A DNA stretch of 60,466 bases, filler included, from Jimgerdemannia flammicorona (GCA_003990765.1; 3 parts of 3 records of this genome joined end to end with filler, not necessarily neighbours in it); one strand, 5' to 3'; shown: positions 1-60,466, counted from the whole stretch's first letter. Numbers and translations are program-made. Notes: a model not told the origin generated them from the letters alone.

Positions 1-3000
1 ACCACTCTTCTGGGCGATATGCTGCACCAGACCCCTGCAGTACCCCCCACCCATCCCCCAATCCCACCACCAGCTATTCAAAATATCCAACATCAACCAT
101 TCTCACCTAGCCATCTTGTCACCAACGCCGACCCGGCGTCCTTCCTCAAATACATAAACCCAATGCCCTGCCAGTCCAACCCACATAGCCAAAGCCCAAC
201 AAAGGGTCAGCCATTCATCCCCAACTCCACCCACCAATCGCCAGCGGAGCTCTCCCCATCTCCCCCCTTCCTCTCCCTCCCTGGCACCCAGCCCTACCCT
301 GTCCATAATACCTCTCCAAAACTCCCCCAAAACCTCGCATTCACCAAGCCAATGTTCAGGCATTTGTATCACTCCTCCCTCCTGACCAACATTGAAACAA
401 TCCTCACACTCAAATACCCCACCATCCACCAAGTGTCCAGGCTGATAGTTCAACATCACATTCTGCCATAGGACTCGCCACCACACCACCCAGAACTTGG
501 GGGGCAGCCACTGCCACACCTGTTTGCTCCAAAGCCAGAGTCTATTCCAATCCCACTCCTCTCCAATTCCAACCCTCTGCCAGGCTTCTGGCCACAGGTC
601 CCCACTAAGGCCCCACAGACACTCCAGACCCTCGCCAAGCTGAAAGTCCTCCACCAGGACCCCTCCCAATAGAAGCCTGTCCCACCGCCACATCCGCAGT
701 CTCCAAACCTCCTCAGCTTCATCACCTCGCCACCGAAGTCCAATCTTCTTAACACCATCCACCACCCCCCACTAAAAGCCCATAAATCGCATCTTCCTGC
801 TCCCTTCCATGGCCACCATTGCAAGCAGATCCCCGGAACCACCACTTGGGGAGTACCAAACCTCCCACAACCTCTACATGAGGGGCACCCACTCCCGCCC
901 CTTGAGCTTGCTCGCCCTTCACAGCCACCAGGCTCTCAGAAATAGAAGTCACTTAGTAAAGTCCACTAGGCCCAGCCCACCTCTTTCCAAGGGCAGTGTG
1001 AGCACCTCCCAACCAACCTGGCTTTGCCATCCTCCCCAGATCCATGACCTTGCTATCTACAACAACTCCTTAACCACCCAAGTTGGGAAATCCAAATGAT
1101 ATCCAACATACCATAGCTTCGGCATCCAGTATACATTCAACACCATCATCCTCCCGGCAAGGGACATATGCCAGCCTCCCCATCTCAGTAAAACATTACC
1201 CCACTCTAGAAGTTTATGGTCCCACCATGCCTGGGGAAGAAGAGATCTGAACACCGAGAAGTAGATCCCCAAGTAGCGCACTGGTTCACCCGCCAGTACC
1301 ACCGTCCCAATAACATCACCACCAACAATTCCAGCACCCAGCACCAGCATCTTGCATTTGTGCCAGTTAAGTTTAGCACCAGAACCCCGCTCATACTATT
1401 CCACAGTCCTCTGTAACTCTCCCACATCTTCCAAGGAGCCCAGCCCGACCACCATATCATCAGCAAAGACCCCCACCTTCTAGTATACCCCTAAATGTCC
1501 AATCCTCCAATCTTACGCCGAATCCTGTCCAGTAGTGGCTCCAGGGAAAGAGCATACAATATGGGTGACAAGGGGTCTCCTTGTGGTACTCCGCATCCCA
1601 GGGGAATCGTCATCCCCTGGTGGCCATTGATGACTAATGCTGCCTGACTGTCCTCCAAGAGGCTGATTAATGATCTTCAGACCCCTGGCAGGATGCCAAT
1701 CTGCTTCAGCACTCCCTCCAGCCATATTCTCTGCACTCTATCATAAGCCTTCTCTTGGTCCAGAAACACCAATGTACCATCCACCCCTGTTGCCCGGGCA
1801 CCTTCAATCACTCCATGAACCCAGGCTGTCCCATCTCAAATCAACCGACCACCAACAAACCCACATTGCTCCACACCAAGAACTTGCTGAGTGATGCCTT
1901 GCAACCTCATCACCAAGATTTTCATCACCAATTTGCAGTCCATATCGAGAAGCATAATCAGCTGCCAGTTCTTCCAGTCCTCTCACCCACCCTTGTCCTT
2001 AAAGAGCAAAGAGACCAGCCCTCAGCACTGTCTCCCAATTCAGGCACCAGACCGAAGAACTCCATCACACATAGCAGTCATTTCCTCTAGCACCTCACCC
2101 ACCCCAGTCATCTTCTGCCAAAAATCCCAGGGAAGCCCATCCTCTCCCAGAGCTGTCCCCTTACTCATTGAGGCTACTACCCTACAAATCTCCTCACCAC
2201 TCATCAGGTCCCCCAATGCCCCAAGTCCCATCACAGGGTCTGGGTGCCAATCCCCCAGCTGTCTTTCAATGTTCAGGGCATCCAATCCCCCATCCTCCTC
2301 ACTCCAAAGATTCCCCCACCGGGTTTGCAGTAGATCCAGAATCACCGGAGTCTCCACCACCAGCTCACCATTCTCATCCAAAACTCCCTCCCACCACTGC
2401 CTTGTTCGTTGTACTTGTAACAACCATGACAAGAATCTGGTAGACCTCTCCCCCTCCTCCAGCCCCTGCCACCGCAGGTGGGCCACCATTCCCTGCAACT
2501 GCTCCTCCTCCTCCCTGTGTAGTACCCCTTTGAGCTCCTCCACCTCCTGCCAGATCCTTGCAATCCACCAATCAGTCATGGCCCCATCCTCCAGCACACC
2601 TACCCATCTCTCCATGAGTGCTGCCAGATGCCGAGAGGCCCACAGCACCCACCGCCTTCACTGGGCACACTTCCCTTTCCCTGCTTCCCTCCAATACTCC
2701 TGAGCCTTTGCCTTCAGCCTTCTCCATCAGTCCCCAATCTCCAGTCCTTGTTCCCACTACCTGCCTATATTTCCAACCACCTCTGATTCATATCCCTCCC
2801 ACAACACCCTATCCTCTAACAGGGAAGAATTTAGTCACCAATGTCCAGACCCATCCTCATTTCCCCCAAACCTCCCCCCTCCAAGCAGCCCCCAGTGATC
2901 AGACCATGGACACCAAATGACTTCCAGCACCAACCAGACATCTGTTCCCCAATACTCTGCCATTAGAACCCAGTCAATCCTGGAGCCCAGTCCTGCTGCC

Positions 3001-3574
3001 CAGTGGGTGTATATCTGCCAATCAGCCCAAAAATGTCTTCCTGAGTCTACAAGAGAACACAACCTCTCCATCTCCAACCAGTTACCCAACTCACCACTTT
3101 CACTCCGCACGCCTCTCCCTCCATCAGTTCTGTCCAACTCCTTATTCTGTACCATGTTGAAGTCACCCCCCATACAGTCTAACCCAACTTCTCCCAACAC
3201 ACCAGCCTCTTTCAATCTGTGGATCCATTCCACCCTCTCCCCTCTCTCAGCTAGGCAGTAACAGGACCCGACCATCAGTGGGCCCCATCCCGGCCTCTTC
3301 CACACTCCCCACACCACCCGAGACCCCCAATGTCCAATGTTCCCAATGTCTCCCATCCCTTTCTGAATGAGAATACACACTTTCCCCTCCAAACTGCTGT
3401 GCCCCCCCATTCCTTAGTCCTATCCTGTAAGTCCACATTTGCCTCATAATGAACATCCTGCAGTAAGAAGAGGTCTGCAACCAGTCCCTTAAGCAAACCA
3501 AATATATACTTCCTCCTATCTGACCCCCGTAGCCCATTAACGTTCAATGAGAAAATCCTAGTTATACTGTTCAT
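1..3574 (-). pseudogene. LINE ORF2: APE endonuclease + reverse transcriptase, disrupted
   Basis: Motifs SLNVNGL, LLQDVH, GGDFN, GSRIDW, SDH (APE); GEDGLP..FW; RT VFADDM at ~1453-1470; RYLGI; W.....SLAGR. Several frameshifts and stops. Confidence 0.9.
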
Positions 3575-3634
3575 ATTGAAGAAATGTTGCAATAGAGACC
3601 CCAACCTATAATTCTATGCTCATCTCATCTCCCA

Positions 3635-5697
3635 TGTAAGCACACAACCTCCAAGCCACTGAAATTACACGTCACCCTCTGAACAAGTCACTGAAATCAC
3701 ACGCGACCTCTGAACAAACCTGGAAATCACCTGCTTGATCAAGAAGCTGAGTCAAACTGAAGTCACAGCTCACAAAGCTGAGTCAATACGAAGTCACAGA
3801 ACACAAGATTTATACAAATGGAATCTTGCCAATCAGGACCAAATGCATATATACTGAGCACCAAGATGCGTCGAATCAGAGAACTAAAACAAACAACAAC
3901 CACAACTTCCAAACACACAAATATGACAACTGAAATCTACAACTGTATCCGCGCTGACATTTGGAATGCCATTGTCAACCAAGCCACACCCCCTCTGCCC
4001 CTCATGAATATCCATAGCCTAGCACTCCTCTACTTCATGGAAGCCTGATAGAATGCTCTGAACATGCTTAGCGAGGCCCACCAAATCGGACAAATCTCAA
4101 GCTACTACCAGATCGGCCACCTCCTAGAAGACATGGTCAAACACCACCATGATACAGACATTACCCAGATGTCTCAACACCAGAAGCTCATCACCTGCAA
4201 ACATCGAGAACTCTTCTATGAGTACAGCACTATTATTCCCCACCTCCGAGTTACTACCAGCGAAATGGTTGCTACCCTGTCCTACAGTCAAATCGATGAC
4301 ATGATACAAGAACTCAACCAGAAGTACCTCGAGTACATCAAAACCACAGACAGAACCTTCCCACACCCCAATGATCATATCCTGCAAATGCCCCAAGTTG
4401 GATATGCCATGAAGGACATCTACAATATAATCCACTTCGATGAAGATGAAGCAGAAGACGATGATCCCTCTGATACTGACATGACCTCTAGCCAAGGATC
4501 TCTGCCAACTCTGATCACTCCACCAACCTTGCCAATGAACTTACAACAGTTCATAACTACATATGAGACTTATTGGGACAATGACCACTGGCATGAATAC
4601 CAACCCACGTTCACTCCAACTACTTCAACTACAATGAAGAAACTGGAGAACACAACCTGTACCTTCAGACAACCCTCGTGATCGAACCAACCACTCCACC
4701 ACCCGAGTATGAGTGATATGAACCACAGCCGCCAGCTTACTACAATCCTGCAACTCATAGTGCTGTAACCTATAGAAGGTACACAGACAGTGAATCTGAT
4801 GAAAGCGAAGACAATACACCCATCCTTCACCCACCAACACCTTATCCAGCCTACGAGACAGACAATGCTATCCTGTGGGATGGAGACGAAGTCCCAATGT
4901 ATTACTACCTCAGCAAACAAGGAGAAGTAATCCGCAAACCACTCTTCCTAGACAACTACTTTATCAGAGATGATGTCATTGATGGTGATGTCATCGAAGA
5001 CTACCTAGACAGCACCTAAACCCATAAATAGCCTAGCAGTCATAGTATAGTTAGATTAGCATTGTATGATGTGACTGTGAATTGACTCAGCAGTCAGACG
5101 ATCTCTTGACATATCAGATCACACTTGTACTACATGACTGCATTCTGACTCAGCAAAGCACTTAGTGCTACATCCATATCTAGCATAGTCCAGATAGCCC
5201 CTCACTAGTATAAATACCCCCTCCCCCAGACCTCAGAATCTCAGACTCGAACACACAAGAACATTTCTGAATACTTCCCCACAATATCCCTTCACACAAC
5301 TACTCCTAGTATAGCAATATCATGAATAGCAAATAAACCTATTCCATAATCCACAAACCACTCTTAAGTAAATCTACTCCCTGTTAGGTCCCACTCCTAA
5401 CCATGTCACGAAATTTCCTAATTGGGTATTGTCTGCAGCGATACGCTAATTCAACTAAGCTGGCCTTAGTTTCTTGAACTTCCTGAAATATGGAAAATCC
5501 TGAACATCCAGAACTAGTCCAAAAAAAGGGACTTTGGTTGAGACGTCAATCCGATCTTGAAATCAATAAGCATAGAGGACATACTCTATACAAAATTGAT
5601 CTTGACCATAAGAAAACAGTCTTTCAGAATATCCAGAATATCCAGAAAACCTTTCCAGAACTACATAATGGTTACCCTAAAAAGTAACCCTCTTACA
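3635..5697 (+). mobile_element. 2.06-kb solo LTR (family X) containing a protein-coding ORF in U3
   Basis: TGTAAG...CTTACA termini; 5-bp TSD TCCCA (3630-3634 / 5698-5702); TATAAA at 5209 and AATAAA at 5332; further copies at 37770-39283, 51865-53857, 53986-55270. Confidence 0.85.
3818..5019 (+). pseudogene. LTR-embedded accessory ORF (~400 codons, disrupted); N-terminal domain homologous to ORF3 at 44426-44887
   Basis: ORFs 3818-4048 and 4064-4681 are in frame across stop codons. Reading continues via frameshifts to ...FIRDDVIDGDVIEDYLDST*. Confidence 0.7.
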
Positions 5698-5702
5698 TCC
5701 CA

Positions 5703-6087
5703 CCAGATCCAAGTGCCGCTCAGCTTCTACTTCACCCTCTGCATTATCCTGAGCATCCAGTACTCCCAAGATTTCCTGACATTCCACTCTGTCCACTTCC
5801 TCCATATCAGCCCTGTAGTCTAAGCAGACAGCACACCACTTCTCCAGTCCCTTCCTCGAATTCCACAAGAAAATTGCTCTATCACTCACAATCCTCCTAA
5901 GTTCCTCCTCCCGCTGATCATCAATCTGATACTCAACCGACTCCAGGAGGACTGCTAGGATCTCATTCCTCATCTTCCTCAGCACCTCCTCTCCCTGTAG
6001 GATCTCCTCCCAATGCTTCTCCTCCAACACCCTGAAGTCCTCACCCCCCAGCTCTTCAGCTGCTACCCCTTCCAAGATCTTCCACAT
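5703..6087 (-). CDS. LINE ORF1b, acidic helical segment in frame after the ORF1 TAG; its end (3606-3634, ...VGDEMSIEL*) is displaced by the LTR insertion
   Basis: Open frame, homologous to copy B (7680-8039). Removing the LTR and one TSD restores a continuous frame to a TAG at 3606-3608. Confidence 0.55.
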
Positions 6088-7392
6088 CTACTTCTCCTCA
6101 TCTACTGCCTCCGCCGCCCCCTGAGTGATTTGTCCTCCATCCACATCGGGGTCCACCAGCGCGCTCCTTCCCACCAACTCATCCCACTCCTCATCTGGCA
6201 CATCCATCAGCTCCTCCTCTCCCTCTGCCCCATCCAGAACACTATACTGAGGGTGCACACCCTCACCCATTTTGGCATCCACCTCCAAATTGCCCTCCCT
6301 CCCCTCCCCACCACCAATCCAAATTCTGCCCTGGGCCATCTCTCCCCCCTCAGCCCAGGCGCTCTCCCATGACCCTACCACTCCCTCTCCTGAGCTTCCA
6401 CCAGCCCCAACCTCGCCCAACTTTGCCAACAGCTCCTTCTGGATCCTCCTCCCCTGCATCTTGTCCCAGGCCCCCTTCTCTATCTGGATCCTCTTCCCAT
6501 CCACCTCCCCCATCACTGTCCTGGCCTCAAACTCCTTCCAGGCCAATTTCCTCCTCGCCACTGCCCCTTCCAGGTCCTCCAGTGCCTCCAACAGGTCCTC
6601 CTCCTCCTCCGGAGTCCCCTTCACCCTGGTGACCTTGCACTCTACCGGTCCCCACCTCAGTGCCACTGGCCAGTCCCTCGACTTCCCTGTATTCTCCTTC
6701 CCAGCCAGCCTCACCCTGACATCAACATCGCCAGTTCTAAGCTCTGTACCCTCCCAGACCTTGAACCCAACATCCACAATCTCACCATACTCCTTGACCA
6801 CCTCCACAACCAACTCCCTGGTCCTTTCCTTTGACATAGTTGGGAGGTCCAACACCATCAACTGCACCACTTGGGGGTCCCAGTGCATGCACTGGGCCAT
6901 AGGAACCACAACTCTGCCAACCATCACCCCCTTCTCCATAGCTGCCAATAAGGCATCTTCCTCCTCAAACCCCACCTCAACCCCTTCCTTTCCCCTCAAG
7001 AACTTCACCAACGCTGCTTCCTTAGCATCCTGTACCACCAGCCCCAAAATTATCCTCGCTGTCACTGCCAAGCCCCGGAAGCATATTGTGACCGCGAATT
7101 CTGACCTCGACTTCTTGAGTAATGGGGCCGACACCATGCCCGTCACCCCATCAGCCAGGTCCCTGGGCCTCATGCCTACTCCAAGTCCCAATTTGCCAAC
7201 TGCTGTCACATCTGGATTTTTTGCCAGATCCCCAATCACAGCCCCATCAACAGTCACATCTCTAGCCCCTACTCCGGCCCCTTCCCTACCCTCAGAAGTA
7301 CCCCGGGGTGCACCTCCCTGACTCCTAGCAGTAGCCATCGATGCCTTCCCCAGGCCCAGCCAACCATCTAGCCCAGAAGCCATCTTCCCCAT
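6088..7392 (-). CDS. LINE ORF1 (Gag-like nucleic-acid chaperone, RRM-like)
   Basis: 434-aa ORF upstream of ORF2 with LxVLDLP..., YGEIVDV pattern typical of L1/Tx1 ORF1. Homologues at 8040-9330 and 57213-57800. Confidence 0.75.
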   Translation of the reverse strand: MGKMASGLDGWLGLGKASMATARSQGGAPRGTSEGREGAGVGARDVTVDGAVIGDLAKNPDVTAVGKLGLGVGMRPRDLADGVTGMVSAPLLKKSRSEFAVTICFRGLAVTARIILGLVVQDAKEAALVKFLRGKEGVEVGFEEEDALLAAMEKGVMVGRVVVPMAQCMHWDPQVVQLMVLDLPTMSKERTRELVVEVVKEYGEIVDVGFKVWEGTELRTGDVDVRVRLAGKENTGKSRDWPVALRWGPVECKVTRVKGTPEEEEDLLEALEDLEGAVARRKLAWKEFEARTVMGEVDGKRIQIEKGAWDKMQGRRIQKELLAKLGEVGAGGSSGEGVVGSWESAWAEGGEMAQGRIWIGGGEGREGNLEVDAKMGEGVHPQYSVLDGAEGEEELMDVPDEEWDELVGRSALVDPDVDGGQITQGAAEAVDEEK

Positions 7393-7669
7393 TTGGACCT
7401 TGTCAGCAAAGGTCGATCTCTCCCCTCCTCTCTGCCTCAGACCGCCCCTCCCTCCGCCACCAGGGCCTCAGCTAGCCATCGAGGCCCCTGGCATCCCCAA
7501 ACCATCTCCCCTCCTCCCCATCTGCTGCCAGCCAAAGGCGCCATCACCCCCCTGGCCAGTATACTCACTAGTTCGATCGTTGCCGTCCATGTTGTTAGTC
7601 GTCAGACACCAAAAACGTTGTAAAAAGTGTTGTCTGAGTCTTGTGTCACCCGAATGTTACTGGTGAAAG

Positions 7670-9591
7670 AGTCAACTTCCAAGTCCCCCTCTGCTACAGC
7701 CTGAGCATCTAATGTCTCCAAGATTTCCTAACGTTTCACCCCTTCCACCACTACCATCTCTGCCTGATAGTCTATATTGACCACTCTCCACTTCTCCAAT
7801 CTCTTCCTTGATCTCCACAAGTAGGCTACCGTGTCATTCACTATTGCCTGGAGTTCCTTCTCTCTCTGATCATTGACCTGATATTCAACTAATTCCAATA
7901 GTACTGCCAGGATCTCATTTCTAACCTTCCTCAACACCTCCTCCTCATGAAGGATTTCCTCCTAATGCCTTTCCTCCATAACCCTGAAGTCCTCTACCCC
8001 CAGCTCCTCTGCTGCCACTCCTTCCAAAGTCTTCCACAGCTATTTCTCCTCATCTACTGCCTCTACCATACCCTGGGCAATCTGACCATCCTCTATCCCC
8101 AGGTCCACCAGAGTGCTTCTCCTCACTGACTCATCCCACTTCTCATCTGGAATATCCAGCAACTCCTCCTCACACTCTGCCCCCCCAGGGACACTATACT
8201 GAGGTTGGACACCTTTACTCATCACTACATCCACCTCTTCCCTGCCCTGCTCCTCCTCCCTTAGTCCAACCCAGGCTCTACCTTGGGCCATCTCAGTCAC
8301 TAGCATGCAACCCTGCTCACCTGACCCCTGTGCTACTGTCAGCCCCACCACCCCCCAATTTCACCAGCAGCTCCTTCTGGATTCTCCTCTCTCACATCTT
8401 CTCCCAGGTCACCTTGTCCACCCTGATCCTCTTCCCCTCGACTACTTCCACCACCATCTTCACTTCAAACTCCTGCCAAGCCAATCTCCTCTCAACCACC
8501 CCCTCCAGGTCCTTGAGAGCCTCAAGCAAATCTTCCTCCTCTTCCAGAGTTCCCTTCACTCACCTGACCTTGCACTCTATTGGTCCCCACCTCAGAGTTG
8601 CTGGCCAAACCCTTGTCTTTCCCATGTTCTCCTTTCCAGCCAGCCTTACCCAGACATCAATGTCACTAGTCTGAAGCTCTATTCCTTCTCAGACCTTAAA
8701 CCCAATGTCCACAATCTCCCTATACTCCTTGACCACCCCTACAATCAACTCCCTGGCCCTCTCCCTTGACATCATAGGAAGATCCAACACTGTCAACTGC
8801 ACCACTTGGGGGTCCCAGTGCATGCACCTGGCCATAGAGATCACCACTCCACCCACTGCTACCCCTTTCTCCATAGCAGCCAACAATACTTCCTCCTCCT
8901 CAAATCCCACCTTGACTCCTTCTTTCCCCTTCAAAAACTTCACTGATGTCACCCCCTTTGCCTCCTACACCACCAGCCCCAAGATCATTCTCACTGTCAC
9001 TGCTAAGCCCCTGAAGCTCATTGTGATAGTGAATTCCAACCTCGATTTCTTGAGTAATGGTGCTGACACCATGCCCATCACCCCATCCACTAGGTCCCCA
9101 GGCCTCATGCCCACCCTCTGTCCTGATCCATCAACCACTGTCACATCTGGATTTTTTTTCAAATCTCCAGTCACAGCCCCATCAACAGTCACATCACCAG
9201 CCCCTACTCCCCCCCCTCCTCTACCACTAGGTGCTCCCCTGGGCACTCCTCTCTGACCCCCAGTAGTAGCCATTGACATCTTCCCCAGGTCTAGCTAGCT
9301 ATCCAGACCTGAGGTGATCCTCCCCATCTTGACCTTATCAGCAAAGGTCGACCCCTCCCCTCCTCACTGCCTCAAGCCACCCCTCCCTTCGCCACCAGAG
9401 CCTCAGCCAGCCATCATGGCCCCCAGCATCCCCAAACCATCTCCCCTCCTCCCCACCTATTGCCAGTAATAGGCACCACCACCCCCCTGGCCAGCATACT
9501 CACCAGATCAATTGTTGCCATCTATATCGATAGTTGTCTGTCACTAAAAATGTTGAGAAAAGTGTTGTCTGAGTCTTGTGTCACCTGAATG
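7670..9591 (-). mobile_element. LINE copy B (5'UTR + degenerate ORF1/ORF1b), cut by copy A
   Basis: Collinear similarity to 5715-7656 with the same 5' terminus; many stops. Confidence 0.85.
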
Positions 9592-9599
9592 GTATCAGT

Positions 9600-11051
9600 G
9601 AAAGATGAGCCTCCAATGACAATTACTATTTTTGCCATCAAGTTTGCTCAAGCACCACCTGAAAGCATTGCCAAACCAATTTCCCAGATATTCCAAATCT
9701 CACAGAGAAAAGGCCTTACAAATCAGACATTAGGTGTGCTTTCGGTGCAGCCAACAAATGTATTAAGAAAGTACATGATGACCAACTGAGGCAAGAAGTC
9801 ATAAGAGTGATAGAAAATCGTGCGAAAATTATGAAATGTTTATCATACCATACTGGCTTCAAGGTGAATATCAAAGCATAGAACAAGCAAGGTTATCTAG
9901 ATAGAATTGTCATCATGGATGAATATGAAAAACTGCTGGCCATATTTGAATGAGTACTAGTGAAGAATGACAAAACACTTTATATATAACTGATGGATAG
10001 CAGGCTTGTGCATTTTGTTGAGTAGGGTAGTGATAGAGAAGATAGAGAGGTGGGAGAAGTCAGTGCCAGTGGAGGAGTCAGTGTCAGTAGAGAGGTCAGT
10101 GGAGAGATCAGTGCAGAGAAGGTCAGTATGGGAGAGGTTGGCACAGGGGAGGTCAGTGCAGAGGAATATGGAGAGGTCAGCATGGGGGAGGTTAGTACAG
10201 AGGAACATAGAGAGGTCAGTACAGAGGAATATAGGGAGGTCAGCATGGGAGAGGTCAGTGTAGAGGAATATGGGGAGATTGGCATCAGGGTGATCAGTGT
10301 GGAGGAACATGGGGAGGTCGGTGAGGAGGAATATGGGAAGGTTGGTGCAGAGGACAAAATGAAGATTGATATGAAGGAGGCCAGCACAGAGAAGGATATA
10401 GAGGAGGAGGATATAAAGGAAAGCAGTTTGGAATATATGGAAGAAGATGGTTCAGAATATGAGAAAGAAGAGGATCAGTTCGTTTATAGTGATGAAGAGT
10501 AAGATCTGTTCACACCAGTAAGTTCTTTATTTTCCTGATTTACTTCCTATTTATTTCTGATTTTATTTTGATTTCTGATTCCTAATTGTGTTTCTGTTTG
10601 TTTATTCTAAATATATATCTTAGATATGCAATAAATTTTTTTTGGTGCCTTGTAGCTTAAAGGTGAATTAAAGATGAGTCTGTGTCAGATTTAATATAGG
10701 TCAGAGTCAGGTCATGTATATTTCTTGGGTTGGGTCACATATATTTCTTTGGTTAGATTATGTATATTTCTCAGATTGGGTTAAAGACAGGTTATATATA
10801 ATTCTGGATTGGGTTAAAGATGGGTGACATTTGTTTCCAGATCAGGTTAAAGATAGGTGACATATAATTCCAGGTTGGGTTAAAGATGGGTGATATATTA
10901 TCCTAAGTTGGGTTAAAGATAGGTGACATATAATTTCAGGTCAGATTAAAGATGGGTGATGTATAATTCCAGATTGGGTTAAAGACAGATGATGTATAAT
11001 TCTGAGTTGGGTTAAATATGTACATGGGTCAGCTTGGGTTACAATGCACTA
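9600..11051 (-). mobile_element. Putative hAT-like DNA transposon end with CpG-depleted 33-bp subterminal repeats; left boundary uncertain
   Basis: ~10440-11051 is the reverse complement of 59893-60466. Terminus TAGTGCA; ACCCGACCCG-type subterminal repeats. Confidence 0.6.
10050..10502 (+). repeat. Glu-rich low-complexity ORF built from ~15/39-bp repeats (EVSxEEYGEVSMG), probably the 3' part of a transposon-borne gene
   Basis: Periodic GAGGTCAG(T/C) motifs. The C-terminus EDQxVYSDEE* is also present at 60378-60466 (minus strand). Confidence 0.5.
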
Positions 11052-11729
11052 GTTGAAGGTAGGGTTTATCCAACTTATAAAGAGTACTAGAATATATGTA
11101 TAATAATTTGGTTGGCAGTCCAAGCAGCTGAGGGACCAGTTATCTATGCTCTATGTATCAGTATTATTTATATATAATGCCATGCAATTTCCTCCAATTG
11201 TGGTTTCAATTGGACAATCAATTGTTGTATTTTTAGAATTCTAGCATATTTTTGTATAGAGTTGTGCCTATATCACCCTCACTATTTGGAATAAATTATA
11301 AGCACTGTGTCCGTCATATTTGTACCAGAAATATACAAGTACTGCAGAGCAAGTCATTCGGGATATTTATTGTTACTTTAAAGTTATTCTTTTCCTAGTG
11401 AATGCCGGTTACCGTTTGAACTATAGGGGTTTTGGCTTCATATTTTCACCAAGCCACCATTTCTCCGTCTCATCCTTATCTAAATCATCCGTTTCACCGC
11501 TTCCAAATGTATGTCATTGACAGTTCTATTCTCTGTACTCAGTAGTCAGCATCACCAGTTTGGTCTTAGTCTTATTTCATTTTTTATTTTTATTTTTATT
11601 TTTATAGTTTAGTCTTATTTCATTCCTTTTTGTCTTAGTTAACAAAATCAAGTCACGCCTATAAATATATATTCTGCATCATGTGACTGGTAGGGCCATT
11701 CTTTTCTATTTACTCGCTTGCTTCCTCGC

Positions 11730-12190
11730 TTCCTCGTCTTTCGCCTTCCTCGCCTCGCCATTCGCCTGCCTCGCCATTCGCCTGGCATTCGTCTCCTCGC
11801 CATTCTCTTGCTACTCTTCTCTTTGCCATTCTCCTCTTTGCCATTCTCCTCTTTGCCATTCTATTCTCCTCGTTGCCATTCTTCTCATCTTCGCCTGCTA
11901 CGTCAGATGGCATGAATGGCGTGAACGGCATGAACTGTGAATGGTGTGAACGGCATACCATCGCGTGAACAGGTTGAACAGAGTGAACAGCGCGCAGCGT
12001 GACCGGCGTGAACACGAACCGGTGAGGGGAGCAGATGAACAAGTGAATAACGATCAAGCAATTGTCGAATATTTGAACAACAGTAAGGTAGATTAACAAT
12101 AAACAGAGGAGAAGCATAGCGAAGGAATGGCGAGGAGAAGAATGACGAGGAGGAGAATGGCCGGTGAACGGCGAGCACTCAAATGGCAAG
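11730..12190. repeat. CpG-rich cluster of CGCCATTC(T)CCTC repeats, central CGTGAAC repeats and inverted GAATGGCGAGGAG repeats
   Basis: Direct 18-bp repeats (CTCTTTGCCATTCTC) at ~11815-11865; complementary motifs at 12125-12165. Confidence 0.55.
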
Positions 12191-13664
12191 CGACTGACAT
12201 GGTGTTTAATAACGTGTATGTGCCTGTTAATTTGGCGTCGTCCATCCCGCACACTTAACGGGAATCGCAGTTCAGACTACGACAGTGCAGAAATGCATGG
12301 AATTGTTGGGGCTTTGGAGATTGCGGTAGAATGAAAGTTGAATGAGGGAGAGATGTTGAGGACGTTCCCAATCATGGCATAATCGTCATTACCGCCTTTT
12401 GCGTTCTGTAAAATCATCGTTGGCCTATAAATAATAATCGTCGTTCGTTAAATAATCATTCTGCCAATACTTGTCATTCTGCTATACTTTGTTCAGTTAT
12501 TCTCGTCAATCTCGTAATAATTGTTTTTCGCCCAATAATTGTCATTCTACAAATAATGGGCATTTTACCATAATTGTTTTTCCGCTAATAATTTCCGTTT
12601 CACCAATAATCATCAATCTCCAATGGTCATTTATTTTTCTTCAGAATAGACTGATAGGCTGCAGTTCGACAATGGAATAATTATGGACGATGTATGATAG
12701 CAGATGAAATGCTAATCCCATCCATATAGAATATCGGTCTGATCTGCAATCCCATCCAGATGGGATATGTATCTGATCCGAAATCTAGATATAATTCGGT
12801 CCTTCGTCCCAGATATAGTTCACATGTCGATGTTCAGGATGTCACTTTCGGAGGACATGTGATACCTATGGCTGTGGGTAATGGTTTGGTGGAAAGGCGA
12901 TGAGGTCACGTTAATGAAGTATATATGTGTGTGGTGGAATGCTTGATTACAATGACAGGGAGAGACGGGGTTGTAATGGACTTAAGTTATTTAGTTTAGA
13001 AAACGATGGCTGCCTCTTGAGGCACAATTTGATCACTCCATTTGTGCTATGGAAATGTTTAATATTGGACATCTGAAGTAAATGATCTCTGTCGTAACAG
13101 AGAACCAACATGCCGCGTCCTTTTAGGGGGAATCAGGATTTATCAAACGGAGATTCATTAATTTGGATTCACGGAGCGCTTATTAGATGACAGATGTGAA
13201 GCAAGATAAAATTGTAATTCATGAGCTCCAACGGTCACTTAACTCCCGTGAAAATGATTTCCCCGACCATTGTCGGATTCCACACCGGGTTTATTTTTCA
13301 GTGCCCTCCCCTGGTGACTACGGCAGAAAAAGCAAAGAGGCTTGTCGACACCTCAGATTATGGATCGTTGAGATATTCCAAAGGCTCATTCCATTCCTAA
13401 CCCTCTCCCATTGGGGGCCTCTAAAAAAACGCAATAACCCACCTGCCTCTGTATCACTGCCCCACTTGGCAGAGATCAATGTGTTGAATGGTTCGGCAAG
13501 GAGGTACATGACGTGTGCTATAATTTGATGTCAACTGGCCAGTTCCGTCATAGTTTCATAATTATTCTCCCTTACCATTTCGCCCATTCACTCATATCTG
13601 AGTTGCATATTCTTAACGGGACCGGTATGTCCCGGTGGAGACTTCGGACGTCCTGATTATCCGA

Positions 13665-13760
13665 CTGCCGTTCCGCCGTTCTGCCAATGGTCTAGCCTCC
13701 GTTCTGCCAACGGTCAATAGCCGCCGTTGTCCCAATGATCAATAGCCGTCGTTCTGCAAA
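13665..13760 (+). repeat. Degenerate ~23-25-bp tandem repeat (GCCGTTCTGCCAAYGGTCAATA)
   Basis: About four imperfect units visible. Confidence 0.5.
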
Positions 13761-14562
13761 TATTCGAGTCTCATCCTTTCGGAGAATAACCAGTGCCTAT
13801 TCGAGTCTCATCTTATTCGGAGAACGAGCTTGCGACCTTCCCCAACCTACGACGACCCAAAGTGCCTCGCATAGTCCATTATGTCCACTTCGAAACCGCG
13901 TTCAAAGTTACTGGTACTTTTCGAAGGCCGTCCGAATTCACCCGAAACACTTACACCATAAGATGACGTGCAAGCAGAAGGACAGGAGTCTAGCGACTTG
14001 AACCACTATTTTGCGGCTCTCACGAACTTACAACTAACCCTACAGAACAATTCGAACAAGATCCGTCTCTAAAGAGGACCAAATCCTTTTCCGGAAATTA
14101 CAATCGGCAACCAATTAAGGCCATTAGCACCGCGGAGAGCAAGCTAAAGTATGATCGGTATTTCTTTTCGTTCATGATAAACCACTGATTATGGTAGCCA
14201 GTTGTACCTTGATTTTGATTATGATTTTTTTTTTTCCAAACTTACCGAATAATGTCCTGAACTGGTAGCTCAGACGCTGATCTGCATCGGGATTGTTAGA
14301 CAGGTTGATGTGGTCCGATAAGAAGGTGACTATAGGCAGTTCCGATGCCTGAAGAATATCCGTTTTCTATTCATGTGTATATACATTCTTAATAATAACC
14401 ACATTTTTATTCCACGCGTACTCCCAGATGACGGCATCGAGGTCATAGCTATCGGTGAGCACAGGAAGAATCGAATTCGTCAAGAAATCATGTGACGTCC
14501 ACTCTGATTACTTTTTAGGCCACCAAAACAACGATTTTGCCCTTTTGCCTTATCTTCTACGA

Positions 14563-17327
14563 ATGCCCAAAAAGAAAGCCCCCTACCGACATGCTGCTCC
14601 TGCTCCAAAGCCATACACTAGGAGTCAAGTGAAAGCCGTAGGAAAAATCGTGACCCCCGTAACGACAAGTAAACCTGCCTTCTTTTATCAACCGTTTTTC
14701 TGTGTGTTCGCACCGCCTTCATTGCTGGAACTGCGGTGTGTCTATTTTTCCATTACCAGTGAGCCCTCAAACATCTTCGGAATATTTCCAAGTAACACCT
14801 GCCAGCGAGTACAGCCAGATTGGGTTCTATGAGTTTCGCCAGCATCAGAAGGATTTCACCTTCTGTTTCCGCAAAGAAGCTACCAAATTTTTGCTGGAGC
14901 TGAGACGGTTCTCGGGAAGTGAATCTGACGGAGTGAGGAATTCATGCCAACTTCTATTAAAAAATTTCAAGGTAGGTTGTTCTTTGGCATTGTTTTTGTG
15001 AATACGTCTGATGGCCCTATACATATACATATATGCGATTGGGAGGGTCATCTGCGAACTGCATCTTAATTGAGTACAAACTTCTTCAAAAAAAATTTGC
15101 CGACCTTATGCTCTGCGGATCCATTTTACGTTATTTGCTGGTTAACCCCAGGCATTTTCCGCCTTATTCCGTTTCAAATATGTTTTACTTACCTTCTTAA
15201 TTTCCAACATCCACTCAAAAGAACCACCGGCAACGATTCCAAAGTGTTAACACATTTTGGGAAGGTATTGAAAAGACTACCCCGAAATCGGTTAATATTT
15301 GTTTCCATTTATTTACAAGATGTTTGGATTGTTTGTTTTGGAGGTGGCGATCAATTCATTAATATTTTGTTTTTCTTTTTTCAGCACTCAGTCAAAGGTG
15401 GCAACGACGACAATGATGACGCTGGCGCCAATGACGGTAACGATGACGACAACAGTAGCGGAAACGACAACGGCGCTGACAACGACGGCAGAGATGTTGA
15501 TGACAGCGGCGACGACCACGACGACGACGGCGCTGACGACGACGTCGGGGACAATGACGACAATGACAGCAGCGACAACAAAGACGACAGCGGCGACGAC
15601 AACGACGACGACGGCGCTGACGACGACGAAGGCGAGGACGTAGGAAAAGAATTGAGGGAGGATAAAAGTTATATAAACCCTGTGGCAAATAAGGTGAGCT
15701 TTCATTGTTTGGACTTTAATCATCATGCAGTTGAAATTGAAGAGTGCCGTTATTTGTCCCTTGCAGACCGCCCCTCCGATGTTGACAAGTTATCACAGAA
15801 AGGAGATAAAGATGGCATTCAACCGTATGCCGAAGGCACAAATGTGGAGACTAGAAAGCGGCACAATCGTTGAGGAGGAACTATATAAGATCGGAAAGGG
15901 TCTTAATTACGAACAGTAAGTAGCTAGAGACATTCCTTTGCTTGGAATTTCACAAGAATTTGTTGGTAATAGTTTTGGCTATATTATTTCCAGTGGGACA
16001 CATTCATTTATCTTGGACACAGAGGACGACAATGTGCGTAATCATTTCAATGACAAGGATTTCCAGGAGATAACTACAGCGCCACAACCGAGCGTTCCGC
16101 AACTCTCCGAAGACGTCGCGGAATATCTGAGCAGATTCAGCACGAAAATGAAGATCGCAGATGTTAGGGAGACTCTGCTTTCCCAAGACGAACGATTTGG
16201 GAGAGGATATACGAAAGATGCATACCACGATCTTGATTACATTCGATATGCATTGCATACAATGTAAGGCTTCAATTCCCTTAATCTTGTAATGAGTTCT
16301 TAATGGCAGTTATTGAAGTTTGATCTTTACAGGGTTCGGGAAATTGAAGGTGGCCATCTCCAAGATAACAACTTGGAGTCTTGGTACAATTGTCATATAT
16401 GGCATGCCATATTGGACCAAGGGTTTGGCAATCTCCCAAATATTTCCGTCGTTCGGTAAGTGCCATATATTTTATGTCTGAGCAATTTTATTATTTGCTG
16501 ATAAATGGTTCACTGCATATCTAATTGGATTTCATATCTCATCCATCAAGTGGGGAAAGCATGATCAGGTCAACAGCTCTCCGAAAGAATGGCCATCGCA
16601 AATCCAATGATCGTCGTAAAGTAGGACATCGAGGCGATTGGGTGTTAAGGAGCGTTGGGAACGGAGACCGCGACGAATTTGGTGTAGGCGAGGTAGCCAA
16701 ACAGTGGACGGACAATTTCAGCACGAAATTCATGAAGGAGGCTGGACTCAAGGTGCCGAAAGCGTTGAAAGACATGCTCACCAAGTTGATGAGAAAGGCG
16801 GATTGGAAACCAGAGCTTTGTTCAAGAATGCAAACGGTCGGAATTATACATTCGGGTGAGTATTTTATGACAAAATTAAACAGAAATGAAGTGGGGATGC
16901 TCACCTGCTATCTACTATTTATAGGCCTTATCATGATTCCCATTTTCATGGACTGTCCCGGTGGGTTTGTTTGCAGAATTCAACGAGGAGAGATAATGGA
17001 GGTTCCCGATTGCGAGGAAAGAATTACAGCACTTCTTCCAATCCTTGCAGATATATTGTATATTAAGGTAATGTAATTGTATGTAACTTTAAAGGTGGTG
17101 CCATTTCGTTCTTTTCATGGTATTCTTTATTTTCATGTTATTCTTTATATACCCTTTACACTTTATAGAGAGCCGTACAGGAAACAGCGAAAGCCTTGAG
17201 CACAAGAGTCCCGACGATTGCAAAGTCCATTCAAGAAATGATTGTCAAAAGGAGAAAAGAAGAAAAGGCAATGCCCGATTGTATGACGACGCCAACGAAG
17301 CCGAAGCAAAAACGTCCTCGCCAGTGA
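14563..17327 (+). CDS. Multi-exon gene: Asp-rich linker + C-terminal PD-(D/E)XK restriction-endonuclease-fold domain (Crinkler-related family of early-diverging fungi)
   Basis: GT-AG introns link exons at about 14760-14971, 15385-15693, 15767-15915, 15993-16263, 16333-16455, 16551-16855, 16925-17067, 17169-17327. Motifs W.L.SG..VE..L, HSFILD, E.WY...IW, RGE, G.RGD.VLR...EFG.GE.AK. The N-terminal exons are less certain. Confidence 0.75.
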
Positions 17328-18019
17328 TATAAATATCGATCTTTCTGTAACGAGCAATGTCTGACCTTGAAACTCACTCCGAAGAGACCATTTTTCATTG
17401 TTTCTTTGCAATCAATTTGTCGTTAATGCTAGTCGTTTGGTCACAATTATCTTTGACATTTCAAGCTTCAATCCTTATCGCACCTTTTTGCATATTAACT
17501 CGCTACAAATAAACGGGCCAGGTTTAGCATATATTTCTTACGTTCATCGCATGTTGGTTCGTTTGATAAAGCATCCGATTAATAGAAATTCTATTTAGCG
17601 AACCTGGTCCATGTGATTGGCGATCCTTTGTGGCGTCAAAGGGACGACCTTCACACGCATACACGCATTCGTCCACATACGCATTCACCCATACGAATTA
17701 ACCCTCACTCCTACACCCAATAGAATTTTTGCGCAGAACTTCCAACCCACTATTCCAATCTCCTAGCGAGGAAGCCGTTAGCATATGCTTAGTCTTGGCA
17801 ATGCAAAATTCGTGACCGTAAGTGAACAATGAAATCACTCCTTACCACTCCAACCTAATTTCATTCCCCTTTTCTCATTAATTAGTATAGGCTAGCAAGC
17901 ACAACATACGGAATCAAATTCCATCGATCGCGTAAAGTACTTGGAATCCGAGATTACACAAATGAAAAGTATTACTAAAACTGATCGAACAACCGCCGCT
18001 GATCAACTTCCTTCTCACT

Positions 18020-19590
18020 TAGACCGTTGTATCAATCCTGGTTCCCACTCACGCCCTTTCCAAAAGTATACACCCTTGTCCATCCTCGAAGCCTCTCTCT
18101 GTCTCACTAGCAGCCTCGCAAACCCCAAAAGAGTTCTACAAGAGGGACCCGCTCAACAACCTGCTAACGTCAGATGGTCGAAGTCGCTCTAGTTTTATTT
18201 TCCTTCATTGAAGAGGAAACATTTCGCCCTTCATGGTGGGGAATATCCGGTGCCACTGGAGCTGAGGCACTGATCGTCACCAGTGTTGCAAAAAGTGGGT
18301 GTCTTGGTAGGCTTGGAATCTTGGTGGAGGCGGGGTGGTGGAGGTGCTGGAGGGGGGACGATGGGGGAGGAGATGGAGATGGTAATAGGGGGCACGGGTC
18401 CAGACGGAGGATGGGTCGGGGTCGGAGATAGCCTCCATCATCTCGTCCCAGATACCCAGTCAACGTGTGTCAAGCGAATGGCCGACCCCGACCACCGAAT
18501 GTCTTTGTGCAGAATATTAGATCTATCCAGTAGAATGATGCTCAAACATCTTAGCGTTCCGATGAACATGGTGGGCCTAACAGCCTGGATTGTCGATATC
18601 GCAGAAATCTAGCTGTCGCGTGGAAGAGAAATCGGCTGGCGAGTGGGCGGGAGTGGAAGGTGGTGCCTGTGTCCATGATGAATGGGAGGTAGTTGTAGTC
18701 GATGACATGGCTTGGGATGGATTTATGGGGATGAAGATAAATGAGGGCAATTGCGTTTATTTATTATTTATTATGTGTAGATATATATATCAATCTGTTC
18801 TAATAGGTTGCCCATTCTACCTTGTTTCTGCCAATACTATTAGTAACAGAGGAATATACATATAAAAAACCACAACCTGCTAACGTTCACGATTGTTGGG
18901 CAGCCGCTCTTGCGCGAGGTAGTTGACCGCTCGTACGGCCCCATCGTCCATCCCCAGAAGCCACTCAACATGCAGACGTAAATGCCAGCATTAGGGTCAA
19001 TGTTAGGGTCGGGATAGTGGGAAGGTGCGAGGTGTGGGAAAGGGCGGGGCGGGATGTTATTGGTGGCCTATTTCTGTAAGGGAGCGCTCACCTGACAAAA
19101 TCCTTTTCGACATCGTAGGTCTTGTCGGCAAGGAGAAATTCAAGAAGCTAGTATGGAATGATGTCCGTGGGTTCCTTCACATCGTAAGTGGTCCTTAGAG
19201 ACAGTCTTTTTGTAATGGACGTATGAACGCCTCGAACCTTCGAGTATTCAGCTCGGTCCGCACAAGCTCAAGCCTACTCACCACACCTCCTCCCAGGGCA
19301 GTACCTTCATCGGCACTGTGCATGGCGAATTTAAAGCAACTCCGACCATCTCCAATCCGCGGAGAACCAAATTGAGAATAGAATTGCTGCCCTGATCGTG
19401 TGGGCCGGAGGTGGCTCCCGAACAGGGTCTTACCTGTTCCGATCAGAGTCGTCGAGCCTTCTCGCTGAGCTTGTTCCCTGGGTTGGTCCTCGACGCTGAA
19501 TGTCGTCAGGTTGTTCGGATACCTTATGTCAAGCGCAGATTTTACTGTTGTCGCTGTGACGCGCTTGCATTGCATTTGTGAGAGCATCAA
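18020..19590 (-). pseudogene. Possible degenerate gene remnant(s); GTGKT P-loop-like motif in 19195-19590
   Basis: Coding-like composition, splice-like sites and in-frame stops; family not recognised. Confidence 0.25.
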
Positions 19591-20090
19591 TTCAAATCAG
19601 TGGGCGTTTGAAGTCTTTTGGAGGCACGGCATCGATGGCAGGGATTAGGTAAGCATCGAGGTTGGGCGTGGTGGATAATTACGGGGTATTTATAAGTTTG
19701 ATTATGGATCCCTCGCGTGTTCCTCCTCACTTCGCTTCCGACCTCCCCTTCACCGAAGCTGCGACGCCGACCTTGTATTCATTCCCGAGCGCCCGCCCAC
19801 AGAAAAGGACTGACATACCTCCATGTCCGACTTCTTCAAAGAGTACATATTTCTCTTGCCATTCCTCTATCTTTCCCTACACCTAACCTCCCCTCACAAA
19901 AAAAAAAATAATAATTATCAACGAACACCGGTATGTTGGCCTGCGCAAGACGATTTTGATCGTGGCAGAGGACGTGACCGACCAGGAGAGAGAGACAGTG
20001 GTATAGTTAGGAATAACTCCATTGTTGAAAGAGAGTTAAATTGACATATCAGATAGATGGAGAGCAGGAGTGTGGCTGGATGGTATTTGG

Positions 20091-20190
20091 NNNNNNNNNN
20101 NNNNNNNNNNNNNNNNNNNNNNNNNNNNNNNNNNTTAATTAATTAANNNNNNNNNNNNNNNNNNNNNNNNNNNNNNNNNNNNNNNNNNNN
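20091..20190. other. Artificial contig linker
   Basis: N44-TTAATTAATTAA-N44 (stops in all six frames). Confidence 0.98.
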
Positions 20191-21270
20191 AAAAAAAAAA
20201 AAAAAAAGAGCATTTATTTTAACCCAACTCGCCTTCGCTCATCTTATACAAAAACAATTGCTTACCAAAGTTGTACGTTCCTAGAGAGATCAACTGAACC
20301 AAAACAGTTTCCCCTTTTTGGGCAACGGAACTTACCTAAGTGTAAGGGCAAGGCACGCCAAGCTCTCCTCCGAATTATTATGTAAGGCTTTTCGGCCTTG
20401 GGCCGTGTTGTATTATCAAGCACGCACCCTTCAAGTTTTCGTCCCAACAGCCAGAAATGCACCTGCTGCGACGAATTCGTATTCAAAATGGATGATTGCT
20501 CCATGCTTAGGGACTGCTTTTTACGTCTCTCTGCATCCTCCGCGGCTGCCCCCTTTTTAATATGCAGAAGAGAGACGTATGGAGCCCGAAATAGCAAGAA
20601 TACATCCGATTTTTCTCTAACCTAAAACTTAACGTGGCACATTATTGTCGTGTTACGTTGGAAAAAACGGGTCAACATCATGGATTGCGGTTTCCCAAGT
20701 TGTCTGAACTTTTGCTTCGCGCTGGTTTCTGATAAATATGACTTTCTAAAAGATAATTTCGGTTAGTCTCTTTTTTTTTTTTTTTTTTTTTTTTTCCTTT
20801 TCGTTTGGCTCTCATTATTCATCGAGCGTAACTGTATTTGAATGACCCATACTTCGGTTGAACGAAAAGTACATACAAGTCAAGTTTGCATGTTAAAGAA
20901 CACTATTTTTGCAAAGAACTTAAATTATAGGGGTGTAGGGATTTGAACCATGGCGACTCCTGACAATGGTGTAAGGTGCACGTTCCAACAAACGCCCATT
21001 CACCAAATATCATATCCGATAATGCATGATGTTTGTTGCAAACTCGGCCCCCTTGTTCCGACTGAGTCAGTACGACGTCACACCAAAGCAGCGAAGAAGT
21101 AGACGTGCTTCGAAAGTGGCTGATTATTCGAATTCAATCGTCACACCACTGACCTCAATTTCTTGGGACTACTAGTGAGGAAAAAACACATCAAGTCCCT
21201 CCCGCCGACGCATTGTGAGTATGGACTACAATATCATTGGTCCATTATATTAAATAAGAATCATTGAAAG

Positions 21271-23814
21271 TTAATAAATCACAAAAGAGGCAGCGATTTC
21301 GTTCCTTAGAATAAGAGGCAAAGTCCCTCCCATTCCCCCCTCTTCCATCACTACCGCCGCATCAACGAAAAATGCAATCCCCTCGCACTCAATCGCGTGC
21401 CGGTTGCCGTCGAGGTTGTGCACGGTGAATTTGGCCTTGTTAATGAAAGGAGGAGAAGGAAAATAAGATGGAAGGGCGGAAAGGTGAGACGGAGGGGTGA
21501 TGATTAAATGAGAAAACAGAAAAAGCGAAGTCTGCACCTCTGTCAATTGTTCCGCAACGTGAATGGCCGTGCGAGTATGCAAAGTCACTGGACCTGTGGC
21601 GAAGTGAACTCAGCTTGTAGTAACGTACCTGTTACGACCCTTGACTTGCCTTTCGCAAGCGCCATGAAAATGATTAGCTGATCCTGCAGGTGCCTAATGA
21701 TGAAAGGGTTGGAGCAATTTCGGACAGAAACGGTGAATATTAGTTTAAGTTGTCCTTGAAATAGCACGAACAGAATCATGCCACACAACCACTATGGCAA
21801 TAAACAAGGAATTTTTCAGTTTAGCAATGAAAAATAACCCACAGGCATCAAATGCCCGACATTTACCCGTCAACGCATCCACCGTGCATAAGGTTGGCCT
21901 GGAGCTCCTCTGTCGCCTCCATCGCCGTTGCGGAAGGAGATTTGCCTACAGAATGGCCGAAGTGCGGTTGGAGGGAGGTAAGTGAGAGAGAAAGAAGTTT
22001 AATCGTACGATTTAACTCTCAAGACAAAAGTAGAAACACATAACGGCCGGGAAGACACCCACCCTTATCCCCCAGCGCACTCCCAGCAATGATACACCCC
22101 GTGCTCGTCTCCGCCCGGAGGCTAGATGGTTGCGATGACAATGAGAGAAGGGAGGGGACATCGTAAGTGCAGTGTGATTGAACAGGCGAATTTTTGGACG
22201 TTGCATTCGGGCCGGCCCGCTCTCGGATTACAGCGCATTAGGATCCCGAAATTCTCCACTGCCCAACAACTCACATAATCCCGCTCCAGCTCCCGAGCTT
22301 GGCCTTGTCCTTCTCAACCTGGATGTCCTGCTCGAGCGTCTCGATGTGCCCGTACCCAGCGGCGCGGAGAAGGATAAGCGCCATCTGTCGCATGTCTTGC
22401 GCCATCTGGGGAAAGGGGAAGAGGGGAGAGGAGGATTAGTATGAAGGAAAGAGAGGCGAGACCGACGCAACAAGTATGAAGTGGGGCGTTGATGTTCACT
22501 CACGGAGAGGGGCATCCCACCCGAGACGAAGATGTACCTGAAAGCGGAAGGGTGATGATTAAAGATACAAAAGTCAGATTACCACTCAACATCTTCACGC
22601 CATCAACAGCTACTCGCAAACCCCATGTCATCAAAGTGAAACGGACCGGCGCCCTAATAATGTATACACACCCGTGGATTCTCACTACGTCGCCACGCTC
22701 CTCCACCACCGCTGGAGTCAGCGTCGTGCCGATGGGCATGGGGTCGACGCGCAGAGTCACCTGGCCGCCACCGCGGGGGGAACACGCTGTAATTTAGAGG
22801 GTGGGGTGGATAGAAAGGAGGATCGGGATTGAGGTTAAAATAATGCGAACACAAGAGAAAAAATCAAATTTTACAATACATCAGTCTACTCACCCTCTTC
22901 GCATCTCGATCTTCACACCCTTGACTCCAAACAGCCTCCTCACCATGGGCTCAAAACCGTGCAGAGTGTATTCGATCTGCGGGGAGGAGATCGTGTTGGT
23001 CCCCCCCGGAGATTGACGAGATTGACAATCGTAGCATCAACGGGTAACGTGGCGGGCGGGGAGGAGAAAAGAAGGACGGGCAGGCTAACCTGAATGAGGA
23101 GGGTAATGCTTCTGCTAAGAGTATTGAGAAGAATTTGAGAAATAAATGGGGGGAAAGGAGGAATTGAAATACGTACCCTGCGTTGCCGGGACGGCGGCAA
23201 AGGTGGAGCCGGAAGGAGTACGGTGGGCAGGGAGGAAGGTGATTTCCGTGGAGTTGATCTAGGATTTGGAAAGTGAGGGGTGAGGTGATGAGATGAATGC
23301 CGTGCTAGAGGTATGTACATGGGTTTATGGATTTAATGCAAGTCAGAACAAATTGGTAATGAATTGCTCGCCTCGCCGCCGAGGAGCCTGCCATTGCAGA
23401 TGTCCTTCACAAGGCGGAGTCCAGCAAGATGCTGGGCGCGGAGACCTGGAAGTAGTTATAATTAGCTTTGTTCAGCTGGTCGTCTGAAAGCAGTATTTGG
23501 AACAAACCGGGACGTTCCCTGTTCGCACGAATGTTTGAGATTTTAATGGGCTGGTGGAGCAGGGCGCTGTCATGGTGATGGTGGGAAAGATTCGGCGGTA
23601 TTGAGAAAAATGTAGGCGAAATTCACTGTTAGATGCCCTGTAGACTGCTATTTCTCGGGACTATATATATAGAAGCAATGCCGAGTGTCAGAAAATCGGC
23701 GGGTCAAGGGTAATCTTTGCTGATCGACTGTGGTAGTTCACGATAGGTACTCTGACCACCACCCTCGAGCATTCCACAGTCCAGAGAAGTCATTTTACCG
23801 TCCAGAGAAGTCAT
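21271..23814 (-). pseudogene. rtcA: RNA 3'-terminal phosphate cyclase (RtcA/RTCA-like), multi-exon, with apparent frameshifts
   Basis: MLEGGGQ, NIRANR.RPGLRAQHL, GSITLLIQ, LRGGT, AETSTGC, LQDQLIIFMALAKG.S, TLHTRTAIHVAE motifs. One-base frame breaks near 23660, 23190 and 23005. Confidence 0.8.
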
Positions 23815-23953
23815 TTTCCCGTCAGAGAGGTAACAAATACGCAGAGAGGCGCAGCAGTGTGTCGTCCGGTCACGTGAATAGTGATCAGGTGACGTCTCCA
23901 GCCACCAATCTTCAGACTTCGAAACTACGACCCTTGGACCTTCTTCGTAAGCC
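23815..23953. promoter_or_regulatory. Short putative bidirectional promoter between the RtcA-like and TrhO-like genes
   Basis: Divergent start codons ~140 bp apart; CACGTG at 23871-23876 and GTGACGT near 23890. Confidence 0.4.
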
Positions 23954-25505
23954 ATGTCCATCCCTCGAATCGTATCAACGCTTGTCGCGTCCACCCGATG
24001 CGCATTTAGACCCGTACACCCACTCCCTCACCACACACCCAATGGCTCCTGTCTACTTTACGTGCGACTATGCGTGCCACCTCTCCACGCTCTTCTCTCC
24101 CCTCGCCGCACCTACACCTCCACCATCGCACCCTCACCCCAATCGAAGCCCAAAAATAAAGCTAAATATTTGCCGCCCGCCCTCCCGCCACCAGACCCGT
24201 CCAGCTATCGCACCCTTGCCTTCTACAAGTTCCACCCGCTCGACCCGTCGACCCTGCCCGCCCTCCGCACGACCCTGCTCGCCGACCTGGGAACTCACCA
24301 CATCGTCGGTCGTGTCTACATATCTACCGAGGGCATCAACGCTCAGCTCGCTGTCCCCGAACATAACATCCTGGATCTCCGTCGCTACGTAGAGACCGTT
24401 CTTGTTGACCACACTGGCCCTGTCATGGACTTCAACTTCGGCACTGAGCATCGCAAGGCCTTTCGCGCGCTGCATGTCCGGATTCGAAAGCAGGTAGAGC
24501 AACGCAAGTATTTTACCTTTAGTTTCTCTCTTATTTCATGCCATCATCGCCACTCACGCATTTTTCGCACAGCTCGTCGTCGACGGCCTCGATCCCAAAA
24601 CCTATAACCTTGGGCTCCAACCGAACCACCTTCCCCCCCCGGAATGGCATGTGCGGCTGGCAAACTACGAGAAGACGCATGGCCGCAAGCCCGTGCTGAT
24701 TGATATGCGCAACCACTACGAGTCCGAGATCGGCCACTTCGAGGGCGCGATCCGTCCGGACGTCGAAACCTTCCGCGGGTCCGTCAAGGCCATGCGCGAG
24801 ATTTGCAAAGACTTGCCCAAGGACGAGGAGGTGTTCATGTACTGCACCGGTAATTTATTCTACCCATTTCCAGTCCTACGTACCTAATCTCGACCCGAGA
24901 CCACCGTCTAACAACCCCGTCCCCAAATCGCAGGCGGCATCCGCTGCAGCAAAGCTGGTGCGATTCTTCGCTCAACAACAGCCCTCCAGCACGTACATCT
25001 AGTTGCTGGTGGGATCACGGCGTACGGACGTTGGATTCGTTCGCATCCCGACCCGCCCAGCTCGCTATACCATGGCAAGAACTTCACGTTCGACTCGCGA
25101 CTGGGTGAACCGATCACGAACGAGGTGCTCTCTCGCTGCCACGTTTGCAGTGAACCTGCGAACACCTATACCAACTGCGCCAACGCCGGGTGTAACCTAC
25201 TGATGATTGCGTGCGCCGCGTGCAGGGAGCGACATGCTGGGACGTGCGGCAGGAAGGTGTGCGTCGACGTCGTAAAGGGGTGGGAGGAAGGAGAGGGAGG
25301 AAGGGTGGTCGAAGTGAGGGAGTTGGAGGAGGGGAGGCCCGTGATTGGGACGGGATTGAAAAGTGGCGTGCATAGGTTGAGGGTTAGGCCGAGAGATGTG
25401 CTGGGAGGGGTGGAAGGGGTTGGGAAGAGAGGTACGGAGGGGATGATGAGCACAGTAGTGATTGGGTTGGAAGAGGTCGACGGAGAGGGGGGGATGTGTA
25501 GTTAA
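23954..25505 (+). CDS. TrhO/TSTD2 (UPF0176) rhodanese-domain protein, tRNA U34 hydroxylase-like; possible mitochondrial presequence. Exons 23954-24493, 24573-24849, 24934-25505
   Basis: FYKF, GRVYISTEGINAQ, DMRNHYESEIGHFEGA, YCTGGIRC, GGI..Y, GKNF.FD.R, C..C...NCAN..C...C..C motifs; spliced frame is intact. Confidence 0.9.
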
Positions 25506-25624
25506 CTTGGCAATTGAACGAAAATATGTGGCTATTTAATCATGATACGGCCATTCGGTCTCATGCGCCCACCGTTCTGATTCGAACTGTATTCTTGATT
25601 GGCAAAGTGAGTGTTGACCACCTA

Positions 25625-25999
25625 TCACGACGGGGGCCTGATTGACCACGGACAGGGTGGACTCCCATCCTCAAAACCTGCGGCTCCGACGTCGCAGTCA
25701 CCTTCGACCTGGCCTTTACCGCAACCACCCCGGCCTCTGAGGCCGCCGTTCATCGAGAGAAACGTCGCTGAGGTCTGCCGGAGGAGGGAAATCGTGCCAG
25801 GATCGTCGACAGGGTGTGGATACAGTGTAGGATTTCGAAAGGAGGAGCGGGTCGACGGGTGGGTTGGACGTTCATGTCGAAGGCGGAAAGGGCGAGTGTT
25901 AGGGAGGTTGTGCGCATAGAGAAGGAGGTTGCGACACAGGCGGGCGTAGTGAGCGAGATGGCGACGGCGGTTGGGCTGGAACGGTGTGGATGATGACAT
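25625..25999 (-). CDS. Small hypothetical protein (weak LYR-motif-like N-terminus)
   Basis: 124-aa ORF with genic composition; family not certain. Confidence 0.35.
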   Translation of the reverse strand: MSSSTPFQPNRRRHLAHYARLCRNLLLYAHNLPNTRPFRLRHERPTHPSTRSSFRNPTLYPHPVDDPGTISLLRQTSATFLSMNGGLRGRGGCGKGQVEGDCDVGAAGFEDGSPPCPWSIRPPS

Positions 26000-26329
26000 T
26001 TCGCAAAGAAATTCGAGGCTAATATGTCATGATTTTCTGGAATCCAATCGGTGATCCAGCCATGGCACGAGCACTCGAAGGTTAATTACATCTGACAACT
26101 CCGTCAAAGAAACTCGGCAAACAACTTATTGTTGGATTGTTACCAATTCTAAAATTATTCATTTTCATCAAGGCATCAAATAATGGGTGAATGAGGAACA
26201 ATTATAAACACGGATGAGCAGATAATTACCGGCGACCGTTAACAGTGCGCGGGATCGTCTCGCTGCCATCCGAGCGCATTGTATTTGGGTGTGGCTCCCT
26301 GCACATCGGCCCAGTAAGCGCATATAAAA

Positions 26330-26700
26330 ATGGGTCGAATAAAAAGAAGGTCTTTAACAAAACCGGTTTTGTGTGCGAGGTTGCTAAGTGCCTGAAAGGA
26401 GAAAGATTCATTATTGTGTAATTATCTCCGAAAAAAAATTTGATTGCTGTGTCTCCTAATCTGGTCCGGGTCCCTTATTTTTATCTCCTTATCTCCTCTT
26501 ATAGGTCCGAATAAAAGGGAAAATTCTTTTATGAAACCGGTCTTGTGTGTGAGGGTTGGAACGTGCCTGACCATTGTATACCTCCTATAGTTGACCAATA
26601 TCCTTTTGGTTGGCTGTGTCCTCACCTACTCCTTGCTCGAAATAGTCTGGTCGGGGTCCTGCCCCGGTACCCTCTTATCTCAACATAAGCAATCTTATTC
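26330..26700 (+). repeat. Degenerate ~180-bp tandem duplication
   Basis: Repeated blocks GGT(C)CGAATAAAA..., AAACCGGTYTTGTGTG...GTGCCTGA, GCTGTGT...TCTGGTCSGGGTCC. Confidence 0.55.
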
Positions 26701-27534
26701 CTCTCACTTAAAGGTGCGCCCTCGCCATCCTCGCTGGCAACGGCGATATTAACCTTGGTAGCGGAATTTAATTATGTGGCGTAGGACCCCGTATATGTAG
26801 TTGCGGGGGATGTAGTGGATGGAAGAGAGCGGGCGGCGGTGCGCAGTGAAGCTAAAACCAACAGGGGGAGGGAGGGAGGGAGGGAGAAAAGAAGAAGGGA
26901 GAAAGGGAGAAAAGGAAAAAAGGGGAAAGGGAGAGAGAAGAGAAGGAAGAGAGGGGTCTTCTTGCTCAACGTGTTGGCATTGAGTTCGAATTCCATATTG
27001 ACGTTTAAGTTCTTGGAATACAGCTCCAGAAATTTTAAGCAGTGTTTTGCTGATGGCATCCTTGCTTTTGAGTGATGAACAGCCAGGTGATGGTACTGCC
27101 CGTGAGGTATGGTGGCGACAGTGATGGTGATAGTGATGGCGAGGTTGTCGGTCTTGGATTCGTGAAAAGGCTAGAGGGAGTGAAAGTAGGAATGGTCAAT
27201 ACCAACATCTTGACGATCGAAGCATTTTGCAACTGCATAAAAGTCCATCCAGCCATCAGCTTGCATCTGGAGATGGAGGCGGAAAGAAGCCCGATGCTAC
27301 TGCCAAGGACCTCATACATTGAGCTCCAGAAGGGAAAGGAGGTTCATCAATCCGAGGGGATGATCAAAGACTTGCGTTGGCATACAACTCTATAATACTG
27401 TTGTAATATATTATTCAGAGGCTTCCTATATAAACCGACAATGTTGGCCTCCTTGCTAAAGCATAAACTCCACTTCCACTACAACCCTAATCACAACGCT
27501 CCAAACCAAAACCAATCAATCCACCAAAATAACA

Positions 27535-28353
27535 ATGGCCGCTTCACTACCTTCGTCACCCTCTTCTCCATCGCATTCGCGGCTCTCAACTCGGTCAACG
27601 CCGTTCCCAACAACCTCGGCCTGAACGCCACCCAACTTCTTAACCTCAAGCTCCAGACCGCCATCTCCAGACCGCCATCACCGAGGTTCAGAGGCAAGCC
27701 CTACTTAAAGCCGAGGGTAATTATCTCAATCGTTTCCCCCTCTCCACACCACCGTTTCCTAAACCCCGTCATTCTAACTGCTCGTCCGCCAACCACAGAT
27801 TTTTTCTTTGATTTTGTCAACGCCACGGTCGTGATTGGGATCATGTCTGCCACGGCCAACAACTTCCCGGCCGTGATAGGCCATGGCGTGTCCATGACAT
27901 TCCTCGGCCCTGCGGCATCAACCTCCCCCACATCCACCCGCGTGCCACCGAGATCAACTTCATCATTGAAGGGAAGTTTGAGGTCGGATTCATTCAGGAG
28001 AATGGGGTACGCGTGATCTATGCTCTTTTCTTGAAACCATAATACATCGCCTCACCAAAAAATCAACCGGCATATCGTCCCCCACTAACTTTAGGCCAAC
28101 TTTACCGTGAACATTGTCAAGAAAGGAATGTCGACCATCTTCCCTCAGGGTGCTGTTCACTTCGAGCAAAACCTGAGCTGCGAGCCCGCGACCTTCGTCG
28201 CGGGCTGATCCGGGTGTCAGCACAATTGGACAGAACTTCATCGGCGGTTTGCCGGCCAACGTCGTCGGGGCCTCGCTCGGCGGCCTCGGTTCGAGGACCT
28301 TGCTAAATACCGCCCTTGTGATCATTGAGTGTAGGAAGCGCTGCAGATTGTAA
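27535..28353 (+). pseudogene. Secreted germin/spherulin-like cupin pseudogene
   Basis: Signal peptide; DFFFDF, NFPAVIG.GVSM, GINLPHIHPRATEI, GFIQENG, FPQGAVHFEQN motifs; frameshifts and small deletions. Confidence 0.8.
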
Positions 28354-28666
28354 TTGAGTTGTTTGTAGGGGATATCTAGGCTGAAGTAGGTGCGGATATC
28401 AAACCAAATAATACCAGGCAAAAAACATCACTGGATGTAGATACGCAATAAACGAAAAAATAACCAGAAATTAGATAGCCAAGCCAAACTGAGGTGTCAG
28501 GCATCCGCACTCGAACTCCTTTAACGGGCATTGTCCCAGCGCGACAGGAAGCTGCGAAATCTGATCATGAATGGAATAAATCAAAAGCTCTTTCCTTTTG
28601 GTTGCCAGTAAGTCTGTCGCTTGATTGAAGATAATAGAAGTCACTCGAGCCTTTCATGCAAAGGTC

Positions 28667-28733
<67 letters not shown>

Positions 28734-29059
28734 CGTCGCATAGATATTCTGCACGCTTCCTACTGCCCTTGATCTGTCCCGCCAATACTAGATAGTACGA
28801 AATATGAATCTATTCTCCCCCACTGATCGGCAACCTTCTTCTTCCACGGCACTGAATGTGTGCCCAAAGTACAGGCGAAAAACAACTCTTGCGTTGCGAG
28901 GGGCAATTATTGTTTCTGTGGTAGGCGAGAATTTCTCATACTGTTTCTCGCACTCGCAAAACAGAAACGCTAGGCCCGTGGTTTTAAATTTAAAATGTTT
29001 GTGTAGCGGAGGTTTTGACCTTGTGGACTTAAGTTGGGCACATAGCGCCAATATATCCT

Positions 29060-29518
29060 TCACGGCAGGTACTCCCGATTTCTCGCCGCCGCCCGCTCTC
29101 GCGCGACTATTGCTCCAACCGCCAGTCTCGGAGAGATCGTCGAAGGAGATGTGATTACTGACGCTACCAGGATCTCAGATATGATGCTGGCAAAGGCCCC
29201 GACGATGGTGCCGACACACGCGGCGGTGATGCAGTAGATAGACACAGGATAAAAGAAGTTGTTGATGCGGACGAGGAGGTTGTACGGGAGAGTAAAGAGC
29301 GTCAAGACGTCGCGTGTTTCAGCGACCAGGAACGGAACAGAAAAGATGAGGACGCGGAGGATCCAGCCGAAAATGCCCAGCGAAACGGGGATGGTAATAC
29401 GGATGTATTCGAAGAGTGTTCGGATGAGGTAGCCCAAAGACGGTTCCGGGCTGATAAGAATGACCAAGAAGACCATTGACAGATAGAAAATGAGCACGAG
29501 TGTGTTTGCAGTGGGCAT
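29060..29518 (-). CDS. Small multi-pass membrane protein of unknown function
   Basis: 152-aa ORF with several hydrophobic helices. Confidence 0.55.
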   Translation of the reverse strand: MPTANTLVLIFYLSMVFLVILISPEPSLGYLIRTLFEYIRITIPVSLGIFGWILRVLIFSVPFLVAETRDVLTLFTLPYNLLVRINNFFYPVSIYCITAACVGTIVGAFASIISEILVASVITSPSTISPRLAVGAIVARERAAARNREYLP

Positions 29519-30551
29519 AGTAAAGGAAGGAAGAGCAAATTAGACGATAAGTGTAAATGTCTATGACCAGAAGAATTTTCATCAATCAATCGCAAGCACG
29601 AAATCTCATGACGCTGTGGGTCGAAAATTGATATTTTCAAGAATGATTAGTTGCTGGAACCTCAAGTTCACCTGCAAGTTTCCAGTGATTTTCTCAGGTA
29701 ATAGGATACCATGGTCAAGCAGTGCGGCAACCGTTCGGAAGTCATTCGAATGCGGAATGACAATGACGAACGTGTGATAATTGACTAGTATCGGCAAGCT
29801 TTACGGTCCTGGCTTTTTTTTTTTTTTTTATTTTTATTGGAATTTTGTTGTCTTGTTTTTTTTTTTTTTTTTTTTTTTTTTTCCAAATTGATGACTGCAT
29901 CTGTACGTGATGCACTCCATATGAGCAATGGGCGTGTTTATCTCACATAGCCACTCAAATTATACGTGGGCCGGTGGCGCAACCTGCACTGTCATGAAAA
30001 TATCTCATGCACGGTGGCCGTTTCAAGAGAGCGCGTTCAACCTCTCATAAAAACAACTGGACCACGGTGCGCGCAGAACTCAAATGACTTGGTAAGCCCC
30101 GTCCCACAAGCAGAAACAGTGTGTTATACATATTTCGTCGGCGTACATGGATGGGGTCTTACATTGCGGAAATTGATTCGTGCACACTGATTGGGCTATT
30201 TATTGGAGCCAACGTTCTCCCTTTCGTTCAGCAGAAATAGCGATGCTTACCCCTGAGGCGGGAACGCGGCTGGAACACTGGCGAAAAATGACTAGAGTTG
30301 AGATACAGGCGAAGTTCTTTGAGAAATGATGTTTCGACATGGTGGAGGGTGACAAGACCCACAATTTCGCTCGCGATGGTGAAGCGTCGGTTATTGTTTA
30401 GGAGTTAAATATTTGTAGGATATGGGTGTATTTTTTTTTTTTGGTGAGGCCCATTAATTTTGTGAATGGGTCATCGCGGTCAATGTTTAGTAATCGCCGG
30501 ATGGCTTTGAACAAGGTGACATACAAGATCATACTTTATTTTTCCAATTCC

Positions 30552-31444
30552 TTAACATCGCATGAAACCTCGCACATAATAATGTAAAGCACACATGTCA
30601 TTCCCGGATTTCCTCCTTCCACCACACGCAGCCTGCATCATAACCCCATCCTTGACCTTCTCTACTCCTAATCCGCGTTCTCCTCATTCCCCCATGCGTT
30701 CCCCAACATAAAATCGCGCCTCCCCCTCCACTCTCCCTCGCCAAACCGCTCGTTTGCCAAGCGCTCCACGTCTCGGACCAGGTACCATTGCCGGATTTTG
30801 GCCCGCACGCGAATCGCGTCGGTCGTATGGGGCAGGGCTACGAGAGAAGAGAGGGATTAGCGGCAATGGAGGTGGTTTGAAAATAAGAGAAGAGAGTGTA
30901 CAGGAAGGATGGAGATGTACATGCGAGATCGGATTCGAGGAGGCCGTATTGCTCGATGGCGTTTTGTTTGGTGAGGAGGGCGTAGCTGAATCGATCACGC
31001 GAAATTAAAACGGTGGCAGACTCAAAAACTTCCTTTACACCCAAGAAAGACTTACCGATCATTTCGCCTCTGGCATTTTTGGCACACGGCTCTCCCCTTC
31101 CACAGCGCGTGTCTCTCGCCCTTCCTGCTCCAGCACTCGCAGCAGACCCGGCGCACATACCTCACATACAGCATCTTGAACTCCTTGTCCGTGAGCCGCG
31201 CCGCGGTTTCGTCGTCCGGTGGCTTGAACCGCATCTGGTCGGCGGCAGGCAGGTCGCGCGACAGCACCCGCCGTCGGAACTCGGGGAGGCAGAGCGTGGC
31301 GAGGTAGCGATTTGTGACGGAGAGATTGAGCAGCGAAAGCGGGGAGTCAAGCTGCGGGATCAGCTCAAACATCAAGAGTTCCGAGGGCAAGGTGGTCAGG
31401 GTCGGAGGTGAGATGTCTTTTGCGGTATGTTCGTTGGTGGACAT
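30552..31444 (-). CDS. F-box protein with CxxC..CxxC and XPA-C-like C-terminal domain (3 exons)
   Basis: LTTLPSELLMFELIPQL...LLNLSVTNR F-box; CCEC...CQKC; spliced ALLTKQNAIEQYGLLESDL...WYLVRDVERLANERFG. Confidence 0.75.
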
Positions 31445-31699
31445 TGCTTGAATTCAATGAAATTGGTTGTGGCGTCATGGTAATGGATTCAATGTCACCT
31501 GATCCAAATTCAGAATGGGTTAATTTTTACAAGAATTCTTTTTTGATAAATAATTATGAGGAATTTGAAGTTGATAAAATCTTAAATTACTTAGTATAAA
31601 AAATCAAGCAGTTTTATCTAATTAAATAAAAAGAGTATTTTATTTATAATATTACTTAAGAAAGAAAAGGTATATTTATAAATATTTTAAAACTATTTA

Positions 31700-34246
31700 A
31701 AATCTCTGATTTTATAATAATAAAAGGATATAAAATTATAAATCAGAGTTATATCACTAGATAAGTCAGAAGAAAAAAAGTATAAAATTATAGTAGACTA
31801 TAATAAAACTATATACTGATAGAATTAATATATTATAAATAATCTAGATAGACTAATAGCTCTAAGTTCTAAGTTTTATAAAAAATTGCTAAATTTCAAA
31901 GACCTACTGTAGAGGTGTAGTTCAAGTATCACTTTCAGATTCTTGCACCAAGTAGAAGTACTGTACTTGTATTTCAAGTTAATTAGGCTCAGAATTATTA
32001 ATAAGTTAAGTCTGAGAGTTCTTAATAAGAATACTTCTTTATTTTTAAGAGAAAAAAGTAGAGCCAAGATTACAATATATTCAGTATAGAGGATATTTAT
32101 ATAGATTGAAGCTATGGCTAAATATAGTATACTGTATATATCTATATACAGTTATACTATATATAGTATATAATTACTATATTGAAATTTCTCTTAAAAA
32201 TTCTATTGTAATTTCTATTAATAATTTATTAGAGATTTTATTAGAATTTTCAGTGACTTATTGTCATATAATAAACTATTATATCTTTTCCTTTCTTGTT
32301 TGAACCTACTCATTCAATTCTGTACTAAACTTTAGATATTTATCAAACTAAAGAGCTATATACTAGACTATTTGAAAGATAATATTACTCTAATATATAT
32401 TCATTAGTTGGGTTGGTAATATTCTTAGAAAATATTCTATAAAGGTGATTGAGGACTTAAGGTTATATATAGAAAAAGATATATAGTTTCTTGATAATAA
32501 TATAAGTATAGTTATTAATAAAAAAAATAGGATAACTATTTGGTTTTACTGAGAATAACCTATTGATAAATAATTTATTTTATTTCATAGTATTTCTTTA
32601 GTTTCTGTTAGTAGCAGAAGGCTTGAAAGTATTAGATTCTTTTAAAATATTATTAGACTTTATTTAAATTAGGACTTTTAGATATTTATATATTGATAGA
32701 GAGTAATTTGATAGAGGTTTATTAGTATTCAATAGTCATAAGAATTGTTATAATAATCTTATTCTTAATTTGTTCATAGTATTATTATTGACTATTCAAA
32801 TTGTGAATAAGTTATCTATATAATATTTGAGGGTATTTATACTTATCTTATTGGATATATATATAACTGCTCTTTGGAAATTCTATTAGAAATTCTATTA
32901 TGCTATATATTTATATTAGATTATTACTTCTTCTATATTTAATAAGAGATTATCTTCTAGTATCATATTTAAAATAATCTTTCCATTTTACTAAGTAGTA
33001 CTGAGTGGGCTTAGTAGCTTATCTAAATTATCAGTCCTTGTGATCTAAGATATAATTAACTTCATATTCTAGTTACTGATTAATAATAATCAGATCTAAA
33101 GATAGTATAATTTTTCTATTAAAGATGTTTAGAATATATAGCTGAAGATGAGATATATGAAATACTGAATAGATTTACTCTAGAGTTATCAGAAGAAGCT
33201 TATATATAATAAATCTATACTTCTCAAAGATCTCAAATGATCTAATATAGTAGGGTCTGAGTTTTTTTTTTAGATCTATATTATTTAGAGTCAGATATTA
33301 AGTACTGAGTATTATATATTTACTTTTTTTGTAAGTGACTTCTCTCAGCATATATAACGTATACTCTTTATACTTTTATGAAAGTATTATATGCTTGCTA
33401 GATATTGTCTTATATAGTATCAGTAATTTCTTATATAGCTAGTACTATAATCTAAATAATGATTATAGAAGTCTGAGGGTATTATCTATAGTTCAAATAG
33501 AATAGGATTATATTAGTACTTATACTTATACTGTTATTATATGTAAACTTGACTAAGATCAGTATTTTATCCTAATTATTCTATTTATAGCTATAGTAGA
33601 TACTGATTATCTACTTTAGAATCTGATTAGTTCATTCTATTTGACTATTTGTCTGTAAGTAGTATGTAGTAAATATATATCCTGAGTTATACTTCTAGGT
33701 CTTTGAAGAGTGCTTATCAGAAATTACTTATAAATTTCACATCTTTATCAGAATAATTACTGATAGTAACTTATTGAAACAGAATATATAGTTAATAAAA
33801 AATTATACTATTTTTAGAACTATTATTGCAGTAGTTATTATAGAAAAATGAACTTATTTACTAAGACAATCTACAAAGATAACAATTATATCTCTTTTCT
33901 TCTTAGTTTTTAATAACTAGACAATAAAGTCTATTCTGATATAGTCTTAGTTTTAGATAGATATTGATAGTAACTCTAGTGTTTTAGCTAAAGCTTGATT
34001 ACTGAATTTATATCTTTAGTAGATATCACAGGATACAGTATAGTTCTTCATATTAATAGTTATTCTGAATCAGTAGAAGTCTCAGATAATATATTGGTAT
34101 ATATGTATATCTTATCAAATTCTATATATCTAGCTATAGGTATATTATATAGTTTTTATAGGATTTATAGGCAGATAGAGATATTGACAACTCAGATCCT
34201 TATATTGTTAAAATATATATCTGTTTTAGATAGAGATATTCTTGTA

Positions 34247-34336
<90 letters not shown>

Positions 34337-35542
34337 CAAGAATTTGTTTAGTGATCTTCTATATGTTGGTATTCTTGACATATTCTTTCTTAACTTTCTC
34401 AAACAAACTAGTGATAATATTACTATTAGCAATAAGATCAACTTTCTGAATACTTTGTAAAAGTATATCAGCTACTTTATTTTTAGTGCTAACAATATAC
34501 TTAATCTTAAAATTAAAAGATATAAGAGTTTGCATTCATTGTGCTTATCTTTTTATAAGAATTGACTATATCTGAATATATTAGAGAGCTTGATAGTTTG
34601 TCCAGAGAGTGAACTTTTGTCAAAGAGAAAATGTTATCAGATTTATAGTGATCAGATAATAGTAAGAAGTTTTTTATCTTATATAGTATAGTTTTTCTCA
34701 TACTTATTCAGTTTCTGAGATAAGTATGTAATCAGGTATTCATATTGAGTCAGAATAGCTCTGATGGCAATATTTAAGATATCAGTAGTGATTATAAAGA
34801 GTCCTATAGAATCAGGACTAATTAGAATTAATATATTAGTTGAGAGTATTTATAGCTATAGTATATTCTTCTATTTATCCTTTTTCAATATTAGTTCTCT
34901 TCTTGCAAAGGCTTATAAGTAGAGAGATAATTATAGAGAATCCTTAAATAAATCTTTAGTAGTATCTGGCTAGTCTATTAAATTCTTATAGAGACTTAAG
35001 GATCTTTAAAATAGACTAATTGTAAATTACTTCAATCTTCTTTGAGCCAAAAGTAATACTATTTATCAATATGATATATATCTTAAATATTTAATTTTCT
35101 TTTTGAAGAAGTGATATTTCTTTTTCTTTACTAAGAGTTTATATTTATAGAGTACATTAAAGACAATTTGAAGATATTATTAGTGATCAGAGGTACTTAT
35201 ACTATATACTAAGATATTGTTCAAATATATTAAAACAAATACTCTAAGATATTTTTAAAAAATATTATTCATTAATGTCTAGAAGGTTACTGGTATATTG
35301 ATGAGACTAAAGAGTATTATATAAAATTTATAATATTCAAATCTTATTTGAAATACTGTCTTTAGAATATTCTCTTCTTTGATATAAATTTGATAATATC
35401 TAAATAAAAGGTTAATGAGTAAGAAGGTTTTAGTATTAAATACTTAATCAAATAGCTTATTAATATATAGAAGTATATATTAGTTCTTAATAGAGATCTT
35501 ATTGAGTATCTAGTAATTGATACATATATATATAGAGACTTC

Positions 35543-35544
<2 letters not shown>
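31700..35544 (-). mobile_element. Heavily mutated Ty3/Gypsy pol remnant (RT-RH-IN) with further insertions; boundaries approximate
   Basis: Decayed RT motifs near 35200-35540 (KKxGSL.MCIxY) and integrase-like motifs at 33500-34200; very AT/TpA-rich. Confidence 0.65.
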
Positions 35545-35580
<36 letters not shown>

Positions 35581-37080
35581 GTTATATAGACTTCTACTTT
35601 ATTACCAAATTATCTATAATTTGCTACTAATACAAATGAGCTCCTCACCCTATCTTTCTTAGAAACTCCTTTTCTCTCTCACTATTTCTCTGAAAATCAA
35701 TCTCTCTACTACCTCAATCCTCTCTCTACTCTTTCTATAGATAGTCTCTACTAATTGTCTTTGATATTCTCCACCAGCACCCACCCCTCCACTATCCATT
35801 CAACATATCTATCATCAGCCACTCCTATTTAGTCACCTTCATCACCAATATTAACTATTGATCTTTCTCAAATACAGAAAGCCAATGATCTACAAGACTG
35901 ATCCAAATTGCCAGTACCCATCCTAGTATCAACTACTTATCTCCTAACTCCCCCACCAGCCTCCTCCAGAGGTCTCCCCACCTCTCTTCAGCTATCAACC
36001 CTAGTAAGTAGACCCCCAGCTATATCTCAATCTCTCTTCAAAAGTCACCTATTACCTTATACTCTCTTAGCCAATATTCAGGCATCTGTACCACTTCTCT
36101 CTCCTATCTAATGTTCAGATACTCCTCACACTCCTGAGTTCCTTCTTTCATCAAGTAATCTGTCTAGTAGTTCAATATTACATTATGCTGTAGAATTCTC
36201 TACTATATTACTCAGAACTTGGGGAGATCTATCTTGCTGCCTACTTACCCCACTGCTAAATACTATTCTAGTCCCACTCCTCACTAATCCCCACTCTCTG
36301 CTATATCTTAGATCACAGATCTCTTCTATATTTCTGAAGGCACTCCATACCATCCTCCAAACAGAAGTTATCTACTAGTACTCTGCCCAACAGAAGGTCA
36401 TCCTACTTCTATATCTAGAGTCTCCATTCCTCCTCCCCCTCATCACTCTATTATCAGAGATTAATATAGTATGCTCTATCAACCACTTCCCACCAAAATC
36501 CCCTATAATATATCCTCTGACTTTCCTCCAATACTACTAGAGATAGAAGATCCCCAATTATACTATAGAGGAAGAACTGAGTCCCTCACACCCTCTATAT
36601 AAGGGGAACTCACTCTCTACCTCTCAATTCACTTACTTGCTTTATCTACCATACTCTTAAGCAGTGAAGATACTTAGAGAAATCCATCAGACCCAGGTCA
36701 CCCTAGTCCATTGGCTAGATCAATACCTCCTAACCAATCTAACTCTATCATCCTATCTATATCCAGGTCTTGGCTATCTTTAGCAATCACTTGATCACTC
36801 ATGCTAGGAAGTCTAAGTAGTACTCTAGATACTATAGCTTAGATATCTAGTAGACATTCAACATTATTACCCTCTCTGTCTGAGATATATAGTAATTATC
36901 TCACCCCAAGAGAGTATCTCTCTACTCTGTAAACTACTGCTCCCACTACCTATACAGTAGTAAGGAGCTATATACTAAAAAGTAAATTCTCAGATAGCAA
37001 ACAATCTCTCCTATAGAGATAATTGTTCTAATCACATCTCTACTGACTATTCCTTCTCTCAATACCAAAGTCTCATACTT
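35545..37080 (-). mobile_element. 5'-truncated LINE 3' fragment with poly(A) tail, related to copy A
   Basis: Poly-T at 35545-35577; 36070-36130 aligns with 350-410 of copy A. Confidence 0.75.
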
Positions 37081-37769
37081 ATACAGTTCTGGTATAGGTA
37101 ACTGCTTTTTGGATAGAGTTGAGATAGGAGAGGAGATGACCATCACAGATAAGAGGAAGAATAATTATAGTAAACCAGTAGAGTACTAGACTGATAATAG
37201 TTATTGGGGCTGATATAAGTGCTATATTGGTGAAGCCTTCTAATTAGTATAGGATAGTTAGATGGTAGGTATATATTACTCTTAGTAGTGCTTAGCAATA
37301 TATAAGATTAGGCTCTAGTAGTTGAAAATTATTGAGAAGTCTGAGACTATCTAGATCAGATATTTTGACTATACTTAGCTAGAACTAAGAGCTGATATAG
37401 TAATACAATTAAGGCCTGCAAACTTGAGTAGTGGAGTATTGGGAGTCTCCTTTTATCTCATATATAAGTCCTCTACTTATATATCTCATTAGAGAGAACC
37501 AGGTCCTGCCTACTATTCTGTATTTTTAGAGAGTTTTTTCTTTTATCTATTACTCTACTTAAAGTGGTGGGAGTTATATAAATTAGCTTGGGCATGGTCT
37601 TGTATATATATTGGAGTTTTGGATATATATTTTTGATCATAGATATATGGTCACTTTCCCTCTAGTAGTAGGAAGAATATGATATACAAAATAAGATATA
37701 GATAATTTTACTCTACTATACCTGATATGGTTAAGCTATTGGACAATAGCTAGCCTAGGTTTATAGAGA

Positions 37770-38612
37770 TATAAGAAGGTTACTTATAAAAGTACTATTA
37801 CATAGTTCTGGAAGGGTTTTCTGGAAGTTCTGGATATTCTGGAAGACTGTTTTCTTTAGATTAAGATCAATTTTATATAGAGTATATTCTCTATACTTAT
37901 TGATTTCAAGATCAGATTGATGTCTCAACCAAAGTCCCTTTTCAGACTTATTCTAAATGTTCAGGATTTTCTGTTTTTCAGAAAGTTCAAGAAACTAAGA
38001 CCAGCTTAGTTAAATTGGCATATTGCTATAGATAATATCTAATTAGGAAATTTCATAATATAGTTAGGAGTGAGACCTAATGAGGTACAGATTTACTTAA
38101 GTATTATTAAATAGGTTTATTTACTATTCATGATATTGCTATATTAGGAGTAGTTGTATGAAGGAATATTGTGGAAAAGTATTCAGAAGTTGTGTTTGAA
38201 TTGTTCTTATCTAAGATTCTAAGATCTGAGAGAGGGGATATTTATACTAATAGGAGACTATCTGGACTATACTAAATATGAATATAGTACTTAGTGTCTT
38301 GCTGAGTCAGAATACAGTTATATAGTATAAGTATAAACTAATATATTAAGAGATTATCTAACTGCTGAGTTAGTATATAGTTATATTATATAAGACTAAT
38401 CTAACTATATTAATAACTACTAAGCTATCTATAAATTTAGATACTATTTGGATAGTCTTCAATGAGATTACTATTGATAACATTATCTCTAATAAAGTCT
38501 GAGCAGTTTTCTGACTTCTGATATCATTAGTTTCAAAGATATCATCACATCTGCCTCTTGCAAAATTAAAGCTGTCCTCAATGATAGTAGTTATATAAGA
38601 ATAACAGGTCTT

Positions 38613-38652
<40 letters not shown>

Positions 38653-39283
38653 CTACTGGCACATTTGTAAGAACTGGTCATCCTTGTCTAGAGCAAGAGC
38701 TCTCATTGTTATAGCTGGGAGTTCAAATCTCTTAAAAATGATATCTTCTATAATCCAAAATAATTTCTAATAGCAATATCTATTATATGGATAAATTTGA
38801 GATTGATTTCAACAATGTCAACTTTCTTGAGTTCAGATGAAGCATCTGTTATTCTCCAATAGAGATGATATAGATAGGATAAATAGAGTTATTCAAATGT
38901 ATTTTGCTTTTGCTAAGTAATAAGATCTTATATAGTTATAGTATATCTTAGTCTTGAGTTGATAAGTGTGGTTCATGAACCTTTGATAGATGAGATAGAG
39001 TTCTTCTCATTTCAGTTTGAATTTGATACTTCAGTTTTCTTTTATAATAGTACATTATACTAAGACTGATTGTATTAATGAATAGAGATTTAGAGTCAGT
39101 CTTATAGTTATAGTACTTCTTTTAGTATTCTTATATCTTGGTAGTAAGTTCTCATACTTACTGGTATATTTTATATAACTAGGTGATCTCTTTAGTAACT
39201 TGTTTTATAATCTTGTATATAATTTCTAAATTTGTTCTGAGGGTAATATATAATTTTGATGGCTTAGAGATTGTATGCTTATA
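37770..39283 (-). mobile_element. 1.5-kb variant solo LTR of family X with a different internal segment
   Basis: TSD AGAGA (37765-37769 / 39284-39288); mutated TATAAG...CTTATA ends; 37770-38500 aligns to ~4960-5697; 38500-39250 does not match the 3.8-4.9-kb ORF. Confidence 0.8.
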
Positions 39284-39372
39284 AGAGATATAGTGCTTGA
39301 GATGAGAGTGAGAGAGAGTTTTGGCCTATATAGTTTAGATTTTCTTCCAATAAAATCTATAGAACTTAAGTT

Positions 39373-39411
<39 letters not shown>

Positions 39412-40105
39412 CTATATAATTCTCACAATTGTATATACAGATTTCACAGATATAATTTATATAGATATATAAATATCTCAACTATGAAATGACTTATAGG
39501 AAAAGAAGTCTAACTTAGCTATTATATAACTGATAAACTTATATAATATCTCTAGTATCTAGAGTAAATAAATCTCAAATCAAAATAGTTCAAGTAAAGA
39601 GTCAAAAAACTAGTAAGTCTGTAGGCAGATATAGATACACTTTGAACTCACTTACCCCTATACCTGAAAACTCTAAGAAGTTAAAGAAGATTAAGTATTT
39701 AAGATAAAGAAATCTACTATACTTCTGTTAGTATTCCTTTGACTATTTTGTATCTATATTTAGAGATAATATTTTAAAAGTTTATAACTTTTAAAATTAT
39801 AATAGCTTATAAAAAAAAATTACTAATAATTTTTTATATAATAATTCTATCTTTGGCAAAAATTTTATAAAAAAAAAATGAGATATATTTTTAACAGAAA
39901 AATAATATTTCAAAAAATCATTTTTTCAAACTTTAATTTATCTGCTAAATGATTTTAAAAGACAATCTTATCTATAGTCAAAGAAATATATTTACTAGAT
40001 TATAATATATAGCTATATAATATATTTTAAGCTATAAATTTAGTAAAATTTTAAAATACTTTTATAAAAAAATTAATTATTATAAATATAAGAGAAAATA
40101 CTAAA

Positions 40106-40180
<75 letters not shown>

Positions 40181-40280
40181 TATATAAATAAACTTAAGAG
40201 AGTTCTTCATCAGTCTATAGAATTTTATTATATATATATTATTATATTTATTTATTTTTTTAGTAATAAATGAAAATATA

Positions 40281-40380
40281 NNNNNNNNNNNNNNNNNNNN
40301 NNNNNNNNNNNNNNNNNNNNNNNNTTAATTAATTAANNNNNNNNNNNNNNNNNNNNNNNNNNNNNNNNNNNNNNNNNNNN
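40281..40380. other. Artificial contig linker
   Basis: N44-TTAATTAATTAA-N44. Confidence 0.98.
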
Positions 40381-41340
40381 AAAAAAAAAAAAGAGATAGT
40401 AGAAGCTCTAATTAGTCTAGTTCTACTAAAAGCTCAGGAACTCTTTAAGAAATTTCAAGATATTTTTCAGAAATCTACAGATCTTTTATTTAAGCATCAA
40501 ATCTAACATAATATTGACCTCATACTAAGAGCATAAAAGTATCTACCAACTAACTCAGTTTGAGCTCAAAGTTTTTAAGAAGGAACTGATCAAATTACTT
40601 GCTCAAGAATATATCAAATTAAGCATATTGCTCTTTAAAGTACTAATCCTCTCTATTAAGAAGAAGAATAGCTCTTTATAGATATATATTGACTATAAAA
40701 CTCTCAACAAGATCACTATCAAAAACTGATATACTCTTCTAAGGATTAATAAGCTACTCTATCAGATATTTAAGATTAAGATATTCTCTCTACTAGATCT
40801 ATAAAATAGATATCACCAGATCCTTATTAATAAGAAAGATATAGAGAAAACAGTCTTTAGGATATAGTTTAGATATTACTAATTTCAACTTATATATTTT
40901 GGCCTAACTAATATCTCTACAATCTTTTAGAATTTTATGAATAATATCTTTAGATTATTACTCAATATATGTATTCTAGTATATATTAATAATATTTTGA
41001 TCTACAGCAAAATAGCTGAGTTACATTATACTCATCTATAAAGTATACTGAACTTACTATAAGAGCACTAGCTCTATATTAAGATGAGTAAGTATAAGTT
41101 CTACCAAGACCAGATTAAATATTTAGGATACTATTATCTCAGCTAATAGTATTAAGATAGATTTTTAAAAAGTATCAGCTCTATAAGATATTTTCATCTC
41201 TACTATTCTTAAGCTTCTTTAATACTTTTTAGAGATTGTAGATTACTATTGCTATTTTATTCAAAGATACTCTATAATTACTACCCTATTTATTAGTCTA
41301 GCATAAAAAGAAATCAATATATTAAGATCAAATAAATCTC

Positions 41341-41658
41341 TATTACTCTTAAACAAATTAAATCAATTTGAATTAAATCAAATTTGAATTGAATTAGGGG
41401 TCCAATTCAAACTCTATTTTTTGAAATATAATAACTCAATAAATATATATCCAAATTTAATGATCTTTAGCCTATTAGATTTCTCTATATAAGGAGAATC
41501 TAATAAGCTAAAAATCATTAAATTTAGAGATATATATATTTATTAAGTTATTACATTTTAAAAAATAGTATTCAAATTAGACCTCAAATTGAATTAGTCT
41601 TTGATTTGATTCAAATCAAATTAAATTAGATCTTTGATTTAATTTGTTGAGAGTACTA
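41341..41658. mobile_element. Foldback/MITE-like ~320-bp palindrome inserted in pol
   Basis: Left TATTACTCTTAAACAAATTAAATCAA pairs with right TTGATTTAATTTGTTGAGAGTACTA; inverted symmetry continues to the centre at ~41490. Confidence 0.75.
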
Positions 41659-43951
41659 GATCTTTATCTATACTGATTGCATCAGACCTTACCAGATTTT
41701 TTATATTGACTATAGATATATTAGATATTACTATTGGGGCTATACTAAGCTAAGAGCACTGTCTAGTGATCTACTTATCTCAGAAGCTTAAGCTAGTGAA
41801 AACATGCTATACTATCTATAAGAAAGACCTTCTAGTTATAGTTACTATTCTATAGAAATAGTATTACTCTAATAAGATAGTCTTTCATAGTCTATACAGA
41901 CTACTATACCCTTAGATATATTTATACTCAGCCAATACTGACCTATAATTAAGTATAATGGATAGAAATTATTACTCTCTTTAATATGGAAATTAAGTAT
42001 ATTCTAGACAAAATCAACCAAGTAGCTGATGACTTCTCAAGATATATATATAGAAGGTAAAGTTATCTTCATGGTAGAAGTAATCAGTAAACTTATCCAA
42101 CTAATCAAAGATGGCTATCAATAAGATAGTTAACTACTAGATTTTCTCTGATACTATCAAGATCTCAAAACTGAGATATTTGAACTAATAAAGAGAATAG
42201 TCAAGAGATTTATCTATTAGAATAAACTTATCTAGAATACAAAAGAGTAGTAGTATTTAGAGATAATACTCTCTGTCTCAAGATTATATAAGAACTCTAT
42301 AATATTCTTATAGCAGATTACTTTAGATTTGAAAAGACCTATAATCTCATCTCTAGAGAATTCTACTTGTCAAAGATAACTAAGGATACATATCAAGATC
42401 TTTATAGTATCATATAATATGTACTAAAGATTCAAAAGTAATAACAAGCTACCAGTCAGACTTCTATAATCTCTGTCAATCTCCTCTCATAACTGAGACC
42501 AAACTGCTATAGATTTCATTATTCAGCTATCCAAGACTTGAGTAGGATGAGATACCATCATGGTATTTATAGACTATCTCAGCAAGTAAGTCTACTTTGC
42601 TCTCACTAAGATAACTATAATAGTATCTGAAGTAGCTGAGATCTTTTTGAACTAGATATTTAGGCTATATAGTATACTAAGTACTATTGTATTAGACTAA
42701 TATTGGGATAACAACTCAATATGTAGATATGTAACTTTACACTATACTTCATTCTATTAGTTTTATATTATTTATCAGTAATGTGTAAAATATATGATCT
42801 ATATAACTTCAATAAAAATATCTCTCTCTTTATAATAAAGGTTATGAGTTCTACTAGTACTAAGTAGCTATAGTAAATAAATATATCTCTTAATATACAA
42901 TATGCTAGAATATCAAGTGATGGCCAGTCTAGTAATATACATATGTAAGTATAGAAATAGATATATTAATTATAAGTATTCTGGTAATATAAGTTCTCAT
43001 TAGTACTATAGATATAACTACTATAATAGATATGAGAAATATAGTTCTAGTTATAAGTATAAATACAGCCAAGAGGTCTATTTCAATCTTCAATAAAAAA
43101 GATTATATAATCTAAATATTCTATATAACAAATTTCTTTAATAAATATAGCTTAGCAGAGTATATAAGACTATAAGGGTAAATTCAAGATTATAATACTA
43201 CAAATAATTGCTGAGTATTATAAGAGATTACATTTATATTATTGAACTTCTAAATAAAGCTCATAATATATACAATGACTACTTACAAGATATGGAAGAC
43301 TCTATATAATCATCATATATAAATATCTATATCAAATCAATTCTATCTAAAATCTTAGCTATTTAATCTATGAATAAAGTTCAAAGAAACTATCTATAAA
43401 CTATTAAAGAGCTCATCTTTACTCAAAATAACTCTACACTAATCAAGTAAGACAATTAGTCAATAATAGTATTTGCCAAGAATCTAGTACATTATAATAA
43501 AATGAAATATATCAATATATAATATTATTTTATATAGAAATATATAGAAAATAGTACTATATATTTAGATTATATCTCTACAAAGTATATAACTACTAAT
43601 TTACTTATAAAAACCCTTCTAAGACTAAAGTTCAAGTAATGTATTAAAGGAATGAGTCTTATGAGTAATATACCAGTATTTGGATAATTTCATAATATTT
43701 TTCAGACTGTAAAAAGTCTTTCTTACAGTACTACAATTATATATATTATATTTTTTAGTAGGTATTTCAGATATTTTGAAATACTTTTTAATATATGAAA
43801 ATTTCTTAGATATAAGATTTTATAATAGTAATTTGGGTTATATATAGTTCTAGTTTTTATATATATTATATATTACTTTTTATTCTAGTTTGTATTTTCT
43901 TTTCTTTAGATACAGTTAATATATATATATATTTTTTTTTAATTTTGGTAT

Positions 43952-44388
43952 TGTAACATAGTGGATACTAAGATAGGCAAGTATGTTGGATTTCTTTATC
44001 TTGAATTCTTGTCTTCTTGACTCCCAGAGTCAGTAGTTCCTTGAGGCCAAATGTGTTTAAAGAGGTAATTCCGAAGGTCCTTTTATCAGTATACTTGTTC
44101 TTTTTCTAACACTTTTGATCTGAGGTTTATTCACTTGAAGATACTAGGTTATTTATACAAGTTTTCTAGCTATGAGATGGCTACTGAGTTACATGGCTAA
44201 GTTATGAGTCATTTAGATAATGTCGAAATGCTATACTAAATCGGGGTGTTCGATTTGGACAATGTCTAGAAATTTAGACAATGTCGAAATCAGTGACTGC
44301 TAACTATAAAACTATACTACTTTGGGAATGGGTGCAATCAAGTATCTATTCTCTATTTCCTTCTTCCTAATTCAGCTATACCATCACA
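43952..44388 (-). repeat. 3' LTR
   Basis: Direct repeat of 50141-50577. Confidence 0.95.
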
Positions 44389-44425
44389 ACTTCCTTCTGA
44401 ATAGATGGTCTCATCTCTGAGGCAT

Positions 44426-44887
44426 CTATTCAAACTCCCATGCTTCAACTATCTGTATGGTTTTGTACTGTTTAATTTGTTGCATGACTATCTCCCAATG
44501 ATGTCTCCTTATTTTATCGAAGTTGGTAGGGGTTACTCCTCGTAGGTGAGCTAATGCTGATTTATCTTCTTGAAATAGCTTGTGGATCCTTTTGGCAATA
44601 GTAATCTGTGAGTAGGAGAGTTGGCACTCTGCAATCCAGTCTTCTTTGGTCTTTGCTGAATTCTGGTTGAGCACCTGTCCAAGCTTGAAGTACTCTTGGA
44701 ACTCTGCCCAATGTTGGTAGGCACTAAAATGTAAGATCCGAGAGAGATGAGTCTGTACAATACTCTGAATATCCTCATAGTATGCCTCTATAGTTGGAGG
44801 CTCAGTGGTGTGCCATTGTCTTTCAATAGCCCTTTGTGTAGCACTAGTGATCTTGAGTGCTGCTGCAGTGCTCTAGTTATTGGCCAT
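44426..44887 (-). pseudogene. ORF3, ~153-aa accessory protein downstream of integrase (one stop at codon 5)
   Basis: MANN*STAAALKITSATQRAIERQW...YFKLGQVL...QLSYSQITIAKRIHKLFQE...HLRGVT...WEFE*; its ATG overlaps the last pol codons. Confidence 0.75.
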
Positions 44888-47800
44888 GGTACTTCTTGAG
44901 TTGGTTTTGGTGAATGGTGGTAGGGATTATTGTACCTGAGGGCTTTCATAGTCGGAAAGTAGTCCCTTTTATATCTTGCACCAGGTAAGGTCCTTCCCAT
45001 TTAGGCTCCAGTTTTTGTGACCAAGAGGCTTCTACCATATTCTGATACACCAGGACTTCATCTCCTATCTTGATAATCTCCAGGGGCTTGCGGGTTTTTT
45101 CTGCATTGCTCCATTGTAGTACCTGTACCTTGATTATGTAATCTTCTACCTTTTTCCTAATTTGATGCAATCTCTGTATCTCTGTATCCACATGCTTCCA
45201 GATTGCATCATTACCTACTGACAAACTTCTACCAGAACCTTCTTCACTGAATAGCATTTCTCATGATGTAAAATGGGTGCTTTGTAATTGTATATCCCAC
45301 AGAGTAGATAATGCTATTGGTAGATAGTGGTCCCAGTTTCCATATTCATCACAGATCTTGGTAATGATGTTCTTGAGGGTCTTGTTGGTTCTTTCTGCTT
45401 GTCTGTTTCCTTATGAGTAATAGGCTGTGGTTTTGATATGCTAGATCTTGTACTTCTTGTAAAGAACCTCATAGAACTGGTTGATGAATTCTATTTCTCT
45501 GTCTGTAGTAACTTGCTTTGGGGTCTTGAATCAGCAGATGATTTCTTTATGAAAGAAATCAGCAATTGACTGTGCATTGGCTTCCTTAAGGGGTCCAGCC
45601 TCTACCCATTTTGTAAATAGATCCACTATTACAATGATATATCAGTTGCCAGTCAATGTCAGGGGTAGAGGGCCAATTATATCCATTGCAATGTGGGCAA
45701 ATAGTATTGGTTCGATGTCTGCTGATCCAGGGGCTTGATCCCATTGGTCTTGTTTCTGTTTCTGGCATTTGTCACAGGTTCTGACAAATTGTCTGATATC
45801 TTCTTCCATTCCAGGCCACCACATGGTTCTTCTCGCTTTGTCATATGTATTTGTTCCTCCTATGTGACCTTGTTCATGTATTTCTTTTATCACTTGATTC
45901 TTCCGGTGCTCAGAGATGACTAATTGTTGTCCTTTCTTAAGTATTTCTCCATCAGTTTCAAATTGTTTCCATGTCTGATTAATAATTATTTTTGTCCATT
46001 CTTCCAGATGTGAGGGCATCTTTTGCTGCCCCAGGTAGCTGATGATTCCATAATACAGCTCTCTATTCATGGTGATTTTGTGGGGGTGGAGTCCTTCAGG
46101 GTGTCTGTGAGAGGGCATCAGCATTGGCATTGGTTTTTCCAGGGCAGTGGGTGATCATGGCATTGTATGCTTGCAGCTTCATGATCTATCGGGCATAGAT
46201 TCCTTTGGGCTCACTGGTAGTGAGCAACCAGGTGAGTGCTGAATGATCTGTCTGGATAGTGAAGTGTCTGCCAGCCAGATAGTAGTGGAACTTCTCCACA
46301 GCCCAGATGACTGCAAGGCATTCCAACTTGTATGATTCATAGGACTGCTCAGCTCCTCAGGTACCTCAGCTGAGATAAGCTACCATATATTCAGCACCAT
46401 TGTTCTTTTGTGCAAGGATAGCTCCAAGTCCCATTGCACTGGTATCCATCTGCAGAATAAACTCTTGAGTCCAGTCAGGTCTTCTCAGGATTGGGGTCTG
46501 AGTCAATCTGGTCTTGAGCTCATCAAAGGCTAGTTGCTGCTGCTGAGTCTACTGGAACTTAATCTCTTTTCTGAACAGATCATAGATAGGACTGGCGATG
46601 TGGGAGAATCTTCTGATAAATCTTCTATAGTAGGATGTAAGTCCCATGAAGGCTTGGGCTTCAGTGGTACTGGTAGGTACTGGGTATACTGCTACTGCCT
46701 TGATCTTTGTAGGGTCTGTATGTGTTTCTTCATAGTTGATGATGTGTCCAAGGTATGTGATTTCTTCTTCTCCAAACTTGCATTTCTTGGGCTTGATATA
46801 GAGGCCATGTTTGTGAAGTCTTCTGAGAATTTCCTCAATGTGGTCCAAGTATTCTTTGGCTGTTCGGCTGAAGATGATCATGTCATCTATGTATACTATC
46901 ATCCATTTCTCCATAACATCTCTGAAGATACTATTCATCATTCACTGGAAGCTTGTTGGTGCATTGCACATTCCAAAGGGCATGCGGAGATAGATATAAG
47001 TTCCATCTGGGGTAATGAAGGCTGACTTTTTGCTGGCTTCAGGTATAAGGCTAATTTGGTAAAATCCAGAGAACAGATCAAGAGTGGTGTAAAATTGTGC
47101 TTCATTCCCCAGCATAATAAGAATGTCGCCGATGTTGGGCAATGGTTGTCTGTCCTTCTCTGTGACCTCGTTGAGTCTTCTATAATCTGTACAGAGTCTT
47201 GGTGCAAATTCTCCTGGTCAGCTTTCTTTCTTTGGTACAAGAATGATGGGGGAGGACCAAGGGCTGCTAGCTTCTTCAATGATACCAGATTTCTCCATTT
47301 CCTTGATCTCTGTCTTAAGCCATTCTCTATATGCTGGTGGAATGGGGCAGGCCTTCTGATTGATTGGCTTTGCATCTCCAGTATTGACATCATGATAATA
47401 CAAGGGTTTCTTGGTCTTAATGTCCTTGAAATCTATAGCCAGTACATCCTCGAATATATACAAGAGGCTCTGCAATTCTTCCCTGAGGGGAAAGTTTCTT
47501 CTGATTGTATAGGTGTGTTTGTCTTGGCTTTCCTCCTTCTTGTACTTCAATTTGGTGATCTTAGTTGCTGTGAGGACTCCTCTTCCTGTAGAGCCGAATC
47601 TGGCTCTTCCTCGTTGAGTTTGTCTGATGTTTGCAACCTCCTTGATTCTTGGATTAAGGACAGGTAGGATGAGCATTTGTGCCAGCCGATCCTTCTTCCT
47701 TACTTCGAATGAGATTGTTGGGTTGTGATTCCTGGCGAGGAGAAGGATTTCTCCAGTATAATCCAAATTGATGACTCCTCCTTCTATAGATATTTCACTC

Positions 47801-50090
47801 TTTGCCAAGCTGCTCCTTGTCTTGAGGATTCCGACATAGTTTGGCAGGATGGTTACTTCAATTCCTGTTCCTAGAATGGTGGTGGTCTGCGGTTCGAGTA
47901 TTGTATGTGTTGTGGTGGATAGGTCCATTCCTGCTACATTCTCTGATTTGTATTGTGGCATGACTGCATCAGAGTAGATTCTTCATATCTTAACTGTGAT
48001 GTCTTCTTCATCATCACTGTCATCCAATAGTTCTGGTGGTCCATCTTCTGGTTCCTCCTGGTTCTTCTTTGGCTTGTTGGTGATCTTCTTCACCTCAATG
48101 ATACAAGAGTAGCAGCGATCCAAGTGCTGGGTACAGTACATTCTTTCACCATAGGGGCACCTTCCTAGTGGGGTATATCTGTCTGCAATTCTTATACCAT
48201 TCTCCCTCTGTCAATTGCTTGCCTTTTCCTTTCTTCATAGTAACCATATAGGCTTCTTCTTCTTGGTCTTCCTCTATCTCGGGGCAGACTCCTTTGTGGA
48301 TATTGATGGGAATTCTGATCTTCTTTCTCTGGTAGACAATCTGCATCTTCTGTGCACTGAGGTCAATCATTGTCTTGGCTTTATGAAGCCATTGATTGCC
48401 AATGAGGATATCATAGTTGGTTGCATTGGTGACAATGACATCCACAGGAATAGTGGCTTCACCGAACTTGATTGATACATCCTGGATTTTTCCCAAGAGT
48501 GTTGCTTGTGTCCCATCAGCTGTGACAAATACCAGTTTAGTGGCTTCTTCTATCTCCCAGCCTAGGCAGTCTACTGCTTTCTTGGTGATGAGACATCCTC
48601 TTGCTCCTGTATCAATAATGGCTTCGAAGACTCGATCCTCGATCTGGCAGGTAGCAAAAGCTGATGTTTTCCAATTATCTTCACTCTCTTCATCTGAATC
48701 TTCTTGTGCATTATTGGCTTCGATTATTTTCCAACCTTGGTCTTTACTGATTTCTGAGATTTCTGTCCTCATTTGTTGTCTGAATGTTGGGATTTCAGCC
48801 AGCTGGCCAAAGGTTATATTGACCTTTTGGTCCTTGAGGTCCTTGAAGATGTCATACTTGAAGGTCTTACTCTTGTGCAGTTTCTGCTCCTTCTTCCCTT
48901 CACTTGATGGAGTAGTATTTTGAATAATATCTTCTACTGCTTGCTCTAGCTCAGTATCTTGTTCTAGCTTCATTTCTTGATCAGCTTCACTCTGCTGGGT
49001 CTTGTTTCCAATGACAACTTCCAGTTGCTTTGTTTGTATCTGGGTCTTCTTAGGAGGTCTGCCTGGAGATCTTTTATAGGGACTGGATCAGACATCCTTC
49101 TTGCTTGAGGTAGCAGGGTAAGCTTCCCATTCCTCCCTCTTTTCCTCAGATTCTCCAATCTCCTCGAAGGTGATAGTGTTTGCCTACTCACGGTTCCTGG
49201 TTGTATTGCTTGGATTGGCCTTTTGCTTGGTTTCTGTCATGCATTTAGAGGCATAGTGGCCTTCTTCTCCACAGTTATAGCATGTTATGGATCATCTTGT
49301 ATTTGTAGCGACAAACTTCTGTACTGGCTTCTTCTTGAACTCTTTGACTATGTCACTGAGGTGTGCAGTCATTTCTGCGAACTGTTTGACCAGTTTCTCC
49401 ATTGGGTCAACCCTTCTCTGTTCTTGTGGTTGTGGTTGTATATTCCAGTTGACTATGGTAGCTGGGATTGTATTGGTGACTCTTGGTACTTGTTCAATTT
49501 TTACTCCAGTTATCCTTTCCATTGTATGGTCTTGAGGGTGTCTGGCAGTCCAGTATCTTTGGGCATAGGTAACCTTCTGTCCCAGGTCTAGTGGTGTTGG
49601 GGTAGATCGAATGGCTAAAGCGATTTCTTGGTGAATACCTTTCATGAAGATATTCTCAGCCACTTGGTCTTGAACTGTATCAGGATAGTCAGTGAGGACT
49701 ATTTGGTATCAGATTCTTGTGTAGAATGTGTTTGGGTCTTCTGACATTCCTTGGCAGATGGTATTCAGTTGATCTTTGAGTGCCTGTTTAATTTCATCTG
49801 TATAGTAGGTTACCCAGAGCCAGGCCTTGAAGGCCAGGATTCTTGCTGGATCGTCAGCTCCTTGTACATTAGCTGTGGTAAACGTGGTTCTTGCTGGGCC
49901 TCAGAGGCTCACAGAGAGTAGGGCTACTTATTGTACTGCCGATAAGGTTCTTACAGCAGTATACTACTCGAAATTATCAATGAAGGTGATGATTGATTCA
50001 TCAGAGGTATATCCATGGAATATGGGTGGTCTCATATCCATTCTGTCTGGTTGTGTTGTATGGGTTCTGGTTGCAGTTGTTCATTGTTCA
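44877..50090 (-). pseudogene. gag-pol polyprotein, disrupted
   Basis: CYNCGEEGHYASKC knuckle; protease IIDTGA; RT LDLFSGFYQI, RMPFGMCNAP, VYIDDMII; RNase H; HHCC and MDIIGPLP integrase; KLEPKWEGPY. Confidence 0.92.
47575..48000 (-). pseudogene. dut: dUTPase domain within pol, between protease and RT
   Basis: All five trimeric dUTPase motifs: AGMDL, TRSSL, GGVINLDYTGEI, RLAQML, RGRARFGSTG. Confidence 0.9.
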
Positions 50091-50140
50091 GCTTGAAAGC
50101 GAGGGATTCATCTTGAATCACTAGCCAATGGGCACTAAGT

Positions 50141-50577
50141 TGTAATGTAGTGGATGCTAAGATAGGCAAGTACATCAGATTTCTTTATCTTGAATTCTTG
50201 TCTTCTTGACTCCCAGAGTCAGTAGTTCCTTGAGGCCAAATGTGTTTAAAGAGATAATCCTAAAGGTCCTTTTATCAGTATACTTGTTCTTTTTCTAACA
50301 CTTTCGATCTGAGGTTTATTCACTTGAAGATACTGGGTTATTTATACAAGTTTGCTAGCTATGAGATGGCTACTGAGTTACGTGGCTAAGTTATAAGTCA
50401 TTTAGACAATGTCAAAATACTATACTAAATTGGGGTGTTCGATTTGGACAATGTCTAGAAATTTAGACAATGTCGAAATCGGCGACTGCTAACTATAAAA
50501 CTATACTACTTTGGGAATAGGTGCAATCAAGTGTCTATTCCCTATTTCCTTCTTCCTAATTTGGCTATACCGTCACA
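50141..50577 (-). repeat. 5' LTR
   Basis: Direct repeat of 43952-44388. Confidence 0.95.
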
Positions 50578-51864
50578 GTATATATATCTTCTTGAGCAAG
50601 AGTGTTGAGATAGTAACTTGATATAGATACATATATAACTTTATACCATACCTCATTCCATCAGTTTTATATATATTATTTATCAGTAATATATAAAATA
50701 TGCAACCTATATAACTTCAATAAAAATACCTCTCTATAATAACTAAAATACTAAGTTTATTAGTAACTTTTAGAAGACATTTTTTATCTTTATAAGATAA
50801 TGCTAAAATTCTCAATAGCCTACTACTCTCAGATTGATGATCAGACTGAGTATACCAATAGAACTCTTAAATAAATACTTAGTATCTTTTACTATTACAA
50901 GTAGAATGACTAAGATATATACTTAATCTATATAGAATTTGTCTACAATAATAGTTAGCAGACCTTAATAAAGAAGATCTCATTTTTTTTTTAAATTATG
51001 ATCAATATTCAAAGATACTAAGTTTAACTATAAAATTAATAGTCTCTGTAGTATGGAACTTAGCTGAGACTATCTCTAATCTTATATAAATAATCTAAAA
51101 TACTCTTATAAAGATATAGAACTACTAGATCAAATATATATATCAATTAGAAATAAAGAGAAGTCTTCTATAATATCAATGACCAGATTATACTGAGGAT
51201 AGACCACTTATACTCAGATACTCTAGCATAGTGACTATTGAGAAAGTTTTGAGTCAGAAGAATTAGACTATATTAAATTCTGAAAAAAATTCATTAAAGT
51301 TAACTACAAACTAGAGCTTTTCTATAATATTTATATATATTCAGTATTCTACATCAGTTAAGAGAATCCTTTTTCAGAGTATACAGTACTACCACTATCT
51401 CTAGTTAGGATCAATAATTATGAGAAATTCAAGATTAACTAAATTTTGGATCATAAGAACTACTAATATATAAAAATAGTTAAGTGGTTTTTTCTAATTA
51501 AGTGAAGAGCTATTCTACCCATGATATAATCTGGAAAAAAGAAGAAACTCTTGAAAATATACAAAAAATACAATAGGAGTATATGAATACTTTTAATTTC
51601 TAATAAAGAAGAGAACTAGAACTCTAATATCTAAATCAACTAAAATGAGAAAGAGTGATTAAGTGGAAAAATAGTCTTATAATTATCTAGAATATATCAA
51701 TAATGAGTACTGATAGAAAGTAATATATGTATAGAATAACTCAAAAGGAATAATCAAATACTATAGCTAGCAAAAGAGAAATATATTAACTATCTATAAG
51801 TTACTATTCTTAAATTATTAATAATAATGGCCTCTGACTAAGGAGTATTTTATTAGAGAGTTTA

Positions 51865-53857
51865 TGTAAGAGGGTTATTTTATTAAAATACCATTACATA
51901 ATTCTGAAAGACTATATTCTTAAGATCAAGATCAATTTTATATAGAGTATATCCTCTATATTTATTGATTTTAAGATTGGATTAATATTTCAACCAAAGT
52001 TCTTTTTTGGACTTATTCTGGATATTCAGGAGGTTTTATATTTCAGAAAGTTTAAGAAACTAAGACCAGCTTAGTTGAATTGATATATTGCTATAGATAA
52101 TATCTAATTAAGAAGTTTCAGGATCTAGTTAAGAGTGGAACCTAATAAAGTATAAATTTACTTCAGAGTAGTTTGTGGATTATTAAATAGGTTTATTCAC
52201 TATTTATAATATTATTATACTAGGAGTAGTGTGTAAAAGAATATTTGTATAGGAAAGTGTTCTTCTGAATTCTTGTCTATATTTCTGTCTGAGTTTTTAA
52301 GATCTGAGAGAGTAGATATTTATACTAATGGAAGGCTATCTAGACTATACTAAATATGGATATAGTATATAGTACAAGTGTGAACTAATATATCAAGAGA
52401 TCATCTGACTGATGAGTCAGTTATAGTTATATAGTATAAGACTAATCTAACTATACTAATAACTGTTAAGCTATCTATAGGTTTGGATATTCTTCAATAA
52501 AATCATCATTAATGATATCATCTCAGATGAAGTAGTTATCTAAGAAGAGTGATTCTTGGATTATATCTCTCTGTTTATTTATATAGTAATAGATTGAAAC
52601 CATATCACTATTTTATAGAATAGCATTATCTTCTCATATACTAGATAGGATGTCAGTAGGTGGAAAAGGGGTATATCATTCTTACTTTCATTGAATTTAC
52701 TGTTAGTATACCTTTGGTAGATTATAGTACTATATAATGTAAAGTTGTAGTATACTGATAACTGTGGTTCATTTTATTCAAAATCAGGAGGTGGGGTTGT
52801 TGGTTCAATCTTGAGGATTGTCTGAAGATATAGGTTATATTCTCTAGTCTCTTTATTATAGTTGAAGTAATTGGACATAAATGCAGATTAATACTTATAC
52901 TAGTAGTCATTATCTCAATAGATCTCATAGATACATAGTTATAAACTATTGTAAGTTCATTAACAAGATTGGTAAGGTGATCAAAGTTGGCAGAGATCTT
53001 TAGCTAGAGGTCATATTGGTATCAGAGAGATCATTATCTTCTACTTTATTGTTATTAAACTGAATTATATTATAGACATCCTTTATGGTATATCCAACTT
53101 AGAGTATTTGTAGAATATAGTCATTAGAATATAAGAAGAGTCTGTCTATGGTTTGGATATATTTGATATACTTATAGTTGAGTTTTTATATTATATCATT
53201 AATTTGACTATAGGTTAAGATAGCAACTATTTTAGCAGTAATAACTCAGAGATAGAGAATAAAGATACTGTACTTATAAAAAAGTACTCAGTATTTGTAA
53301 ACAATGAGTTTCTAGTATTAAGATATCTCAGTAATATCTGTTTTATAGTAGTGGCTAACTATATCTTTTAGAAGATAACTAATCTGATAGTAGCTTGAGA
53401 TTTGTCTGATTCAGTGAGTCTTACTAAGCATATTCAGAGAATTCTATTGAGCTTCTATAAAATAAAGAGATACTAGATTATGAATATTCATAAAGAATAG
53501 AGAAGCTGTGGCTCAGTTGATAATGGCATTCTAAATATCAGTATAGATATAGTTGTAAACTTTAATGGTCATATTTGGATATATATTTAAAAGTTATAGT
53601 TATTTGTCTGATTTGTTATAGTTCTTCATTTTGATATGTTTATATATTTGGTATATATACTTTTAGTCTTGATTGATAAGGTTCTATTTATGTAAATCTT
53701 TTATTTTGTAACTTTGAGTTGACTTAGCTTTATGATCTATAACTTCAGTATAATCTGTAACTTTAGTTTAACTCAGCTTTATAATCTTGCATATGATTTA
53801 CAAATTTATTCTGAGAGTGATATATGATTTCAGTGGCTTAGAGATTGTATACTTATA
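51865..53857 (-). mobile_element. Full-length family X solo LTR, hypermutated
   Basis: Reverse-complement homologue of 3635-5697; TSD GTTTA (51860-51864 / 53858-53862). Confidence 0.85.
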
Positions 53858-53985
53858 GTTTACTAAGGATATAATAATAATAATTTCTTCAAAGAGGAGT
53901 TACTAGCAGGGTTCAAACCTTCTCTCAGCTAGTCAGATTAGTACTAAGACTCTTGCTCTAAATGAGATAGTCAAACCTCACTCAA

Positions 53986-55270
53986 TATAAGAGAGTACTT
54001 TATTAAGATACTATTATATAGTTCTGGAAGAGTTTTTAAGAAGTTCTAGATACTCTAAAAGACTGTTTTCTTAAGGTCAAGATTAATTTTATATTGAGTA
54101 TATCCTCTATACTTATTGATTTCAAGATTGAGTTAATATCTCAACCAAAGTCCTTTCTCAGACTTATTTTGAATATTTAGGATTTTTCTTATTTCAAAAA
54201 GTTTAAGAAACTAAGACTAGCTTAGTTGAATTAGCATATTGCTGCAGATAATATCTAATTAGGAAATTTCTAAATCTAGTTAGAAGTAAGATCTAATATA
54301 GTATAGATTTACTTAAGAGAGATTTGTAAGTTATTAAATAGATTTATTTACTATTTATGATATTACTATTGGTTAATACTATATAAGAGTAGTATATGAA
54401 GAGATATTTGTAGAGAAGTATTCATCTAATTCTTAGTTGTATTTTTACCTGAATTTCTGAGATCTGGGAGAGGGGGTATTTATACTAATGAGAGGCTATC
54501 TGAACTATACTAAATATGATTATAGTATTTTAGTACTTTGATAAGTCAGAATATAGTCATATAGTATAAAATATGAACTATCATATCAAAAGATCAACTG
54601 ACTGATGAGTCAGTATTCAGTCATATAGTGTAAGACTAATTTAACTATATTAATGACTGTTAAGCTATTTATAAGTTTATATACTATCTGAATACTCTTT
54701 AATAAGATTATTATTAATGATATCATCTCTGATGAAGTAGTTATCTAGGAAGAGTGGTTTTTGGATTATATCTCTTTATTCATTTATATAGCTTACTATA
54801 ATTTTACAATATAGTACTATAATTTACTGAAGATATACTGATAGTAAATCTGATAAAAGTGAAGATGAAATATCTCTTCTCTATCTACCAATACTATATC
54901 TAGTATATGAAACTGATGATATCATTCTGTAGAATAATAACTTTGTTTTAATATACTATTAATAGCTATTCTTCCTATTGCTTATACTCAGAATATAAGT
55001 GCACAATCTCCAAGCCACTAAAATCACATATCACTCTCAGAATAAGTTACTGAAATCACATGTAATCTCTAAACAAATCTAGAAATCACCTATAAGATCA
55101 TGAAGCTGAGTCAAACTGAAGTCACAGTACACAAAGCTGAGTCAATATAAAGTCATGGAATACAAGATTTATACAAATGGGATCTTATCAATTAGGACTA
55201 AATATATATATACCAAGTACTAAGATACATTGAAACAGAAAATCAAAACAAACCAAACATATAACCTATA
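53986..55270. mobile_element. Partial family X LTR pieces (minus 53986-~54790; plus ~54800-54960 and 54994-~55270)
   Basis: Direct similarity to ~4930-5697, ~4735-4900 and 3635-3900. Confidence 0.75.
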
Positions 55271-56748
55271 ACATTTTAGCATAGTTTATTTCTTTTCTCT
55301 GTCTTTCTTGAATATTCTATAATCTTCCAGAACTTTCTGTGTACTTAGAAATTCTCTGCTTGGCACTAAATATTAACTAGTACTTATTTAGCTAGTCATG
55401 GAATATCCTGGAAACTTATAGAACTTTATTTGTCATCATTTGTCATCTTTGCCAAGAACTTTTCTCTTGGCATTTTCTTTTGATTTCTCAGATCCTTCTG
55501 GATCCTTCTTTCAGATCTTGTATAAATACCCCCTTTGTTCTCATAAATAAAGTCTCAGAATATTTTCTCCCAGAAATCCCTTGAGAATACTTGAATCCTT
55601 AAGTATCTCTTTGAGCTACTTAGAACTACCAGAACTAGTCGCTTCCTCATTTAGAAACTAGAACTATTACACTTAATAGCAGCAGTTAAGTTACACCTAG
55701 CCTTATCAAGACACCTCTCAAGATATCAGTTACAATACTATAGAGGACAACAGGTGGAACCCTTCATACAGTACCTATAGTCCAGACAATTCCTCATACA
55801 ATTAGCAAGAAGAAGAGAAACAGCAAAACCCTACTCAGTCAAATGGGGCCATCAAGAGTCTTTTGTAGACTACATTAGCTCAGATTGCTCAACTTCAAAA
55901 ATGTATAGAAAAAAAGGAAAGCAAGGTCTCTACTCATACCTCTGCACCTCTACTGATATCAATACATCTGACAACAGTCACTATCAAGCCTCAGAAGCCC
56001 AATACCTTTGATGGTCAAAGAGGAGGACTGTCTACTGATGCCTGGCTTTTCCAATTGAAGCAATATAGAGAACTGACTAATTTGGAAGAAGCAATACTAG
56101 TCCAATTCACTGCTACACTCCTCTGAGGGAATGCTGTAATCTGGTGGTGAAATCATGTCCAGAATACCAGATTCTCTGGCTGAATCAAGACCTGGGATGA
56201 ATTCTCTAATGCTATTCAAAACCAATTCAAACCAGTCAACAGCACTAAGGCTGCGCAAGACTGTCTGGCAAATGTCAAACAACTCAAGTCTATGCAAGCA
56301 TATAATACACAATTCCTATCAATCCTACTAGAATTATCATATGTCACTGAAGACAAGAAGGTTGATAAGTACATCTGAGGCCTAAAAGGTCAAACCCGAG
56401 TTTGTATTGAACTAGAAGAACCCAAGGACCTAGATATGGCAATGAAAATTGCTGATAGGTTTGATATCATCACCTATAGTTATTGTTTCGACCAGAAGAG
56501 ACTGCCTTTTAACAACAACAACTACAGAAGGGAGGAATCCAAAGTTAGAACTATTGGACCTGCCCCCATAGACCTAGATACTATCAATAAGAATAAGATA
56601 GGCAAGCTTATATCTGAGGAAAAGGAGCACTTCAAGAAGGCTGGAGCCTACTTCTTTTATCATCAGCCTGGTCACATTGCAACTAAATGTCCCCAGAAAA
56701 CTGCCAAACCAAAGAGGATTCTGGTCCTGTTCAAAGACACCCAAGGTC
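55270..56748 (+). mobile_element. Ty3/Gypsy 5' LTR, decayed PBS and gag, truncated
   Basis: TATA/AATAAA; LTR end TTACA at ~55671; gag KP..FDG, A..WW, W..F, GL, GPAPIDLD, decayed CCHC (GHIATKCP). Confidence 0.8.
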
Positions 56749-57213
56749 CGGGCATAATGGGCAAGACAGGCATAATGGGCAAAACGGGCAAGATGGGCAA
56801 CACAGGCAAGATGGCAAGACAGGCGACATGAGCAAGACAGGCAAAACGGGCAAAACGATATGGGCAAGACCAGCAAAACGGGCAAGATGGGCAACATGGG
56901 CAAGACAAGACAGGTGACATGGGCAAGACAGGCAAAACAGGCAAAACGACAGGCAAGACGGGTAAGACAGGCAAGGTGGGTAACACGGGCATGACAGGTA
57001 AGATGGGCAAGACGGCAAGTCGGGCGACATGGGCAAGATGGGCAAAATGGGCAAAACGACACGGGCAAGACGCGGGTAACACAGGCAAGATGGGCAAGAT
57101 GGGCAAGACAGCAAGACAGGCGACATGGGCAAGATGGGCAAAATGGGAAAAATGACATGGGCAACCGGGCAACCAGGCAAGATGGGCAAGATGGGCAAGA
57201 TGGGGAGGCACTA
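56749..57213 (-). repeat. 9-bp GGCAAGAYR repeat array ending in a TAGTGC terminus (putative DNA-transposon subterminal region)
   Basis: About 50 imperfect 9-bp units; ends GGGAGGCACTA; CpGs partly retained. Confidence 0.65.
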
Positions 57214-57802
57214 ATAGGGGTAGGCCAGGTGCACTAGATGCCAAGTACTTGAGGTGGTTGGGGCTCACAACCCATACCCACTCTTGGGTGGGGCAGGCTG
57301 GGTAGGAGAATCTAGTTACTTGGGCAGTGAGGTCGCAACTCACATCCTAAAGGTGCTTAGATTGTTATTGGTTTGGAAATTGTAGTGTGAGAGTAGGGTG
57401 GGGTGAGATGCAGAATGTGGCTGCTGATATGGCATGAGGATTTTAGATAGTTAATAAATGGGGCTCCAGCCTATAGAGGAAAAAGATAGTGGTAGAGGTA
57501 CTGAGTGGCTATGGTGAAATAGTGGATTTTGGATTCACATTTTGGGAGAGCACCAAATTGAGAAACAGCAACTGTGAGGTAATGTTGTGACTAGAAGGCA
57601 AAGAGGCAACAGGTCTGAGATGAGATTGGTCTGAAGGAATTCAAGTTGGGAGATAGGAGTACAAGGTATAGAGAAGGAAGGGGATAGAACAGGAGGAGAA
57701 AGAGTTGGCAATTGCTCTAAAGGAGAGAGAGGCTGTGAAGGAGTTGAGAAAGAGGAAGTGGGAGGAGTTTGCCAAGAATTGGATCTGGATTCAGGTAGAT
57801 AG
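57214..57802 (+). mobile_element. LINE ORF1 fragment related to copies A/B
   Basis: VVEVLSGYGEIVDFGFHIWESTKLR vs VVEVVKEYGEIVDVGFKVWEGTELR. Confidence 0.75.
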
Positions 57803-59892
57803 TGTAATAGAATGAACAGATGAAATGCGACAAATGATCATGTGACCTGGCAATGATGTCATCATATGATCGAGCATGGTATATGATATTACAAATGATG
57901 CAAAATGATGTAGAAAACAATATCCAGCTTATCCCCAACAATCAGCACTGCAGCAACTATTGCCACAGCTACCGATCATTGCCTAGTAATTGAGGTCCTG
58001 AACATAAAGATATTCTTTACCAAAAAACACCTTACAAAGGTCGCGATCACAAACCTCATTATAGTTACCAAATTAGTCACTCATACTTAGTCAGAAATCA
58101 TAGACCAACTTGTATAAATACCCCCCAGTTTCCATCTGAAATAAAGCAGTTTTAGTTCAGTCCTTGATAAAAGAATCAAGTCCCCCCAATACACATACAT
58201 TTCCCTGAGTCTTAGTAATAACACCTAAGTAACTCTAGTGTTTCTGACTAAACTCCAGAAGCCTAGCTAACTTCTGCCAGAACTGAGACTGGTATATAAA
58301 TCTCCAAAGACTTAAGTAAACCCATTGAACCTGAATTCCAAGGCAAATTCAGTCTGTATATAGCAAAGAACAAGACCCTCCAAATAGGGCACAAGAGAAA
58401 GACCTTTGAAACAGAAGGCACTGCCGTTACAACTACTTATAAGCAAGCACTTCCTCAAACTGAAGGCTTCTTAGTACATATTATATACTAAGTCCCTAAG
58501 TAATAGTCTACTTCTCTAATTATCCAAAGGATAAGAGAGGGGTAGAAGTGAGAGTTATTACAACTTGGTAGCAGCAGATTACCAAGCCAAAAAGGTACCA
58601 AAGAACACACTCCTGAAGTTGGAACAAGACCAACCTTGGACAGGAGTAACCCTCAGAAACAACTGTGGATCCTCAAACCAGAGGCAGAGAAGCCCTTGCC
58701 ATTAGGACCAGGTGGTATCAGGAAACTACAGACCCAAGGACCCACCAGCTTGTAATTGACCAGGCTTACAAGGATCTATACCAGACCTTTAGGACATACC
58801 ACCCAGGACTTAGGAATATTGTCAGCTGCTGTAGGTTCTACAAACTCCTCCAAGGACACATTGGAACCACTAGGACCCCAGAATCTACTGCTGCAGCTAC
58901 CCAGAATTTTCTAGATTATATCACACCCCCTGCTGCAAGAGAAGCAGCTACCAAGTAGATTGCCTCTGACAGATATCATCATACCCCAACCAAGACCTCC
59001 CTCTACTACAGGCTAGTTGTATACTATGCCTCTGCTATAACCAGGTACAAGAACAAGCAAGCAGGCCAACCATCTCCTACTGCTGAACAAGGAGCAGGCC
59101 CATCTACCCAGCCAGAGACTGATATCCTCTTTAAAGGACCTAGTCAGTATGAGGATGCACTATCTCATCAGGGAAGGGAGTCAGATAAAGACTCTACAGG
59201 TTACCAGTCTGATGATAGCCAACAAGGAATAGCAGGTCTAGGAATTTACCAAGGAACTACAGGTCAAGAAGATCAGACCCCAGAACCAACTCAGCCACCT
59301 ATATAGAGATTTTATATACCCTCTCTCACAGGACTCTTTGATCTGATATCTGAGAATTAAGTAACTCCAAGTCATACAGCACCACAACCCCACCAAGCAG
59401 AACAATCTTCAGGAGAATCTACTCCAACAGGCCCACCACCAATAGTCAACATAATGGTAGATGCCAACATTATAGTACTGACCACCCAGCTAGCAGCACT
59501 AGCAGGGATAGTAGGACAGATTGCTGAACAGAACAAGCCAACCAAGACTTTGCAAATCCCAACATTCAGTGAAAAAAACAGTGACATTGAAAACTCCATT
59601 AATGCAGTTGACACAGGCTACTGAGCAAACCAATAGAATGATAACTGAGTGCCTATAGGAATGCTCACCAACAACCAGAACAGCACCCTTCAACAGCTGT
59701 TTGCCACATCAGCAGTACAAGTAGAAACAGTAGCTATATTCTTTACTGGAACAGCAGCCAAATTCTGGTGAACCTTAGAACAACACCCAGTAACCTGGGA
59801 AGTCCACCCCCAAGTCATTAGACAAGCTTCTACCAACAATAGACCAGGTTGGGACAACCATGAAGCAGGCCCAGAACTCAAGGCCTTGCTAC
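57803..59892 (+). mobile_element. LTR retrotransposon 5' part: 760-bp LTR (57803-58562), iMet-type PBS, degenerate gag
   Basis: TGTAATA...TATTACA termini, TGGTAGCAGC PBS just downstream, gag-like IPTFS...GTAAKFW. Confidence 0.75.
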
Positions 59893-60466
59893 TAGTGCAT
59901 CGCAACCCGAGCCGACCCGTGTACATATTTAACCCGACCCGGAATTATACGTCACCCGTCTTTAACCCGACCCGGAATTATACGTCACCCGTCTTTAACC
60001 CGACCCGGAATAATACGTCACCCGTCTTTAACCCGACCCGGAATTATATGTCACCCATCTTTAACCCGACCTGGAAACGTACGTCACCCGTCTTTAACCC
60101 GTCCCGGAATTATACGTAACCCATCTTTAACCCAACCCGAGAAATATACGTGACCCGACCCGAGAAATATATGTGACCCGACCCGTATTTAACCCGACAC
60201 AGACCCGTCTTTAATCCGCCTTTAAGCTACAAGGCACCAAAAAAAATATATTGCACATCTAAGATATATTTAGAATAAACAAACAGAAACATAATTAGGA
60301 ATCAGAAATCAAAATGAAATCGGAAATAAATAGGAAGTAAATCAGGAAAATAAAGAACTTACCGGTGTGAACAGATCTTACTCTTCATCGCTATAAACCA
60401 ACTGATCCTCCTCTTCATCGCTATAAACCAACTGATCCTCCTCCTTCTCATATTCCGAACCATCTT
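59893..60466 (+). mobile_element. Young hAT-like transposon end with ~6 x 33-bp subterminal repeats (TTTAACCCGACCCGGAATTATACGTCACCCGTC)
   Basis: Starts TAGTGCATCGCAACCCG; CpG-intact homologue of ~10440-11051; runs to the contig end. Confidence 0.7.

Follow-up and report, generated by a model that had tools for sequence, protein, structure and literature searches.

Evidence for a shared accessory-gene family in LTR retrotransposons, placed after integrase in a Ty3/Gypsy element and inside the U3 region of another element

The window (the whole stretch of DNA analysed, 60,466 nucleotides including filler) contains a decayed Ty3/Gypsy element, Gypsy B, and LTRs of a second element, element A (Table 1). 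The LTRs of Gypsy B (43951–44388 and 50140–50577) are 438 bp long and 93.6% identical. Its integrase terminates directly past a GPY/F-type motif and is followed by ORF3, which has its ATG at 44887–44885 and its stop at 44428–44426; the N-terminus reads MANN*STAAALK, codon 5 being a stop here and R or W in homologues. The arrangement of the ORF3 ATG and the pol end is also found in contig L001, which has the full architecture, and in L002, which, like L003, is a short contig comprising ORF3 and its flanks only. In this dUTPase-bearing lineage, in which no chromodomain was detected, ORF3 opens in the +1 frame, its ATG falling inside the tyrosine codon of LKKY, the conserved end of integrase, or directly past it, and the stop lies 36–37 nt ahead of the 3' LTR. 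ORF3 is a separate sense-strand ORF between integrase and the 3' LTR in Gypsy B, L001 and L002. The gene order of L001 is gag / CCHC-PR-dUTPase-RT-RNaseH / IN / ORF3, and its integrase contains Integrase_H2C2 and rve domains with no Pfam match to a Chromo domain. Each element has its own short U3 direct repeats: Gypsy B has 3 x 19 nt, L001 has 5 x 20 nt, and LTR A has the two tandem pairs listed in Table 1. Such repeats are usual in LTRs, whether or not a transactivator is present.

Table 1. Coordinates of the retrotransposon features in the window
Feature	Position	Strand	Basis or remarks
Target-site duplication of LTR A, TCCCA	3630..3634 (left), 5698-5702 (right)	.	Flank reading
LTR A, solo LTR of element A	3635..5697	+	2063 bp; TGTAAG...CTTACA termini, flanks read, other copies mapped
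U3 repeats of LTR A	3652..3800	+	Tandem repeats of 25-31 nt, in two pairs; 5' of the ORF A start codon
ORF A	3923..5019	+	About 365 codons; comparison with P0012 and P0011
Conserved, predicted helical domain of ORF A, common with ORF3	3923..4330	+	About 135 residues; hhalign (144 columns), HMM, reciprocal search
C-terminal extension of ORF A, acidic and aromatic	4331..5019	+	Composition of homologue P0011; no Pfam match
TATAAATA box of LTR A	5209..5216	+	Downstream of ORF A
Gypsy B, decayed Ty3/Gypsy element	43951..50577	-	LTR-gag-PR-dUTPase-RT-IN-ORF3-LTR; LTR pair and Pfam
Spacer, ORF3 stop to 3' LTR start	44389..44425	-	37 nt (TGTGATGG); 36 nt in L001 and L002
ORF3 of Gypsy B	44426..44887	-	153 codons; between integrase C-terminus and 3' LTR
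Overlap of ORF3 ATG and pol end	44877..44887	-	11 nt (ATGGCCAATAA); ORF3 in +1 frame relative to pol
Gypsy B IN zinc finger	45645-46154	-	Pfam
Gypsy B RT	46552-47217	-	Pfam
Gypsy B dUTPase	47221-47982	-	Pfam
Gypsy B PR	48149-49087	-	Pfam
Gypsy B gag	49331-50026	-	Match to L001 gag
Second solo LTR of element A	51865..53857	-	TATAAG...CTTACA; target-site duplication TAAAC on both flanks
LTR A fragment	54994..55253	+	Matches the initial 260 nt of LTR A at 81% identity
Ty3-capsid-like gag fragment	55974..56478	+	PF19259 E 1.2e-15, PF03732 E 5.1e-13; adjoins the LTR A fragment

LTR A has TG..CA ends with a short terminal inverted repeat and is flanked on either side by a 5-bp target-site duplication; it and the copy at 51865–53857 are solo LTRs. 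The second copy is heavily mutated by C>T and G>A changes and holds a degenerate copy of ORF A (53572–52532). Such changes account for 372 of the 511 differences between the two copies, with CpA and CpG preferred, in agreement with the proposal made in the first-pass annotation that this genome hypermutates its repeats. The same annotation placed the two ORFs in different retrotransposon families, which holds for the LTRs only (438 bp versus 2063 bp, with no BLAST similarity), element A being known here from LTRs alone: the window yielded neither a full-length copy (two copies of LTR A around gag-pol) nor an internal region, and Pfam searches with read-through translations of 38499–43950 and 50578–51900 (minus strand only) returned no families. 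The gag fragment at 55974–56478, which has no similarity to the gag of Gypsy B or L001, is only possibly linked to element A.

ORF A had been placed at 3818–4681; comparison with two public protein fragments moved its start to 3923 (MTTEIYN) and its end to 5019. P0012 (128 aa) matches 3923–4306 at about 86–88% identity, and P0011 (247 aa, 66% identical) matches 4265–4603 and 4618–5013 in two frames; both are open throughout. In LTR A the frame is interrupted by two adjacent stops at 4046–4051 and shifts between 4603 and 4618. Neither copy of ORF A in the window is intact and, judged from their reading frames, the window copies of ORF3 and ORF A are not functional here. As TATAAATA (5209) falls downstream of ORF A within the TG..CA unit bordered by its target-site duplication, the earlier placement of the ORF in U3 is upheld. 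On this reading of the LTR, ORF A lies wholly within the U3 of a 2-kb LTR, with the N-terminal domain kept and a much longer tail, and is therefore located, like ORF3, on the 3' side of pol in the genomic RNA. Each LTR, including a solo LTR, receives a copy of a gene in this position.

Direct comparison of ORF3 with ORF A gives weak evidence of a relationship. Pairwise sequence similarity is marginal (BLASTP, E 0.001–0.006), with 1/2000 shuffles scoring as well for the best pair, and 52/1000 and 240/1000 (the worst) for other ORF3 family members, and a tblastn search of the window with P0002 did not match ORF A at E<=10. An hhalign comparison of shallow profiles gave an E value of 0.13 and a probability of 0.5%, an ORF3-only HMM scored ORF A at E 0.078, and an ORF A HMM scored the window ORF3 at E 0.71, with none of six ORF3-family proteins below 0.1. 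The pairwise, first hhalign and tblastn results would fit a chance resemblance, in which the window ORFs are unrelated and their motifs, present in both and in register as first described, are coincidental among helical low-complexity ORFs. Because this direct evidence is weak, homology was argued by transitivity, through a bridging subfamily.

A protein of this subfamily, P0015, was found with the ORF3-only profile at E 3.4e-5 among 1.84 billion representatives, and P0002 matches it at E 6e-12. A profile built from ORF3 and the bridging family, with ORF A left out (A5), picks ORF 4052–4678, which is ORF A, at E 1.2e-7, as its sole non-self match among 1047 window ORFs (next, 1.9). None of 5000 shuffles reached the real score of 20.3 bits (shuffle maximum 11.3), and a reversed-sequence control scored 0.8 bits. 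Alignment of A5 with A2 by hhalign gave 79% probability and E 1.6e-5 over the full length (144 columns, from residue 1 in both), and a bridging-family HMM recovered the window ORF3 at E 2.2e-13 and ORF A at 2.5e-5. In the reciprocal search with the ORF A HMM, 4 of the 11 proteins of the bridging family scored E<0.01 and outranked all unrelated ORFs (best 0.39). Both genes also begin at an aligned methionine, and both are 3' of pol. Chance is thus largely refuted and has become highly improbable, and the homologous domain proposed for the two ORFs is borne out. The tails are another matter: 760 of 5000 shuffles scored as well as the comparison of the ORF A tail with the bridging-family tail, so their relatedness is not supported. 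The two loci share no DNA similarity in a self-BLAST of the window, as had been noted.

ORF3 and ORF A very probably belong to one lineage-restricted family of accessory genes of Ty3/Gypsy LTR retrotransposons. The label "fungal" for this family is based on the RIP-like mutation pattern together with the literature on dUTPase-bearing fungal Gypsy elements. A family search found 24 proteins at E<=0.01, and identity between subfamilies is 28–38%. The check on selection suggested at the outset was run on the bridging subfamily (L001, L002 and L003), in which pN is 0.23–0.32 against a saturated pS of 0.71–0.84, and dN/dS is 0.18 for the single computable pair; on these substitution patterns, the comparison shows purifying selection.

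The family protein is predicted to have a core that is soluble and all-helical, about 135 residues long and of near-neutral charge (pI 6.2–9.5), followed by a disordered acidic and aromatic tail (pI about 4.0–4.5). Tail length is 13 residues in ORF3 (3 D+E, 3 aromatic), 29–31 in the bridging subfamily (12 D+E, 5–6 aromatic) and about 235 in ORF A; P0011 has a pI of 4.05, with 46 D+E and 36 W/F/Y per 247 residues. The best AF2 model (pLDDT 75.7, pTM 0.70) has helices only, as had been anticipated, with tail residues 142–167 below pLDDT 50; it was the one model in five with a pLDDT above 60 (the others reached 50–58), and a first model from 10 sequences had a pLDDT of 54. No membrane segment was found in the four proteins tested, in which the maximum 19-residue Kyte-Doolittle mean is 0.19–0.97; this agrees with the earlier description of a soluble, non-Env protein. 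The family does not fit an Env-like ORF3 of the errantivirus/Athila type, for which a signal peptide and a transmembrane segment would be expected: none of the four has a segment hydrophobic enough to span a membrane.

The family is, by these searches, uncharacterised and previously unnamed. No Pfam family was matched at E<=1 beyond noise by the window ORFs or the 35 members of A7, and the likeness to DUF3102 once suggested found no counterpart among these matches. The sole HTH-related match, HTH_Tnp_Mu_2, concerned 2 of the 35 A7 members at E 0.031, below any threshold, and no HTH structure was present among the fold matches, for which a confident query model came from one of five AF2 runs. 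Nothing significant was found in the PDB by sequence (best E 0.41) or with Foldseek (best E 0.93), or in BFVD (best E 0.62), and VIA-align found no fold match at Z>=5 (best Z 3.3).

Foamy-virus Tas/Bel1 is a 3'-end accessory gene reaching into U3, with a structured N-terminal part and an acidic C-terminal activation region, and it needs a separate mRNA. The coding sequences of MMTV sag and HIV nef overlap U3; sag encodes a type II membrane glycoprotein and nef a myristoylated protein. The present family resembles Tas/Bel1 in its 3' position or location in U3, in its structured N-terminal part followed by an acidic tail and, as inferred here, in a separate mRNA, but it has no sequence or fold similarity to it (PDB, BFVD) and its host is not an animal. 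ORF A resembles sag and nef, the analogy first drawn for it, in being a sense-strand coding sequence in U3 upstream of the TATA box; unlike them, its family has no hydrophobic segment and no similarity to either, and the whole gene, not just its end, lies in the LTR.

In the available text on bdelloid rotifer LTR retroelements, ORF3 types are shared between retroelement lineages (PMC5408684). There too, ORF3 follows pol as a third gene, in Ty3/Gypsy-like elements with a dUTPase, and one ORF type recurs across different families of retroelements, a sign of modular gene sharing (PMC5408684). The rotifer ORF3s described in that text are Env-like, GDSL esterases or DEDDy exonucleases (PMC5408684), whereas the present family has no enzymatic or membrane signature or Pfam match and has one gene inside an LTR. 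The fungal Gypsy elements with a dUTPase named in the available text of PMC2864245 are PosPlaTy3-5 (Postia), Phanerochaete elements and Tmt1 (Tuber). Gypsy B and L001 resemble them in having the dUTPase between PR and RT; the elements of that paper's title contain a chromodomain (PMC2864245), whereas none was found in the L001 integrase. For some fungal elements, a figure legend there notes an "add. ORF" whose function is unknown (PMC2864245); it may or may not belong to the present family.

In all three subfamilies the gene has a conserved start codon of its own, for which reason a subgenomic mRNA (spliced or internally promoted) is the probable source of the protein, rather than synthesis as part of Pol. 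Of the roles considered, the most likely is that of a nuclear regulator of the element: nucleic acid of the element or a host factor would be bound by the core, and host machinery would be recruited by the acidic, aromatic tail, as in Tas/Bel1. Such a regulator is still a tentative possibility, short of probable; one shared accessory family and a Tas/Bel1-type role, taken as a blend, are slightly better than an even prospect. Tails of acidic and aromatic composition are not confined to activators. They would also suit protein–protein contacts in an adaptor, with ORF3 tethering the pre-integration complex to host chromatin or a transcription factor in place of the chromodomain of chromoviruses. 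The domain content of the L001 integrase, the abrupt end of the Gypsy B integrase and the translational adjacency of ORF3 to integrase are in keeping with this role, but it is unlikely, since the U3-embedded form has no known link to such an integrase and chromodomains are commonly absent from Gypsy elements without ORF3. Likewise, a gene located 3'-terminally on the genomic RNA, with a conserved spacer to the LTR, could suit a factor for RNA handling (Rev/Rex-like export, or packaging or stability of genomic RNA). This is decidedly unlikely given a core that is neither arginine-rich nor strongly basic, and spacer hairpins whose folding is no better than that of shuffled sequences (z 0.13, -1.7, -0.9).

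The mutation of repeats by the host might instead suggest counter-defence, the protein antagonising silencing by RNAi, DNA methylation or RIP-type mutation, or else hijacking a host degradation pathway, as do the small, helical accessory proteins Vpr, Vpx and Vif of retroviruses. Counter-defence proteins are often small, helical, lineage-restricted and fast-evolving, as this family is. However, no likeness to known suppressors was found in Pfam, PDB or BFVD, the window copies were inactivated anyway, and the low pN/pS indicates conservation rather than an arms race, making this role improbable. For ORF A, it could also be argued that U3 acquired an ORF3-type gene, through template switching or nested insertion, as a functionless passenger, with only the post-integrase ORF3 functional. 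The broken window copies are consistent with this, as is the fragment at 54994–55253, in which similarity to LTR A stops about 26–29 nt short of the ORF A ATG position, as in the gain or loss of a cassette; beyond the break, only the TATA motif is shared (17/18 nt, E 0.05). The fragment could be explained just as well by a nested element that interrupted a copy of LTR A, another LTR-like end pair lying nearby (TATAAC at about 55260, GTTACA ending at 55735), and P0012 and P0011 remain open throughout, which suggests constraint over some divergence; a passenger is thus rather doubtful.

In its boldest form, the regulator reading would have fungal LTR retrotransposons encode a Tas/Tax-like transactivator family of their own, moved between Gypsy lineages and lodged in U3 in one of them; this is an outside prospect. 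If true, every LTR, even a solo one, would be a self-contained regulator gene beside its own target promoter, and scattered solo LTRs could act in trans on the whole family.

Gypsy B is a decayed Ty3/Gypsy element recognizable from its LTR pair and its Pfam domains, which are listed in the table below with the other mobile-element features. Its LTRs are 438 bp each and share 93.6% identity. The pol product ends in ...LKKYHGQ, with a stop codon at 44879-44877, and one in-frame TGA precedes this terminal stop. ORF3, the gene that follows the integrase (44426-44887), has its ATG at 44887-44885, overlapping the end of pol by 11 nt in the +1 frame. It is translated as MANN*STAAALK...EAWEFE, and its stop codon (44428-44426) lies 37 nt from the 3' LTR, from which it is separated by the spacer TGTGATGG. 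A hairpin considered in this spacer was rejected as no better than those of shuffled sequences. The flanks of the element (50578-50582 and 43947-43950) read ...TATAC before the LTR and ATACC after it, which points to ATAC as a 4-bp duplication, not one of 5 bp. The PBS-like TTAGTGCCCA of Gypsy B differs from TTGGTGCCGA of L001, a metagenome contig carrying an ORF3 homologue, by changes that include a G>A.

Coordinates of mobile-element features in the window and in metagenome contig L001 (contig positions)
Feature	Position	Strand	Evidence or remark
Gypsy B, Ty3/Gypsy element	43951-50577	minus	LTR pair and Pfam domains
Gypsy B aspartic protease	48149-49087	minus	Pfam
Gypsy B dUTPase	47221-47982	minus	Pfam
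Gypsy B reverse transcriptase	46552-47217	minus	Pfam
Gypsy B integrase zinc domain	45645-46154	minus	Pfam
LTR A copy 1	3635-5697	plus	ends TGTAAG...CTTACA; TCCCA flanking each side
LTR A copy 2	53857-51865	minus	TAAAC flanking each side
LTR A partial copies	54791-53985, 38498-37768, 54994-55253		
Ty3-capsid-like gag fragment	55974-56478	plus	PF19259 E 1.2e-15, PF03732; mutated zinc knuckle
L001 gag	220-1104		matches Gypsy B gag region, E 1e-23
L001 CCHC-PR-dUTPase-RT-RNaseH	1105-4935		
L001 integrase	5094-6452		without Chromo match
L001 ORF3 homologue	6397-6897		

The LTR A units are solo LTRs of about 2 kb. ORF A, the gene that they carry, lies in U3, as the first-pass annotation had proposed, because TATAAATA at 5209 comes downstream of it. 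That annotation was right about the existence of this reading frame but not about its extent. The public protein P0012 (128 aa, starting with MTTEIYN) is 86% identical with 3923-4306, and P0011 (247 aa) matches 4265-4603 and then, in a different frame, 4618-5013; the intact ORF A therefore spans 3923-5019, about 365 codons, and is longer than reported. In copy 1, two adjacent stops (4046-4051; R and W in P0012) interrupt it, as does a frameshift between 4603 and 4618; in copy 2, it is present and full of stops. From copy 1 to copy 2, 372 of the 511 differences are C>T or G>A, with CpA and CpG favoured, and GC content falls from 0.43 to 0.27. Judged from these substitutions, the spectrum is a RIP-like pattern, in agreement with the repeat hypermutation suggested earlier. 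Two AT-rich blocks (32000-44000 and 50600-55000; GC 0.18-0.28) are built of C>T/G>A-mutated repeats and contain T or A homopolymers of at least 50 nt, together with a run of N near 40300 that was read as an assembly gap. A tRNA-like spacer at 53858-53984 was ruled out, ARAGORN having found no tRNA within the window. Read-through Pfam searches for an internal region of element A returned no family in 38499-43950 and 50578-51900 (minus strand, three frames each) or in 56700-60466 (plus strand, three frames).

Several other features lie around these elements. The solo LTR at 3635 directly adjoins a minus-strand ORF of the endonuclease/exonuclease/phosphatase type (2838-3613; PF03372, E 5e-4) that looks like the beginning of an ORF2 of LINE type. 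Positions 5720-7670 and 7672-9605 form a tandem duplication (unit about 1.95 kb, 76% identity); it lies in GC-rich DNA whose plus strand has a very strong C-over-G skew (-0.4 to -0.57), and none of its long ORFs, which occur on both strands, matches Pfam. A 33-nt tandem repeat (TTTAACCCGACCCGGAATTATACGTCACCCGTC) forms arrays at 10465-11020 and 59895-60415, which are in opposite orientations and 82% identical over 519 nt. The stretch 56750-57200 has a 9-nt period (GGGCAAGAC-like), one frame of which gives a collagen-like G-x-x pattern, and probably represents a simple repeat instead of a gene. A host gene on the plus strand (23951-25502), probably split by an intron, encodes UPF0176 acylphosphatase-like and rhodanese C-terminal domains in consecutive ORFs.

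The likeness between ORF3 and ORF A is marginal by itself, as judged from pairwise sequence comparison. BLASTP gave E 0.006 for the two window sequences and E 0.001 (27% over 62 residues) for their intact relatives P0002 and P0012. The best Smith-Waterman pair was equalled by 1 of 2000 shuffles, and other ORF3 relatives by 9, 44, 52 and 240 per 1000. The LTR ORF was absent from a tblastn search of the window with P0002 at E<=10, and hhalign between shallow alignments of the two families gave E 0.13. The connection comes instead from a third, bridging group of proteins, which both join. Only five of 1.84 billion representative proteins matched a profile of ORF3 relatives at E<=0.001, P0015 (E 3.4e-5) being one of them. 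This protein aligns with P0002 at E 6e-12, and end to end with P0012, beginning at residue 1, at E 0.002. A wider search gave 24 proteins, half of which (12, P0015 included) belong to the bridging subfamily, whose members have about 165 aa and the pattern MPxxSYQR...EGEYPPFIDFG...ELDEWDL.

Profile searches covered every one of the 1047 ORFs of the window (stop to stop, at least 30 aa). A5, an alignment of ORF3 and the bridging family containing no LTR-ORF sequence, recovered ORF3 at E 4.6e-58 and then the LTR ORF at 1.2e-7, ahead of a next match at 1.9; with a bridging-only profile, the corresponding values were 2.2e-13, 2.5e-5 and 0.13. P0012 scored 20.3 bits with A5, against a maximum of 11.3 over 5000 shuffles. 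Comparison of A5 with the LTR-ORF alignment in hhalign covered 144 columns, with a probability of 79% and E 1.6e-5. Reciprocally, the LTR-ORF profile matched four of 11 bridging proteins at E<0.01 (best 6e-6; best unrelated ORF 0.39) and none of six ORF3-family proteins under E 0.1; the reversed-sequence control gave 0.8 bits. On these profile comparisons, it is concluded that the ORF3, bridging and LTR-ORF groups are homologous, and the shared domain that had been proposed for the two genes is upheld through the bridging group. The likeness between the ORF A tail (PLFIDNYF...acidic end) and the bridging PPFIDFG...DEWDL gained no support as homology, its HMM score being equalled by 760 of 5000 shuffles. 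P0014, a protein of 455 residues with six repeats of about 75, matched positions 97-131 of the ORF3-family profile in six short stretches (E 6.8e-7). It may be a repetition artefact or be distantly related to the conserved IAxR..LF helix, and was excluded from every alignment as a probable repeat artefact.

A metagenome scan with the A6 profile yielded three loci, L001, L002 and L003. L001 is a contig of 7944 bp with repeated ends (99 nt identical), the form in which an assembler renders an LTR element. In L001 and L002, which have the same LKKY ending as Gypsy B, the ORF3 ATG falls within its tyrosine codon and in the +1 frame, and the ORF3 stop is 36 nt ahead of the LTR start (TGTGGCGG / TGTAGCGG). 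Because order, ATG and spacer match, ORF3 is an orthologous third gene in Gypsy elements of a dUTPase-bearing lineage, for which no chromodomain match was obtained (L001 integrase). Nei-Gojobori comparison of the three loci gave pS values of 0.71-0.84, which are saturated, and pN values of 0.23-0.32, with a dN/dS of 0.18 for the only pair in which it could be computed; pN far below pS indicates purifying selection on ORF3. Scans of public viral contigs with A5 and the LTR-ORF alignment A2 gave no confirmed locus, and the ESM Atlas returned only unnamed small proteins for P0002 and no usable match for P0018, another public protein.

The two genes had been assigned to two different retrotransposon families. 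The LTRs of Gypsy B and element A are indeed unlike in length and sequence; the interior of element A was not found in the window. The fragment 54994-55253, the opening part of an LTR-like stretch (54994-55735), corresponds to the first 260 nt of LTR A (81% identical), and the Ty3-capsid-like gag begins about 720 nt past it. This gag has no similarity to those of Gypsy B and L001, and no pol follows it on the plus strand to the end of the window. Past 55253, only a TATA motif is shared with LTR A (17/18 nt, E 0.05). One of two readings is that the fragment is an ORF-less variant of LTR A, in which case ORF A would be a U3 cassette that can be gained or lost and the element would belong to a different Gypsy lineage; the other is that another element, with an LTR starting at TATAAC (about 55260) and ending at GTTACA (55735), has inserted into a copy of LTR A. 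A third idea, a shift of the PPT or LTR boundary by which the LTR would have extended upstream across an ancestral ORF3, was rejected: the 200 nt past the ORF A stop have no significant similarity to their equivalents in L001, L002 and Gypsy B (230, 62 and 32 per 500 shuffles equal), and the positive control, L001 with L002 over the 200 nt past the ORF3 stop, was equalled by none of 500. In a MAFFT alignment of the 3' parts of the LTRs, the TATA region is common to Gypsy B and L001 only. Around the TATA box, five LTRs that are otherwise dissimilar have a core GTATAAATA(A)CCC in common (Gypsy B ~50345, L001 ~7630, L002 ~995, LTR A 5207, and 55517).

The encoded protein resembles no named domain. 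Pfam returned no family for ORF3, and over the 35 members of alignment A7 the best E value was 0.01, with scattered families; DUF3102, to which a likeness had been suggested, was absent from both sets of matches. A PDB sequence search gave a best E value of 0.41. AF2 reached a pLDDT of 54 from 10 sequences; from 35, the best model had a pLDDT of 75.7 and a pTM of 0.70, the remaining four having pLDDT values of 50-58. The best model contains helices at 3-18, 35-73, 88-101, 105-110, 116-120 and 124-135, and a disordered tail (142-167). Searches for a known fold with Foldseek against the PDB (best E 0.93), VIA-align over 48,161 chains (best Z 3.3) and BFVD (best E 0.62) likewise found none. With a pI of 6.2-9.5, the core is close to neutral, and the tail is acidic and aromatic-rich (pI about 4); the LTR-ORF extension seen in P0011 has a pI of 4.05, with 46 D+E and 36 aromatics per 247 residues. 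None of the segments has the hydrophobicity needed to cross a membrane, and the predicted protein is consistent with the soluble, helical, non-Env product first envisaged.

The protein is conserved, selected, soluble, helical and acidic-tailed. Its gene has its own start codon, at the aligned position in all three subfamilies, and a fixed location near the 3' terminus of the genomic RNA, directly before U3 or within it. To be translated separately, it would need either an internal promoter or a subgenomic mRNA. Many activators are laid out in the same way, with a structured core ahead of an acidic, aromatic tail, and the short direct repeats that the U3 of each LTR bears, of a kind ordinary in LTRs, could serve as binding sites. 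Tas/Bel1 of foamy viruses has the same layout of core and acidic tail, and its gene also extends into U3. By this analogy, the protein may tentatively be viewed as a regulator of the Tas/Bel1 type, a doubtful assignment but the one preferred here. It is improbable that the same soluble, acidic-tailed protein acts as a targeting adaptor, and equally so that it is a counter-defence factor; a role as an RNA factor is more unlikely still.

Accessory genes are what separates complex retroviruses from simple retrotransposons and, to our knowledge, they have hardly been described in fungi. Additional ORFs are known in LTR retrotransposons, including rotifer ORF3 types common to unrelated retroelements (PMC5408684). 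Fungal Gypsy elements with a dUTPase are also known, and in one survey (PMC2864245) a figure legend refers to an 'add. ORF' whose function is unknown. No account of the ORF3 protein family was found in the literature searched, although Figure 3 or the supplements of that survey may show such an ORF; nor, as far as the searches reach, was any account found of a retrotransposon gene wholly inside an LTR. The third gene described here is conserved and selected, has no known domain and occurs in at least three subfamilies, one of them wholly inside an LTR; with the A7 profile, fungal genomes can be searched for the family. A passenger without function would be a minor annotation point. If the protein is an element regulator or counters host silencing, it would provide a handle on the persistence of Gypsy elements in repeat-mutating genomes and a fungal counterpart of Tas and other retroviral regulators.
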